Positions 1-55,621 are shown, numbered from the stretch's first letter. The stretch: DNA of 55,621 nt from Candidatus Elulimicrobiales bacterium (GCA_034927475.1 JAYFPW010000006.1:75197-130817); one strand, 5' to 3'. Notes: generated by a model not told the origin, from the sequence alone. A program made the numbers and translations.

Positions 1-1
1 C

Positions 2-652
2 GGAACCAAGTTGGCGGCAGCACTATATTATGGTCACATCTATACCTCCACTGATTCTGGATTAACTTGGACAGAACGAACAAGTGCTGATTCAAGAAGT
101 TGGGTTTCCATCACCTCTTCTGCTGATGGAACAAAACTTGCGGCAGCGGCGGATAGGGATTATATCTACACCTCAGAAGACGGTGGTGAGACTTGGACAG
201 CAGCGACTTCTTCTGGACAAAGAGATTGGGTAGCGATCATTTCCTCAGATAATGGAACAAAACTCGCTGCAATTGTAGACGGAAGTTACATTTACACCTC
301 CTCCGACTCTGGAGCAACTTGGATAGAACGAGAAAATGCTGGAGAAAGAAATTGGACTTCTATCGCTTCTTCCGCTGACGGAAGCAAACTTGCAGCAACA
401 GCAAGAAATACTCCAGGATCTGGTTCTGGTGACTATATCTATACCTCCAACGATTATGGAGCAACTTGGATAAGACAGGATTCGGCTGGACAAAGATGGT
501 GGGTATCCATCACTTCTTCCGCTGATGGAAGTAATCTTGCGGCAGTTGTTAATTACAATATAGAAGGAGTAGAACCAACAAATAATTTTATTTATACATA
601 TCATAACGCTCTTCCGCAAGCCAAAAATGTATCTGCTGTAGTAGTAAGATAG
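2..652 (+). CDS. C-terminal fragment of a BNR/Asp-box beta-propeller repeat protein; the 5' end lies outside the window
   Basis: The frame is open to the window edge: GTK precedes the listed TTG and matches the repeat motif DGTKLAAA. Four to five repeats of about 43 aa follow the pattern YIYTS-D-G-TW ... W-SI-SS-DG-KLAA, which contains the S-x-D-x-G-x-T-W Asp-box. Confidence 0.7.
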   Translation, partial: GTKLAAALYYGHIYTSTDSGLTWTERTSADSRSWVSITSSADGTKLAAAADRDYIYTSEDGGETWTAATSSGQRDWVAIISSDNGTKLAAIVDGSYIYTSSDSGATWIERENAGERNWTSIASSADGSKLAATARNTPGSGSGDYIYTSNDYGATWIRQDSAGQRWWVSITSSADGSNLAAVVNYNIEGVEPTNNFIYTYHNALPQAKNVSAVVVR

Positions 653-666
653 AATATAGAAACAAA

Positions 667-700
667 ATAAAAACGACTCAAGAGGGTCGTTTTTATTTTG
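667..700 (+). terminator. Rho-independent terminator after the BNR-repeat gene
   Basis: Hairpin aaaacgac / gtcgtttt followed by a T-run (ttttattttg). Confidence 0.7.
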
Positions 701-931
701 TTTAGAGATTATTTTTTCTTAGCAACTTTTTTTGCTAGAGCTTTTTTTTACCAACTAAATTTATCACCCGTAAATTCTTCTAGAATTTTATATTTTTATA
801 AACGACACTTATCCACACCTTGTCCTTTACAAAATATTGTCTTTTATAAAATGTCGTTTATAATATAAGTATATAAGTAAAGGGTCGCTAAAGGACATTT
901 ATGTTCTTGGTGGCTTTTTATTTCAAAAAAT

Positions 932-1288
932 ATGGCTTATAAAAAGCAAAAAAGAAAAAAAACTTTATATAAACTTTTAAAATTAGGATTTTTATCTGTC
1001 ATACTTTTGACTGTAACAGGAATTGTTGTTTATAGTATTGTTTTTGGAATTAAAACTAACGCAGAATCTATAACTCAAAACACTGTGCTTTTACAACTGG
1101 AAGAACATTTGGTTTTGCCAGAAAATGAACCTGTTAGCTTAAGGCGTGTCTCTAACGCAAAAGAGCTAGCAATTCAAGACTCTTTTTACAAAGATATTAA
1201 AAATGGAGATTATATTATTGTCTTTGAAAACCTTAGTTTGATTTATGATTTTGATAAAGGTTTGATAAAAAATATTAAGACCAAATAA
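932..1288 (+). CDS. Small membrane-anchored hypothetical protein (118 aa)
   Basis: K-rich N-terminus followed by one hydrophobic helix (LGFLSVILLTVTGIVVYSIVFGI). I recognise no family. Confidence 0.5.
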   Translation: MAYKKQKRKKTLYKLLKLGFLSVILLTVTGIVVYSIVFGIKTNAESITQNTVLLQLEEHLVLPENEPVSLRRVSNAKELAIQDSFYKDIKNGDYIIVFENLSLIYDFDKGLIKNIKTK

Positions 1289-1323
1289 AATCGTTATAAT
1301 TTAGCAAAAAACTCTATTTTTGT

Positions 1324-1352
1324 TTGCATGTTTTTGAAAATTGTGATAATAT
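1324..1352 (+). promoter_or_regulatory. Sigma70-type promoter upstream of tuf
   Basis: TTGCAT, 17-nt spacer, TAATAT, with TG at the extended -10 position (TGATAATAT). Confidence 0.55.
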
Positions 1353-1485
1353 TTCAAGTATTCACTTGACTAGTTTTTTGGTTATGCAAGTGGCTATATT
1401 ATTAGTTTTTAGAAAAGTCCAATATTATTTCGCGAATAGATGTAGAAATAACAAAGACTTATTAATTAATTAAAATAAAATTATT

Positions 1486-2679
1486 ATGGCAGATTTTAAC
1501 AGAACAAAACCTCACGTAAATGTGGGAACAATTGGTCACGTAGACCATGGAAAAACAACTTTAACAGCAGGTATTCTTAATGTTCTTCATCTTCAAAATC
1601 CAAACGTGAAGATTAAGGATGTTAATGAGATCGATAAAGCTCCTGAAGAAAAAGCTCGTGGGATCACAATTTCTCTTTCTCACTCAGAATATGAGACCGA
1701 GAAAAGACACTATGCTCACATCGACGCTCCAGGACACGCGGACTATATTAAGAACATGATTACTGGTGCGGCTCAAATGGACGGCGCTATTCTTGTAGTA
1801 GCAGCTACAGATGGACCTATGCCACAAACAAGAGAGCATGTGCTTCTTGCTAAGCAAGTAGGTGTGCCTCAATTCGTGGTTTTCTTAAATAAATGCGACA
1901 TGGTTGAAGATAAGGACATGCTTGATTTGGTAGAAGAAGAAGTAAGAGAACTCTTAACCAAAAATGGATATGATGGAGCAAACACTCCAATCATTCGAGG
2001 TTCAGGTCTTAAGGCTTCAGAAGCTAAAGATTTAAATGATCCTTGGGCAGCAAAAATTATTGAGCTTATGGACGCTCTTGACTCATGGATTCCAGAGCCT
2101 GTTCGTGAACTTGATAAACCTTTCTTAATGCCTATTGAAGACATCTTCACAATTGAAGGTCGTGGAACAGTGGTAACAGGAAGAATTGAAAGAGGGATGA
2201 TTAAATTAAACGAAGAAATTGAAATTGTTGGACTTACTCCAACTCAAAAAACAACTGTTACAGGTATTGAAATGTTTAATAAATCTTTAGGAGAAGGACA
2301 AGCTGGGGACAACGCAGGACTTCTTTTAAGAGGTGTTAAAAAAGAAGATTTACAAAGAGGACAAGTTCTTGCTAAACCAGGATCTATTACCCCTCATACA
2401 GAATTTGAATGTGAAGTTTACGTTCTTAAAAAAGAAGAAGGAGGAAGACATACTCCATTCTTGAATGGTTACAAACCTCAATTCTATATTCGTACTACAG
2501 ACGTTACTGGAGAATGTACACTTCCTGCAGGATCAGAAATGGTTATGCCTGGAGACACAATCAAAGGTATGCATGTAAAACTTATTGCGCCAGTAGCTCT
2601 TGAAGAGCAAGGAAGATTTGCTATCCGTGAAGGAGGTAAAACTGTAGGTGCTGGAGTTGTTACAAAAATTATCGCTTAA
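1486..2679 (+). CDS. tuf: Elongation factor Tu
   Basis: [11 protein letters not shown]-loop, DAPGHADY and NKCD motifs. Full length, 397 aa. Confidence 0.97.
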
Positions 2680-2728
2680 GAATTAAAAACTAATCGCTCT
2701 TTATAAAAAATTATTTGTAAATAAAATT

Positions 2729-3172
2729 ATGGCAGAAGATAAAAAAACAGTAACTAAAAAAGCACCAGCAAAAAAAGCTGTAGCTAAAAAGACTGTTGCT
2801 AAAAAAGCAGTCAAAAAAATTGAAGTTGAGGTAGCAAAACCTAAATCAACAAAAAAAGGTAACGAAGAAAATAAACTTCGTATCATGGTTAAGGCTTATG
2901 AGCCTAAAGTGCTTGATATTTCTGTCAAACAAATAATTGATACAGCGAAAAGATTTGATGCAGAAATTTGTGGACCAATTCCTCTTCCAATTGAAATCTC
3001 TAAATATACAGTAAATAGATCTACATTTATTTACAAAGATGCTAGAGAACAATTTGAGATTAGAGTACACAAAAGACTCATAGATATTCTTAATCCAAAT
3101 CCAAAACTAATCGAAGCTTTAACAAGTTTATCTCTTCCTTCTGGAGTAGATATCAACGTTAAAATGGGTTAG
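2729..3172 (+). CDS. rpsJ: 30S ribosomal protein S10 with an N-terminal Lys/Ala-rich extension of about 47 aa
   Basis: The C-terminal 100 aa (RIMVKAYE...GPIPLP...FEIRVHKRLIDI) is typical S10. The N-terminus is made of AKK/VAKK repeats. Confidence 0.93.
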   Translation: MAEDKKTVTKKAPAKKAVAKKTVAKKAVKKIEVEVAKPKSTKKGNEENKLRIMVKAYEPKVLDISVKQIIDTAKRFDAEICGPIPLPIEISKYTVNRSTFIYKDAREQFEIRVHKRLIDILNPNPKLIEALTSLSLPSGVDINVKMG

Positions 3173-3271
3173 TTCGAACGAATTCTTGAAATTCTTGAAA
3201 CTTATTAATTAAATAAATCGACCAATGACTAGACTCTATAAAAGACGTCTGGTTATGTCGTACATGAATAT

Positions 3272-3880
3272 ATGAAATTTACAATTGCTGTTAAGCAGAA
3301 CATGACTCAGTTTTTTGACGAAGAAGGTGTGGTACATCCAGCAACCGTTTTGTCAGCGAGTCCTCTTACTGTTACTCAGATAAAAACAAAAGAAAAAGAT
3401 GGTTACAATGCTGTGCAAGTAGCTTCTATTCCTCAAAAGAAAGAAAGAGTTTCTAAGTCTGTTTTAGGACACACAAATGAAGCTTTTAAAGTTCTTAAAG
3501 AATTTAGAGGAGAAGTAGGAGATTTACAAAAAGGAGCAAATATCAATATTGATATTTTCCAAGCAGGAGATATTGTTACTATTTCAGGAACCTCTAAAGG
3601 AAAAGGGTTCCAAGGTGTGGTTAAAAGACACGGCTTTAAAGGAGGTTGGAATCAACACGGACAAAAACACTCCATGAGAGAGCCAGGATCTATCGGTGGT
3701 GGAGGTCGTGCCGGAGGTAAGGTCATTAAAGGTATGCGTATGGCGGGAAGAATGGGTTCCGATCGCATCACACAAAAGAATGTAAAAGTTCTTGATGTGG
3801 ATGTTGAAAATGGAATTATTCTTGTCAAAGGTGCGGTACCTGGAAAAAGAGGAACTGTTATTGAAATAACTCAAAAATAA
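3272..3880 (+). CDS. rplC: 50S ribosomal protein L3
   Basis: GTSKGKGFQGVVKRHGF motif, and its position after S10. Confidence 0.95.
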   Translation: MKFTIAVKQNMTQFFDEEGVVHPATVLSASPLTVTQIKTKEKDGYNAVQVASIPQKKERVSKSVLGHTNEAFKVLKEFRGEVGDLQKGANINIDIFQAGDIVTISGTSKGKGFQGVVKRHGFKGGWNQHGQKHSMREPGSIGGGGRAGGKVIKGMRMAGRMGSDRITQKNVKVLDVDVENGIILVKGAVPGKRGTVIEITQK

Positions 3881-3898
3881 TTATCCTAAAATAAATAT

Positions 3899-4561
3899 AT
3901 GAAAACAAAAGTATATAATCAATCAGGAAAAGAAGTGAAAGAAATTGATCTTCCAGAAAATATTTTTGGATTAGAGTTCAATGGCGATTTAGTTTCTCAA
4001 GTACTCTATATTCAAAGATCAAATAGACGCGCTGGTACAGCTCACGCAAAAGATAGAAGTGAAGTAGCGGGCGCAAATCAAAAACCATGGCAACAAAAAG
4101 GAACAGGTCGTTCAAGACACGGTTCAAAAAGATCTCCAATTTGGGTTGGAGGAGGTGTGACCCATGGTCCAAGTAAAGAAAAGAACTATAAAAAAGATCT
4201 TCCAAAAGGAATGAAGAATCAAGCGCTCTTTAATTTGCTTTCTGCAAAATTAAAAGATGGAAAGATTTTGTTTGTAGATGAAATCAAATCTACTAGCGCG
4301 AAGACTAAAGACGCTGTAGAAATTATGAAAAATATTTCTACTGTAAAAGATTTTGAAAATCTTTCTTTCAAGAAAAAAGGAAATGTTTATATGACTTTCC
4401 CTAAACTTGATTTAAATGAAAAAAGATCATTCCGAAATCTTCCTTATGTTGTGGCACACAATATGGAAGATTTAAATCCAGTTGATATCGCAAATGCAAG
4501 ATATCTTGTTATTACTAATCCAGAAGCTACTGTCGAATATCTTCAAACTAAATTAAAATAA
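3899..4561 (+). CDS. rplD: 50S ribosomal protein L4
   Basis: KPWQQKGTGRSRHGS...PIWVGGGVTHGP motif, and synteny. Confidence 0.95.
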   Translation: MKTKVYNQSGKEVKEIDLPENIFGLEFNGDLVSQVLYIQRSNRRAGTAHAKDRSEVAGANQKPWQQKGTGRSRHGSKRSPIWVGGGVTHGPSKEKNYKKDLPKGMKNQALFNLLSAKLKDGKILFVDEIKSTSAKTKDAVEIMKNISTVKDFENLSFKKKGNVYMTFPKLDLNEKRSFRNLPYVVAHNMEDLNPVDIANARYLVITNPEATVEYLQTKLK

Positions 4562-4566
4562 AAACT

Positions 4567-4902
4567 ATGGCCAAAAAAGAAACCAAAAAAACCGAAGATA
4601 AAGCAGAAAAGAAAGAAGAAATAAAAGATGTGAAAAGCTCTTTAATCCTTTCTCCTAGACTTACTGAAAAAGCCTCTAATCTTTCTTCAGGAAATATTTA
4701 CACCTTTAATGTAAAAGATTCTGCGACAAAAATTACTTTAGCTAAAGAGATAGAAAAAGCTTATAAAGTTAAACCTTTGAAGATAACAATTATCAATCAT
4801 CCAAGAGAAGCAACTTTCACAAGAAATAAACTTGGATATAAATCTGGATTTAAAAAAGCTTTAGTCACTCTTAAAAAAGGAGACAAAATTGATTTAGCTT
4901 AA
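4567..4902 (+). CDS. rplW: 50S ribosomal protein L23 with a K/E-rich N-terminal extension
   Basis: Lies between L4 and L2. The core reads SPRLTEKAS...YTFNV...KAL. Confidence 0.88.
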   Translation: MAKKETKKTEDKAEKKEEIKDVKSSLILSPRLTEKASNLSSGNIYTFNVKDSATKITLAKEIEKAYKVKPLKITIINHPREATFTRNKLGYKSGFKKALVTLKKGDKIDLA

Positions 4903-4974
4903 AATTATTAAATAATGGTTAATTAAGCCGATAAATTAATTATAAAATTTCGAGAGAAATTTTTAGAAAAAGAT

Positions 4975-5814
4975 ATGAAAAAATATAAACCAACAACACC
5001 GTCACGCAGAACCATGACTGGTATTGAATACAGAAAAATTCTGACAGAGAAAAAACCTCTTAAATCTTTAACTAAAGGATTTAGTAGAGGAGTTGGAAGA
5101 AATTCTCACGGAAGAATTACTTCACCTTATAAAGGGTCAGGACACAAAAGAAGTTTTAGAGATGTTGATTTTAAATATAATAAAATTGATATTCCTGCTA
5201 AAGTCGCTTCTGTTGAATACGATCCAAATAGATCTGGCTTCATCGGTTTAGCAGTTTATGCTGACGGAGAAAAAAGATATGTTCTTCTTCCAAAAGAAAT
5301 TAAAGCCGGAGACAATTTTATTGTTTCTGAAAAAGTAGACTTGGTTCCTGGTAACAGATGTATTCTTAGAAATATCCCTGTAGGAACAAATGTTTACAAT
5401 ATTGAAATCAAAAGAGGCGCTGGAGCTAAAATGGTTCGTAGTGCTGGAAGTTTTGCCCAAGTAGTTGCTCATGACAATGGCTTCACTTCCATTAAACTTC
5501 CTTCTACCGAAGTTCGTAAAATTCCAGATACTTGTTTTGCATCTATCGGATCAGTTTCAAATGATGAATGGAGATTACGTGTCATTGGTAAAGCTGGAAG
5601 AAGTAGATGGCTTGGTGTTCGTCCAAAAACTAGAGCTAAATCTAAGAACCCAGTCGATCACCCATACGGAGGAGGTGAAGGATCTCAACCAAGAGGTACC
5701 AAGAGACCAAAGACTGCAACTGGTAAAATTACAGGAGGTCGAAAAACTAGAAGAAGCAAGAAATATTCAAACCCACATATTGTTTCTAGAAGGGTTAAGA
5801 ATAGGAGAAAGTAA
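4975..5814 (+). CDS. rplB: 50S ribosomal protein L2
   Basis: GRNSHGRITS..., VRPKTRAKSKNPVDHPYGGGEG motif. Confidence 0.97.
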   Translation: MKKYKPTTPSRRTMTGIEYRKILTEKKPLKSLTKGFSRGVGRNSHGRITSPYKGSGHKRSFRDVDFKYNKIDIPAKVASVEYDPNRSGFIGLAVYADGEKRYVLLPKEIKAGDNFIVSEKVDLVPGNRCILRNIPVGTNVYNIEIKRGAGAKMVRSAGSFAQVVAHDNGFTSIKLPSTEVRKIPDTCFASIGSVSNDEWRLRVIGKAGRSRWLGVRPKTRAKSKNPVDHPYGGGEGSQPRGTKRPKTATGKITGGRKTRRSKKYSNPHIVSRRVKNRRK

Positions 5815-5817
5815 TTT

Positions 5818-5846
5818 TTGCAAAAACTAGCAAAATATATTATATT
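5818..5846 (+). promoter_or_regulatory. Candidate promoter for rpsL in the L2-S12 spacer
   Basis: TTGCAA, 17-nt spacer, TATATT. The ATG lies 12 nt after the -10 element. Confidence 0.5.
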
Positions 5847-5857
5847 TTTAAAGATAT

Positions 5858-6283
5858 ATGCCAACAATTAATCAATTAGTTAAAAATAAAAGAAAAAGAG
5901 TGGTAAAAAAGTCCAGATCTTTAACCTTGTCTCAAGGTTGGAATTCTGTTCAAAATAAAGCAAACTATTACAATTCTCCATTTAAAAGAGGTGTTTGTAC
6001 TAAAGTTACAACCACCACTCCAAAGAAACCGAACTCAGCTCTTCGTAAAATTGCCAGAGTCAGATTAACTAATCAACAAGAAGTCACAGCTTATATTCCA
6101 GGAATGAAACATAAACTTCAAGAACACTCAGTAGTTATGATTCGTGGAGGAAGAGTAAAAGACCTTGCTGGAGTTAGATATCATATTGTGAGAGGAAGAC
6201 TAGATTCAACAGGTGTAGAAAACAGAAAACAAGGCCGCTCAAAATATGGTGCTAAAAGACCAAAAGATGGAGCTAAAAAGTAA
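5858..6283 (+). CDS. rpsL: 30S ribosomal protein S12, in a non-canonical position after rplB
   Basis: MPTINQL..., [27 protein letters not shown] motifs. It carries an insertion of about 13 aa ([15 protein letters not shown]) before KRGVC. Confidence 0.95.
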
Positions 6284-6306
6284 AATTTAACAGCTAAAAT
6301 CTTTAT

Positions 6307-6345
6307 AAAAACACTCTTATTATTTAAGAGTGTTTTTATTTTACA
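6307..6345 (+). terminator. Rho-independent terminator after rpsL
   Basis: Hairpin acactctta / taagagtgt followed by tttttatttt. Confidence 0.75.
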
Positions 6346-6380
6346 ACTAAAATAGTTTAGAATTATGTTTATTTTTTTAT

Positions 6381-6409
6381 TTGCTACACACTCTCAAATA
6401 TGTTAATAT
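6381..6409 (+). promoter_or_regulatory. Promoter of the S14-S8-L6-L18-S5-L15-secY block
   Basis: TTGCTA, 17-nt spacer, TAATAT, with TG at the extended -10 position (TGTTAATAT). Confidence 0.55.
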
Positions 6410-6529
6410 ACTTTCGCTAGGGGTAATCAATATTTTGAATATAGTTTTCTATATTTTTATAAAAAATTATATTTATTTTGTTTGATATTCTTCTGGCACA
6501 AATATTATTAAAAATATTTCTAATTAAAT

Positions 6530-6715
6530 ATGGCAAAAACATCAGTTAAAGCAAGAGCAAAAAAGACTCCAAAGTTTTCTACTCGTATAGTTAGAAGATG
6601 TTTTAAATGTGGTCGAAGACACGGATATATGCGCGATTTTGATTTATGCAGAATCTGTTTTCGTGAATTAGCAAATGAAGGAATGATTCCTGGAGTAAAG
6701 AAATCATCCTGGTAA
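6530..6715 (+). CDS. rpsN: 30S ribosomal protein S14, short zinc-binding type
   Basis: 61 aa with CxxC...CxxC ([10 protein letters not shown]...CRICFRE). Confidence 0.93.
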
Positions 6716-6735
6716 TTTAAAGAAAAACAAAATAT

Positions 6736-7137
6736 ATGGATCAGATTGCAAACATGCTAGTTAGCATCAAAAATGCCGGTCTTATAAAAAAAGATCACAT
6801 AATAATTCCTCACTCAAAAATCAAAGTTTCTATTTTAGAAGTTTTGAAAAGAGAAGGATTTATTAAAACCTTTGAAGTGCTTGATGCAGGCAAAAACAAA
6901 AAACAAATTAAAATTGTTATTGAGTATACTGGAAAACATCCAAGGATCTTTCCAAAAATTAATAACATAGAAAGAGTTTCAAAATTATCAAAAAGAGTTT
7001 ATTTAGGTTACCGTGATATTCACAAATATAAATACGGTAAAGGTCTCGTAATAATCTCTACTCCAAAAGGTATTCTCACAGACAAAGAAGCTCGTAAAGA
7101 ACTTTGTGGCGGAGAAGTCTTATTTAATATTTGGTAA
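6736..7137 (+). CDS. rpsH: 30S ribosomal protein S8
   Basis: DQIANMLVSIKNA start, GGEVL near the C-terminus, and synteny. Confidence 0.95.
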   Translation: MDQIANMLVSIKNAGLIKKDHIIIPHSKIKVSILEVLKREGFIKTFEVLDAGKNKKQIKIVIEYTGKHPRIFPKINNIERVSKLSKRVYLGYRDIHKYKYGKGLVIISTPKGILTDKEARKELCGGEVLFNIW

Positions 7138-7145
7138 ATAAATAT

Positions 7146-7682
7146 ATGTCAAGAATAGGAAAACAAAATCTAAATATTCCAAGTGGTACAACCGTATCAT
7201 TTGAAAAAGGCGTCTTCTCAGTGAAAGGACCAAAAGGAGAATTGAAAAAAGATTTTAAAGAAGATTTAGTTAAAATCAATATTTCTGAAGAAGGTATCAC
7301 TAGTGAACCTTTAAGAAATGACAAGTTTTCAAAATCTCTTTGGGGAACCTATATGTCTCATATTGAAAATATGATAAAAGGCGTCAACGAAGGTTTCGAG
7401 AAAAAATTAATTATCGACGGGGTTGGATTTAAGTGGGAAGTTAAAGGAGATAAGCTCCAATTAAATATCGGATATTCCCATCCAATCTTTGTAGATATTC
7501 CAAAGACTATCAGTGTGGTAGCTGAAAAAGCAAACCTTACAGTTTCTGGAATTAATCTAGAAGACGTTTCTTTATTTGCTATGCAAGTAAGAAAAGTTAA
7601 ACCTGTCGAACCGTACAACGGAAAAGGTATTAAATATGCCGACGAGGTCGTTATTAGAAAGCAAGGCAAGAAGGCTGCCTAG
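7146..7682 (+). CDS. rplF: 50S ribosomal protein L6
   Basis: MSRIGKQ... is the typical L6 start. I chose ATG 7146, in an AAATATATG context, over the listed 7131. Confidence 0.93.
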   Translation: MSRIGKQNLNIPSGTTVSFEKGVFSVKGPKGELKKDFKEDLVKINISEEGITSEPLRNDKFSKSLWGTYMSHIENMIKGVNEGFEKKLIIDGVGFKWEVKGDKLQLNIGYSHPIFVDIPKTISVVAEKANLTVSGINLEDVSLFAMQVRKVKPVEPYNGKGIKYADEVVIRKQGKKAA

Positions 7683-7710
7683 TAAATTATTTCCTTCAAT
7701 ATAAAAAATT

Positions 7711-8076
7711 ATGAAAAAAATAATTGCAAACAGTAAAGCTGATAAAAGAAAAAAATTGCATAAAAAAATTCGTGCAAAGATTTCTGGAACAGGAGAAGTG
7801 CCACGCCTTGCAGTATTTAAATCTAATAGATTTATCTATGCTCAAATCATCAACGATGATTCAGGAAAAGTATTAGCAAGTGCTAGCGATTTAAAGACTT
7901 ATTTAGATGCAAAAATCAATAAAGTCGAATCAGCAAAAAAAGTTGGGCTTGAATTAGCAGAAAGTGCTAAAAAAGCAAATATTAAAAAAGTTGTCTTTGA
8001 TAGAGGAGGATTTCCTTTTAAAGGTCGTGTCAAAGCTTTAGCCGAAGGCGCAAGAGAAGGTGGTCTAGAGTTTTAA
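7711..8076 (+). CDS. rplR: 50S ribosomal protein L18
   Basis: PRLAVFKSNRFIYAQIIND..., FDRGGFPFKGRVKALAEGAREGGLEF. Confidence 0.95.
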   Translation: MKKIIANSKADKRKKLHKKIRAKISGTGEVPRLAVFKSNRFIYAQIINDDSGKVLASASDLKTYLDAKINKVESAKKVGLELAESAKKANIKKVVFDRGGFPFKGRVKALAEGAREGGLEF

Positions 8077-8100
8077 TTTAAAATCTTGTATATTAAATAT

Positions 8101-8709
8101 ATGTCAGAAATAAAAAAAGAAAACGTAGAAGAAATTGAAGAAGCTTTAAATGAAGAAGTGACTGAAGAAGAAGTAGAAACAGTTTCTGAAGAAAAATCTT
8201 TTCCAAAAAGAAGAGGTGTGGGTGGAAGAAAACCTTTTTCAAAATCTGGAGGAAATAGAGGTAGAGTTCCAAAAGAAAAACCAGAATTTGATTCAAAAAC
8301 AATAGATATTAGAAGAGTGACTCGTGTGGTTTCTGGAGGTAGAAGATTTTCCCTTTCAGTAGCACTTGTTGCTGGAGATAGAAATGGAAGAATTGGTTTT
8401 GGAACAGGAAAGGCTTTGGACACTCAAGCTGCTATTGAGAAAGCTTTTAAGGCTGCTAGAAAAAATATGATGACTTTAAAACTTGATAAAGATAATAAAC
8501 TTCCTCATGATGTTAAAGTTAAATATAAATCTGCAACTCTTTGGCTTACCCCAAATAAAGGAAAAGGAATTATTGCTGGATCTTCTGCAAGAACAATTTT
8601 AGCTCTTGCTGGAGTAAATGACGTTACAGCTAAATTCCATTCTGGAACTAAAAACAAAATGAATAATGCTAGAGCGACAATGAAAGCTCTTTCAGTTTTC
8701 ACTAGATAA
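8101..8709 (+). CDS. rpsE: 30S ribosomal protein S5 with an acidic N-terminal extension
   Basis: IRRVTRVVSGGRRFSLSVALVAGD..GRIGFGTGKA core. About 60 aa of E-rich leader precede it. I prefer ATG 8101 in an AAATATATG context. Confidence 0.92.
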   Translation: MSEIKKENVEEIEEALNEEVTEEEVETVSEEKSFPKRRGVGGRKPFSKSGGNRGRVPKEKPEFDSKTIDIRRVTRVVSGGRRFSLSVALVAGDRNGRIGFGTGKALDTQAAIEKAFKAARKNMMTLKLDKDNKLPHDVKVKYKSATLWLTPNKGKGIIAGSSARTILALAGVNDVTAKFHSGTKNKMNNARATMKALSVFTR

Positions 8710-8774
8710 TTATTAACTTAAAAATTTTTGGAATTATTTTAAAATTAAAATAATCTCCTCAAGATTTTAAAACT

Positions 8775-9209
8775 ATGCAAACACATCAAATAAAAAGAAA
8801 TAATCCTCTCAAAAAATCTAGACAAATTGCTCGTGGAGGTAGACGTGGAAAGCAAGCTGGTCGCGGAGGAAAAGGTCAAACAGCTAGAGCTGGAGCAAAG
8901 CTTCGTCCAGCAATGCGCGACACCATCAAAAAGCTTCCAAAGCTTCGCGGACACGGTATAAATAGATCTCACACTGTAGTTCATAGAGATCCTAAAAGAT
9001 TTGCTTCTGTAAATCTTGGTCAATTAAATGTTTTTGAAAATGGAGAAGTTGTTAACCCGACATCTTTACTTGCAAAAGGATTGGTTGAACTAAGACATGG
9101 TCACTTACCTAAAGTGAAGATATTAGCAAAAGGGGAAATTACTAAAAAAATTAAAGTTGAAAACTGTACTCTTTCCAAGACTGCAGAAGAAAAAATTAAA
9201 GCTTTATAA
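8775..9209 (+). CDS. rplO: 50S ribosomal protein L15
   Basis: G/R-rich N-terminus (RGGRRGKQAGRGGKGQTARAG), and its position before secY. Confidence 0.9.
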   Translation: MQTHQIKRNNPLKKSRQIARGGRRGKQAGRGGKGQTARAGAKLRPAMRDTIKKLPKLRGHGINRSHTVVHRDPKRFASVNLGQLNVFENGEVVNPTSLLAKGLVELRHGHLPKVKILAKGEITKKIKVENCTLSKTAEEKIKAL

Positions 9210-9221
9210 AATTATTAAAAT

Positions 9222-10484
9222 ATGAAAACTCTAAAAAGAATTTGGCAAGATAAGGTTTTGAGAAACAGGATTTTGTTTGTAGTTTTGATACTTGCTATAG
9301 TCAGATTTCTTTCTTCTATTCCAATTCCTGGAGTAGATAGAGAAGCTTTGTCTGTAGCTCTGTCAAATAACAATTTTCTAGGTTTTCTTAATATCTTTTC
9401 TGGAGGAGGACTTTCCTCTTTCTCAATAATCATGCTCGGTGTTAGTCCATACATCACCGCGTCGATTATTATGCAGTTGTTAACTGTGCTTGTTCCGAAG
9501 TTCAAAGAGCTTTATCATGAAGAAGGTGAGGCTGGTAGAAGAAAATTCACACAGTATTCCAGATTACTAACAGTACCTTTGGCTGTTATTCAAGGTTATG
9601 CTCTTTTAGCACTTTTAACTGCTCAAAATATTATCCCGAAACTTTCTACGCCTGATATGATTTTGAATATCATAATCATCACAGCTGGAGCAGTTCTTAT
9701 TATGTGGCTCGGAGAACAGATTACAGATTATGGAATTGGTAACGGAGCATCTATGATTATCTTCGCAGGTATCGTAGCGAGTCTTCCTACAAGTGTCATT
9801 CAAGTTATGCAAACTTTCGACTCTTCTATGATTCCAATGATTATTGCTGTAATATTGTTAGTGATTCTAACTATTGCTGGTATTGTCTTTGTGACTGAAG
9901 CGGAAAGACAAATTACTATTACTTACTCTAAACAAGCAAGCAATTTCTATGGTTCAACAGGTATTACAAGTACATATCTTCCAATACGTTTGAATCAAGC
10001 AGGAGTGATTCCAATTATCTTTGCGGTATCTCTTCTTCTCTTTCCTCAAATGATCGCACAATTTTTTGGAAATTCTGCTAATGCGTCCCTTCAATCAATT
10101 GCTCAATTTTTCACAAACTTCCTATCAAATACTTTTGCTTATGGTGTAGTATATTTCTTGTTAGTCGTACTCTTTACTTACTTCTATACAGCAGTAACTT
10201 TCGACACAACAAAAACCTCAGAAAATCTACAAAAGTCAGGAGCATTTATTCCAGGATTTCGTCCAGGCGTAGCGACTACAGATTATATTGGTGGAGTACT
10301 TTCAAAAATTACTTTTTTTGGAGCTATATTCCTTGGAATAATAGCAATACTTCCAATTATCCTTCAAGCTGTCACTGGAGTTCAAGCTTTTGCTATCGGA
10401 GGTACATCTCTCTTGATTGCTGTATCGGTAGTTATAGATTTTGTAAAGAAAGTCGATGCTCAACTTACAATGAGAGAGTATTAA
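9222..10484 (+). CDS. secY: Preprotein translocase subunit SecY
   Basis: 420 aa and polytopic. Motifs: IPIPGVD, GVSPYITASIIMQLL, GNGASMIIFAGI. Confidence 0.96.
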   Translation: MKTLKRIWQDKVLRNRILFVVLILAIVRFLSSIPIPGVDREALSVALSNNNFLGFLNIFSGGGLSSFSIIMLGVSPYITASIIMQLLTVLVPKFKELYHEEGEAGRRKFTQYSRLLTVPLAVIQGYALLALLTAQNIIPKLSTPDMILNIIIITAGAVLIMWLGEQITDYGIGNGASMIIFAGIVASLPTSVIQVMQTFDSSMIPMIIAVILLVILTIAGIVFVTEAERQITITYSKQASNFYGSTGITSTYLPIRLNQAGVIPIIFAVSLLLFPQMIAQFFGNSANASLQSIAQFFTNFLSNTFAYGVVYFLLVVLFTYFYTAVTFDTTKTSENLQKSGAFIPGFRPGVATTDYIGGVLSKITFFGAIFLGIIAILPIILQAVTGVQAFAIGGTSLLIAVSVVIDFVKKVDAQLTMREY

Positions 10485-10510
10485 AATACAAAATTTTAAA
10501 GTATTTTTAT

Positions 10511-10541
10511 AAAAAACACCCGAAATTTTGGGTGTTTTTTG
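10511..10541 (+). terminator. Rho-independent terminator after secY
   Basis: Hairpin aacaccc / gggtgtt followed by ttttttg. Confidence 0.75.
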
Positions 10542-10544
10542 TTG

Positions 10545-10553
10545 TGGTATAAT
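10545..10553 (+). promoter_or_regulatory. Extended -10 promoter element (TGGTATAAT) for the 520-aa gene and map
   Basis: TGGTATAAT lies immediately after the secY terminator. Confidence 0.45.
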
Positions 10554-10586
10554 TTAAATATATTAAAAGGTTAATTAAAAAACATT

Positions 10587-12149
10587 ATGGTATCTTTGGA
10601 ACAACTTAAAAAGGAGTCTGCTGAAAAACAACAAAAAAAACAAGAAGAAGAAAAAAAACTAAGTAAAGAAAAATCAGAAAAGAAAGCTTTAGAATATCAG
10701 GATCAAGTAGAAACTGTAGAGAGACTTGGTAAAAGAAAAGAAAAGGTAGAAAAATCCCTAAAGGAGTCAGAAAAGAAAAAAATAGAATCTAAATCTGCGT
10801 TTAAGTGGGCTTTAGAGGAATTGAAATCACAATATGAGGATGTTAAAAATAATCCAGACAGTATTTTTGCTCATTTTTTTAAAAAAGATGAATCTGGACA
10901 AGTTTTAGAAAAAGTAGATTTTAAAAAAGTTAGAGATGAAAAAGACGGAATAGATGAAATTAAAGACTCTTTGATAGACCTTAAAAAATCAGCTAAAAAA
11001 ACAGTGAAAGCAAAAAGGATATTAAAGAATATAGAAAATACAGAGAAAGTAGCTAAAGATAAAAAAGAAGAACTTTTTAAAAACACAGATGAATATTTAG
11101 CTACAGAACATCTTCGTGAAGGAGATCGGTATTTCAATATAGATAATTTGAAAAAATATTCATATTTAGATTTTCCTTTTAAGAAGGCAGAAGAATTAAT
11201 AAAGAAAGAGTCTGAGGAAAATATTGAAAGATTGAGAGACATTTATAAAGACAAAGTCTTAAAAAGATTTGAAGAAAATAAGGAATATAAAGAATTAGGA
11301 GTAGAAAGCGCAGAGTATAAAAAAATTGAAGATGTTGTAAAAAGTTATGCTGAAAACTCTTTCAATGAAAGAATTGAACTCTATAAACTAAGAAGAGAAA
11401 AAGGAGATGACCGGTTTGATGAAACAAGTGGAAAATATGAATTAGATAATTTTCAGAAAGAGATGTATGAAATTGGTGATCAAGTTTATTATTTAGGGAA
11501 TATTCAAAAAAGAATGAATTCCGGCCCCCTAAAAGAAGACCAAAAAATTAGTTTTGAAAAATCTAATTATGAGTTACCTCTTCTTCAAAAAGACATTGGA
11601 GAAATAGAAGAATTTGAAGAACAAAAAACAAAACTAAAACTCAAATTAAAAGCAGAAGAAGAGCTTTTGAAAGAATTAGAGAAGAAAAATCCTTTGTTCG
11701 GCAAATCTGCCCATAAGGAAAAATTAGATAATCTAAAGAGGGCAATTAATACTCTCAAACTAAATTTTAAGGATATGGAGACATCTTTAAAAGACAAAAA
11801 GAATAATCCTTTAGGCAAAGATAATGATAAACATGTTTTTGAGACTATAGATAAAATAGTTTATAGTGACTTACATAAAATATTTGAAAATGAAGAAAGA
11901 CGAAATAGAAAAACTTTAGCAGAGGTTTTGCGAAATGATTTCTTAAAAAGAGAACAAAATAAAGAAAATATTACTCTAGGAGAATATATTGAAGCTATTG
12001 CTAAAATTGTAAAAGAAAAGGAAAGTTTTTATAAATGGAAGGAAAAAGAAATTATAGAACCTCTAAAAAAATCTCTAAAAAAATATTTAGATTTAAAAGA
12101 AAAAACTGAAGAGTCTAGAAAAGAGTTTTTAAAGCTTACCAAAAACTAA
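10587..12149 (+). CDS. K/E-rich, predicted coiled-coil hypothetical protein (520 aa)
   Basis: Long ORF with heavy Lys/Glu bias and no TM segment or recognisable motif. It sits between secY and map, where adk usually lies. Confidence 0.55.
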   Translation: MVSLEQLKKESAEKQQKKQEEEKKLSKEKSEKKALEYQDQVETVERLGKRKEKVEKSLKESEKKKIESKSAFKWALEELKSQYEDVKNNPDSIFAHFFKKDESGQVLEKVDFKKVRDEKDGIDEIKDSLIDLKKSAKKTVKAKRILKNIENTEKVAKDKKEELFKNTDEYLATEHLREGDRYFNIDNLKKYSYLDFPFKKAEELIKKESEENIERLRDIYKDKVLKRFEENKEYKELGVESAEYKKIEDVVKSYAENSFNERIELYKLRREKGDDRFDETSGKYELDNFQKEMYEIGDQVYYLGNIQKRMNSGPLKEDQKISFEKSNYELPLLQKDIGEIEEFEEQKTKLKLKLKAEEELLKELEKKNPLFGKSAHKEKLDNLKRAINTLKLNFKDMETSLKDKKNNPLGKDNDKHVFETIDKIVYSDLHKIFENEERRNRKTLAEVLRNDFLKREQNKENITLGEYIEAIAKIVKEKESFYKWKEKEIIEPLKKSLKKYLDLKEKTEESRKEFLKLTKN

Positions 12150-12193
12150 TTTATATTTTGGTATATTCTGTGTTATAGTTTTATTTATAATTT

Positions 12194-13003
12194 ATGTCTA
12201 ATATAAAATTAAAGACAGATTTAACTACAATAAAAAATCTAAGAGAGTCTGGAAAAAGACTCGCTTTTGTCATTAAAAAAGTTGGTGAAGCCGTAAAGCC
12301 AGGAATAACTTTAAAAGAGTTAGATGATTTAGCTTTTAAGTTAATCACTGAATCTGAAAAAGGAAAAAGAGATAACGATAAACCGGCGCTATTAAATTTT
12401 CAGCCAGCTGGAGCTGATTATCCATACCCGGCTACACTTTGTGTCTCGGTAAACGATGAGGTTGCTCATGGTATGCCTGGGGATTATAAACTAAAAGAAG
12501 GGGACGTAATAGGAGTTGACACTTCTTTGAATCATAAAGGGATGATTACCGATCACGCTATAACTTTTCCAGTTGGAAAAATTTCTAAAAATGATGAAGA
12601 GCTTTTAAAAATTACAAAAGATGCTTTAATGGTCGGAATAAAAGCTGCTGTCGCTGGAAATTATGTAAATGATATTTCTAAAGCTATAGAAAATTTTGTA
12701 AAAAAAGAAGAAAAAAGATTAGGAAAAAATTTTGGAGTCTTAAAAGTTTTAGCTGGACACGGAGTTGGATATAAAGTTCATGAAGAACCGCTTGTGCCAA
12801 ATTTTGATGATGGAGTTCGTGGTCCAAAACTAGTTCCGGGAATGGTACTTGCTATAGAGCCGATGGTAAATCTTGGAAGTGATGAAGTTTATTTAGAAGA
12901 CAATGGCTATACTTTCAAAACTATAGACGGTAAAAATTCTGCCCATTTTGAACACACTGTTTTAATTACTAAAGATAAACCAGAAATACTTACAGTTTTA
13001 TAA
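12194..13003 (+). CDS. map: Methionine aminopeptidase, type I
   Basis: NDEVAHGMPG, GDVIGVD, GHGVGYKVHEEP and AIEPM metal-ligand motifs. Confidence 0.93.
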   Translation: MSNIKLKTDLTTIKNLRESGKRLAFVIKKVGEAVKPGITLKELDDLAFKLITESEKGKRDNDKPALLNFQPAGADYPYPATLCVSVNDEVAHGMPGDYKLKEGDVIGVDTSLNHKGMITDHAITFPVGKISKNDEELLKITKDALMVGIKAAVAGNYVNDISKAIENFVKKEEKRLGKNFGVLKVLAGHGVGYKVHEEPLVPNFDDGVRGPKLVPGMVLAIEPMVNLGSDEVYLEDNGYTFKTIDGKNSAHFEHTVLITKDKPEILTVL

Positions 13004-13105
13004 TTAAAAAGAATAGCTAAAATTTTCTAAAAAATACTCTCACAAAATAAGAATATTTTTGTTTTACGGCTTTCTACGCTCTATATTCTCGTAAAATACA
13101 AGAGT

Positions 13106-13134
13106 TTGAATTCTTTCTTTCTATTTGTTATACT
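13106..13134 (+). promoter_or_regulatory. Candidate promoter for the BtpA-like gene
   Basis: TTGAAT, 17-nt spacer, TATACT, with TG at the extended -10 position. Confidence 0.45.
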
Positions 13135-13171
13135 TCTACCAGAATGTACAACTTTTTAAATTTAATAAAAA

Positions 13172-13891
13172 ATGAAAAGAAGATTTTTTGTAGTAATCCA
13201 TGCTCTTAGTCTAGAAGAGTATGGACCTCTAGCACTCCCGCATGTTCGGGAAAGTGCAAGAATTGCTTTTGAAGAAGGCGCTCACGGAGTTTTTTTAATT
13301 CCGGATTATGTAAAAGGTTTTGCTAAAGCGAAACTTTCGGATTTAAGTATTTACTATGATTTTCTAAACGAAGAATATCAAAGTAAAGATTTTTTAGTTG
13401 GAATAAATTTTCTTTTGCGTAGAAGCGAACTCGATGGGCAACTAGAAAATTTAGTTTCTGAAATCAACCCCAGAATGCTACAGACAGATTATCTTTCAGC
13501 CACTGTGACAAAGCATTATTTTCCTTTTACTCAAATTTTCGGAAGCTTTGCCTTCAAAGGTTCGAAGCAAGAAACTGCTACAGGGGAAGAGTTGAAAGTT
13601 TTATCAAAACTGGCTGAAAAGTATTGTGATGTGCCAACGACTTCCGGCTCTGCAACTGGTGTAGCTGCACCGATTGAAAAGGTAAAAGAAATTCGGTCTT
13701 ATCTGAACAGCGAGACTAGACTCGGTATAGCCAGTGGAGCAGATATTCAAAATGTCAGACCTCTAATTGATGCTGGAGCTACAGATTTCTTGGTCGCCAC
13801 CTCTTTAATTAAAGAAGTAAAAGACAAGAGAGATATTTTAGATCCTGAGCTTGTCAAAAAAATGGTACGCGCTGTCAGGAGTTACGGATAA
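13172..13891 (+). CDS. BtpA/SgcQ-like TIM-barrel protein (tentative)
   Basis: Pattern VVIHAL...EEGAHGVFLIP near the N-terminus and TSGSATG...LGIASGA...ATDFLVATSLIKE near the C-terminus resembles the BtpA family. Judged by eye only. Confidence 0.5.
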   Translation: MKRRFFVVIHALSLEEYGPLALPHVRESARIAFEEGAHGVFLIPDYVKGFAKAKLSDLSIYYDFLNEEYQSKDFLVGINFLLRRSELDGQLENLVSEINPRMLQTDYLSATVTKHYFPFTQIFGSFAFKGSKQETATGEELKVLSKLAEKYCDVPTTSGSATGVAAPIEKVKEIRSYLNSETRLGIASGADIQNVRPLIDAGATDFLVATSLIKEVKDKRDILDPELVKKMVRAVRSYG

Positions 13892-13916
13892 AGCTCTTTG
13901 ATTTTTCAGAAAAATT

Positions 13917-13950
13917 TTAAAAACACAGGCAAAGAGTCTGTGTTTTTTAT
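13917..13950 (+). terminator. Rho-independent terminator after the BtpA-like gene
   Basis: Hairpin acacag / ctgtgt followed by tttttatt. Confidence 0.7.
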
Positions 13951-13979
13951 TTGCTAAAAGGGTATTTTTCTGTTAAAAT
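13951..13979 (+). promoter_or_regulatory. Promoter of rpsG-fusA
   Basis: TTGCTA, 17-nt spacer, TAAAAT, with TG at the extended -10 position (TGTTAAAAT). Confidence 0.55.
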
Positions 13980-14059
13980 GCGGGGACATTATTAGTATAA
14001 GTTAGGTGCTAGTACCAGATGTCGCTGGGAAAATGAGCACTCTAAAATGATAAGTTTAT

Positions 14060-14527
14060 ATGCGACGCCCAGTCAAAAATAAGCATGTTGTCAAAGCTGA
14101 TTTACGCTACGATGACAAAAATATTTCAAAGTTTATAAATTACATAATGCTCAATGGTAAAAAAACTATAGCTCAAAAAATTGTCTATGGTGCTTTTGAC
14201 ATTATAAAAGATAAAACTGGAAAAGATGGTATTGAGATTTTCAATGAAGCTATTAAAAATACTTCTCCTATTGTGGAAGTAAAAAGTAAAAGAATTGGAG
14301 GTTCCAACTATCAGATTCCAGTTGAAGTTAGAGATTCTAGAAGATTTCTTTTAGCTTCTCGTTGGATTATTGAAGCTGCTAAAAAAGGGAAAGGAAAACC
14401 TATGCAAGAAAAACTTGCAGAAGAATTAATTTTAGCCGCAAACAATGAAGGTACAGCTGTAAAGAAAAGAGAAGATGTACACAAGATGGCAGAATCAAAT
14501 AAAGCTTTTGCCCATTTTGCGAGATAA
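14060..14527 (+). CDS. rpsG: 30S ribosomal protein S7
   Basis: GKKTIAQKIVYGAF..., VEVKSKRIGGSNYQIPVEV, KAFAHFA(R) C-terminus. Confidence 0.96.
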   Translation: MRRPVKNKHVVKADLRYDDKNISKFINYIMLNGKKTIAQKIVYGAFDIIKDKTGKDGIEIFNEAIKNTSPIVEVKSKRIGGSNYQIPVEVRDSRRFLLASRWIIEAAKKGKGKPMQEKLAEELILAANNEGTAVKKREDVHKMAESNKAFAHFAR

Positions 14528-14575
14528 AATATTATTAGATCAATTAATTTTTAAAATTAAACTTAAAACAAAATT

Positions 14576-16720
14576 ATGTCTAAAGATTACCCATTAAATA
14601 AAATTCGTAACTTTGGAGTTATCGCTCACATCGATGCCGGAAAAACAACCACTTCCGAAAGAATTCTCTTTTATACAGGAGTATCTCATAAAATTGGAGA
14701 GACTCATGAAGGAGAAGCGATCATGGACTGGATGGACCAAGAAAGAGAAAGAGGTATTACAATTACTTCTGCAGCAAACACAGCTTTTTGGAACCCGTCA
14801 TACATGCCAGAAGGTGATACTTCAAAAAAATGTAAATTCAATATTATTGACACCCCAGGACACATCGACTTTACTATTGAAGTAAAAAGATCTCTTCGCG
14901 TTCTCGACGGTGCTGTTGTAGTTTTTGACTCTGTTGCTGGAGTTGAACCTCAATCTGAAACCAACTGGAGATATGCAAATGAAGCTGATGTTCCAAGAAT
15001 CTGTTTCATTAATAAATTAGACAGAATGGGAGGAAGTTATGATAAACCTTTCAAATCAATTCTGGAGCGTCTTTCTCCTAAAGCTGTTAGAATGCAAATC
15101 CCTATTGGAGAAGAAGAAAATTTTTCTGCTATTATCGACCTTTTAAATCTTAAATATGTAAAATTTGAAGGAGAAAAAGGAATGAATGTTGTTTATGATG
15201 ATATCCCTGCAGAATACGCAGAACAAGTAAAAGAAAGAAGGGCAGAAATGGTTGAAAAAATTGTTGAGACTGATGAAGAAATGATGACTCAATATTTAGA
15301 AGGAAAAGAATTTACAGTCGATGAATTAAAAAATACAATTAGAAAAGCTGTCATCGCAAATGAACTTTTCCCAGTTTATTGTGGATCTGCTTTAAAAAAT
15401 AAAGGAGTTCAACTAGTTCTCGATGCGGTGGTAGATTTCTTACCTTCACCTCTTGATATTGCAAAGCCTGTAGGTATTGATCCAAGAACAGGAGATAAAG
15501 TTGAAATGGAAGTTTCTGATACGGCCCCTCTTTCAGCTCTAGCTTTCAAGCTAGCAGCCGATCCGTTTGTCGGACAACTTATTTTTATCCGTGTTTATTC
15601 TGGAACTCTTACAGCCGGAAGCTACGTTTACAATGCAACCAAAGATAAAAAAGAAAGGGTCGGTAGAATCTTGCGTATGCATGCTAATGATAGAGAAGAA
15701 ATTAAAGAAGTAGGTGCCGGAGATATTGCGGCAGCTGTAGGATTAAAAGATACCGTAACTTCTGACACTCTTTGTGACGAAGGTCATCCAGTGATTTTGG
15801 AAAAAATTATTGCTCCAGAACCTGTGATCCATATGCGTATTGAGCCAAAAACAAAAGCTGACCAAGAAAAAATGGGCCTCGCTCTTTCAAGATTGGCGGC
15901 AGAGGATCCAACATTTAGAGTTTCTAGTGATCCTGAAACTTTAGAGACAATCATTTCAGGAATGGGTGAACTTCACTTGGATGTTCTTGTAGAAAGAATG
16001 AAAAGAGAGTTTAACGTCGAAGCGACAACAGGCAAACCTCAAGTTGCTTACAAAGAAACTATTAAGGGTGCAGCTGATGGAGAAGGTAAATACATTAAAC
16101 AATCTGGAGGTCGTGGACAATATGGACATGTTAAATTGAAAATTAGACCAATTGATTATTCTGTTAAAGTTGAAGATCTTCCAAAGAATGTTAAAAGAAC
16201 TGAAAATTTCGAATTTATCAACTCTATCAAAGGTGGAGCTATTCCTCAAGAATATATCCCTGCGGTTGAAAAAGGTTTAAGAGAAACAATGGACAGAGGT
16301 ACTCTTGCTGGATTTAAGATGGTAGATATCTCTTGTGAGATATATGATGGATCTTTCCACGAAGTAGACTCTTCCGAAATTGCTTTCAAACTCGCTGCCG
16401 GTATGGCGCTTCAAGATGCTGTAGCAAAAGCTAAACCTGTTATTCTTGAGCCTATTATGAAAGTAGAAGTAATTACTCCAGATAAATTCTATGGAGATAT
16501 TACAGGAAATCTTTCAAGTAAAAGAGGGCAAATTGAAGGAATGGGCGAAAGAGGAATGGATAAGATTATTAAATCTAAAGTTCCACTTTCAGAAATGTTT
16601 GGTTACATGACCACACTTCGTTCTATGACTGAAGGTCGTGCTAGCTTTACCATGGAATTTTCACATTATGATGTAGTTCCAGCAAACATTGCTAAAGAAA
16701 TTCAAGATTCAAGAAAGTAG
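14576..16720 (+). CDS. fusA: Elongation factor G
   Basis: [32 protein letters not shown]. 714 aa. Confidence 0.97.
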
Positions 16721-16746
16721 AACTGATCATAGTATTAATTCAAAAA

Positions 16747-16779
16747 TAAAAACCCTAAAAATAGGGTTTTTATTTTTTA
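16747..16779 (+). terminator. Rho-independent terminator after fusA
   Basis: Hairpin aaaaccct / agggtttt followed by tatttttt. Confidence 0.8.
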
Positions 16780-16796
16780 TTAAAATTTTTTTATTT

Positions 16797-16805
16797 TGGT
16801 ATAAT
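16797..16805 (+). promoter_or_regulatory. Extended -10 element TGGTATAAT
   Basis: Lies 13 nt upstream of ATG 16819. Confidence 0.45.
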
Positions 16806-16818
16806 TAAAAAACAACTT

Positions 16819-17919
16819 ATGGTTTTTCCTCCAATTTTTGCTTACGTTATATTTGCTATTCTAGACTTCATTGCTTTAGTTTTTTATATTCTAGGAATTA
16901 CTGGACCGATTGGAGCTCTTATTACTTTTATCACTACAGTTTTATATGCTTTTTGGGTCTTTACTAGATACGGTTTTAAAAAGGGGCAGGAGAAACTTTT
17001 TAAATACAGAAATGTTCCAAGAAAAAAATTAATTAAAAAAATTACCAAAGTCTTTGGAGGTTCACTCATTCCTTTTATTACAGTTTGGGCTGTGTACGAT
17101 GATTATCAAGAAGAGAAAAAAGAAAAAGCTGGAGCTGGTGCAGGAGAAAGTGAAGGGGAACAAAAAGAAAGTAAAAAATCAAAACTCATAAAAGGTGCAG
17201 CTTTAACTGCAGCCACTGTTGCGACTGGCGGTACTGCTGGGGTGGCTGCCGCTGGAGCAAGAGCTACTGCCGGCAGAGCAGCAGCTGGGGCAGCTGCAAA
17301 ATCTGGAGCAAAATCGGTAGCAGTAAAATCTTCTACTGGAGGAGCCGTTGGCGCATCTTCTGGAGTTTCTGCTGGAGCTGGAGCAGCTGGAGCTCAGACT
17401 TCCGTTTCTGTTCCTGTAAGATCTGTTACTAGAGAAACTGTTGAAAATAGAACTGAAAATATTACAAGAGAAAGCAGAAGTGGAAGCAAAAAAAGTTCTC
17501 CTTCCCAAACGAGAAGTATTAACCCTTGGATTAAAACTACTTCTCAAAAATCGAAAGATGAAAAAACGGGTAAAACTATTGCAGAAGAAGTCGGAGGTAT
17601 AAAAACTGGACTTGATAAACCAGAAGACTATGGAGAACATTTGCCAGACTTTAGTCGTCCAGAAACTTACACCAATCTTGTACAAGAAAGAGAGGCAAAT
17701 AAAAAGAAAGATGAACAAAAAAGAAAAGAAATTGAAGATACGAGACTTATTCAAAGACAAAGGGAAAGAGTCGAGGCTGAAAAAGTTTTTGATAGGGCTT
17801 TTATTCGAAGATTTGGAACTAAAGCTTATGAAAGAATGGTTAGAGATAGAGAGTTAAGAAAAGGAAAAACAAGAATTAATCCTGAAAAAGAGACTGATAA
17901 ATATAGGGAATCGGCTTAA
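16819..17919 (+). CDS. Membrane protein with an Ala/Gly-rich low-complexity tract and a K/E/R-rich tail (hypothetical)
   Basis: About three N-terminal hydrophobic helices, then GAALTAATVATGGTAGVAAAGARATAGRAAAGAAAK..., then a basic C-terminus. Confidence 0.55.
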   Translation: MVFPPIFAYVIFAILDFIALVFYILGITGPIGALITFITTVLYAFWVFTRYGFKKGQEKLFKYRNVPRKKLIKKITKVFGGSLIPFITVWAVYDDYQEEKKEKAGAGAGESEGEQKESKKSKLIKGAALTAATVATGGTAGVAAAGARATAGRAAAGAAAKSGAKSVAVKSSTGGAVGASSGVSAGAGAAGAQTSVSVPVRSVTRETVENRTENITRESRSGSKKSSPSQTRSINPWIKTTSQKSKDEKTGKTIAEEVGGIKTGLDKPEDYGEHLPDFSRPETYTNLVQEREANKKKDEQKRKEIEDTRLIQRQRERVEAEKVFDRAFIRRFGTKAYERMVRDRELRKGKTRINPEKETDKYRESA

Positions 17920-17938
17920 AATTGAGTTAAGTTTCATA

Positions 17939-17967
17939 TTGACATAACCTTTTAATCGTGATATATT
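17939..17967 (+). promoter_or_regulatory. Promoter of the Asn/Tyr-rich protein gene
   Basis: TTGACA, 17-nt spacer, TATATT, with TG at the extended -10 position. Confidence 0.55.
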
Positions 17968-18010
17968 CTAAGCATATAAATAAGTTGGGAAAATTATTAT
18001 TTTAAAAGTT

Positions 18011-18904
18011 ATGAAAAATATTTTTACAAAAATTGTCACATTTTTTATTGTGATAGCAATAGTGGCTATAGGTTTAAAGGTTAGCGATAATCTTTTAGCT
18101 TTAGCAAATGCATCTACAAGCACTGCTTGTGGAGTTAATAATGGTTGGATTTGGAATGGTACACAATGTGTAAATACTTGTGACGCAAATCATCCTTGGG
18201 ATCCGTACAACAAAAGATGTTCCGGAGTTGGTTATTATTCTAATACAAACTATCAATATGGTACAAATACAAGCTGTGCTGCATATGGAAGTAATTTTTA
18301 CTTCAACGGTTCAGCTTGTGTAGAAAGAACAGTGAGAGAGAATGCTAACTATTATAGTAACCCATTTAACGGCTCTACTACTGTACCAGTTTATGGAAAT
18401 TATAATTATAATTACAACTACAATTATAATTACAATACTTATACTCAAAACCAAAATTCTGGTTATACTTACACCTATCCAACTTCAAATCCAAATCAAT
18501 ATGTAAATAGTAATACCTACTATACTAATTATAGTAATACTCCTAAAGTAAATGAAAGTATTATTTATTACAATACTTATACTAATAATAATTACAATTC
18601 AAACGATGCTCACAATGCAATTCGTAACGATGCTAATAAATATGTAGGCAGAAAAAATATTGATTATTATATTTATACTATCACTACTACTACTTCCCAA
18701 CCACAAGGCACTCCGATTTATTTAGGTTCAAACAATAAATATAATTATTACAATAACTATAATAACAGCTATAATAATTCAGATTGGTATTCATATAGTT
18801 ACGATTATAATTATTCATATAATGGTTATAACAACTATAATAATTACGGAAACGATTGGTATTCTATCGGATACTACGACATTTACGGAAATTATAGATA
18901 TTAA
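18011..18904 (+). CDS. Secreted or anchored Asn/Tyr-rich low-complexity protein with an N-terminal Cys module
   Basis: Signal/anchor helix (IVTFFIVIAIVAIGL), a 4-Cys W-N-G module, then long N/Y/T-rich sequence including NYNYNYNYNYNYN. Confidence 0.6.
   Translation: MKNIFTKIVTFFIVIAIVAIGLKVSDNLLALANASTSTACGVNNGWIWNGTQCVNTCDANHPWDPYNKRCSGVGYYSNTNYQYGTNTSCAAYGSNFYFNGSACVERTVRENANYYSNPFNGSTTVPVYGNYNYNYNYNYNYNTYTQNQNSGYTYTYPTSNPNQYVNSNTYYTNYSNTPKVNESIIYYNTYTNNNYNSNDAHNAIRNDANKYVGRKNIDYYIYTITTTTSQPQGTPIYLGSNNKYNYYNNYNNSYNNSDWYSYSYDYNYSYNGYNNYNNYGNDWYSIGYYDIYGNYRY
18398..18436 (+). repeat. In-frame (AAY-TAY)n hexanucleotide repeat encoding (NY)6N
   Basis: Read directly: aat tat aat tat aat tac aac tac aat tat aat tac aat. 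Confidence 0.85.
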
Positions 18905-18913
18905 TTTTTACTC

Positions 18914-18950
18914 AAAATCGCTCACACAAAAAGTGTGGGTGATTTTTTTG
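18914..18950 (+). terminator. Rho-independent terminator
   Basis: Stem of about 10 bp, tcgctcacac / gtgtgggtga, followed by ttttttt. Confidence 0.8.
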
Positions 18951-18957
18951 TTATAAT
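18949..18957 (+). promoter_or_regulatory. Extended -10 element TGTTATAAT
   Basis: Lies 14 nt upstream of ATG 18972. Confidence 0.45.
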
Positions 18958-18971
18958 GTTTATATAATTTT

Positions 18972-21749
18972 ATGCCTAATAATTTAGAAAATTCTCCAAA
19001 CTATAGTGATCTAAAATTTTCTTCTCCAGAAGAGGAGTTGAAATTTTTAAGAGAAGAAGTTGGTCGTCGACAAGAGATTTCAAAAAATTTTGAAGGAAGA
19101 ATCACTAAAGAAGATAATGCGAAAGATGTCGTCAGAGAATATATACAAAATACTCCACAAAGTGTTTTACCTCACGGCTATGAACTTCGGGCTACCGAGC
19201 AGAAAAAGCTTTTAGAAATTCTTAAACCAAAAGATACAGATGGAAAAGTTTCAGAACTTATTTCTATTATGCTCGACAAAGGTTTACATACTTCTATAAA
19301 TTTAGTTCGCGATTTAAAAGACAAAGAAGTTAGTGACGACTTTCATAGATTTTTAGTTAACTTCCTAACTACTCCTTACGATGAAAAAATCACTAGAGGT
19401 TTAGATAAGGCACATTGGAAGGCTTTGAATATGAAGCTTTACGAGCTTATTCTTCCAGAAAAATCTAGAGAAGATGGAAAATCTGTTAAAGAGTTTATAG
19501 TTTTCATGGAGCAGTTTTATGCTGCTATGCTAGCTATCACTAGCGATACTAAAAATAAAGAGAACGATTATTATTCTTTGGAAATTGCTAAACCAAACGA
19601 TTCCAATGAAATAATTTTTTTTGTTTCCGTCTCTAAAGAAAGAGCTGATCTTTTTGAAAAAACTATTTTTGCTCTTTTCCCAGATATTATAGTTAGACAT
19701 TCAGTAGAAGATTATAATATTTTTTCTCACGCAGGTTTTCCTGTTGCCGCCTACGCCACTTCGCTAAAAACTCCAGCTCTACCAATTCGTACTTATGAAA
19801 AAATTGAAGGCGACCCAATATCGCTCATTATGTCGGCTTTCACCAAGCTTCAAAAAAATGGAGAAGCTGCTAGTATGCAGATTTTGGTGCGTCCAGCTGG
19901 GGAAGAGTTTATAAAAAAATATACTTCTATTTTAGAAGAAATACGAAAAGGGGAAACTTTAAAAAGAATTGTAGCCAGAGACTCTTTTGTGAAAGATTTT
20001 ATGCTGACTTTAAAGGAAATGAAAAAGTCTGAAGAAGAATTAAAAAAAGATAAAGAGAAACCGAAAAAAATGGAAGACGAAAAAGCTTTAGAACATATAG
20101 CTTATAAATTAAGCTCCACTATAGTCGATACAAATATCAGAATTTTAGCTAATGCAGACACTTTGCCTAGAGCGAAATCTATTTTGCATGAAGTAGCTTC
20201 CACTTTTATTCAGTACACAGAAGTAGATGGTAACTCTCTACAGTTTAAAATGTTAGAAGGAAATAGGTTAAATGAAGAAATAAATAATTTTATTTATAGG
20301 CTTTGGACTTCTAGTGAATCTTTACCTTTAAACTTAAAAGAGTTAGCGACTTTGTATCATATACCCGGTTATGTTAAAAACTTTTCTCAATTAAAAAAGA
20401 CAGACGCAGCGACAGCTGCAGCTCCGATGGATTTACCACAAGAAGGCCTCTTTTTAGGTTTCAATGAATACAGACATTTAAAAACTAAAATATTTATCCC
20501 AGAAAAAGACAGATTAAGGCATGTCTATGTTATCGGACAAACTGGAACCGGTAAATCTGTGATGCTCAAGAACATGATTTTACAAGACATTATCGAAGGA
20601 CGAGGTTGTTGTTTTATTGATCCACACGGAGAAGATATTCAAGATATTTTGGGAAATATTCCACAAGAAAGATGGAAAGATGTAATTTATTTTGACCCGG
20701 CAGACACTTCGATGCCAATGGGCTTAAATATGCTTGAGTTTGATCCATCTAAACCAGAGCAAAAAACTTTTGTTATTAATGAACTCTTTTCTATTTTTAA
20801 AAAACTTTTTGCCGAAAGTTCTCCAGAATCTATGGGTCCAGCTTTTGAGCAATATTTTAGAAATTCAGCTGGGCTTGTAATGGAGCATCCAGAATCTGGA
20901 TGTACTTTGCTCGATATTTCTCGCGTACTTTCCGATGAAGATTATCGTAATTATAAATTAGCTCATTCTAAAAATCCTCTCATTAATCAATTCTTTAAAA
21001 ATGCTTTAGCGACTACTGGAGAAAGTGGTTTTGAAAACTATGTTCCATATATTACAAACAAATTTGATGTCTTTGTGGCCAATGAAATAATGCGCCCAAT
21101 TATCGCACAAGAGAAATCTTCTTTTGACATTGCTAATATTATGGATACTCAAAAAATCTTTTTAGTAAATCTCTCTAAAGGTAGATTGGGTGATATGAAT
21201 GCAAATCTTATAGGTCTTATTTTGGTAGGTAAGTTTTTGATGGCAGCTTTAGGAAGAGAGAATCCAGAATCTAAACCTCCTTTCTATTTATATTTAGACG
21301 AATTCCAAAATATTTCCACCCCTTCTATTTCGGCTATTCTTTCTGAAGCGAGAAAATATAAACTCTCTTTAAATGTGGCTCATCAATATATTGGTCAGCT
21401 TTCGGATTCTATTAAAGCTGCCATCTTTGGAAATGTGGGAAGTAAAATAATTTTCCGTGTTTCAGAAGAAGACGCAAAATATTTAGAAGCGAGTCTCGCT
21501 CCGACTTTCTCGGCGGCGGATATTATGAAGATTGAAAATCACAATGCTTACGTTTCTCTTCTTATAAATGGTTACCCTCAAAAACCATTTAACATAGTAG
21601 AAAAATATTTCTTAAATTATAATTCTTATTTCTCCCCAAGAGGTGATAAAGAAGTTATTGAAACTTTGAAGCGAATATCTAAAGAAACTTATGGTCGTCC
21701 AAGAGCTAAAGTCGAAGAAGAGATTATGAAGAAATTTAATTTTACTTAA
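18972..21749 (+). CDS. TraD/VirD4-like (FtsK/HerA superfamily) P-loop ATPase with a large N-terminal domain of unknown function
   Basis: Walker A VIGQTGTGKSVMLKN. Walker B-like FYLYLDEFQN followed by LSEARKYKLSLNVAHQYIGQL...IFGNVGSKIIFRV, typical of the C-terminal module of type IV coupling proteins. No TM helix is apparent. Confidence 0.65.
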   Translation: MPNNLENSPNYSDLKFSSPEEELKFLREEVGRRQEISKNFEGRITKEDNAKDVVREYIQNTPQSVLPHGYELRATEQKKLLEILKPKDTDGKVSELISIMLDKGLHTSINLVRDLKDKEVSDDFHRFLVNFLTTPYDEKITRGLDKAHWKALNMKLYELILPEKSREDGKSVKEFIVFMEQFYAAMLAITSDTKNKENDYYSLEIAKPNDSNEIIFFVSVSKERADLFEKTIFALFPDIIVRHSVEDYNIFSHAGFPVAAYATSLKTPALPIRTYEKIEGDPISLIMSAFTKLQKNGEAASMQILVRPAGEEFIKKYTSILEEIRKGETLKRIVARDSFVKDFMLTLKEMKKSEEELKKDKEKPKKMEDEKALEHIAYKLSSTIVDTNIRILANADTLPRAKSILHEVASTFIQYTEVDGNSLQFKMLEGNRLNEEINNFIYRLWTSSESLPLNLKELATLYHIPGYVKNFSQLKKTDAATAAAPMDLPQEGLFLGFNEYRHLKTKIFIPEKDRLRHVYVIGQTGTGKSVMLKNMILQDIIEGRGCCFIDPHGEDIQDILGNIPQERWKDVIYFDPADTSMPMGLNMLEFDPSKPEQKTFVINELFSIFKKLFAESSPESMGPAFEQYFRNSAGLVMEHPESGCTLLDISRVLSDEDYRNYKLAHSKNPLINQFFKNALATTGESGFENYVPYITNKFDVFVANEIMRPIIAQEKSSFDIANIMDTQKIFLVNLSKGRLGDMNANLIGLILVGKFLMAALGRENPESKPPFYLYLDEFQNISTPSISAILSEARKYKLSLNVAHQYIGQLSDSIKAAIFGNVGSKIIFRVSEEDAKYLEASLAPTFSAADIMKIENHNAYVSLLINGYPQKPFNIVEKYFLNYNSYFSPRGDKEVIETLKRISKETYGRPRAKVEEEIMKKFNFT

Positions 21750-21752
21750 TAT

Positions 21753-21778
21753 AAAAACCGACCTTAGAGTCGGTTTTT
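21753..21778. terminator. Bidirectional terminator between the convergent ATPase gene and efp
   Basis: Hairpin aaaaaccgac / gtcggttttt, with A-runs and T-runs on both sides. Confidence 0.8.
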
Positions 21779-21793
21779 ATATTATTTTTTAAA

Positions 21794-22384
21794 TTATTTA
21801 CTTGCCCTTTCTACATATTCTCCTGTTTCTGTATTTATGACAATCTCGTCTCCTTCTTCTACAAAGAGGGGAGCGGTGACTTGCGCGCCAGTTTCGAGAG
21901 TCACCAGTTTACCACTACTATTTCCAGCTGTATTTCCTTTTACGTTTGGAGGAGCGGAAGTAACTTTCAAAGTAATTTTAATCGGCAAATCAATTCCAAT
22001 AATAGATTCTTCATCGTCGTCATTGGTGTAGATTTTGGCATCGACTAAATTATTTTCTTTTAAAAATTTATTTTGACTACCTATCACATCTACCGCAATC
22101 GTAAATCTTTTTGATGGATCTTTTTCTTCACAGAACCAAAACTCTCCTTTATTAGAATATAAATATTTAATAGTTCTCTTAGAAATATCTGCTTCATCGA
22201 CAGTTTCAGAGGCGTGAAAAGTCGCCGGGATAACTTTGTTGTTTATAAGGTTACGAAGCTTTACTTGATTCTGAGGTTTTCTTTGTTGGGTTCTGGCCAC
22301 ATGATATTCCAAAACCTCGTAAGGCTCATCACTGTAGATAATATATTTTCTTGGTTTGATTTCATTGTATTCTAGTTTTGCCAT
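21794..22384 (-). CDS. efp: Elongation factor P
   Basis: KLRNL, YLYSN..., VTSAPPNVKGNTA..GKLVTLETGAQVTAPLFVEEGDEIVINTETGEY. Overall colinear with bacterial EF-P. Confidence 0.92.
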   Translation of the reverse strand: MAKLEYNEIKPRKYIIYSDEPYEVLEYHVARTQQRKPQNQVKLRNLINNKVIPATFHASETVDEADISKRTIKYLYSNKGEFWFCEEKDPSKRFTIAVDVIGSQNKFLKENNLVDAKIYTNDDDEESIIGIDLPIKITLKVTSAPPNVKGNTAGNSSGKLVTLETGAQVTAPLFVEEGDEIVINTETGEYVERASK

Positions 22385-22460
22385 AGTTGTATTTTTTATT
22401 AATGAAAATTTTTAAAAAGTTTTTTATACGTTAAAGAGTTTAACATAAAAGTTATTTTTA

Positions 22461-22492
22461 TAAAAATAAAAAAGGCGGTAAAGACCGCCTTT
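22461..22492 (-). terminator. Minus-strand intrinsic terminator located upstream of the efp start codon
   Basis: On the minus strand: aaaggcgg tctTTA ccgccttt followed by ttttatttttat. Confidence 0.6.
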
Positions 22493-22610
22493 CTCTTTCT
22501 CAGATTTTGGTTAAATAGACTAATTCTTTTACTTCTCGTTATGGTTTTTTTAAAGTTTAATATTAGTCTTTTGTTGTCAAAAGAAAAAAAGATCACCTAA
22601 AACTGATGAT

Positions 22611-22639
22611 AATTTAACACAATATCTTAAATAATGCAA
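22611..22639 (-). promoter_or_regulatory. Candidate minus-strand promoter reading toward efp
   Basis: On the minus strand: TTGCAT, 17-nt spacer, TAAATT, with TG at the extended -10 position. Confidence 0.4.
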
Positions 22640-22708
22640 GTCTTAAAAATTAACCCTCTTAACACAAAATAAGCTTAGAATTAAGCCTTATTTAATAAGC
22701 TTTTAACC

Positions 22709-22737
22709 TTGACAAAAGCTTGTATTTTTGCTATAAT
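22709..22737 (+). promoter_or_regulatory. Consensus sigma70 promoter of the 529-aa surface protein gene
   Basis: TTGACA, 17-nt spacer, TATAAT, with TG at the extended -10 position (TGCTATAAT). Confidence 0.7.
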
Positions 22738-22800
22738 TTAGTCAGTTTAAAAAATATGTACTTTTGTAAATAAAATATAAACAATAAAAATATTACAGTC

Positions 22801-24390
22801 ATGAAAAAAAGTTTTTTTAAGTTATTTTTAGCACTTATTGTGTTAGTTTTAACCGCTGTTTCCTGCGAAAAGGAAGTAATCTATATTGATCGGGAAACAG
22901 GTCAACAAGTTGACGCTACCGATGGTCGGACTACTCAAACCAATTTGAGTAAAGATATTATGCAGCCGTCACTCACTCCAGCTTCCAATTCTTATTGGAT
23001 TAAAGCTGGCGAGTCCAGAAAGACTGCCAACGCTACAGTTGCCAACATTTCCAAAACTTCAGCCAGAACTGTAAACCTCGAATTTACATTTAAAGGTGCC
23101 GGAGCGGGAGCTGTAGATTCTATCTCTTATGGGATAGATCAGATTATTGGCGCTCCGCTTACGAAAGTAGCGGTAGTAGATAATAGATTTGTGATAAATG
23201 GGACTAGCGTTCCAGCGAACACTTATCTGAATTTTTCTATCTACTATAAGATAAAAAATTCAATTCCAAGTGAAATCGTAGAAGGGTCACAAATCGTTCT
23301 CGCTATGACAGGATTTTCAACCGATGAAACAAAGGTAACTTTACCAATGTCGGGGACTTTACCAAAGGATATTCTTTTGGATAAAGTTTCTTTAGTTGGA
23401 AACAATCCAAATCCAAACCCTGATCCAGATCCTAATCCAAACGCAAAAGCGAGCATCTGGTTTTCAGAACCGGTGGTAACTTATGGAAATCATTTAAAAA
23501 TTATTGGTAATGCAGTTAGCAATGAGCTGACCATATCTATCAATAATTTAGCTAGCAGTGAAAAAACTTTATCTTCCTTAGTCGCCGATTTCGGTGCTGG
23601 AAGTAAAGCAGTAAAAATGCTTCGTTATTCTCTAAACGGAAGTGATTGGAACATTATCAAAGCTTCCGCTGATGGAAAAATTATTTTTGAGAATTTAAAG
23701 CTGAAAGCTGGAGAAAATATTTTAAAAACTTTCTTCTCTCTCAAACCACAGGTTGGTGTTGCAGACAATACAAACCTTTCTTTCTCTTTCACTTCTTTAA
23801 ATGATGGAGAAGGAGGAGAGTTACCAACAACTGGGAAATTTGCTTCGGCGGTGAATGTGGGGGCGGTTTCTACAAAAACTCCAACGGTTTTTGTAAATAA
23901 CATCCACGCCCATTTGAGGGATATACCTTTATCTCTTGCCAAAGACGCCACCGGAACCACTACGGTAAATTGGATTCAGTTTCAATTAAGTGGTCCGGTT
24001 CCAGCCCGTTTGGTTTCGGCCAAGTTTAAAAATCCCTATACTTCTTTTAATGGAGTTTCAGGAAATGATTTTAAACTCACTTCCGAATGGAAGACAGTTT
24101 TGAATAATGGAGTTGCGCAAAATTTCGAAGTTTCTAATGCTAATAGTGAAACTTTCACTGTAAGTTTTTCGAACCTCGGAATTCCAACTGGTAGTGGATG
24201 GCAGATGTTGGATATTCTTGCTGGATATAAAAACAATGGCAACCCTTTCAATTCCGGAGTATATACTTCTGGAAAATATGGGGTTCAACTAACAGGATCA
24301 AAATATGACTTAGTCTTTCATAACTCAGACGGACAAGTCATAGACCTTTCTGAGCTGTCCGTCTTTCAAGACGGTCAGGCTATAAACTAA
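22801..24390 (+). CDS. Putative lipoprotein or surface protein (529 aa) with an NP/DP-rich linker
   Basis: Signal peptide with a lipobox-like LTAVSC, and an NPNPNPDPDPNPN linker. The N-terminal domain is paralogous to the middle of the next gene. Confidence 0.6.
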   Translation: MKKSFFKLFLALIVLVLTAVSCEKEVIYIDRETGQQVDATDGRTTQTNLSKDIMQPSLTPASNSYWIKAGESRKTANATVANISKTSARTVNLEFTFKGAGAGAVDSISYGIDQIIGAPLTKVAVVDNRFVINGTSVPANTYLNFSIYYKIKNSIPSEIVEGSQIVLAMTGFSTDETKVTLPMSGTLPKDILLDKVSLVGNNPNPNPDPDPNPNAKASIWFSEPVVTYGNHLKIIGNAVSNELTISINNLASSEKTLSSLVADFGAGSKAVKMLRYSLNGSDWNIIKASADGKIIFENLKLKAGENILKTFFSLKPQVGVADNTNLSFSFTSLNDGEGGELPTTGKFASAVNVGAVSTKTPTVFVNNIHAHLRDIPLSLAKDATGTTTVNWIQFQLSGPVPARLVSAKFKNPYTSFNGVSGNDFKLTSEWKTVLNNGVAQNFEVSNANSETFTVSFSNLGIPTGSGWQMLDILAGYKNNGNPFNSGVYTSGKYGVQLTGSKYDLVFHNSDGQVIDLSELSVFQDGQAIN

Positions 24391-24410
24391 ATTCTTATTG
24401 TTTAATTTTA

Positions 24411-24447
24411 AAATAATCGCCCTCAAATAGAGGGCGATTTTTGTTTT
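24411..24447 (+). terminator. Rho-independent terminator
   Basis: Hairpin atcgccct / agggcgat followed by ttttgtttt. Confidence 0.8.
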
Positions 24448-24465
24448 GTATAAAAACTTCCAACC

Positions 24466-24494
24466 TTGACAAAAACCCTTATTTTTGCTATACT
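24466..24494 (+). promoter_or_regulatory. Promoter of the FN3-containing surface protein gene
   Basis: TTGACA, 17-nt spacer, TATACT, with TG at the extended -10 position. 28 of 33 nt match the 22706-22738 promoter. Confidence 0.65.
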
Positions 24495-24703
24495 TATAGT
24501 AGTTAAAATGGGTTTATAATATAATTAAATAGTTTAAAAAATAGTTGGTCGCTCTTTGTAAAAGTCTTTATTGTTTTATCTGATAAAATAATAAAGTGAA
24601 TAAAAAGCTAAACAAACAACAATCCGCCTCCACTCTAGCTTCGGCGCGACGAGGAAAAACAACAGGAAAAATAAATCAAAAAACAAATAAAAACTTACCG
24701 AAG

Positions 24704-26509
24704 ATGAAAACAAAAAAATTCTTTTATTTGTTGCTGGTAGGCATAGCCATGCTGGCAATATTTCTCAATTGCTCTTGCGACAGAGAGGAGCCCGATGTGG
24801 TAGCGCCTAGCGCACCTTCCGGGTTGACAGCAAGCACTTCTACCAACTCTGTGATTTTGTCTTGGACAGCTTCTACAGATAATGTGGGAGTGGCAGGATA
24901 TAAGATTTTCAGAGATAATAAAGAAGTTGGAAAAAGTATAAGCACTACTTATACTGATGTAAATTTAATTTCCAATACATCTTACACTTACACAGTGAAG
25001 GCGTTTGATGCGGTTGGAAATTCTTCTTCAGCTTCACAAGCTTATACTGTGAAGACTGCTGACGATTGTCCGACTTGCTCTAAGTGGCTAGTTGAGACAC
25101 CGACTTTTGTTTCACCGAGCAATCTGAATGTGATTATTTCTGGTGAAAGTAAATCAGCTGGTACGCTTACTCTCAAAAATGCTGACAATCTGAATCACTC
25201 GGCCAATCTCACTCTCACTTTTAGTGGGGCAGGAGCTAGCGCAGTAGATTCTCTTGTTTACAAAATAGAGAGTACTTCTTTTCGTAAAAAAGTAGAAAAT
25301 GGTGTTGTGGTTTTAGAGAAAGTTTCAGTGCCAGCTAAAGGTTCTGTAACTATAGAATTGACTTACAAAATAAAATCTCCTATTCCAAATGGTATAGCCG
25401 ATCAAAGTCAAATCTCTTTAGCTCTCACCAGTCTAACTACTGATGAAACTGGAGTGATTCAACCAGGAAGTAAAGCTTTTCCTGCGATAGTGAATTTGGA
25501 TAAAATAAAAGTCTATACTGCACAGATTGATCCTTCTAAAAGCTATGAAGCTTCAGCGGAAGCTGAAGATAAAATACTTTTTGGAAATTCTGTTGCTAAA
25601 GCTTTTGTTTTAGAAGTCACTACACCTGGGACTATCCGCTTGGAAGTGATTGGTAAAATGAATGATGGCTCTTCAGCTGTTAAATATTTTTGGATAAACG
25701 GTAAAGATGATACAGACTTTTATACTTCTGTTTCTACTTTAAAACCAATTTATCCAAAAACTAATTTTGACGACAAGACTTATGTGGAAGTATCCCTCAA
25801 AGCTGGCACCAATGTCATAGCTTTTAAAGCTAATTCTTTTTCTGGAAAAATTGCCGACGACTCAAAAGTTGGTCTCAAAGTTTCTGGCTCAGGATTTTCA
25901 TTCTCTAATGATTCATATTCTGCCAATTCGTCGGCTGCCAATGTGGCAGCTAGGGTAAAAGTCTGGTCTTCATGGGCTTACAATTTTTGGGTACCCGCTA
26001 AGACAGAGGGTATAGATTTTCCTTTTTCCAATTGGAGATTAACTCCTTTAGATGAAAATGGAAATTACGATGGAACTCTTTATCCTAAAATTGAGAAAAT
26101 GGCTGTGGACACTAGATATTGGACTACAAATTATCCAAATCTTGTGTTTACAAAGAACGTAGACACTCCTATTGGTTTTGAAGAAGATTTTAGAATGTTG
26201 GGAGGAAATTTTGCAAATAATATAAATGAGCAAGGTTTTGGTACAATCTTTGATAAAGATTTGGCAAATAACATTGTCAAATATGAAGATAACATTCTTT
26301 ATTTTTCTGGTCCCGCCATTCAAACTATTGGGTACAATAATTATGCTCATATGCAAACCAGGGTTAATTTATATAATACTAGTGATACTCAGATTAAAGC
26401 TGTAGCAGTAGGTTTTGAGCCGTATTCTAAAGGTTGGAAATTCATAGGCAATCCTGAAATTGAGCTCTGGACACATCCTGAAGAAAATACTTCTGTAAGA
26501 GTTCAATAA
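24704..26509 (+). CDS. Surface protein or lipoprotein with a fibronectin type III domain; a GTG at 24596 is an alternative start
   Basis: MKTKKFFYLLLVGIAMLAIFLNCSC signal/lipobox. The FN3 signature is PSAPSGLTAS...VILSWTASTDNVGVAGYKIF...YTYTVKAFDAVGNSS. A domain follows that is shared with the 22801 gene. Confidence 0.65.
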   Translation: MKTKKFFYLLLVGIAMLAIFLNCSCDREEPDVVAPSAPSGLTASTSTNSVILSWTASTDNVGVAGYKIFRDNKEVGKSISTTYTDVNLISNTSYTYTVKAFDAVGNSSSASQAYTVKTADDCPTCSKWLVETPTFVSPSNLNVIISGESKSAGTLTLKNADNLNHSANLTLTFSGAGASAVDSLVYKIESTSFRKKVENGVVVLEKVSVPAKGSVTIELTYKIKSPIPNGIADQSQISLALTSLTTDETGVIQPGSKAFPAIVNLDKIKVYTAQIDPSKSYEASAEAEDKILFGNSVAKAFVLEVTTPGTIRLEVIGKMNDGSSAVKYFWINGKDDTDFYTSVSTLKPIYPKTNFDDKTYVEVSLKAGTNVIAFKANSFSGKIADDSKVGLKVSGSGFSFSNDSYSANSSAANVAARVKVWSSWAYNFWVPAKTEGIDFPFSNWRLTPLDENGNYDGTLYPKIEKMAVDTRYWTTNYPNLVFTKNVDTPIGFEEDFRMLGGNFANNINEQGFGTIFDKDLANNIVKYEDNILYFSGPAIQTIGYNNYAHMQTRVNLYNTSDTQIKAVAVGFEPYSKGWKFIGNPEIELWTHPEENTSVRVQ

Positions 26510-26526
26510 TTGTTTAATTTTTTATT

Positions 26527-26558
26527 AAAAAACTGCCTTAAAAGTAGGCAGTTTTTTT
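26527..26558 (+). terminator. Rho-independent terminator
   Basis: Hairpin ctgcct / aggcag followed by ttttttt. Confidence 0.8.
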
Positions 26559-26572
26559 CTTAACAAAATCAT

Positions 26573-26601
26573 TTGACATATAATTTTAAATATATTATAT
26601 T
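26573..26601 (+). promoter_or_regulatory. Promoter of a small stand-alone transcription unit
   Basis: TTGACA, 17-nt spacer, TATATT. The TTG of the -35 element is the start listed in the ORF track. Confidence 0.55.
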
Positions 26602-26644
26602 AGCCGAAGCTAAAAATAAGTATAAACATTTAAACCTTTTTATT

Positions 26645-26806
26645 ATGTTCATTTTGAAAGAAGAAACCTTAATGGTTTGGTCGAGTGCATTGTATGCTCC
26701 CAAAAAAGAAACTTCAACAGACACTTTTGAAAATAAAAATCAAAAGCAAGAAGTGGAATTTTTTCCAGAGTGGATGCCGGCACTTGCTGAACCAAGCTTA
26801 AATTAA
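26645..26806 (+). CDS. Small hypothetical protein (53 aa; a 44-aa version starts at ATG 26672)
   Basis: The ORF is bracketed by its own promoter (26573-26601) and terminator (26822-26852). There is no homology evidence. Confidence 0.35.
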   Translation: MFILKEETLMVWSSALYAPKKETSTDTFENKNQKQEVEFFPEWMPALAEPSLN

Positions 26807-26821
26807 CTTCAGTTATCAATT

Positions 26822-26852
26822 AAAAGACGAGAGAAATCTCGTCTTTTATTAT
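26822..26852 (+). terminator. Rho-independent terminator
   Basis: Hairpin aaaagacgaga / tctcgtctttt followed by a T-rich tail. Confidence 0.8.
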
Positions 26853-26881
26853 TTGACTATTTTTATAAATCCTGGTATATT
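26853..26881 (+). promoter_or_regulatory. Promoter of the 74-aa gene
   Basis: TTGACT, 17-nt spacer, TATATT, with TG at the extended -10 position. Confidence 0.55.
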
Positions 26882-26942
26882 TAAAATCAGAATGTACTAA
26901 CTATTTAGAATCGGGGACAGGAAGTATCTGAACACATGAACA

Positions 26943-27167
26943 ATGAGTAGTGGAAAGACTATTAGCAGTGACAAAGATGATACCCATTGGACAAAAGTTG
27001 TTTCAAACGACAGGGGTATTTCTACCATGGTAGGTAAAAATGACGGAAGCGGAAAACATTGCAATTCTCACCGTAATTATGATGGTTCAATCCATGTTAA
27101 ACATCGTGGAGAATGTAAGGTTTGTGATGATGAGAGAGGAAGTTCTGATTCCGGAGGTGGAAAATAA
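26943..27167 (+). CDS. Small hydrophilic His/Cys/Gly-rich hypothetical protein (74 aa)
   Basis: Has its own promoter and terminator. HCNSH...H..H...CKVC suggests a small metal-binding motif. I recognise no homology. Confidence 0.45.
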   Translation: MSSGKTISSDKDDTHWTKVVSNDRGISTMVGKNDGSGKHCNSHRNYDGSIHVKHRGECKVCDDERGSSDSGGGK

Positions 27168-27172
27168 GATTT

Positions 27173-27205
27173 AAAAAGAGTGTACGCACACTCTTTTTAT
27201 TTTTG
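27173..27205 (+). terminator. Rho-independent terminator
   Basis: Hairpin aaaaagagtgt / acactcttttt followed by atttttg. Confidence 0.8.
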
Positions 27206-27212
27206 AGGAAAA

Positions 27213-27221
27213 TGATATAAT
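27213..27221 (+). promoter_or_regulatory. Extended -10 element TGATATAAT, 7 nt before ATG 27228 (leaderless candidate)
   Basis: The -10 element ends at 27221 and the A of the ATG is at 27228. Confidence 0.5.
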
Positions 27222-27227
27222 TTTATT

Positions 27228-27593
27228 ATGGTAGAAAAAATAGAAAAAGATTTAAAAGATAAATTAATAAAATCGGCCGAAGAAAACAAGCCTCTTTTCA
27301 GAGACCAGTTAGTATATGATTGTTATCTCTTATTCAAAATTTTAGAGAAAAATAAAGATGTAAAAGTAGCTGAAGCTTTTAAAGATTTTCTTTGGCAGAA
27401 ATATGAATTTGCAAAAAAAACTTCTCCAGAAGGGGGTATAGCAGAAATTGTTGGTATAGAAGCTTCACTTTTGAATGTGGCAGAGTATTTTTATTTGCTT
27501 GCAGACAATGATAAGTCGGAAGAAAGTGAAAAACTTCTTAAAAATTTCCGAGAGAATGCTTTAGAGTTTTTTGAATCTTATGGAAAATTTTAA
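27228..27593 (+). CDS. Hypothetical all-helical protein (121 aa)
   Basis: The ORF overlaps the next gene by 14 nt. I recognise no motif. Confidence 0.5.
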   Translation: MVEKIEKDLKDKLIKSAEENKPLFRDQLVYDCYLLFKILEKNKDVKVAEAFKDFLWQKYEFAKKTSPEGGIAEIVGIEASLLNVAEYFYLLADNDKSEESEKLLKNFRENALEFFESYGKF

Positions 27594-28224
27594 AAAATCT
27601 AAGTCTTTAGAAAATAAAAGTGAACTAGTAAGAGCTAAAGAAAAAGCTAAAATTATTGATAACTTGCCAATCCAAATCTTGGAGGGTCGTTCAATTTCTC
27701 TTTTAGAAATATCTTCTGATTATGATATAGAAGATTTTTACAATTTAGTTAATTCTAATGAAGATTTCTCTCATTTTGTTTCTAGAGGGTTTAAGAATAA
27801 TCAAGATTTTGAAAGTTTTAAAGAAGAAATAGCTAAATGGTTTAATTCACGTACTAATTTTATATTTTTATGTAAACGAAAAACTGAAAACCTAGCTTCT
27901 TTCGGTGTTGTTATTTTGTATGATTTGAACACCTTAAAAGATGAGGTAAGTTTATCTGTCTTTTTGGAAGAAGAAAAAAGAAACTCTCAAATATTTTCAC
28001 AAATATTTTTATTAATCTCAGATTTTATTTTTAATAAATTAGATATAGAAAGTGCTAAATTTGAGATTTATTCCGATAATGAATATATGTTGAATATGGT
28101 TAGAAAAAGAGAGAAATTCGGAGTAAAAGAAGAAGAAAGTTCCAGAAAAGATTTAAAGAAATTTACTCTATCCAAAAATGAAGGAAAACATCTACTTTTT
28201 AAATTCAAAGATCTTTATTTGTAG
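27580..28224 (+). CDS. GNAT-like (RimJ/RimL-type) acetyltransferase-fold protein with a degenerate acetyl-CoA motif (tentative)
   Basis: The layout ISLLEIS..D..DFYNLV...FIFLC.....ASFGVVILYDLN...EVSLSVFL...IFSQIFLLISDFIFNKLDIESAKFEIYSDNEYMLNMVRK..FGVKEEE follows the Acetyltransf_3 pattern. The usual R/Q-x-x-G-x-G/A motif is absent. Confidence 0.45.
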   Translation: MENFKKSKSLENKSELVRAKEKAKIIDNLPIQILEGRSISLLEISSDYDIEDFYNLVNSNEDFSHFVSRGFKNNQDFESFKEEIAKWFNSRTNFIFLCKRKTENLASFGVVILYDLNTLKDEVSLSVFLEEEKRNSQIFSQIFLLISDFIFNKLDIESAKFEIYSDNEYMLNMVRKREKFGVKEEESSRKDLKKFTLSKNEGKHLLFKFKDLYL

Positions 28225-28269
28225 AATTTATTTTTTGTGGACAACTTTTGAAAAATATGCTGGGTATAA

Positions 28270-28278
28270 TGATATAAT
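28270..28278 (+). promoter_or_regulatory. Extended -10 element TGATATAAT; a second TATAAT lies at 28265-28270
   Basis: Read directly. Lies upstream of ATG 28316. Confidence 0.4.
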
Positions 28279-28315
28279 TTATTTATAAATTACAAGTAAT
28301 AAATTTATTATAAAT

Positions 28316-31300
28316 ATGCTCAAAAAATTTTATAAGCTCTTTCCTTTTGTTTTAGTTTTTTCTTTTATATTTATTTCAACTGCTTCTGCTCTCACAGTCC
28401 CTGCAGGGTGGTATAACTATTCTGTGGCTGGTACATCATTTTCCGCTAAAGCTTGTGATAGACCAGAAGGAGCTTTCTCTGGAACTAAAAACTGTATTGC
28501 AGATATAGTGACAAATAGTGCTTTAGATAAAGTAGATGTTTCTTATTCTGACCAAGATCTAGGACAAACTTTAAAGTTGTATAAAGATACCACATCTGTC
28601 TCTACAAATCTTTTGGTAACTAGTTCTTCTAATACCTGTACACCTTCTACTCCTTGTGTATATAAGGACAAACCTTCTTGGTCTGCGTCGACAGGATTAA
28701 AAACTAGACAGTACATTGTTAACGATGAAACAACTGATAGTTCGGCAGCTATTTATAATATCACCCTCTCCTACGCGCCAATTGGAATCACAGGGCTAGT
28801 GGACGGAGCAAATTTTACTTGGGGTAATTCTTTACCTTTAAATAAAACTGTGAATATTACTTGTACAAATGCTACCAACATGACTCTTGATGGTGTATCT
28901 GTGGGTACAAAAAATGGTTACACCATAACATACCCTTTTACAAACACTAATAGCAGTACAAATACAATAACAAAAACTATTGTATGTACAAATATTGGTG
29001 GGACAACAAATCAACAAACTAGAACTTTTAATCTTCCAGGACAAATATCTGGAACCATAACAGCTACAAACTGTACTATCGCTAATGGAGCAAGCACTTG
29101 TAATTCTACTGTAAGCTGGAATACTATTAATCCCGGTAGTACTATTTCACAAGTCACAAGTAATTATCCTTCAGCTGGAACGGTCATTTCTAACACAAAT
29201 ACAAACTCTCAATCTATAGCTATACCGTACTCTTCTAGAGCTTTCTTTTTATATAACGGCGGAGCAAAACTTGATGAAGCTACAGCTGTTGCTACTTGTG
29301 CTACTGGCACAAGTTGGAATGCTTATCAGGGTAAATGTACTCCAGCTCCAACTACCACTTTGACTGGTGCTAACTGTACTATAGCTCTAGGTGCTAATAG
29401 TTGTACTACCACAATTAATTGGAGTGTGACAAATCCTGCAGGCACTACTGCTGTCACCAGTAATTATCCAGCAGCAAATACCAGTATTGGTACCACTCAT
29501 ACTGGATCTGCGAGTGGTGTCACTATCCCATATGCTTCAAGAAGTTTTTGGCTTTATAACGGAGGAGTGCAAAAAGCGACTCTAACAGTCAACGCTCAAT
29601 GTTCTTCAGGACAATGGAACGCTTCTTTAGGAAAATGTGCTGTAGTTTGTCCTACTGCTTTAAATCAGGTTCCTAGTTCATCAGGCACAAGTTGTGTATG
29701 TAATCCTTCAACTTATGTAAAAGACTCAACTGGCTTTTGTCACGCACCTTGTGTAGATTCGACTTGGAATGAGACCACAAGGACTTGTACCGCTCCAGTA
29801 CCGTCTATTTCAGCTGCAGGTTGTACAATTTTAGGAAATGCAAATAGCTGTAATACTACTTTGACTTGGAGTATGACTAATCCTGTAGGCCCCACTGCTG
29901 TCACCAGTAACTATCCAACAGCAAACACCAGTATTGGTACCACTCATACAGGATCAATAAATATTGCTATACCATATTCTTCAAGGGCTTTCTTTTTGTA
30001 TAACAATAGTATTGAGAGAGCTAAAGTTATTCCAACTGCCACCTGTATCAACGGTACTAATTGGAATGGAAGTGTTTGTGCTTGTCCTGCAGACACTACT
30101 TGGGATGCAACAAGTAAAACTTGTAAACCTGTGATTCCTAGTTTGACTGCACCAAACTGTACAATCTTAGGAAATGCAAATAGTTGTAATACTACTGTTA
30201 CCTGGAGTGTGACAAATCCTATCAGCTCTACAGCACTGACAAGTAATCTTCCAGCGGCAAATACTGTTCTTTCTACTGCCAACTCTGGAACCTTAACCCA
30301 ATCAGTTCCTTATTCATCAAGAAGTTTTTATTTATACAATAATAATATAGAAAGAAAAGTTGTCACGACTTCCGCTACTTGTATAACGGGGACAACTTGG
30401 AATGGAAGTACTTGTGCTTGTCCTGCTGGACATCTTTGGAATGCAACTTCAAAAACTTGTAATAAAATGACTGGTACATTAACACCTAGTGCTACCACTT
30501 GTTCTATAGCTGCAGGAGCAAGTAGTTGTAATGTGAATTTGGCTTGGAATACTACAAATCCAATCGGAACATCAGCTGTCACCAGTCCAACCAATGATGC
30601 TGGAACTTTGATATCCACAACTGTAGCTACAGGAAATACTGGAACTAAGTCTGTCGCCATCCCTTATTCAACAAGAACCTTCTTCCTTTACAACAGCTCT
30701 ATTCAACTCGCTTCCACCACTGTAAAAGCTACTTGTGTTAGCGGTTCAAGTTGGGACGCAACTGCTAAAAAATGTTCATTACCTTCAGGTACCATCACAG
30801 CTCCAAACTGTACTATCGCTTACGGAGCTTCCAATTGTAACACTACCTTGACCTGGAACACTGTGAACCCAATCGGAACATCAGCTGTCACCAGTAATCT
30901 TCCAGCAGCCAATACTACAGTTGCTACAGGAAACTCTGGATCTGTAACTGCTGCAGTTTATTATCCAACCAGATCTTTCTATCTTTATAATAATGCTGTA
31001 GAGAGAGCGCAAATTACAGCAAATTCTACCTGTAATCCAGCCAATAGGACTGTTTGGGATGGAAGCAAATGTGCTTGTCCAGCAACAGCTCCAATTTGGG
31101 ATGCGACAAATGGATATTGTAGAAAAGAATGTTACTTCGATCAAAATTGGAATCCAGCTACAAATCAATGTGAAAATAAATGTGCGCAAGGTCTAGTATA
31201 TGTACCAGCAACAGATAGTTGTGAAAATATAAATAGACAACCTATTTGTACTTGGAAAGATATGACCTTTAAAGATGTAAGCTGTGATATTCTTTCTTAT

Positions 31301-31858
31301 CCATGTAGTGACGGCACAAGATCTACCTTTAATGTTGTTCATCAAAATAGCGCTCAAAACAAAACAATTCAAAGTGCAAACTCAACATATCAAAGTCCAA
31401 ATCAATTCCTTTGGCAAGATGGACAGCTTCGATACGATTATGTTTGTCCAAATAATACTTGGACAGCTACAGCATTAAAGAGGCCGTACACACACTTTGT
31501 GACTTTTGAAGTTTCAGCAGGACAGGTTCGAAAAGATTCTACTATTAATCTAAGTTGGAATGTTCAATTACCAAATGCAAGTTGTAAAATAGTTGGAACT
31601 TCGCTTAAAGATGGTAGAGAAATGTTTAATTCTGCGAATTACCAAAAAATTAGAGATAATCTAACCACGCCAATCACTTCGGTTACACCAGGATCTTTAA
31701 ATTATTCTAGAGTAGGCGATCATGAATCTTTAATGTCAGGTTATCTAAAAGTGTCTGAGTCTATGAGATTTACAGCGAGCTGTGTCGATACCGGATACTC
31801 TAAAGGATATTCTCAGCTCGTCCGCGATGTTTATGTAATAGACGAAGCTGATAGATAA
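28316..31858 (+). CDS. Large secreted Cys-rich tandem-repeat surface protein (1180 aa)
   Basis: Signal peptide (FVLVFSFIFISTASA). Six repeats of about 100-110 aa have the form NCTI..GA.SCNTT.TW...NP.G.TAVTSN.PAANT....G......IPYSSR.F.LYN........C..G..WNG..C.CP....W.A....C. A further C-terminal domain follows. Confidence 0.75.
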   Translation: MLKKFYKLFPFVLVFSFIFISTASALTVPAGWYNYSVAGTSFSAKACDRPEGAFSGTKNCIADIVTNSALDKVDVSYSDQDLGQTLKLYKDTTSVSTNLLVTSSSNTCTPSTPCVYKDKPSWSASTGLKTRQYIVNDETTDSSAAIYNITLSYAPIGITGLVDGANFTWGNSLPLNKTVNITCTNATNMTLDGVSVGTKNGYTITYPFTNTNSSTNTITKTIVCTNIGGTTNQQTRTFNLPGQISGTITATNCTIANGASTCNSTVSWNTINPGSTISQVTSNYPSAGTVISNTNTNSQSIAIPYSSRAFFLYNGGAKLDEATAVATCATGTSWNAYQGKCTPAPTTTLTGANCTIALGANSCTTTINWSVTNPAGTTAVTSNYPAANTSIGTTHTGSASGVTIPYASRSFWLYNGGVQKATLTVNAQCSSGQWNASLGKCAVVCPTALNQVPSSSGTSCVCNPSTYVKDSTGFCHAPCVDSTWNETTRTCTAPVPSISAAGCTILGNANSCNTTLTWSMTNPVGPTAVTSNYPTANTSIGTTHTGSINIAIPYSSRAFFLYNNSIERAKVIPTATCINGTNWNGSVCACPADTTWDATSKTCKPVIPSLTAPNCTILGNANSCNTTVTWSVTNPISSTALTSNLPAANTVLSTANSGTLTQSVPYSSRSFYLYNNNIERKVVTTSATCITGTTWNGSTCACPAGHLWNATSKTCNKMTGTLTPSATTCSIAAGASSCNVNLAWNTTNPIGTSAVTSPTNDAGTLISTTVATGNTGTKSVAIPYSTRTFFLYNSSIQLASTTVKATCVSGSSWDATAKKCSLPSGTITAPNCTIAYGASNCNTTLTWNTVNPIGTSAVTSNLPAANTTVATGNSGSVTAAVYYPTRSFYLYNNAVERAQITANSTCNPANRTVWDGSKCACPATAPIWDATNGYCRKECYFDQNWNPATNQCENKCAQGLVYVPATDSCENINRQPICTWKDMTFKDVSCDILSYPCSDGTRSTFNVVHQNSAQNKTIQSANSTYQSPNQFLWQDGQLRYDYVCPNNTWTATALKRPYTHFVTFEVSAGQVRKDSTINLSWNVQLPNASCKIVGTSLKDGREMFNSANYQKIRDNLTTPITSVTPGSLNYSRVGDHESLMSGYLKVSESMRFTASCVDTGYSKGYSQLVRDVYVIDEADR
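29038..31100 (+). repeat. Six in-frame tandem repeats of about 310-340 nt inside the 1180-aa gene
   Basis: Repeat starts lie near 29038, 29350, 29801, 30134, 30470 and 30783. As an example, 29449-29508 and 29896-29955 are identical at 56 of 60 nt. Confidence 0.8.
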
Positions 31859-31884
31859 TTTAAAAATAAATAGTTTTTAAGAAT

Positions 31885-31912
31885 AAAAATCACCGTAGAG
31901 GTGGTTTTTATT
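31885..31912 (+). terminator. Rho-independent terminator after the 1180-aa gene
   Basis: Hairpin aaaaatcacc / ggtggttttt. Confidence 0.7.
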
Positions 31913-31940
31913 TGACTTTATTCTTTATTTTTGCTAATAT
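31912..31940 (+). promoter_or_regulatory. Promoter of the S19-L22-S3-L16-S17-L14-L24-L5 block
   Basis: TTGACT, 17-nt spacer, TAATAT, with TG at the extended -10 position (TGCTAATAT). Confidence 0.6.
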
Positions 31941-32010
31941 TCTTTCATTAATAAATCTATCCTTATTTGACTTAATTAAAGTTAAAGTGTTTGATTTATT
32001 GTAAATAATT

Positions 32011-32370
32011 ATGACAAGATCAGCTAAAAAAGGTCCATATGTAGACGAGAGGGTTTTGAAAAAAGTTCTCGGTAAAAAACCTGAAGATACAGGAGTTATT
32101 AAAACTTGGATTCGTTCATGTACTATTTCTCCAGAAATGATTGGTTTTACTTTTGGTGTTTACAATGGCAAAAGTCATATCGAAGTTTTGGTTACAGAAG
32201 ATATGGTAGGTCACAAACTTGGTGAATTTTCTCCAACTCGTAAATTTGTTAGACACGGAGGAAAAATGCAAAAAGAAATTGATCAAAAAGCAAAGCAGGC
32301 TGAAATTGATGCAGCTAAAGCTGCTAAAAGTACAGCTTCTGATGCCAAAAAGCCAGCTGCTAAAAAATAA
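32011..32370 (+). CDS. rpsS: 30S ribosomal protein S19 with a Lys/Ala-rich C-terminal extension
   Basis: [12 protein letters not shown]..., [29 protein letters not shown]. The tail is [25 protein letters not shown]. Confidence 0.95.
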
Positions 32371-32450
32371 TTTATAAGTCAAACATTTAAAATTAAATAT
32401 AGGTTTCCAATCAATTATTTAAAAATAATGAGGACAGGAAAATAAAAAAT

Positions 32451-32780
32451 ATGAAAGCAATATTATCAAACTATAGACAAGCCCCAAGAAAAACAGCTCT
32501 AATTTCAGAGCTTATTCGTGGTAAGTCAGTAAAAGAAGCCAGAGCTATTTTGAGTAAACTTATTAAAAGAGGAGCTTTGCCTATGTCAAAATTATTAGAA
32601 TCAGCTGTAGCTAATGCTAAAAATAATGACAAAATTTCAAATACAGATGATTTAATCGTCTCTACTTATGTAAATAAAGGTAAAGTCTTAAAAAGATGGA
32701 GACCTAGAGCTATGGGTAGAGCTTTTCCTATTCATAAACATACAAGCCATATTGTTATAGAACTTAAAGAAAAAAAATAA
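32451..32780 (+). CDS. rplV: 50S ribosomal protein L22
   Basis: RQAPRKTALISELIRGKSV.EA...L and RWRPRAMGRAFPIHKHTSHI. Confidence 0.95.
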   Translation: MKAILSNYRQAPRKTALISELIRGKSVKEARAILSKLIKRGALPMSKLLESAVANAKNNDKISNTDDLIVSTYVNKGKVLKRWRPRAMGRAFPIHKHTSHIVIELKEKK

Positions 32781-32794
32781 TTTATTAAAAATTT

Positions 32795-33502
32795 ATGACA
32801 CACATAGTAAATCCATATTCACATAGAGTCGGTATCATTCGCGGATGGAAATCTCGCTGGTTTGGAAATAAAGGAAACTTTGTCTCTAATTTAAAAGGAG
32901 ATGTTTTGCTTCGTAAATATTTAGATAAAAGATTAAGAGGTATGTATGTTGCGGAAGTTGAAATCGAAAGAAGTCAAAAAGAATTTCGTGTGGCTATACA
33001 CACTTCTCGCCCTGGAATGATTATCGGTAGAGGAGGTGATGGTATTGATAAACTTCGTAAAGATATTGTCAAAGAAATGAAAAGAGCAGAGACAGAATTT
33101 CCTGCAAACTTTAAATTAGACATTGTGGAAGTAGCTAATCCAGAAGCTTCAGCTGCTATTGTAGCTCAAATGGTTGCCGATCAATTGGAAAAAAGAATTC
33201 CATTCAGAAGAGTTTTAAAAGGAACCATTGAAAAAGTTATGGCTAATCGTGAAGTCTTTGGAGCAAGAATTGCTGTTGCCGGAAGACTTGGTGGAGCAGA
33301 AATGGCTCGTAGAGAGCAAATTAGAAAAGGAGGTATTCCTCTTCAAACTCTTCGCGCAGATATCGATTTTGCTAAAGAAAAAGCATATATGCCTTACGGT
33401 ACAATCGGTATTAAAGTTTGGATTTATCGTGGCATGAAATATGAAAAAGATGCTCACACCAAAGGTTATTCAAGTGTAAATGAAGAGCTTTCCAAAAAAT
33501 AA
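32795..33502 (+). CDS. rpsC: 30S ribosomal protein S3
   Basis: VNPYSHRVGIIRGWKSRWF, KH-domain GMIIGRGG, GRLGGAEMAR. Confidence 0.96.
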   Translation: MTHIVNPYSHRVGIIRGWKSRWFGNKGNFVSNLKGDVLLRKYLDKRLRGMYVAEVEIERSQKEFRVAIHTSRPGMIIGRGGDGIDKLRKDIVKEMKRAETEFPANFKLDIVEVANPEASAAIVAQMVADQLEKRIPFRRVLKGTIEKVMANREVFGARIAVAGRLGGAEMARREQIRKGGIPLQTLRADIDFAKEKAYMPYGTIGIKVWIYRGMKYEKDAHTKGYSSVNEELSKK

Positions 33503-33526
33503 TTTTATTAATTTAATTTCAAATAT

Positions 33527-33949
33527 ATGTTATTCCCAAAAAAAGTTAAACATCGCAAATGGCAATCTGCTAGATCTTCTCTAAAGAAAGCGGCACGCCC
33601 TGAAACCAAAGGAGTCAATGTAGATTTTGGATCTTTTGGACTAAAAGCTGAAACTGATAAAAGAATCACCAGTAATCAAATCGAAGCTGCAAGACGCGCT
33701 ATGGTTCGTTACGGTGGAAAGACAGCAAAGTTTTGGATTCGTGTTTTCCCTGATAGACCTTTCACTCAAAAAGGAGCTGAGGTTCCTATGGGTAAAGGAA
33801 AAGGAGATCCAAAAGGCTATTGTGTAGAAGTTCGTCCAGGAAGAATTATTTTTGAAATCGATGGTGTTACTGAAGATGTTGCTAGAGAAGCTCTTCGTAA
33901 AGCTGGAACAAAGCTTCCAATTAAAACTAAAGTCGTGGCTAGAGTATAA
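33527..33949 (+). CDS. rplP: 50S ribosomal protein L16
   Basis: PKKVKHRK..., GSFGLKA..RITSNQIEAARRAM, MGKGKGDP. Confidence 0.96.
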   Translation: MLFPKKVKHRKWQSARSSLKKAARPETKGVNVDFGSFGLKAETDKRITSNQIEAARRAMVRYGGKTAKFWIRVFPDRPFTQKGAEVPMGKGKGDPKGYCVEVRPGRIIFEIDGVTEDVAREALRKAGTKLPIKTKVVARV

Positions 33950-33991
33950 AATACTTGAAAAACAAAGCAAAATAAGTTAATATATAAAACT

Positions 33992-34249
33992 ATGAATAAA
34001 CAAACAGTAATCAAACACAAGAAAAAAATCGACGGAGTTGTTGTATCCGATAAAATGGATAAAACTGTTGTTGTTAATGCTCAAAGATTTGTCAAACATA
34101 AAAAATATGGCAAATATTATAAAATTGATAAAAAGTTTAAAGCTCACGACGAAAACAACGAATACAAAGTTGGTGATAAAGTTACCATTGAAGAAACTCG
34201 TCCAATCTCCAAAGATAAAAATTTTAAAGTTTTAAAGAAAAGAGATTAA
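33992..34249 (+). CDS. rpsQ: 30S ribosomal protein S17
   Basis: [14 protein letters not shown]...[19 protein letters not shown]....[13 protein letters not shown]. Confidence 0.94.
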
Positions 34250-34267
34250 TATTTTAATTATAAATGT

Positions 34268-34648
34268 ATGTTACAAGCAGGATCAAATTTAAAAATCACA
34301 GATAACACTGGAGCAAAAACCGGAAGAATTATCAAAGTTCTCGGTGGATCAAAAAGAAGATACGCTTCTATTGGTGATTTAGTCTGTCTTTCAGTAAAAG
34401 TTGCTGAACCAAGAAAGCAAGTCAAAAAGAAAGACGTTGTTTATGGTATTGTCGTCCGTACTTCTAAAGAATTTAGAAGAAAAGATGGTTCATATATTCG
34501 TTTTGATGACAATGCTGTCGTGCTTGTAGATAAAGCAAAGAAAGTTCCAAAGGCGAGTCGTGTTTTTGGACCTATTCCAAAAGAAATTTCTGAAAGTAAA
34601 AATGAAAATGTTAGAAAAATTGCTACCATGGCACCTGAAGTTATTTAA
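34268..34648 (+). CDS. rplN: 50S ribosomal protein L14
   Basis: MLQAGSNLKITDNTGAK...IGD......KDGSYIRFDDNAVVL....PKASRVFGPI..E. Confidence 0.96.
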   Translation: MLQAGSNLKITDNTGAKTGRIIKVLGGSKRRYASIGDLVCLSVKVAEPRKQVKKKDVVYGIVVRTSKEFRRKDGSYIRFDDNAVVLVDKAKKVPKASRVFGPIPKEISESKNENVRKIATMAPEVI

Positions 34649-34657
34649 AATAAATTT

Positions 34658-34876
34658 ATGAAAATTAAAAAAGGAGACAAAGTAAAAATGTTGGCAGGAA
34701 AAGATAAAGGAAAAGTTGGTACAGTTTCTGTCGCTTTACCACAAGTAGACAAAGTTATTGTCGACGGTATTAATATTGTAAAAAGACATAATAAACCAAA
34801 GAAAAAAGGAGAAAAAGGGGTTATTGTCGAAGTGTCTGCTCCTATTCATGTCAGCAATGTTAAAAAAGAAGCATAA
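34658..34876 (+). CDS. rplX: 50S ribosomal protein L24 (short form)
   Basis: MKIKKGDKVKMLAGKDKGKVGTV (KOW motif), and synteny. Confidence 0.92.
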   Translation: MKIKKGDKVKMLAGKDKGKVGTVSVALPQVDKVIVDGINIVKRHNKPKKKGEKGVIVEVSAPIHVSNVKKEA

Positions 34877-34890
34877 TTTAATTTAAATAT

Positions 34891-35457
34891 ATGACAAAAG
34901 AAATAAAAAAAACAGAATATAAAGTCAAAGAAAAAATTGCTTCAGCTTTTGATCAAATGAAGTCTGAGTTTAAATATAAAAATAAACTACAAGCTCCAAG
35001 ATTAACAAAAATTACTATCTCTGTAGCTACTGGACGCGCAATGAAACAAGACAAAAAGAAAAATGAATTTGTTATAGGCAGATTGACTAAAATTGTTGGG
35101 CAAAGACCAGTTGAAAGACAAGCTAAAAAATCTATCGCTTCTTTCAAAACTAGAACAGGAGACAAAATTGGTGTAGCTGTAACCCTTCGTGGCGCAAAAA
35201 TGTATGGATTTTTAGAGAAACTTTTAAACGCTTCACTCCCTCGTACTAAAGACTTTCGTGGAATCAAAAGAACATCAGTTGATGAGATTGGAAATATTAC
35301 TTTCGGTATCAAAGAGCATACTATTTTCCCAGAAATTCATGATGAAGAATTGAAAGATATATTTGGAATGGCTGTCACTTTAACTACTACAGCTAAAACT
35401 AAAGAAGAAGCTACAAGATTTTTTGAAATAATCGGTGTTCCTCTCAAAAAAGACTAA
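34891..35457 (+). CDS. rplE: 50S ribosomal protein L5
   Basis: APRLTKITISV..G, KKSIASFKTR.GDKIGVAVTLRG..MY.FL.KL, RDFRG, FGIKEH.IFPE. Confidence 0.95.
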   Translation: MTKEIKKTEYKVKEKIASAFDQMKSEFKYKNKLQAPRLTKITISVATGRAMKQDKKKNEFVIGRLTKIVGQRPVERQAKKSIASFKTRTGDKIGVAVTLRGAKMYGFLEKLLNASLPRTKDFRGIKRTSVDEIGNITFGIKEHTIFPEIHDEELKDIFGMAVTLTTTAKTKEEATRFFEIIGVPLKKD

Positions 35458-35475
35458 TTTTAAATAAAACAAAAT

Positions 35476-35506
35476 AAAAAGACCTATTTAGGTCTTTTTA
35501 TTTTTT
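35476..35506 (+). terminator. Rho-independent terminator after rplE
   Basis: Hairpin aaaaagacc / ggtcttttt followed by atttttt. Confidence 0.8.
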
Positions 35507-35519
35507 AAATTTTAGAAAA

Positions 35520-35528
35520 TGTTATAAT
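35520..35528 (+). promoter_or_regulatory. Extended -10 element TGTTATAAT, 8 nt before the recG ATG (leaderless candidate)
   Basis: The -10 element ends at 35528 and the ATG is at 35536. The listed TTG start at 35530 would fall inside the promoter. Confidence 0.5.
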
Positions 35529-35535
35529 TTTGACT

Positions 35536-37863
35536 ATGAATCAAATAACTCTAGCCACTGAAATTTCTAAAATAAACAGACTTTCCAAAGAGCATGCTAT
35601 AGGTCTAAAAAGATTAAAAATAGAGACAGTAAAAGATTTACTTACTTATTTTCCTTCAAGATATGCAGATGAGAGAGAAACTAGAAATATTGAAAATTTA
35701 GAAAAAGGTGAAAATGTTACTCTTTTTGGTGAAATCAAAAATTTAAACATTAAAAGAAGTTTCAGAGGACACGTTCCAATGTCTGAAGGAAAATTAGTTG
35801 ATGCCACAGGATCTGTAAAACTAGTTTGGTTTCATCAAGCTTATATAGCTAAAATGTATGAAGAAGGAGAATTTGTAAAAGTGTCGGGTGTAGTACAAGA
35901 AAAAAATGGCGTGTATTCTTTATTAAATCCAAGTATAGAAAAAGCAAGTCGTGATCATATTTTTTATGAAAATAATATTTTTGAAGAAATTGAAAATAAA
36001 GAAATAAGAACAAAAGAATTGATTCCTGTCTATAAAGAAACAAAAGGAGTTTCTTCTAACTATTTAAATATTTTAATAAAAAAAGTTTTAAGCAACAAAG
36101 TTCTTTTAAAAGAAATAGAGGAAAATGATCCCTTACCAAAAAATATTTTAAATTCTCTTCATTTACCTCCACTTGAAAAAGCTCTTTTATATATTCATTT
36201 ACCAAAAGCTAAAGATATTAAAAAAGCTAAAGAACAAATATTGGTTGCTCAAAAAAGATTTTCTTTTGAAGAAATTTTTTATTTACAACTTTTAAAACAG
36301 TCTGAAAGAATCAAAGCTAAAGAAAGTTTAAGTTTTGCTTTAGAGAGTAATCAAAAAGAAACGGAAACTTTAAACAAATCTTTTATCGATAAAATTGAAA
36401 AACAGTTTAAATTTAAGCTTACAAAAGCTCAATTGGAAGCTATAAAAAATATTTCTAAAGATTTAAGAAAAACGGAACCAATGGGCAGGCTTTTAGAAGG
36501 TGATGTTGGAAGCGGAAAAACATTGGTAGCTGCAGCTGTCGCGCACCTAACAACTCATTATGATAATCGAGATAGAGAAAACGGTAAAAAGTTGCAAGTA
36601 GCTGTTATGGCACCGACGGAGATTTTAGCTACCCAACATTTTGAATCTTTTATTAATTTCTTTAAAAAAGAACCCGTTGAAATTGGTCTTTTAACCGGGA
36701 AAATCTGTAAAAAATTTCCAAGCAAAGTTAACCCTGGTGGTAGTACAAATATTTCTAAACCGCAACTTAAAAGAATGGTGGAAGAGGGAAATATTTCTAT
36801 TGTTATCGGTACACACGCCTTAATTCAAAAGACTTTGAATTTTCAAAATTTAGCTTTAGCTATTATCGACGAACAACATAGATTTGGAGTTAAACAGAGA
36901 GCGGCTTTAGCTAATAAAAAATCTTCTAACACTAAAGTTTTGGCGGCAAATGATTTAAAAAATTTAACTAATAAACGACAAAAAATCACTATACAAAAAG
37001 AAAAGCTTCCACATCTTCTTTCTATGACAGCCACCCCAATACCAAGAACTTTAGCTTTAACTATTTTTGGAGATTTAGATTTGACTGTTTTAGACGAGTT
37101 GCCAAAAAATAGAAAACCAATAATCACTAAAATTGAAAAAGAAAAAGATAGAGAAAAAGTTTATTTAGAAATTTTAGAAGAAATAAAAAATGGCTATCAA
37201 GTCTATGTGGTGGTGCCGAGGATAGACGAGCTAGATGAAGAAGAAATGCAAACTGCCAAAAAATTAAACTTGAGATCAGTGGCGAGCGAAGTAAAGAATT
37301 TGGAAGAATTTTTTAATCAGAAAAATGAAGCAAAGATAAAAATCTTTGGTATGCATTCCAAAGTTAAAAAAGAAGATAAAGAAAGTATTATGCAAGATTT
37401 TGCAGATAATAAAATTCAAGTTTTAGTTTCTACTTCAGTCATAGAAGTTGGGGTAAATGTCCCAAATGCGACACGTATGATAATCGAAGGGGCAGAAAGA
37501 TTTGGATTAGCACAACTTCATCAGCTTCGCGGAAGAATTGGGAGAGGGGAAAGAGAAAGTGTTTGTTATTTATTTTCTAACACCACTTCAGACATAACTT
37601 TTAACAGACTTTCTTCACTTTTAAAATCTAAAAATGGTTTTGAGCTCGCTGAAATGGATTTAGAACAAAGAGGTATAGGGTCGCTTGTTTCTGGTAAACA
37701 ATGGGGAGTTTCAGATTTGGCTATGGAAGCTATTAAAAATCTTAAATTAGTAGAGATTGCAAGAGAAGAAGCGAAGAATGTTTTAGAAAAAGATTTATCT
37801 TTAGAAAAACATCCTTTATTAAAAGCAATTGTTTTGGATAAGGAAAAAGCTCATATGGAGTAG
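35536..37863 (+). CDS. recG: ATP-dependent DNA helicase RecG
   Basis: LEGDVGSGKT, DEQHRFGV, MTATPIPRTLA, VSTSVIEVGVNVPNAT, QLRGRIGRG. It has an N-terminal wedge/OB region and a K-rich insertion before motif III. Confidence 0.92.
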   Translation: MNQITLATEISKINRLSKEHAIGLKRLKIETVKDLLTYFPSRYADERETRNIENLEKGENVTLFGEIKNLNIKRSFRGHVPMSEGKLVDATGSVKLVWFHQAYIAKMYEEGEFVKVSGVVQEKNGVYSLLNPSIEKASRDHIFYENNIFEEIENKEIRTKELIPVYKETKGVSSNYLNILIKKVLSNKVLLKEIEENDPLPKNILNSLHLPPLEKALLYIHLPKAKDIKKAKEQILVAQKRFSFEEIFYLQLLKQSERIKAKESLSFALESNQKETETLNKSFIDKIEKQFKFKLTKAQLEAIKNISKDLRKTEPMGRLLEGDVGSGKTLVAAAVAHLTTHYDNRDRENGKKLQVAVMAPTEILATQHFESFINFFKKEPVEIGLLTGKICKKFPSKVNPGGSTNISKPQLKRMVEEGNISIVIGTHALIQKTLNFQNLALAIIDEQHRFGVKQRAALANKKSSNTKVLAANDLKNLTNKRQKITIQKEKLPHLLSMTATPIPRTLALTIFGDLDLTVLDELPKNRKPIITKIEKEKDREKVYLEILEEIKNGYQVYVVVPRIDELDEEEMQTAKKLNLRSVASEVKNLEEFFNQKNEAKIKIFGMHSKVKKEDKESIMQDFADNKIQVLVSTSVIEVGVNVPNATRMIIEGAERFGLAQLHQLRGRIGRGERESVCYLFSNTTSDITFNRLSSLLKSKNGFELAEMDLEQRGIGSLVSGKQWGVSDLAMEAIKNLKLVEIAREEAKNVLEKDLSLEKHPLLKAIVLDKEKAHME

Positions 37864-37919
37864 TAAGTAAGCGAGCCTTAACAATGTGAATATCTTTAAA
37901 AAATCTCTTTTTGAAAGGT

Positions 37920-37925
37920 TATAAT
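37920..37925 (+). promoter_or_regulatory. -10 element TATAAT, 10 nt upstream of ATG 37935
   Basis: Read directly. No clear -35 element. Confidence 0.35.
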
Positions 37926-37934
37926 ATAAATATC

Positions 37935-38675
37935 ATGAAAAAAGCTTTACTTACTATATTTGTTTTGATTTTATCAATTTTTAGTTTTAATGTTTCTTCA
38001 GCTCAGACAACTTACGGTTGCTATACTTTTAAATATTATTTAATAAGAGGTTCCACAGACGCTTCTACCCAAGGAGAAGTTTCTCGCTTACAGGGTATTT
38101 TATATAATGCTGGGTTTTTAGAAACTGAACCGACTGGATATTTTGGAGTACTTACAGAAAATGCAGTTAGAAAATATCAATATAGTAAAAATATACAAGC
38201 TACAGGAACCGTCGGCCCTGTAACCAGAACTAGTTTATCAAATTGTAGTAATCAGAATACACAAACTGGAACAGGTGGAGCTTTAACCGTAGATTTTCAT
38301 TCTTTTAATAAAAAAACCACATTGCCAGTACCTTATGGTTCTATTTTAGTTTTACCAAATTTAACACAAGATTCAAGTTTCCCAGGATATGTTTTTGACG
38401 GTTGGTATGTAAACTCAAATTTTGCCACAAAATACAATTCTTCAATCATAGCTTCTTCCCAAGCTCTTTATGCTAAATGGGTAAAAAGTTGTAATCAAAG
38501 CTCTATGGTTGTTTATCCAAACGATTGTCCTTCTTCAAGCTCTAATACCACCACAACTACAACCACTACCACAACAACTGGCACCATCCCTTATCAACCT
38601 ATGTCTGATGAAATGAAAGAATGTTCTTACGGATCATACACTTTAACTATCCCAGTTGAAATAACTTGTCCATAA
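37935..38675 (+). CDS. Secreted protein with a peptidoglycan-binding (PG_binding_1) domain and a Listeria/Bacteroides-type repeat
   Basis: Signal peptide. GEVSRLQGILYNAGFL...PTGYFGVLTENAVRKYQ....ATGTVGPVT is typical PGB1. PGYVFDGWY...........LYAKW is the Flg_new-type repeat. A poly-Thr tract is present. Confidence 0.7.
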   Translation: MKKALLTIFVLILSIFSFNVSSAQTTYGCYTFKYYLIRGSTDASTQGEVSRLQGILYNAGFLETEPTGYFGVLTENAVRKYQYSKNIQATGTVGPVTRTSLSNCSNQNTQTGTGGALTVDFHSFNKKTTLPVPYGSILVLPNLTQDSSFPGYVFDGWYVNSNFATKYNSSIIASSQALYAKWVKSCNQSSMVVYPNDCPSSSSNTTTTTTTTTTTGTIPYQPMSDEMKECSYGSYTLTIPVEITCP

Positions 38676-38705
38676 TTATTAAATTAATAAAATAATTCAT
38701 AAAAA

Positions 38706-38738
38706 ATAAAAAATAGTTTCAAAACTATTTTTTATTTT
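38706..38738 (+). terminator. Weak AT-rich terminator
   Basis: Hairpin aatagtt / aactatt followed by ttttatttt. Confidence 0.5.
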
Positions 38739-38769
38739 GTGTATAAAAATAATTTCTAACTTTTTCTTA

Positions 38770-38778
38770 TGTTAAAAT
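38770..38778 (+). promoter_or_regulatory. Extended -10 element TGTTAAAAT, 7 nt before the xfp ATG (leaderless candidate)
   Basis: The -10 element ends at 38778 and the ATG is at 38785. Confidence 0.5.
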
Positions 38779-38784
38779 TAATTC

Positions 38785-41355
38785 ATGACATCAAAAACTC
38801 CAAAGAAAAAAAGTGAAAAATCTACTTTTGATTTTTCAGGATTAAAAAAATATTTAAGAATTTTAAATTATGTTTCTGCTGCACAATTTTATTTAAAAGA
38901 TAATTTCTTTTTAGAAGAACCTTTAGAGGTAAAACATATTAAAAATAGGCTTTTAGGGCATTGGGGCGGTTCAAATGGTCCAAATTTTATTTTGGCTCAC
39001 TTAAATTTTTATTTAAAACAAAATCAAAAAACAAATTCTAAACTCAGAGATATAATTTTTCTACTTGGTCCAGGTCATGCTTTCCCAGGTTTGCAAGCCA
39101 ATCTCTTTTTAGAAAAAAGTTTAACATACTATTATGGTGAGATAAATAAAAATATAAAAAATATTTATGATTTTCCAGTTTCTTACGATAAAGAAGGTTT
39201 GGCAAATGTCATTAAACATTTCGGTTCGCCAAACGGTTTTCCAACCCACGCTTCTCCAGTTACTCCAGGAGCATTTTTGGAAGGTGGGGAGCTTGGTTAT
39301 TCTCTCGCAAATGCCGCAGGAGCTGTAATGGATAATAAAGATTTAATCGCTGTCACAGTTGTTGGCGATGGAGAAGCGGAGACTGGAACTTTAGCTACCA
39401 GTTGGCACGCTTCAAAATTTATAAATTCTAAAGACAACGGAGTCATTCTTCCAATTTTTAATTTAAATGGATATAAAATTTCAGGGCCAACAATTTTTGG
39501 AAGAATGTCTAATGAAGAGCTTACAGATTTATTTAAAGGGCTTGGATATGAACCATATATTTTAGACGCTAGAAGCGATACAAATATTTACGCAAATAGA
39601 AATAATCATGATTTAGAAAAAGATAATGTGCATATTTTAATGCAAGAACTTTTAGATAAATGTTTTACAAAGATTTTAGAAATGAAGAAGACTGGAGAAA
39701 CCAAAGGTCTGCCAATGATTATTTTGCAAAGTGATAAGGGTTGGTCAGGTATTAAAAGTTATGCTGGGGAAAAGATTGAAGGAAATCATCTTTCACATCA
39801 AGTACCATTAGCTAAAGCTCGTACCGATAAAAAACAATTAAAAGCTTTGGAAGAATGGCTTAATAGCTATAAAATCAATGAACTCTTTTCAGAAGATATT
39901 AATGATTCACAGAATTTAATTAAAAAAAGATTAAAAGATGAAAATCAAGTTCTTTTCTTAAAAGAAATAGAAGATTTGGTTCCAGAAAAAATGTGGCGCA
40001 TGAGCATGAATACTCATATTCAACAAAACGGAAAAGGTAAATTGAAAGAATTAAAAACCCCAAATCTTTCGACAGTTTTTAAAAAGACAATCTTAAATAC
40101 AGAAAAAGATTGGGGAAGACATTCGCCAATGAATTTAGTTGGTGAATATTTAAGAGAAGTTTTTAAATTAAATAAAGCTACCAAAAACTTCAGAGTATTT
40201 TCTCCAGACGAAACTTATTCAAACAAAATTCAAGCAATTTTTAAAGAAGAAGAAAGGGCTTTCAATTTAGAAATCAAACCTTGGGATAAAGATATTTCAA
40301 AAAGAGGAAGAGTGGTTGAAATGCTTTCAGAGAACACTTTGGTGGGTATGCAGACCGGATACATTTTAACCGGGCGTCATGGATTTTTTGTGACTTACGA
40401 AGCTTTTGCGCAAGTTGTAACTTCGATGGTAGATCAGTATCTCAAATTTTTAAGAGTGGCCAATGAAATTAATTGGCGAGGCGATGTTTCTAGTTTAAAT
40501 ACAATCATAACTTCAGTTGGTTGGTTACAAGAGCATAATGGTTATTCTCATCAAAATCCTGGAATTATTGATAATGTTTTATCTCTTAATTCAGATTTGG
40601 TGGATGTTTATTTCCCTATTGATGCTGTAGCTACTGGATACGCTTTAGAGAAAATGGTTAAAAGTAAAAATAAAATAAATGTTCTTTGTGTTGGAAAAGA
40701 CGAAGCTAGACCTTTATTTTTAAGCGAAAAAGAATCAAAAAGAAATATCGAAGAAGGAATGACAATTTTAAATACTTTTTCAGATAGACTAAAAAAGTAT
40801 GAAGCTTACGATTTAATTGTCACTGGGGTTGGAGATTATTTATCTTTAGAATGTGTGGCTGGAATTGATTTTACAAATAGACTTTTTAAAAAATATGGTC
40901 TTAAAAAAGAAAGAAAAGATTTCAAACTTGGATTTTTAAATATTTCTAAACTTTCAGCAAGCGATCCTCTTAGTGAAAAGACTAAAGACTTTGCTGAGAA
41001 ATTAGGAGAGATTGTCGGTAATGCGAAAGTTTTTGCTAATTTCCACGGACACCCACAAACACTTCAAAGATATTTCTTTGAGGCAGGAAAAAATATTAAA
41101 GATGTAGATGTGAGAGGATATATAGAAAGGGGTGGTATTACAACTTTGCTTCACATGCATATTTTAAATAAAACAAGTAGATTTCATGTGGCTAGCTGGG
41201 TAGTAAATACGCTGTTCGATTTAAAGAAAATAAATAAGTTAACTCATGATTTCTTGCAAAGAGATATTAAACAAGAAATGGATGAGGAAATAGCCTATAT
41301 AAATGAGCATTTTATAGATAGTGAGAAAATTAGAAATTGGAAATTTGGTATATAA
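38785..41355 (+). CDS. xfp: Xylulose-5-phosphate/fructose-6-phosphate phosphoketolase
   Basis: RLLGHWGGSNGPNF, LGPGHAFPG, EGGELGYSL, GDGEAETG. 856 aa. Confidence 0.9.
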   Translation: MTSKTPKKKSEKSTFDFSGLKKYLRILNYVSAAQFYLKDNFFLEEPLEVKHIKNRLLGHWGGSNGPNFILAHLNFYLKQNQKTNSKLRDIIFLLGPGHAFPGLQANLFLEKSLTYYYGEINKNIKNIYDFPVSYDKEGLANVIKHFGSPNGFPTHASPVTPGAFLEGGELGYSLANAAGAVMDNKDLIAVTVVGDGEAETGTLATSWHASKFINSKDNGVILPIFNLNGYKISGPTIFGRMSNEELTDLFKGLGYEPYILDARSDTNIYANRNNHDLEKDNVHILMQELLDKCFTKILEMKKTGETKGLPMIILQSDKGWSGIKSYAGEKIEGNHLSHQVPLAKARTDKKQLKALEEWLNSYKINELFSEDINDSQNLIKKRLKDENQVLFLKEIEDLVPEKMWRMSMNTHIQQNGKGKLKELKTPNLSTVFKKTILNTEKDWGRHSPMNLVGEYLREVFKLNKATKNFRVFSPDETYSNKIQAIFKEEERAFNLEIKPWDKDISKRGRVVEMLSENTLVGMQTGYILTGRHGFFVTYEAFAQVVTSMVDQYLKFLRVANEINWRGDVSSLNTIITSVGWLQEHNGYSHQNPGIIDNVLSLNSDLVDVYFPIDAVATGYALEKMVKSKNKINVLCVGKDEARPLFLSEKESKRNIEEGMTILNTFSDRLKKYEAYDLIVTGVGDYLSLECVAGIDFTNRLFKKYGLKKERKDFKLGFLNISKLSASDPLSEKTKDFAEKLGEIVGNAKVFANFHGHPQTLQRYFFEAGKNIKDVDVRGYIERGGITTLLHMHILNKTSRFHVASWVVNTLFDLKKINKLTHDFLQRDIKQEMDEEIAYINEHFIDSEKIRNWKFGI

Positions 41356-41359
41356 AAAT

Positions 41360-42508
41360 ATGAAAAAAAATAAAGGAGATAAAATTATAATGGTTTCAAA
41401 TATTGGTTCTGCTTCTCGTAAGTATTTTGTTTATTCTGTAAACAAAAAAGAAAAAGAACCAAAAGAGCTTTTTTCTTTACAATTTGATGAAAAGGAATAT
41501 TACCCTAACGTCAAACTAGAAAATGCTTTGTATGAATTTTTTGAAATCACAAAAGATAGATTTGATTTTTGGGTAAGTGATATAGATATTATTGCAGAAA
41601 GGGTTGTGGCTACTGGGGAATATTTTCTAGAAAATAAAATTATTGATGAAAAATATCTTGATGAGTTAGAAGATGTTCAAAAGTATGACCCTCTTCATAC
41701 CGCTAGCTTGATAGATGAAATCCAAAAAATCTTTTTAATCAAAGAGGTTTGTGAAAAAAATAAAGTTAAGTGTAAATTTAAATTAGTTGGAATCTCTGAT
41801 TCTGTCTTTCACTCAACAATTTCTCCTGAAACTTATACTTACGGTATACCAAAGACTAAAAATAAAAATCATAGAAAATTTGGCTATCATGGTATTTCTA
41901 TGAGTGAGGTTAATAATAATTTTGGTCAAAAATTCGATAAAATAATCGCTATTCATCTTGGCGGCGGTGGTTCTGTGACAGCTATTAAAAAAGGCGAAAG
42001 TGTTTATAACTCTTTTGGTATGACTCCAGTTTCTGGACTTATAAATTTAACTAGGGTTGGCGATGTCGATCCTTTTCTAGCTATCGATTTAGCGGAAGAA
42101 CATAAAAAGTTTTTCAGATTTTTAAGTGAAGACAATTATCTTTTCAAAAATACTCGTAGAGATTTATATGCAAAAAGTGGACTTTTTTCTCTCACGGGAG
42201 AAAGAGATATGAGAGATATTTTAGCTAATTTAAAAGTAAAAGATGAAAATGTAAAAGAAAAAAACATGTTCGCTTTAGAAGTTTATATGACTAAAATAAA
42301 TGAATGTGTCGGCTCAGCTTACGCTCATCTTGGAGGTTGTGACGCTTTAGTTTTGACGGGGGCAATATTAGAAAAATCAGATATTTTTAGAAAAATCTTT
42401 TTACCAAAATTAAAATGGCTTAAAGTTAAAGCTGCCAATATTTTTGTCTTAAAAACAGAAGAAGAAAAAGAAATAGCTAGACTAGTAGTGGATAATAAAT
42501 TTGTTTAA
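41360..42508 (+). CDS. ackA: Acetate kinase (divergent)
   Basis: VSNIGSASRKY matches the N.GSSS.K motif. GYHGISMSEV, IHLGGGGSVTAIKKG and GMTPVSGL are also present. It lies immediately downstream of xfp. Confidence 0.8.
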   Translation: MKKNKGDKIIMVSNIGSASRKYFVYSVNKKEKEPKELFSLQFDEKEYYPNVKLENALYEFFEITKDRFDFWVSDIDIIAERVVATGEYFLENKIIDEKYLDELEDVQKYDPLHTASLIDEIQKIFLIKEVCEKNKVKCKFKLVGISDSVFHSTISPETYTYGIPKTKNKNHRKFGYHGISMSEVNNNFGQKFDKIIAIHLGGGGSVTAIKKGESVYNSFGMTPVSGLINLTRVGDVDPFLAIDLAEEHKKFFRFLSEDNYLFKNTRRDLYAKSGLFSLTGERDMRDILANLKVKDENVKEKNMFALEVYMTKINECVGSAYAHLGGCDALVLTGAILEKSDIFRKIFLPKLKWLKVKAANIFVLKTEEEKEIARLVVDNKFV

Positions 42509-42593
42509 AAAATATCCTCTCTTGACAAAACTATATTTCTATAATAGTATAACATTAGTCAAAAAATGTTGTACTTTTTTAAATTATAGGAAA

Positions 42594-43298
42594 ATGAAAA
42601 CTGAAAAAAGATTAGAAGATTGGCAAAGACCAGTTTCCAAGTTACAAATCAGAACCTTAGTTTCTTCAAGGAATGCTATTAATCTTATTACATTTGAAGA
42701 TTTTCTGAATGGAAAGAATCCAAATTATCAATCGGTAGCCGGACGGATTTCTCCTCAGCAAATTGAAAGGTTAAAACGATTTGTGGAAAGCGTAGAAAAA
42801 GGAGTTTATTCTCATATCAATGCTGAAACAGTTGAAAGGTTTCTCTCCAAAGAAAAACCTTTTGGGAAAGATTATTTTTCCCTCAAAAAATTTGCAGAAA
42901 AAAATAAATCCAAATTTTTTATCTGGGAATCTGTTTTTTATGAGCTGAAAGAGTTGGCAACTTATCCGATAAAAGTTACTTTCCGGCGCAGTCTCAAGCT
43001 TTATTCAGAGCTTGGAAAAGACATGAATCGTCCAAAAATTATCAAACATCTAGGTACGGAAAAAACTGTATTTCAGAATGCTCCTGAGATTTACGAGGTC
43101 ACAAGTTTTTTAAAATTTGAGAACAAAATCCATCGGGATGGAAAATGGAATTATATTCCAATCTTAAACAAGGATAAAGAAATTATGTTTTTGAAAATCT
43201 GGGTTTCTCGTGGAATTATAAATCTGGAGATACCGGATATAGATCCGATGGAATTTAGTTTTCAAAAACCGGAAAGGTTTTTCTTGGTGAGTAATTAA
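42594..43298 (+). CDS. Hypothetical protein (234 aa)
   Basis: ORF with a candidate promoter (TTGACA at 42522, TAGTAT 17 nt later) and a downstream terminator. I recognise no motif. Confidence 0.5.
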   Translation: MKTEKRLEDWQRPVSKLQIRTLVSSRNAINLITFEDFLNGKNPNYQSVAGRISPQQIERLKRFVESVEKGVYSHINAETVERFLSKEKPFGKDYFSLKKFAEKNKSKFFIWESVFYELKELATYPIKVTFRRSLKLYSELGKDMNRPKIIKHLGTEKTVFQNAPEIYEVTSFLKFENKIHRDGKWNYIPILNKDKEIMFLKIWVSRGIINLEIPDIDPMEFSFQKPERFFLVSN

Positions 43299-43322
43299 TT
43301 TATCAATAAAACCATAAAAAGT

Positions 43323-43357
43323 AAGGCGTCTAACTAGTTTAGGCGCTTTTGTTTTTT
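43323..43357 (+). terminator. Rho-independent terminator
   Basis: 10-bp stem aggcgtctaa / ttaggcgctt followed by ttgtttttt. Confidence 0.7.
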
Positions 43358-43368
43358 ACTCTTATTTT

Positions 43369-43377
43369 TGTTATAAT
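43369..43377 (+). promoter_or_regulatory. Extended -10 element TGTTATAAT upstream of secD
   Basis: Read directly. Confidence 0.45.
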
Positions 43378-43453
43378 TTTCCCTATCAAATAAGTTTTAC
43401 TTTTGGGTGAAATATTATTTTATTTATTAAATTATTTATTAGAATTTTTAATT

Positions 43454-44836
43454 ATGAAAGAAAAAACCTTAACTTATCGCGTCATTGCTTTTTGGATTGT
43501 AATTGGCGCAGCGTTATTGTGGTATTTGTTGCTTTATAAAACTCCAGATTTTAAATTTGGATTAGATCTAAATGGGGGAACATCTTTAACTTACGTAGCG
43601 GATTTATCAAAAGTAAACGAAGCAAATGAAGAAGCCAAAACTGCCTCTTCCTCAGTTTCCACAACTTCTGGACAAAGAGTTGATACAGTTAATAGTGCAA
43701 AATTAGATATTGCAGATAGTATGAATGGACTTCGAAATATCATTGAAAAAAGAGTAAATGAATTTGGAGTTTCAGAATCTATTGTGCGAACAGAATATTC
43801 TACTTATACAGACGAACATAGATTAGTGGTGGAATTACCTGGAATAACAGATATTGATGAAGCTATTAAAATGATTGGAGATACTCCGATTCTAGAATTT
43901 AAATTGGTAAATGAAATAACCGATCCTACAACAGGCGCAACTTCTTCAGAATTAGTTGAGACTGGATTAAATGGAAACTATTTAAAAAAGTCAATTGTAA
44001 GTTTTGATCAGCTTACTAATAAACCAATGGTAGTGATTAGTTTCAATGAGGAAGGTAAGAAACTTTTTGCTGACATTACAAAAAATAATATTGGAAAACA
44101 AATGGCCATCTTTTTAGACGGTAATGCTATTTCTTCTCCTGTTATTCAAGAAGAAATTCCTAATGGAGAAGCTACAATCTCTGGAGTTTTCACAGTCCAA
44201 GAGGCTAAAATTTTAGTTCAAAGACTTAATTCTGGAGCTTTACCAGTTCCTGTTAGTTTAGCTTCTTCTCAGGTTGTCGAAGCTACTTTAGGTAGCCAAG
44301 CTAAAACAGCTGGAATATACGCAGGTTTAATAGCTTTAGCGGTTATCGTTTTACTTATGATTCTTTGGTACAGATTGCCTGGTCTATTAGCTGCTTTAGC
44401 ACTTGTTATTTATACAGGATTAGTCTTAATGTTGTTTAAATTAATTCCAGTAGTTTTAACGGCTGCAGGTATTGCAGGATTTATTATTTCTCTAGGTGTT
44501 GCTATCGACGCTAACATTTTGATTTTTGAAAGACTTAAGGAAGAGATTCGTTCTGGGAAAAATTTAAGAGATGTTGTTGAAGAAGCTTTCAAAAGAGCTT
44601 GGACTTCAATTCGTGATTCAAACATAGCTTCAATCTTAGTAGCTCTTATTTTATTCTATTTTGGCTCAGCTTTACTCGCTGGATTTGGGCTTGTATTTGG
44701 TTTAGGTGTATTTGTTTCAATGTTTTCAGCTATGATAATTACAAAATACTTCTTAAGAGCTATTGTGCCAACTGATACCACTAAAAAAAGTTACAAGGTT
44801 ATGAAGTTCTTATTTGGGTCAGGTTTTAGTAAATAA
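43454..44836 (+). CDS. secD: Protein translocase subunit SecD
   Basis: LGLDLNGGTSLTY, a large extracytoplasmic domain, and six C-terminal TM helices with GIAGFIISLGVAIDANILIFERLKEE. Confidence 0.93.
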   Translation: MKEKTLTYRVIAFWIVIGAALLWYLLLYKTPDFKFGLDLNGGTSLTYVADLSKVNEANEEAKTASSSVSTTSGQRVDTVNSAKLDIADSMNGLRNIIEKRVNEFGVSESIVRTEYSTYTDEHRLVVELPGITDIDEAIKMIGDTPILEFKLVNEITDPTTGATSSELVETGLNGNYLKKSIVSFDQLTNKPMVVISFNEEGKKLFADITKNNIGKQMAIFLDGNAISSPVIQEEIPNGEATISGVFTVQEAKILVQRLNSGALPVPVSLASSQVVEATLGSQAKTAGIYAGLIALAVIVLLMILWYRLPGLLAALALVIYTGLVLMLFKLIPVVLTAAGIAGFIISLGVAIDANILIFERLKEEIRSGKNLRDVVEEAFKRAWTSIRDSNIASILVALILFYFGSALLAGFGLVFGLGVFVSMFSAMIITKYFLRAIVPTDTTKKSYKVMKFLFGSGFSK

Positions 44837-44853
44837 AAATAATTTTCAAATAT

Positions 44854-45813
44854 ATGTTTATCATTAAAAATAAATGGGTCTTTATAACAACAAGTATAAT
44901 TTTACTTTTAGCTTCAGCTTTTCTAATCTTCACTAAAGGTTTAAGAAGTGGTATTGATTTTACTGGTGGGACAGAAGTTGTCGTTGCTTACAAAGGTTTC
45001 ACTTCTACATCTGACGGAAAAATTGATATTGATTTTATAAAAAACAATATTGCAAATGCTGGATTTTCTGTAAAAGATGTTTCTTTACAAAAAGTTGATC
45101 CAGACGGTACAAATTATGTAACTATTAGACTTACTGGAGATATATCTCCAACAGAAAAACAAAATTTTGAAAACGCTTGGAGCTTTAATCATGATTTTCA
45201 TTATGAAGCAGAACAAATTTCCGAAACTGTAATTGGTCCATCTGTTGGAAAAGAATTAACTAGAAAAGCTATTTGGTCAATTTCTTTAGTTACTTTGGTT
45301 GTAGTTTTGTTTATTGCTATATCTTTTGCTCAGGTTTCAGTACCTGTTGCAAGTTGGAAGTATGGAGTACTTGCTGTTTCAGCGCTTCTTCACGATATAT
45401 TTATCGCTACTGGAATGTACGCTCTCTTAGGTCAAATAAATGGAGCGGAAATTGATTCTCTGTTTGTTCTTGCACTACTTACAATTATGGGTATTTCAAT
45501 TTCAAATACAATTGTTGTTTTCGACCGTGTTCGTGAGAATTTGAAATTTAGAAAATCTAATGAATCTTTTGAAGGGGTTGTCGGAAAAAGTTTAAATCAA
45601 ACTTTACTTCGTTCTTTTAACACTTCTCTTGCTATCGTTTTAGTACTTCTAGCTTTGTATTTCTTTGGTCCAATTTCTATTAGAAATTTCAGTTTAGTTC
45701 TCATCACAGGAATGGTTGTTGGAACTTTCTCTTCAGTATTTGTGGAACCATCACTTCTCGTCTTAGTGGAAAGTTGGCAGAATAAAAATAAAAAGAAACA
45801 TAAAAAAGCCTAA
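44854..45813 (+). CDS. secF: Protein translocase subunit SecF
   Basis: GIDFTGGTEV..., LLHDIFIATGMYALLG, VVFDRVREN. Confidence 0.93.
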   Translation: MFIIKNKWVFITTSIILLLASAFLIFTKGLRSGIDFTGGTEVVVAYKGFTSTSDGKIDIDFIKNNIANAGFSVKDVSLQKVDPDGTNYVTIRLTGDISPTEKQNFENAWSFNHDFHYEAEQISETVIGPSVGKELTRKAIWSISLVTLVVVLFIAISFAQVSVPVASWKYGVLAVSALLHDIFIATGMYALLGQINGAEIDSLFVLALLTIMGISISNTIVVFDRVRENLKFRKSNESFEGVVGKSLNQTLLRSFNTSLAIVLVLLALYFFGPISIRNFSLVLITGMVVGTFSSVFVEPSLLVLVESWQNKNKKKHKKA

Positions 45814-45824
45814 TTTATTTAATT

Positions 45825-45852
45825 CAAAAAAGACCTTTACGGGTCTTTTTTG
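45825..45852 (+). terminator. Rho-independent terminator after secF
   Basis: Hairpin aaaaaagacc / gggtctttttt. Confidence 0.75.
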
Positions 45853-45858
45853 TTTAAA

Positions 45859-45867
45859 TGCTATAAT
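45859..45867 (+). promoter_or_regulatory. Extended -10 element TGCTATAAT
   Basis: Lies 18 nt upstream of ATG 45886. The listed TTG start at 45850 spans this element. Confidence 0.45.
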
Positions 45868-45885
45868 GTTCACATATTTAAATTT

Positions 45886-46440
45886 ATGTTAGGAAATAAA
45901 GAATTACTTTTAAACTTTTTTAATACTTATTTACCACTAGTTACTTTAATTGGTTTTATTTTATTAGTACTGGTTTTTGGACATTATCTTTATAAAACAA
46001 AAACAAAAAGAAAATCTCCTTTTTTAGATTTCATTTCTTCCAAAGCTCTTCTTTTTGGATTTTTAGCAACTTTGTTTGGGACAACTATGTCTCTCATTTA
46101 TTCTGAATATTTAGGAGAAGCTCCTTGTGGACTTTGTTGGTTACAAAGAGTTTTTCTTTATTCTCAATTAATACTTTTCACGGTCGCGTATTTGAAAAAC
46201 GATATGAAAGTTTTCGGTTACACTATTTGGCTTTCAATAGTTGGAGGTGTCATAGCTCTTTATCATGAATATGTGCAACTTGGTTATTCAGAATTATTAC
46301 CATGCCCAAGTGTTGGAGGAATTGTGGATTGTGCTAAACCAACTTTTCTTTCTTATGGATTCGTGACATTCCCATTTATGAGTCTAACCCTATTCTTGTT
46401 TTTAATATTTTTAGCAATAGTTGTGAAAAGAAAAAATTAG
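45886..46440 (+). CDS. DsbB/BdbC-family disulfide bond formation protein
   Basis: Four TM helices. The first loop carries APCGLCWLQR (CxxC followed by QR) and the second loop carries the Cys pair CPSVGGIVDC. Confidence 0.8.
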   Translation: MLGNKELLLNFFNTYLPLVTLIGFILLVLVFGHYLYKTKTKRKSPFLDFISSKALLFGFLATLFGTTMSLIYSEYLGEAPCGLCWLQRVFLYSQLILFTVAYLKNDMKVFGYTIWLSIVGGVIALYHEYVQLGYSELLPCPSVGGIVDCAKPTFLSYGFVTFPFMSLTLFLFLIFLAIVVKRKN

Positions 46441-46441
46441 T

Positions 46442-47767
46442 ATGGAAAATTTTTCACTACAAAAATCTAAAAAAGAAAATAAATCAACTGTTTCCAACGA
46501 AGATTTAAAAAGTAAAGAATCAAAAAAAGATACAAATATTTTTAAGGAAAGTTTAAAAAAGTTGGGTTATTTTAATAAAAATAAAGCGATGTATGCTTTA
46601 GCTGCTTTCCTATCACTTACCCCAGTAATTTCTACCTCTTGTGGTTCAGAAAAAGAATCGGCTAATATTGAATGTAATTTAGAAGATAATACTATCAATC
46701 GTTTTCAAAATTATGAAGACAAAAGAAAGACAGTTGTTTTCTCAGAAGAAATGGTGGGTAGAAAAGTCGGAGAGTTGTTTAAGGATTATTTAAATATTGA
46801 ATCTGACACAATTCCACAAACAGCAGATGTTGATTATTTTACTGGAATACTGAACCTTTGGCATAAAAAAGTAAATAGAGAAAATACTTCGGAAGCGACA
46901 AAAGATAATGCTGGAAAAGTTTTGCAGACTTATTATGAAAATAAGGATTTATCCAATCTAAAGAATTTTCAAAAAGATATTTCTAGAAGTATCAAAACAG
47001 TTAACGAAAATTTAGATAGAGAAAAAATGGGGGAACATTTTAAGTTTAATGAAAAAGAGAATCAGGTTTTGAAAGATATGAGCGAACTTATTTCTTCAGA
47101 AAATCTTTTAGCTTACGGTATGACAGAATTAATGCCAAGTATTGAAGATGGAAAGTTTAATAAAGAAGTCCTATCTTTCTTGTTAGAAAATGCAGGAAAG
47201 AATTACATTTTATCAATTCCGGCATTACATGATAAATATTTATCTTTTGGTTTGTATCAATTTACTTCTTTTGCAGTAAAATCTGACACTGATGGTAAAG
47301 ATGGAGCTTCTGTTATAAATGACTTCTTAAAAAAAGAACATCAAATTCCCGGATCAGTTTCAAAATTAAAAGAAGATGATCATCATAAAGCAGCTTATCT
47401 TTTTTCTATTTATAATTTAGCAAGAGTATTAAGACAAGGGGATTTAAATTCTTTTGAAAAATTTTTAAATCAAAAAAGTGAAAAAGAAAAAAAGGAAATT
47501 ATTTCTATTTATATTGCTACTGCTCATCATCTTCCAGCTCCTTCGCGAACAGCTTTTATAAACTGGTTAAAAGTTCAAAATTCTGGTGTAAAAGGATATA
47601 TAGATATTTTAAATAAAAATAACGAAGCTCTCAAACAGTATGCTATAAAGACATCTAACAATTTATCGGCTTTAGATAAATCGTATCAAGCTTTTAAGCT
47701 TAAAGATTTTCCAAAAGATAAACCAGCTAAAAAAGCTTCAAGCAAAAAAGTTGCAAAGAAAAAATAG
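46442..47767 (+). CDS. Membrane-anchored or lipoprotein-like hypothetical protein (441 aa) with a K-rich N-terminal extension
   Basis: Starts 1 nt after the dsbB-like stop codon. The hydrophobic segment AAFLSLTPVISTSC follows about 48 polar residues. The FGLYQF segment is only vaguely reminiscent of lytic transglycosylases. Confidence 0.5.
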   Translation: MENFSLQKSKKENKSTVSNEDLKSKESKKDTNIFKESLKKLGYFNKNKAMYALAAFLSLTPVISTSCGSEKESANIECNLEDNTINRFQNYEDKRKTVVFSEEMVGRKVGELFKDYLNIESDTIPQTADVDYFTGILNLWHKKVNRENTSEATKDNAGKVLQTYYENKDLSNLKNFQKDISRSIKTVNENLDREKMGEHFKFNEKENQVLKDMSELISSENLLAYGMTELMPSIEDGKFNKEVLSFLLENAGKNYILSIPALHDKYLSFGLYQFTSFAVKSDTDGKDGASVINDFLKKEHQIPGSVSKLKEDDHHKAAYLFSIYNLARVLRQGDLNSFEKFLNQKSEKEKKEIISIYIATAHHLPAPSRTAFINWLKVQNSGVKGYIDILNKNNEALKQYAIKTSNNLSALDKSYQAFKLKDFPKDKPAKKASSKKVAKKK

Positions 47768-47774
47768 TTTAATA

Positions 47775-47808
47775 AAAAATCCGTATTGTGTTCACAATAC
47801 GGATTTTA
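47775..47808. terminator. Bidirectional terminator between convergent genes
   Basis: 12-bp stem atccgtattgtg / cacaatacggat flanked by A-runs and T-runs. Confidence 0.8.
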
Positions 47809-47809
47809 A

Positions 47810-48145
47810 TTAGTCTCCAGCATCTTCTGCTGAGTAGCTGTATCCTTTTTTTTCTTGAGTTAGCTTTTCCCAGAAATTTTGAAAATTTTCAGAAGTTATC
47901 AGCTCTTTGTTTCCCAATCTTTCTAAAATCTCTTTTTCACATTCAGAAATTTTCACGCCACCTTTATTTAGATGGATACAGTTTCGAAGATTTGTAAGAA
48001 GCCTTTTTTCTTCCTCTTCGTCTCCGATTCGCTTGGCTATTTCTCGCTCAACCTCTAAAAGCCTCAAGGATTTAGAAGGTAGGAGAATCACTAGTTTTTT
48101 AAATTCTAAAACCAGGTCCTGATTACTCATTAATCTTGCTTCCAT
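47810..48145 (-). CDS. Hypothetical protein (111 aa)
   Basis: ORF only. Charged and helical. It is divergent from the 16S promoter. Confidence 0.4.
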   Translation of the reverse strand: MEARLMSNQDLVLEFKKLVILLPSKSLRLLEVEREIAKRIGDEEEEKRLLTNLRNCIHLNKGGVKISECEKEILERLGNKELITSENFQNFWEKLTQEKKGYSYSAEDAGD

Positions 48146-48278
48146 TTTTCCTCCTTTAAATTATAAGTTAATAAACAACAATATCTACTTTCAATCATAC
48201 TATTTTCAAGTAAAATTTCAAGTAAAAATATACTAAAGTAGCTATTGTTTATAACTTTATAATTTATGGGCTTTTTAT

Positions 48279-48307
48279 TTGCATTATTTTAGGGTTTGTG
48301 CTAATAT
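48279..48307 (+). promoter_or_regulatory. Promoter of the 16S rRNA gene
   Basis: TTGCAT, 17-nt spacer, TAATAT, with TG at the extended -10 position (TGCTAATAT). Confidence 0.55.
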
Positions 48308-48455
48308 ATTTGAACCTTGATTATTGGGCGCTATTTAGTTGAAAAGAGCTTAAAAACTCTCAATGATTTGGTGCGCTATTTGTAAACATAATAAAGATTA
48401 ATTAAATATTAAATAATCGAATCCAGAAATGGATTCAAGCAAAGAATTTATACAA

Positions 48456-48475
48456 ATTTCTTTTGCTCCGTTTTT
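48456..48475 (+). other. 5' strand of the 16S precursor processing stem
   Basis: atttcttttgctccgttttt forms 20 contiguous pairs (one G-U) with 50154-50173. Confidence 0.7.
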
Positions 48476-48477
48476 AT

Positions 48478-49997
<1,520 letters not shown>

Positions 49998-50153
49998 TGA
50001 AAATCGTGCACACCGATATCGGTGCATGCATTTGTCGAACAAAAATTTATTTTTGTACAAGTTTTAATGAAACTAAAAATCATTCGAGCTACTTCGAGAT
50101 GTAGCAAAAGTCGCGTATTAAATGAGACTAAGTCTCGCAGGATAAATCGCGCT

Positions 50154-50173
50154 AAAAGCGGAGCAAAAGAAAT
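50154..50173 (+). other. 3' strand of the 16S precursor processing stem
   Basis: aaaagcggagcaaaagaaat is complementary to 48456-48475. Confidence 0.7.
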
Positions 50174-50203
50174 CGGTATAAATCAAATTAATCTCTTTAA
50201 AAT

Positions 50204-50236
50204 AAAAACCAACAATAAAGTTGGTTTTTATTTTTC
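50204..50236 (+). terminator. Rho-independent terminator of the 16S transcription unit
   Basis: Hairpin aaaaaccaa / ttggttttt followed by attttt. Confidence 0.75.
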
Positions 50237-50291
50237 ATTCTTATGCTAAAATAAAAGTATTAGTAGGTTTTAATAGGATTTGAAAAGTAAT

Positions 50292-50981
50292 ATGAAAAAT
50301 AATTTATCAACAATTTTATTAGTTATTGTGTTAGGATTTTGTCTTATATTTATTATTAGCAATAAAAACACTCATCAAGTTTCTGAAAAAGCTTTACCTA
50401 CACCAGAGATAACAGAAGGTATAAGAGGTGAAATGTTTGGTATTGATAAAAATATCAATGAAGAGACAATAGATAATTATTTAGGAAGAGCTGACAGTGT
50501 CTATAGAGATATGAGAATGCTTAAAGATCCGGGTAATTATGAGGCGATTGGGGGAGATTCATATCTTTCTGGACTGGTTAAAGGTTTTGAGGTTGTTCCT
50601 TATCCACTATTTACTCCTGTAGATGGCCTTCCACCAGAAGTTGGTGAAACCTATACAGGTGAAACTTTATTCAGTATAGGTGAAAATGGAGAATATACAG
50701 CAAATTATGAAGAATCTTTACCTTTTCTAGAATATTATTTTCCAAAAGACAAAAATATATTTTTAATGTGTGGCGGGGGAGGTTATGCAGGTATGACTAA
50801 AAAGATGCTTGTTTCACTTGGCTGGGATGAAAGTAAAATTTATAATGTTGGTGGCTATTGGTCTTATACAGGAGAAAATAATGTGGCCATTAAAAATGAA
50901 TCAAATGGAAAGACTGTATATGATTTTTGGAAAGTGACTTATCATGCTCCAGATTTTAACAGTTTACACAAAATTAAATAA
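50292..50981 (+). CDS. Membrane-anchored rhodanese-like domain protein (tentative)
   Basis: N-terminal TM helix. The C-terminal part, KNIFLMCGGGGYAGMTKKMLVSLGWDESKIYNVGGYWSY, resembles the rhodanese active-site loop and following helix. Confidence 0.5.
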   Translation: MKNNLSTILLVIVLGFCLIFIISNKNTHQVSEKALPTPEITEGIRGEMFGIDKNINEETIDNYLGRADSVYRDMRMLKDPGNYEAIGGDSYLSGLVKGFEVVPYPLFTPVDGLPPEVGETYTGETLFSIGENGEYTANYEESLPFLEYYFPKDKNIFLMCGGGGYAGMTKKMLVSLGWDESKIYNVGGYWSYTGENNVAIKNESNGKTVYDFWKVTYHAPDFNSLHKIK

Positions 50982-50989
50982 TTAAAAGC

Positions 50990-51952
50990 ATGAAAAAATC
51001 ATACATTGCATTTTTGGCGCTAGTTTTGGTAGTTGTCGCTTCTAGTTTAACAATTTACTTTTCGAATAAGAATAGAGAGAGCATGGAATTTGAAAAATTT
51101 TATCTAGACGAAGTAGAGACAAATCTTACTCACCTTTCACACAGTTTTGCATTTTTTGAAATAGATGGAGAGAAATTAAACTCTTTAATAGAAAATAAAA
51201 GTAATTTTGCTCTTTCTATATATGAGCCGTCTTGTATAACTTCTTCTAATTTTGATGGTGTGCTTAGCGAGTTTCGAGGAGTTTATAATATAGATTTTTA
51301 TAGAGTTGCTTTTTCTGATCTTAAAGAGACAGATTTGGGAGAAACTATTAAATATTATCCAAGTTTTGCAGTCTTAAAAGATGGTGAATTAATAGATTAT
51401 TTGCAAGCTGACAAAGACGAGGACAGTGAATATTATAAAAATGTGGAAGGTTTCAAAAAATGGCTTGATCAGTATATTTTTATAGCTGAAAAAAATAAAG
51501 AAGAGGTGAAAAGTTCGCAATCTAAAGAAACCCAAACTTCTTCTAAGGGGTCTGGAGCGGAAGAAACTTCTCAGTCCAAAGAAGAGATTAAAGATGTGTC
51601 AGATAAAATTGTTATAGAAGGCATTACATACAATAAAAATAAAATAAACCTATATCTTTTTTGGAGAGAGGGCTGTGTATATTGTCATCAAGAAAAAGCC
51701 TATCTTGAAACCTTAAAGAAAGAGTATGGAAACTTATTTCAAATAAATGAATTTGAAATTTCTAAAAGTAGTAAAAATATGAAAATTTTAGAATATTTTT
51801 CAGGTAAAATGGGTGATAATGTAACAGGTGTACCATATACAATTATAGGTAATAAATCTTTTACTGGTTTTGCTGATAGCTATAAAGAAGAATTTATAAA
51901 AACTATAAAAGAGCAACATAAAGATAGTTATGATGTATACTTTTCAAATTAA
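50990..51952 (+). CDS. Membrane-anchored protein with two thioredoxin-like domains (CxxS and CxxC)
   Basis: N-terminal TM helix. The first domain has SCITS ... YYPSFAVLKDGE. The second has LFWREGCVYCHQEK ... GVPYTIIGNKSFTG, that is, CxxC plus a cis-Pro motif. Confidence 0.65.
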   Translation: MKKSYIAFLALVLVVVASSLTIYFSNKNRESMEFEKFYLDEVETNLTHLSHSFAFFEIDGEKLNSLIENKSNFALSIYEPSCITSSNFDGVLSEFRGVYNIDFYRVAFSDLKETDLGETIKYYPSFAVLKDGELIDYLQADKDEDSEYYKNVEGFKKWLDQYIFIAEKNKEEVKSSQSKETQTSSKGSGAEETSQSKEEIKDVSDKIVIEGITYNKNKINLYLFWREGCVYCHQEKAYLETLKKEYGNLFQINEFEISKSSKNMKILEYFSGKMGDNVTGVPYTIIGNKSFTGFADSYKEEFIKTIKEQHKDSYDVYFSN

Positions 51953-51960
51953 AATTTAAA

Positions 51961-53013
51961 TTAGACGTTTTTATTTAAACTTTCAATCTCTTTTTCATTT
52001 AAAATTCCAGTGAATAAATTTTTTAGAAGCTGGTTTTTTATTTTTTCTGGTAAAAATTTTACCGGATTTATAAATTTATTATTTGTTTTTTCCGCTTCAG
52101 AAATAGCTTTGCGTAGTACCATAGAATCTATTTCTACATAAACAATATCATCTATATCTTTTATTTTGTTTTTTGCTTTTTGAATTTGATCTAATTTATG
52201 TTCTTTTTTTGCAGTAGCAGTTGTAAACTGAATGCCTACAGTTCTTAAAGACTCTGTATCATTTTCTTCTATACCAACACCTCTTTTCTTATTTCTTCTT
52301 TCAATAATAAAGTCTATTTTATTTTCTACATCTTGGAAAGGGTTGGCTTCGTGAACCTTAAAATCTAAATCTGGTCTATCTATAGATAAACTTTCTAGTA
52401 ATCCAATAAAGATTTTCTCTGCTTTTATACCAAGTTTGTCTTTATTCTCCTCAGTATTTCTTTTCTCTATTTCTTCATAAGCTTTACTTTTTAAAAGGTC
52501 TTTAGATTTAAATTCTTCTTTTAAATTTTTTGCTAAATCTTTAGAATATTTCTCTGTGATGATGCTGGTGATTTTCTTTTCTCTTAATATTTTTGCTAAT
52601 CTTTTTCCCTCACCAGTTTCTAGAATACTTTTCTGGAGACTAAAATTTACACCCAATCTTTGAGAAGAAACTATTTCTCCAGGAGAGATTTTATTATTTT
52701 CAAAAATGAAAGATTTTTTATATTTATCATAAGAGATTGTATCTTCTTTAGGTATTGTTGTAAACAATGAAGATAAAATTTCTTCCTCTTCTGTCAAAAT
52801 TTCTCTTCTTATTTTTGATTCTGTATCTTTTGATATATATTTTTTTTCTTCTCCTAAGTAGTTATCAGAAATCTCTTTCAATTTTCTAACAACAGGAAGT
52901 AATTCTCTTATACTATTTTTGGCTGCTAAGGCGGAAAGAGTCTCTGTTTGTGTTTTTTTTACCTCTTTCACCTCCTCCTTCTCTGAATTAAAAGTTTTTT
53001 CTAAATTTTTCAT
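51961..53013 (-). CDS. K/E-rich hypothetical protein (350 aa)
   Basis: ORF only. The C-terminal part (AEKIFIGLLE...FQDVENKIDFIIE...VGIQFTT) is only loosely reminiscent of a PD-(D/E)xK-type core. Confidence 0.45.
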   Translation of the reverse strand: MKNLEKTFNSEKEEVKEVKKTQTETLSALAAKNSIRELLPVVRKLKEISDNYLGEEKKYISKDTESKIRREILTEEEEILSSLFTTIPKEDTISYDKYKKSFIFENNKISPGEIVSSQRLGVNFSLQKSILETGEGKRLAKILREKKITSIITEKYSKDLAKNLKEEFKSKDLLKSKAYEEIEKRNTEENKDKLGIKAEKIFIGLLESLSIDRPDLDFKVHEANPFQDVENKIDFIIERRNKKRGVGIEENDTESLRTVGIQFTTATAKKEHKLDQIQKAKNKIKDIDDIVYVEIDSMVLRKAISEAEKTNNKFINPVKFLPEKIKNQLLKNLFTGILNEKEIESLNKNV

Positions 53014-53089
53014 ATTAAATTAATTATAACAATAAATGAGGAAAAACAGCTTTTGTGTATAACTTCTAAAGTTAAATTATTATTATTAA

Positions 53090-53098
53090 TGCTATAAT
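53090..53098 (+). promoter_or_regulatory. Extended -10 element TGCTATAAT upstream of pilT
   Basis: Read directly. Confidence 0.45.
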
Positions 53099-53147
53099 TA
53101 TTTTATAATGATTCGTTTTTGTTGGGATATTTATTTATATAAAAATT

Positions 53148-54206
53148 ATGGACTATAAAAGTGAGCTAAATGAATTGATTTTGACTTTAGTTAAAGAGCA
53201 AGCTAGTGATTTGCATTTGGGTGTAGGAGCTCCTCCTATTATTAGAATTAATGGTGAGCTTATTACTTTAATACAAAAACCAGTTTTAACCTCAGAAGAC
53301 ACTGTTGGATTTTTGCGGGAAATGGTGCCAGAAAGAATTTTTAATGATTTTGTTATTAAACAAGAATTAGACTTTCCTTTTGAACATTTAGGAGAATACA
53401 GACTTCGTGGAAACGCTTATTTTCAAAAAGGTTTGGTTAGTATTTCTTTAAGACTTGTACCAAGACCAAAACCTTTTGAAGAACTCAATCTGCCAAGAAT
53501 TCTAGCAGATATCTCACACTCTAAACAAGGATTATTTTTGGTAACTGGTCCAGTTAGACAAGGTAAATCTACAACTCTCGCCGCAATGATAAATGAGATT
53601 AATATGACAGAAAGAAGGCATATTATTACCATTGAAGATCCAGTAGAATATATTTTTGAAAATGAAAAATCAATTATAGATCAGAGAGAAATTGGCATGG
53701 ACACTCAGTCTTTCCGTACAGCACTTAGGCAGTCTTTTAGACAAGATATGGATGTAATTATGCTTGGAGAAATGAGAGACTTGGACACAATTTCTTCTGC
53801 GGTAACAGCTGCTGAGACAGGGCACTTAGTCTTATCAACTCTTCACACTAATTCCGCAGCACAAACCATAAATAGAATTATAGACTCTTTCCCCGCGGAA
53901 CAGCAAGATCAGGTTAGATATCAACTATCCGCATCTTTAATCGGAGTCTTTTCCCAAAGATTATTACCAACTGTAGACGGCGGACTTGTTCCAGCTTATG
54001 AACTTCTTTTAAATAACACAGCTGTTGCCAACCTTATTCGTGACGACAGAATACATGAAATTGACATCATCATTGAAACAAGTCGAGAACATGGAATGAT
54101 AGATTTTAATAGAAATCTGGCTGAGCTAGTTCGAAGTGGAAAAGTGACTTTAGAAACAGCTATTTCTCATTCACGTAATCCTAAAAACTTAGAAAAGATG
54201 TTATAA
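53148..54206 (+). CDS. pilT: Type IV pilus retraction ATPase PilT
   Basis: 352 aa. ASDLHL, GLFLVTGPVRQGKSTTLAAMINEIN (Walker A), IITIEDPVEY, DVIMLGEMRD, GHLVLSTLHTNSA. Confidence 0.9.
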   Translation: MDYKSELNELILTLVKEQASDLHLGVGAPPIIRINGELITLIQKPVLTSEDTVGFLREMVPERIFNDFVIKQELDFPFEHLGEYRLRGNAYFQKGLVSISLRLVPRPKPFEELNLPRILADISHSKQGLFLVTGPVRQGKSTTLAAMINEINMTERRHIITIEDPVEYIFENEKSIIDQREIGMDTQSFRTALRQSFRQDMDVIMLGEMRDLDTISSAVTAAETGHLVLSTLHTNSAAQTINRIIDSFPAEQQDQVRYQLSASLIGVFSQRLLPTVDGGLVPAYELLLNNTAVANLIRDDRIHEIDIIIETSREHGMIDFNRNLAELVRSGKVTLETAISHSRNPKNLEKML

Positions 54207-54210
54207 AATT

Positions 54211-55434
54211 ATGATGTTCAAATATAAAGCAATTAAAGCTGATGGTACAAGAATGGAAGGTAAAATTGAGGCGGCTACTGAAGACGATGCAATCGCCATT
54301 CTTCAAGATAGACAGCTTATAATTGTTTCAGTTGAACAATTTGAAGAGAAAAAAGTTTTCGGTTCTCCAACCACTGGTTTTAGGTTACCTTTTTTTGGTA
54401 AAAAAATTAAAGAAAAAGATATAGTGGTTTTTTCTCGTCAAATCGCCACTCTTTTTCAGTCAGGAGTTTCCGCTCTTCGTAGTTTTAGACTTGTAGCATC
54501 AGAAACAGAAAATATAAGATTAAGGCAAGTTTTAAATGCTATTGGAGATGATATTCAGTCTGGGTTATCTATTTCTGGCGCTATGTCCAAACACGATAAT
54601 GTTTTTGGAGTGTTTTATTCTAGTATGATTAAAGCTGGAGAAGAATCTGGAAAGTTAGATGAATCATTTCTTTATTTGGCAGACTATTTAGACAGAAACT
54701 ATGATTTGACTCAAAAAGTAAAAAAAGCCACAGCTTACCCTTCATTTGTCATTGCGGTTTTCGTTATAGTTATGGGGGTTGTTATTGCTTTTGTTATTCC
54801 AAAGTTTGCAGAAATGTTAACAGTGCAAGATCAAGAGCTACCTATGGCAACAAAGATTATTTTTGGAATAGGTACTTTTTCACAAAAATATGGGCTCATA
54901 GTTATTATAGTTTTAGCAGTTTTGGCTTACTATTTATATACCTTAGCTAAGACTCCATCAGGAAAACAATATTTAGATTATTTTAAATTAAAGATACCAG
55001 TATTAGGGACTCTAAGTAAAAAAATTTTTCTTTCGAGATTAACAGACAATATCGATACTATGCTTTCTTCCGGGGTTCCTATTGTTAGATCTCTTGAAAT
55101 TACTTCAGAAGTTGTAGATAATGTAGTCTTCAAAGACTTATTAATTAGAGTTTCAAAAAAGGTAAAAGGAGGTAAATCTTTATCCCAATCTTTTTATGAA
55201 GAAGAAGAATTACCAAATATTTTAGTACAAATGACGAAGATTGGAGAAGAAACTGGAAAATTAGGTTATATTCTTAAAAGTTTATCAACTTATTATAAAA
55301 GAGAAGTTTCTACTGCTATCGATACGACTTTATCACTCATAGAGCCAATACTTATTTTCTTACTCGCGGGAGGAGTAGGATTTCTTTTGGCAGCCGTTAT
55401 GATACCGATGTTCTCTGTTATGACTGGAATGTAA
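54211..55434 (+). CDS. pilC: Type IV pilus assembly platform protein PilC (GspF family)
   Basis: Two GspF-type repeats (FSRQIATLFQSGVSALRSF...; FLSRLTDNIDTMLSSGVPIVRSLEI...) with three TM segments. Confidence 0.9.
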   Translation: MMFKYKAIKADGTRMEGKIEAATEDDAIAILQDRQLIIVSVEQFEEKKVFGSPTTGFRLPFFGKKIKEKDIVVFSRQIATLFQSGVSALRSFRLVASETENIRLRQVLNAIGDDIQSGLSISGAMSKHDNVFGVFYSSMIKAGEESGKLDESFLYLADYLDRNYDLTQKVKKATAYPSFVIAVFVIVMGVVIAFVIPKFAEMLTVQDQELPMATKIIFGIGTFSQKYGLIVIIVLAVLAYYLYTLAKTPSGKQYLDYFKLKIPVLGTLSKKIFLSRLTDNIDTMLSSGVPIVRSLEITSEVVDNVVFKDLLIRVSKKVKGGKSLSQSFYEEEELPNILVQMTKIGEETGKLGYILKSLSTYYKREVSTAIDTTLSLIEPILIFLLAGGVGFLLAAVMIPMFSVMTGM

Positions 55435-55484
55435 AAGATATCCACACTATCTTTTCCAGTTATTTCTTATTTTTTCTATCGTTT

Positions 55485-55493
55485 TGCTATAAT
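55485..55493 (+). promoter_or_regulatory. Extended -10 element TGCTATAAT upstream of the pilin gene
   Basis: Read directly. Confidence 0.45.
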
Positions 55494-55541
55494 ATCCCTA
55501 TAAGACTGCACAAGTTTTATTATTAGTAATAAACAATTCAT

Positions 55542-55621
55542 ATGAAAAAAAATAATTTTACAAAAGGTTTTACACTTATTGAGCTCTTGGTGGTAGTAGC
55601 TATTATCGGTATTTTAGCTGC
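55542..55621 (+). CDS. Type IV pilin or pseudopilin, N-terminal fragment truncated by the window edge
   Basis: MKKNNFTKG|FTLIELLVVVAIIGILAA is the class III signal peptide / N-methylation motif. Confidence 0.85.
   Translation, partial: MKKNNFTKGFTLIELLVVVAIIGILA

Follow-up and report, generated by a model that had tools for sequence, protein, structure and literature searches.

The str-S10-spc ribosomal gene cluster, whose gene order is normally invariant, is present in the genome of an uncultured Patescibacteria/CPR bacterium as five self-contained units in a new order. We propose, with a probability that we put at about 85%, that five pre-existing autonomous units were shuffled in the stem of the genus, likely through duplication and loss. 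Positions refer to the window, that is, the whole 55,621-nucleotide stretch of DNA analysed. On the + strand the order is tuf-S10-L3-L4-L23-L2, then S12, then S14-S8-L6-L18-S5-L15-secY-X-map-Y, then S7-fusA, 15 kb of other DNA, S19-L22-S3-L16-S17-L14-L24-L5 and finally recG. NCBIfam matched the named genes at the coordinates listed below, all on this strand. This bears out the permuted same-strand order of separately promoted blocks described in the original prediction, except that it counted four blocks, with S12 listed apart, and the ribosomal units number five.

1486-5814, + strand: unit c, tuf (1486-2679), rpsJ (S10, N-terminally extended; 2729-3172), rplC, rplD, rplW and rplB (L2; 4975-5814); NCBIfam
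5858-6283, + strand: unit a, rpsL (S12), separated from rpsG; NCBIfam
6530-13003, + strand: unit e, rpsN (type-Z S14; 6530-6715), rpsH, rplF, rplR, rpsE, rplO, secY (9222-10484), X520 and map
10587-12149, + strand: X520, a 520-aa ORFan in the adk slot with only a weak sub-threshold match to DUF7660
12194-13003, + strand: map
13172-13891, + strand: a 239-aa ORFan (Y)
14060-16720, + strand: unit b, rpsG (S7; 14060-14527) and fusA (14576-16720); NCBIfam
16819-31858, no strand assigned: 15-kb non-ribosomal stretch; Pfam
18972-21749: T4CP-like ATPase; Pfam
21794-22384, minus strand: efp
32011-35457, + strand: unit d, rpsS (S19; 32011-32370), rplV, rpsC, rplP, rpsQ, rplN, rplX and rplE (L5; 34891-35457), without rpmC; NCBIfam
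35530-37863, + strand: recG

Twenty-five of the 28 genes of the canonical set are present, all 25 on the + strand, and the units lie within 35 kb; the cluster genes are single-copy in the 523-kb genome (tblastn). The colinear canonical order (S12-S7-fusA-tuf-S10...L2-S19...L5-S14...secY-map), found in sister families, is not found here. L29 is absent genome-wide, the gap between L16 and S17 being 42 nt; adk is not detectable in the genome; between S5 and L15, where L30 would be expected, no L30 gene was seen, a statement about that slot only. Several ribosomal proteins (S10, S5, L23 and S19) carry added N- or C-terminal segments. The spc-alpha link is also broken, with infA..rpoA-L17 on another contig. 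The 239-aa protein Y has no NCBIfam or Pfam match, so the label "BtpA-like" given to it earlier is unsupported; among the genomes checked by tblastn its gene occurs only here and in G006. GC skew is positive on the + strand over the ribosomal blocks, and its cumulative curve rises monotonically in these blocks, at 1-16.7 kb and 31-38 kb, but stays level or declines slightly in the island at 21-31 kb. The strand shared by all units is probably the leading strand, as this positive skew suggests.

The permuted order is not a misassembly. Independent Logan contigs from at least nine public SRA runs are colinear with every junction, spanning window positions 851-16283, about 10.8-23.9 kb, and 29533-42370, with identities of 99.86-100% measured over the first and last of these intervals. 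At the level of assembled contigs, the junctions speak against a chimeric assembly. A misjoining of blocks during assembly or binning could be suspected, since the source is a metagenome-assembled genome of six contigs, some relatives' assemblies end just after S12 or within a repeat-rich 1180-aa gene, and one relative's contig (G060:C17) wraps around. However, besides the contigs of the different runs, the L2-S12 junction is repeated in twelve other species and the other junctions in several, including a 614-kb single-contig genome, and the junction spacers contain conserved promoter and terminator motifs. We consider the chance of an artefact negligible.

The comparison of synteny with relatives gave the same answer. 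In what follows, g1 denotes the genus of the window genome, and g2, g3, g4, g5, g19 and g20 other genera of the same family. L2 adjoins S12 in 12 of the 12 g1 genomes where S12 was found. The complete permuted order occurs in G002, a genome of a single contig, and in contig G007. G009, G010 and G014 each carry the part S14..map-S7-fusA-...-S19..L5-recG on one contig, and G006, G011 and G013 carry portions of it. Sister families (G019, G026, G030, G028), other Paceibacteria, and the family genera g3 and g5 keep the canonical order, and the g1 order is therefore derived. The permuted order is genus-wide and vertically inherited in this Paceibacteria-type CPR lineage of about 0.5 Mb. Genera g2, g4, g19 and g20 have other scrambles, unlike that of g1; in g4, for example, tuf..L5-fusA resembles a circular permutation of fusA-tuf..L5. 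Each scrambled genus retains ancestral adjacencies lost in the others, which marks the family as a rearrangement hotspot. Smaller changes are seen as well: g5 has inserts at fusA/tuf, L24/L5 and L5/S14, and sometimes at S12/S7, and other Paceibacteria have 1-9-kb inserts at L2/S19 and L5/S14, boundaries that are tight in most of the diverse loci compared (63 of 75 and 58 of 68).

The 15-kb stretch holds two ORFans, the T4CP-like ATPase gene, efp and variable surface-protein genes, among them the repeat-rich 1180-aa gene, and its content differs between g1 species. The adjacency map-T4CP is retained in g3, and map-T4CP-efp, with efp on the minus strand, in g4 and g5. Judged by these neighbourhoods, part of the stretch (the T4CP-like gene and efp) formed the right flank of map ancestrally. 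An earlier description as a 15 kb island holds in that a non-ribosomal stretch is present, but not in the sense of foreign DNA simply wedged in. These neighbours bear on another explanation of the order, in which one or more blocks were gained by horizontal transfer and inserted elsewhere, the native copies being lost. Transfer from close relatives is a discussed route of operon-cluster change (PMC8046335), and the T4CP-like gene adjoins the cluster. However, that gene is an ancestral neighbour of map, as seen in the canonical-order genera, and composition is uniform over the ribosomal blocks. Moreover, separate trees for S12+S7+fusA, tuf..L5 and S14..map each place the g1 genes as a monophyletic group within the family's own g1/g4/g5 clade, although such trees cannot discriminate transfer from a very close relative. 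We regard a foreign origin of the blocks as very improbable. The block trees disagree on how g1, g4 and g5 branch; the loosening at fusA/tuf and L5/S14 could thus be one shared event and not a recurrent one.

We then asked what lies at the unit boundaries. The following promoters, terminators and leaders were inferred solely from sequence conservation.

1323-1350, + strand: promoter of the tuf-S10-L3-L4-L23-L2 unit, TTTGCA-16-TG-GATAAT; -35, extended -10 and leader kept in 7 g1 species
1351-1485, + strand: tuf leader of about 125 nt (alignments), hairpin CACTTGA...CAAGTGG, then GTCCAATATTATTTCGCGAATAGATGTAGAAATAACAA; no Rfam match
5818-5846, + strand: rpsL promoter, TTGCAA-17-TATATT, inside the 43-nt L2-S12 spacer; kept in 10 of 11 g1 species
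6307-6345, + strand: intrinsic terminator 3' of rpsL, hairpin and T-run; other g1 species have a hairpin and T-run of different sequence at this site
6381-6409, + strand: S14-unit promoter, TTGCTA-17-TG-TAATAT; kept in 10 g1 species
6410-6529, + strand: S14-unit leader of about 120 nt with conserved blocks GTAATCA, AATATAGTTTT and TTGATATTC; no Rfam match
13919-13947, + strand: intrinsic terminator closing the S14-map unit; other g1 species have hairpins of different sequence at the same place
13951-13979, + strand: rpsG promoter, TTGCTA-17-TG-TAAAAT; kept in 9 g1 species
14005-14041, + strand: structured rpsG leader (alignment and covariation), P1 GGTGC/GCACT, GCUAGUA, P2 CCAG-loop-CUGG, GGGAA
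16747-16779, + strand: intrinsic terminator 3' of fusA
31881-31913, + strand: terminator overlapping the -35 of the S19 promoter; hairpin in 9 g1 species, stem sequences differ
31912-31940, + strand: rpsS promoter, TTGACT-17-TG-(C)TAATAT, then a 70-nt leader; invariant in 9 g1 species
35471-35504, + strand: bidirectional intrinsic terminator 3' of rplE, upstream of recG

The predicted promoters and leaders before tuf, S12, S7, S14 and S19 are conserved genus-wide (7-11 g1 species), and their elements occupy identical gene boundaries in canonical-order relatives. The tuf promoter and leader elements are also found in g5 and L140, both of canonical order; TTGCAAAAA, the -35 element of the rpsL promoter, also precedes S12 in g5, g4 and g3; the S14-unit promoter and leader blocks are common to g5, g4 and g2; and in g5, L140, g3, g2 and G019 the L2-S19 spacer, 60-80 nt long, contains a promoter-like motif similar to that of rpsS (a TTGAC or TTTAC -35 with an extended-10-like box). 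The super-operon was therefore probably already divided into autonomous units before shuffling, and the breaks in the cluster appear to be the places where canonical-order relatives already have internal promoters. Accompaniment of each breakpoint by a terminator and/or a new promoter had been claimed. The motifs are indeed conserved across g1; the junction sequence shows no terminator 3' of L2. The promoters are not new, as the same elements are present in canonical-order relatives.

The opposite sequence of events, to which the "new promoter" of the original prediction corresponds, would have the cluster broken within operons first, with new promoters later rescuing expression. In its favour, the L2-S19 boundary is within the S10 operon of E. 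coli and L5-S14 within the spc operon, and the g1 promoters lie directly 3' of terminators. The breaks, although inside operons as defined in E. coli, fall at predicted internal promoters conserved in this bacterial order, and never-rearranged genomes have promoter-like motifs (-35 and extended -10) and leader blocks at the same boundaries: the S19 element in g5, L140, g3, g2 and G019, and the S14, tuf, S7 and S12 elements in g5, g4 and g3. Late acquisition of the promoters is therefore unlikely.

In the alignment of the rpsG leader 92% of the cells are paired, compensatory changes occur in 3 of the 10 pairs, and the observed covariation score was reached by 3 of 500 shuffles. Homologues in g5 and g4 have the same architecture with different stems; no Rfam family matched. 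By eye, GCUAGUA-hairpin-GGGAA can be likened to UGCUAGUAAU-h43-GUGAAUACG in the organism's own 16S rRNA, and the leader is a candidate S7 autoregulatory site resembling the 16S h43 region. In E. coli, autoregulation by rRNA mimicry is exerted by S7 on the rpsL-rpsG spacer, by S8 on spc mRNA and by L4 on the S10 leader. As in the E. coli S7 leader, a conserved, putatively regulatory structure lies directly upstream of rpsG; here, however, it is predicted to head an S7-fusA unit with its own promoter instead of lying within an S12-S7 transcript.

According to the scenario that we favour, the family ancestor had the chain u118-S12-S7-fusA-tuf..L2-S19..L5-S14..secY-adk-map-T4CP-efp(-), which probably already consisted of five transcription units ([S12], [S7-fusA], [tuf..L2], [S19..L5] and [S14..map]), each behind an extended -10 promoter of the sigma-70 type and four of them with a conserved 5' leader. 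In the genus stem these were re-ordered to tuf..L2 - S12 - S14..map - S7-fusA - (T4CP, efp, variable genes) - S19..L5 - recG, without inversions, each unit probably taking its promoter and leader along; in g2, g4, g19 and g20 the same units were shuffled differently. The units would end in terminators, except that S12 may also be read through from L2. The order c-a-e-b-f-d consists of four increasing runs, which implies two duplication-loss rounds. At the DNA level, the most likely course is that segments were duplicated and copies then lost asymmetrically, as in the SNAP or tandem-duplication/random-loss (TDRL) models, in at least two rounds. TDRL gene-order change occurs in animal mitochondria. 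As those models expect, the strand is kept, nothing is inverted, and no IS elements, mobile-element genes or long repeats were found at the junctions. In contrast to them, no remnant copies were found in this genome or its relatives: by tblastn every one of the genes is single-copy in the genome, no relic pseudogenes or duplicate fragments remain, and the only "duplicate" seen, in G060:C17, is the contig's 100%-identical wrap-around; the route is thus an inferred one. SNAP was proposed by Brandis and Hughes 2020 (PMC7055797).

Alternatively, at least three direct same-strand transpositions, by cut and paste or by excision, circularisation and re-insertion, could have arisen from illegitimate recombination at T-rich terminator/-35 junctions. 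A T-run with TTGC(A/T)A or TTGACT is present at all unit boundaries and could act as microhomology, and the g4 arrangement looks circularly permuted. However, one-hit moves of essential single-copy genes via very short homologies are expected to be rare and costly (PMC8046335), and the junctions are without mobile-element genes or long repeats. This route is possible but clearly the less probable one. The multiple same-strand transpositions first suggested are thus retained as several same-strand moves without inversions, with duplication-loss as the most likely way of producing them.

Brandis 2021 described a pattern of insertion first and full disconnection later, and also the duplication-loss model (PMC8046335). 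Our data resemble this two-step pattern, as g5 and other Paceibacteria carry small insertions at fusA/tuf, L2/S19 and L5/S14, junctions that are fully separated in g1. In a survey of the same gene cluster, 65% of rearrangements separated whole operons that remained intact, the spc-alpha link was unbroken in 204 of 204 genomes, and alteration rates were higher in particular lineages (PMC6735719). The terminator-promoter overlap at 31881-31940 recalls cases in that survey. In contrast, the cuts here are inside the classical str (S12/S7, fusA/tuf), S10 (L2/S19) and spc (L5/S14) operons, the pieces, though permuted, remain together in 35 kb, sibling genera have different permutations, and the spc-alpha link is broken. 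Tsurumaki et al. 2022, in which gene order is not a subject, reported that CPR bacteria have lost ribosomal proteins, or changed their size, in a lineage-specific manner, with uL30 missing in surveyed genomes and uL29 lost in complete genomes of some Peregrinibacteria (PMC9297842). The lost uL29, the uL30 unseen in its usual slot and the added terminal segments agree with this, whereas here uL29 is missing from most of a single family of Paceibacteria.

Altogether, expression of the cluster would now rest on five promoters and on translational feedback through unit-specific leaders, of which the rpsG leader, a possible mimic of 16S helix 43 that would bind S7, may be an example. Such changes may have been tolerated because episymbionts that grow slowly and have small populations are under relaxed selection for co-transcription.

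The str-S10-spc cluster is the textbook case of a gene order frozen over billions of years. In the source genome (523 kb in 6 contigs, about 31% GC, estimated to be 97% complete), the terminal 55.6 kb of contig C4, which make up the window, carry this cluster as five units. The ribosomal and associated genes named in the original prediction were each assigned by NCBIfam, and the 15-kb non-ribosomal stretch was annotated with Pfam. The resulting features are as follows.

1486-5814, + strand: tuf, S10, L3, L4, L23, L2 (NCBIfam)
5858-6283, + strand: S12 (NCBIfam)
6530-13891, + strand: type-Z S14, S8, L6, L18, S5, L15, secY, a 520-aa ORFan, map, a 239-aa ORFan (NCBIfam for the named genes)
14060-16720, + strand: S7, fusA (NCBIfam)
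16819-31858: 15-kb non-ribosomal stretch (Pfam)
32011-35457, + strand: S19, L22, S3, L16, S17, L14, L24, L5 (NCBIfam)
after L5, + strand: recG (NCBIfam)

The label "BtpA-like" proposed for the 239-aa ORF is unsupported, because this protein has no match in NCBIfam or Pfam. Each ribosomal-cluster gene of the window is single-copy in the genome, and the infA-L36-S13-S11-S4-rpoA-L17-L13-S9 block lies on a separate contig (C6:91216-95464). GC skew on the + strand is positive across the ribosomal blocks; over the 21-31 kb island it is near-zero to negative. Among the products, S10 has a 45-aa Lys/Ala-rich N-terminal extension made of 15-nt repeats (2729-2860), S5 an acidic N-terminal extension of about 65 aa (8086-8280), L23 an N-terminal extension of about 24 aa, and S19 a Lys/Ala-rich C-terminal tail of about 30 aa (32280-32370). 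Just past recG and a PG-binding/Listeria-Bacteroides-repeat protein, a phosphoketolase (XFP) gene lies at 38785-41355, and downstream an acetate kinase gene was seen next after it in an independent contig. The 16S rRNA gene is complete at 48475-49997; no 23S rRNA was found in the 5.6 kb between it and the contig end, nor any tRNA gene in the whole window, and the rRNA genes may be unlinked in this genome.

The permuted order is not an assembly artefact. Exact-protein look-ups led to independent Logan contigs from other public runs (including SRR35946792, SRR35946794, SRR27243475, SRR34777608, SRR27460155 and SRR10609206, and further SRR27243473, SRR35946928, SRR9598598 and SRR27243495), which were colinear with the window over 851-16283, about 10.8-23.9 kb, and 29533-42370. 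Identity was 99.86-100% over the first and third stretches; over the second, which includes the junction between fusA and the following ORF, colinearity was judged by identical gene calls only. The ends of these contigs fall mostly only within the repeat-rich 1180-aa gene. Every junction at which a misassembly had been considered is therefore reproduced in other runs.

The comparison of synteny proposed along with the original prediction pointed the same way, the permutation recurring in congeners (genus g1) and sister families being canonical. In a gene-order search of 30 relatives, S12 lay directly after L2 in 12 of the 12 congeners where it was found, and S12 was followed by S7 in all other genera and families. 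The full permuted order is present on the single 614-kb contig of G002, plus one surface-protein gene (1496 aa) between S12 and S14. In G007, tuf..L2-S12-S14..map-S7-fusA is all on a single contig; S14..map-S7-fusA-(7-12 kb)-S19..L5-recG is likewise on one contig in G009, G010 and G014, and the S14..map-S7-fusA-S19..L5-recG arrangement was recovered in parts in G006, G011 and G013. The sole unstable joint in the genus is the S12-S14 spacer. It measures 246 nt in the window, 5 kb in G002 and about 0.3-0.8 kb in both G007 and G008, and in G010 and G013 it holds at least 15-20 kb of housekeeping genes. This joint after rpsL was seen as a hotspot of insertion and rearrangement within the genus (loci L029 of G002 and L034 of G010). 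The gene inserted in G002 (L029, 12362-16852) encodes GDSL-lipase and endosialidase-chaperone domains; in G010, rpsL is followed by at least 15 kb including TIM, PGK, a tyrosine recombinase, ComM and an M23 peptidase, and the T4CP-like ATPase gene has been relocated upstream of S14. Outside the family, the canonical S12-S7-fusA-tuf..L2-S19..L5-S14..secY-map order was found in the sister families represented by G019, G026, G028 and G030, as well as in other Paceibacteria-type MAGs.

The family comprises 8 genera, from which 61 genomes, drawn from a larger group, were sampled, and it is a hotspot of rearrangement. Genus g3 is fully canonical, with L29 and adk still in place and a T4CP-like gene after map. 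Genus g5 keeps the canonical order with inserts at fusA|tuf, L24|L5 and L5|S14 (3-7 kb), and in some species also at S12|S7. In g2, tuf..L5 occupies one site and fusA-S14..map-S12-S7-efp (efp on the minus strand) another; g4 has tuf..L5-fusA plus S12-S7-secY or S12-S7-x-S14..L15, g19 has tuf..L5-S12 with S7-fusA at another site, and g20 has T4CP-tuf. The concatenated tree of 14 proteins gave (g3, g19, (g2, (g4, (g1, (L140, g5))))), L140 being a locus in a relative, with SH-aLRT values of at least 98. The S12+S7+fusA and S14..map trees each recovered g1 as monophyletic within a g1/g4/g5 clade and differ in the branching order of these three genera. The trees speak against any block having come in from outside the family. 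Whatever that branching order, the rearrangement histories are lineage-specific, since S7-fusA survives in g1 but is lost in g2 and g4, whereas S12-S7 and L2-S19 survive in these two and are lost in g1. A common intermediate tuf..L5-S12-S7-fusA-S14.. for g1, g2, g4 and g19 was rejected on account of these differing adjacencies, and also because every block tree groups g5, which is canonical, with g1 and g4.

A contig of G060 (C17, 9208 bp; locus L220) carries S14..L15 twice. We rejected it as a live duplication intermediate, since the 3474 bp at its two ends are 100% identical; the likeliest cause is an assembly wrap-around, with internal tandem repeats of about 140 nt as the seed. In G040, a g4 genome, the sequence just upstream of rpsL (locus L222, G040:C5, about 12855-12950) looks by eye like the C-terminal end of L7/L12 (...EEAGAKVELK*); if so, this genome is without rpoB and rpoC between rplL and rpsL.

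Regarding the boundaries of the units, upstream regions of tuf, S12, S14, S7 and S19 were aligned for 7-11 species of g1. The −35 and extended −10 boxes are invariant, predicted terminator hairpins keep their position and differ in sequence between species, and leaders are conserved (about 125 nt for tuf, 120 nt for S14, 80 nt for S7 and 70 nt for S19). The cuts had been thought to coincide with new promoters. These would instead be old internal promoters, because the same elements occupy the same boundaries in canonical-order relatives. Indeed, the L2-S19 spacer (60-80 nt) of g5, L140, g3, g2 and G019 contains a TTGACT/TTTACT-17-TG-nTAnAAT promoter motif; the S14 promoter and leader are common to g5, g4 and g2, those of tuf to g5 and L140, and the S12 promoter TTGCAAAAA is also found in g5, g4 and g3. 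Among 80 diverse loci, L2-S19 is tight in 63/75 and L5-S14 in 58/68, the exceptions being nearly all Paceibacteria relatives with inserts of 1-9 kb. The alignments indicate that the units pre-date the shuffling and that the cuts coincide with pre-existing unit boundaries.

No known ribosomal protein leader family was matched at the junctions in Rfam, at gathering or permissive E-value thresholds. The tuf (1351-1485) and rpsN (6410-6529) leaders, common to canonical-order genera and likewise without an Rfam match, may be L4/S10-type and S8-type feedback sites. The element in the rpsG leader (14005-14041), which matches no Rfam family, folds as P1-GCUAGUA-P2 hairpin-GGGAA; this fold is backed by compensatory changes within g1, and the g5 and g4 leaders have the same architecture with different stems. 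It resembles the UGCUAGUAAU-h43-GUGAAUACG segment of the organism's own 16S rRNA (49810-49850, helix 43 region), and because of this likeness it is a plausible candidate for a new S7 autoregulatory site.

Part of the 15-kb stretch also has counterparts in other genera. The map-T4CP adjacency is kept in g3, map-T4CP-efp (efp on the minus strand) in g4 and g5, and the PG-binding protein gene after L5 in g5 and g2; the surface-protein genes are variable. Judging from these conserved adjacencies, the stretch is partly what ancestrally lay to the right of map, with S7-fusA having been placed into it.

The uL29 and adenylate kinase genes are missing from their usual places. The gap between L16 and S17, 42 nt (33949-33992), holds no uL29 (rpmC), and a lineage-specific HMM run with --max over all six-frame stop-to-stop ORFs of at least 25 aa detected none in any frame of this 97%-complete genome; a highly divergent copy elsewhere was rejected with a best E-value of 3.9. 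The gene was undetected in 15/15 g1 genomes and in g2, g4 and g5 representatives, but g3 has it, as do 11 of 12 sister families. CPR bacteria are already known to have lost ribosomal proteins, among them uL29 in some lineages (PMC9297842). Of the 15 g1 genomes searched for adenylate kinase, 10, the source genome among them, have no detectable copy; here the slot between secY and map is occupied by the 520-aa ORFan (10587-12149), which has a sub-threshold DUF7660 match only, a clear homologue only in G006 (59%) and a weak match in G007 (32%).

With S12 labelled a, S7-fusA b, tuf..L2 c, S19..L5 and its right flank d, S14..map e and T4CP-efp f, the ancestral u-a-b-c-d-e-f became u-c-a-e-b-f-d in g1, with 6/6 ancestral adjacencies broken and no inversion. 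This agrees with the same-strand permutation originally predicted. The minimum needed to produce it is three transpositions, or else two rounds of tandem duplication and random loss. At the junctions, the repeat search and the single-copy check over the genome found neither IS elements nor repeats nor relics of duplicates, the only repeats lying inside the 1180-aa gene and in low-complexity Lys-rich coding runs. The route we favour is segmental duplication with asymmetric loss afterwards, since it would never have removed essential genes and would have preserved strand. Transcription of the ribosomal genes would now start from five promoters; as no terminator separates L2 from S12, readthrough from L2 may reach S12 as well.

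In a published survey, 163 supercluster alterations were counted in 204 genomes, mostly separations of whole operons, with insertions breaking the concatenation first and later events separating the pieces fully (PMC8046335). The cuts of g1 at pre-existing boundaries match this insertion-first, separation-later pattern. Unlike most of those events, however, they lie within the operons classically defined as str, S10 and spc; it is also unusual that the pieces lie close together yet permuted, and that other genera of the family have different permutations. Our literature searches found no report of scrambling of str-S10-spc in CPR bacteria. The rearrangement is real and a variation on a kind of event already known; a specialist would find it moderately surprising, and it can serve as a natural experiment.

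We propose, at slightly less than even odds (about 0.45), that str-S10-spc in this family of ultra-small Paceibacteria consists of five free-standing cassettes, each with promoter, leader and terminator, which were repeatedly re-ordered, the lineage-specific histories numbering at least three to four (g1, g2, g4, g19/g20). Colinearity would be maintained by co-transcription, and would collapse when the units become self-sufficient through promoters of their own inside the cluster and feedback leaders specific to each unit, among them a candidate new S7 leader mimicking 16S h43. The marker set of 16 syntenic ribosomal proteins on one contig serves CPR phylogenomics and binning checks; the colinearity it assumes fails in this family, where the markers are split into three blocks and the permutations are fixed and reproducible. 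The family also yields candidate new ribosomal protein leader RNAs for CPR bacteria, and its canonical (g3, g5) versus scrambled (g1, g2, g4, g19) genera offer comparative material on what holds operons together, with the testable explanation that a cluster holding internal promoters and leaders is pre-adapted to break-up.
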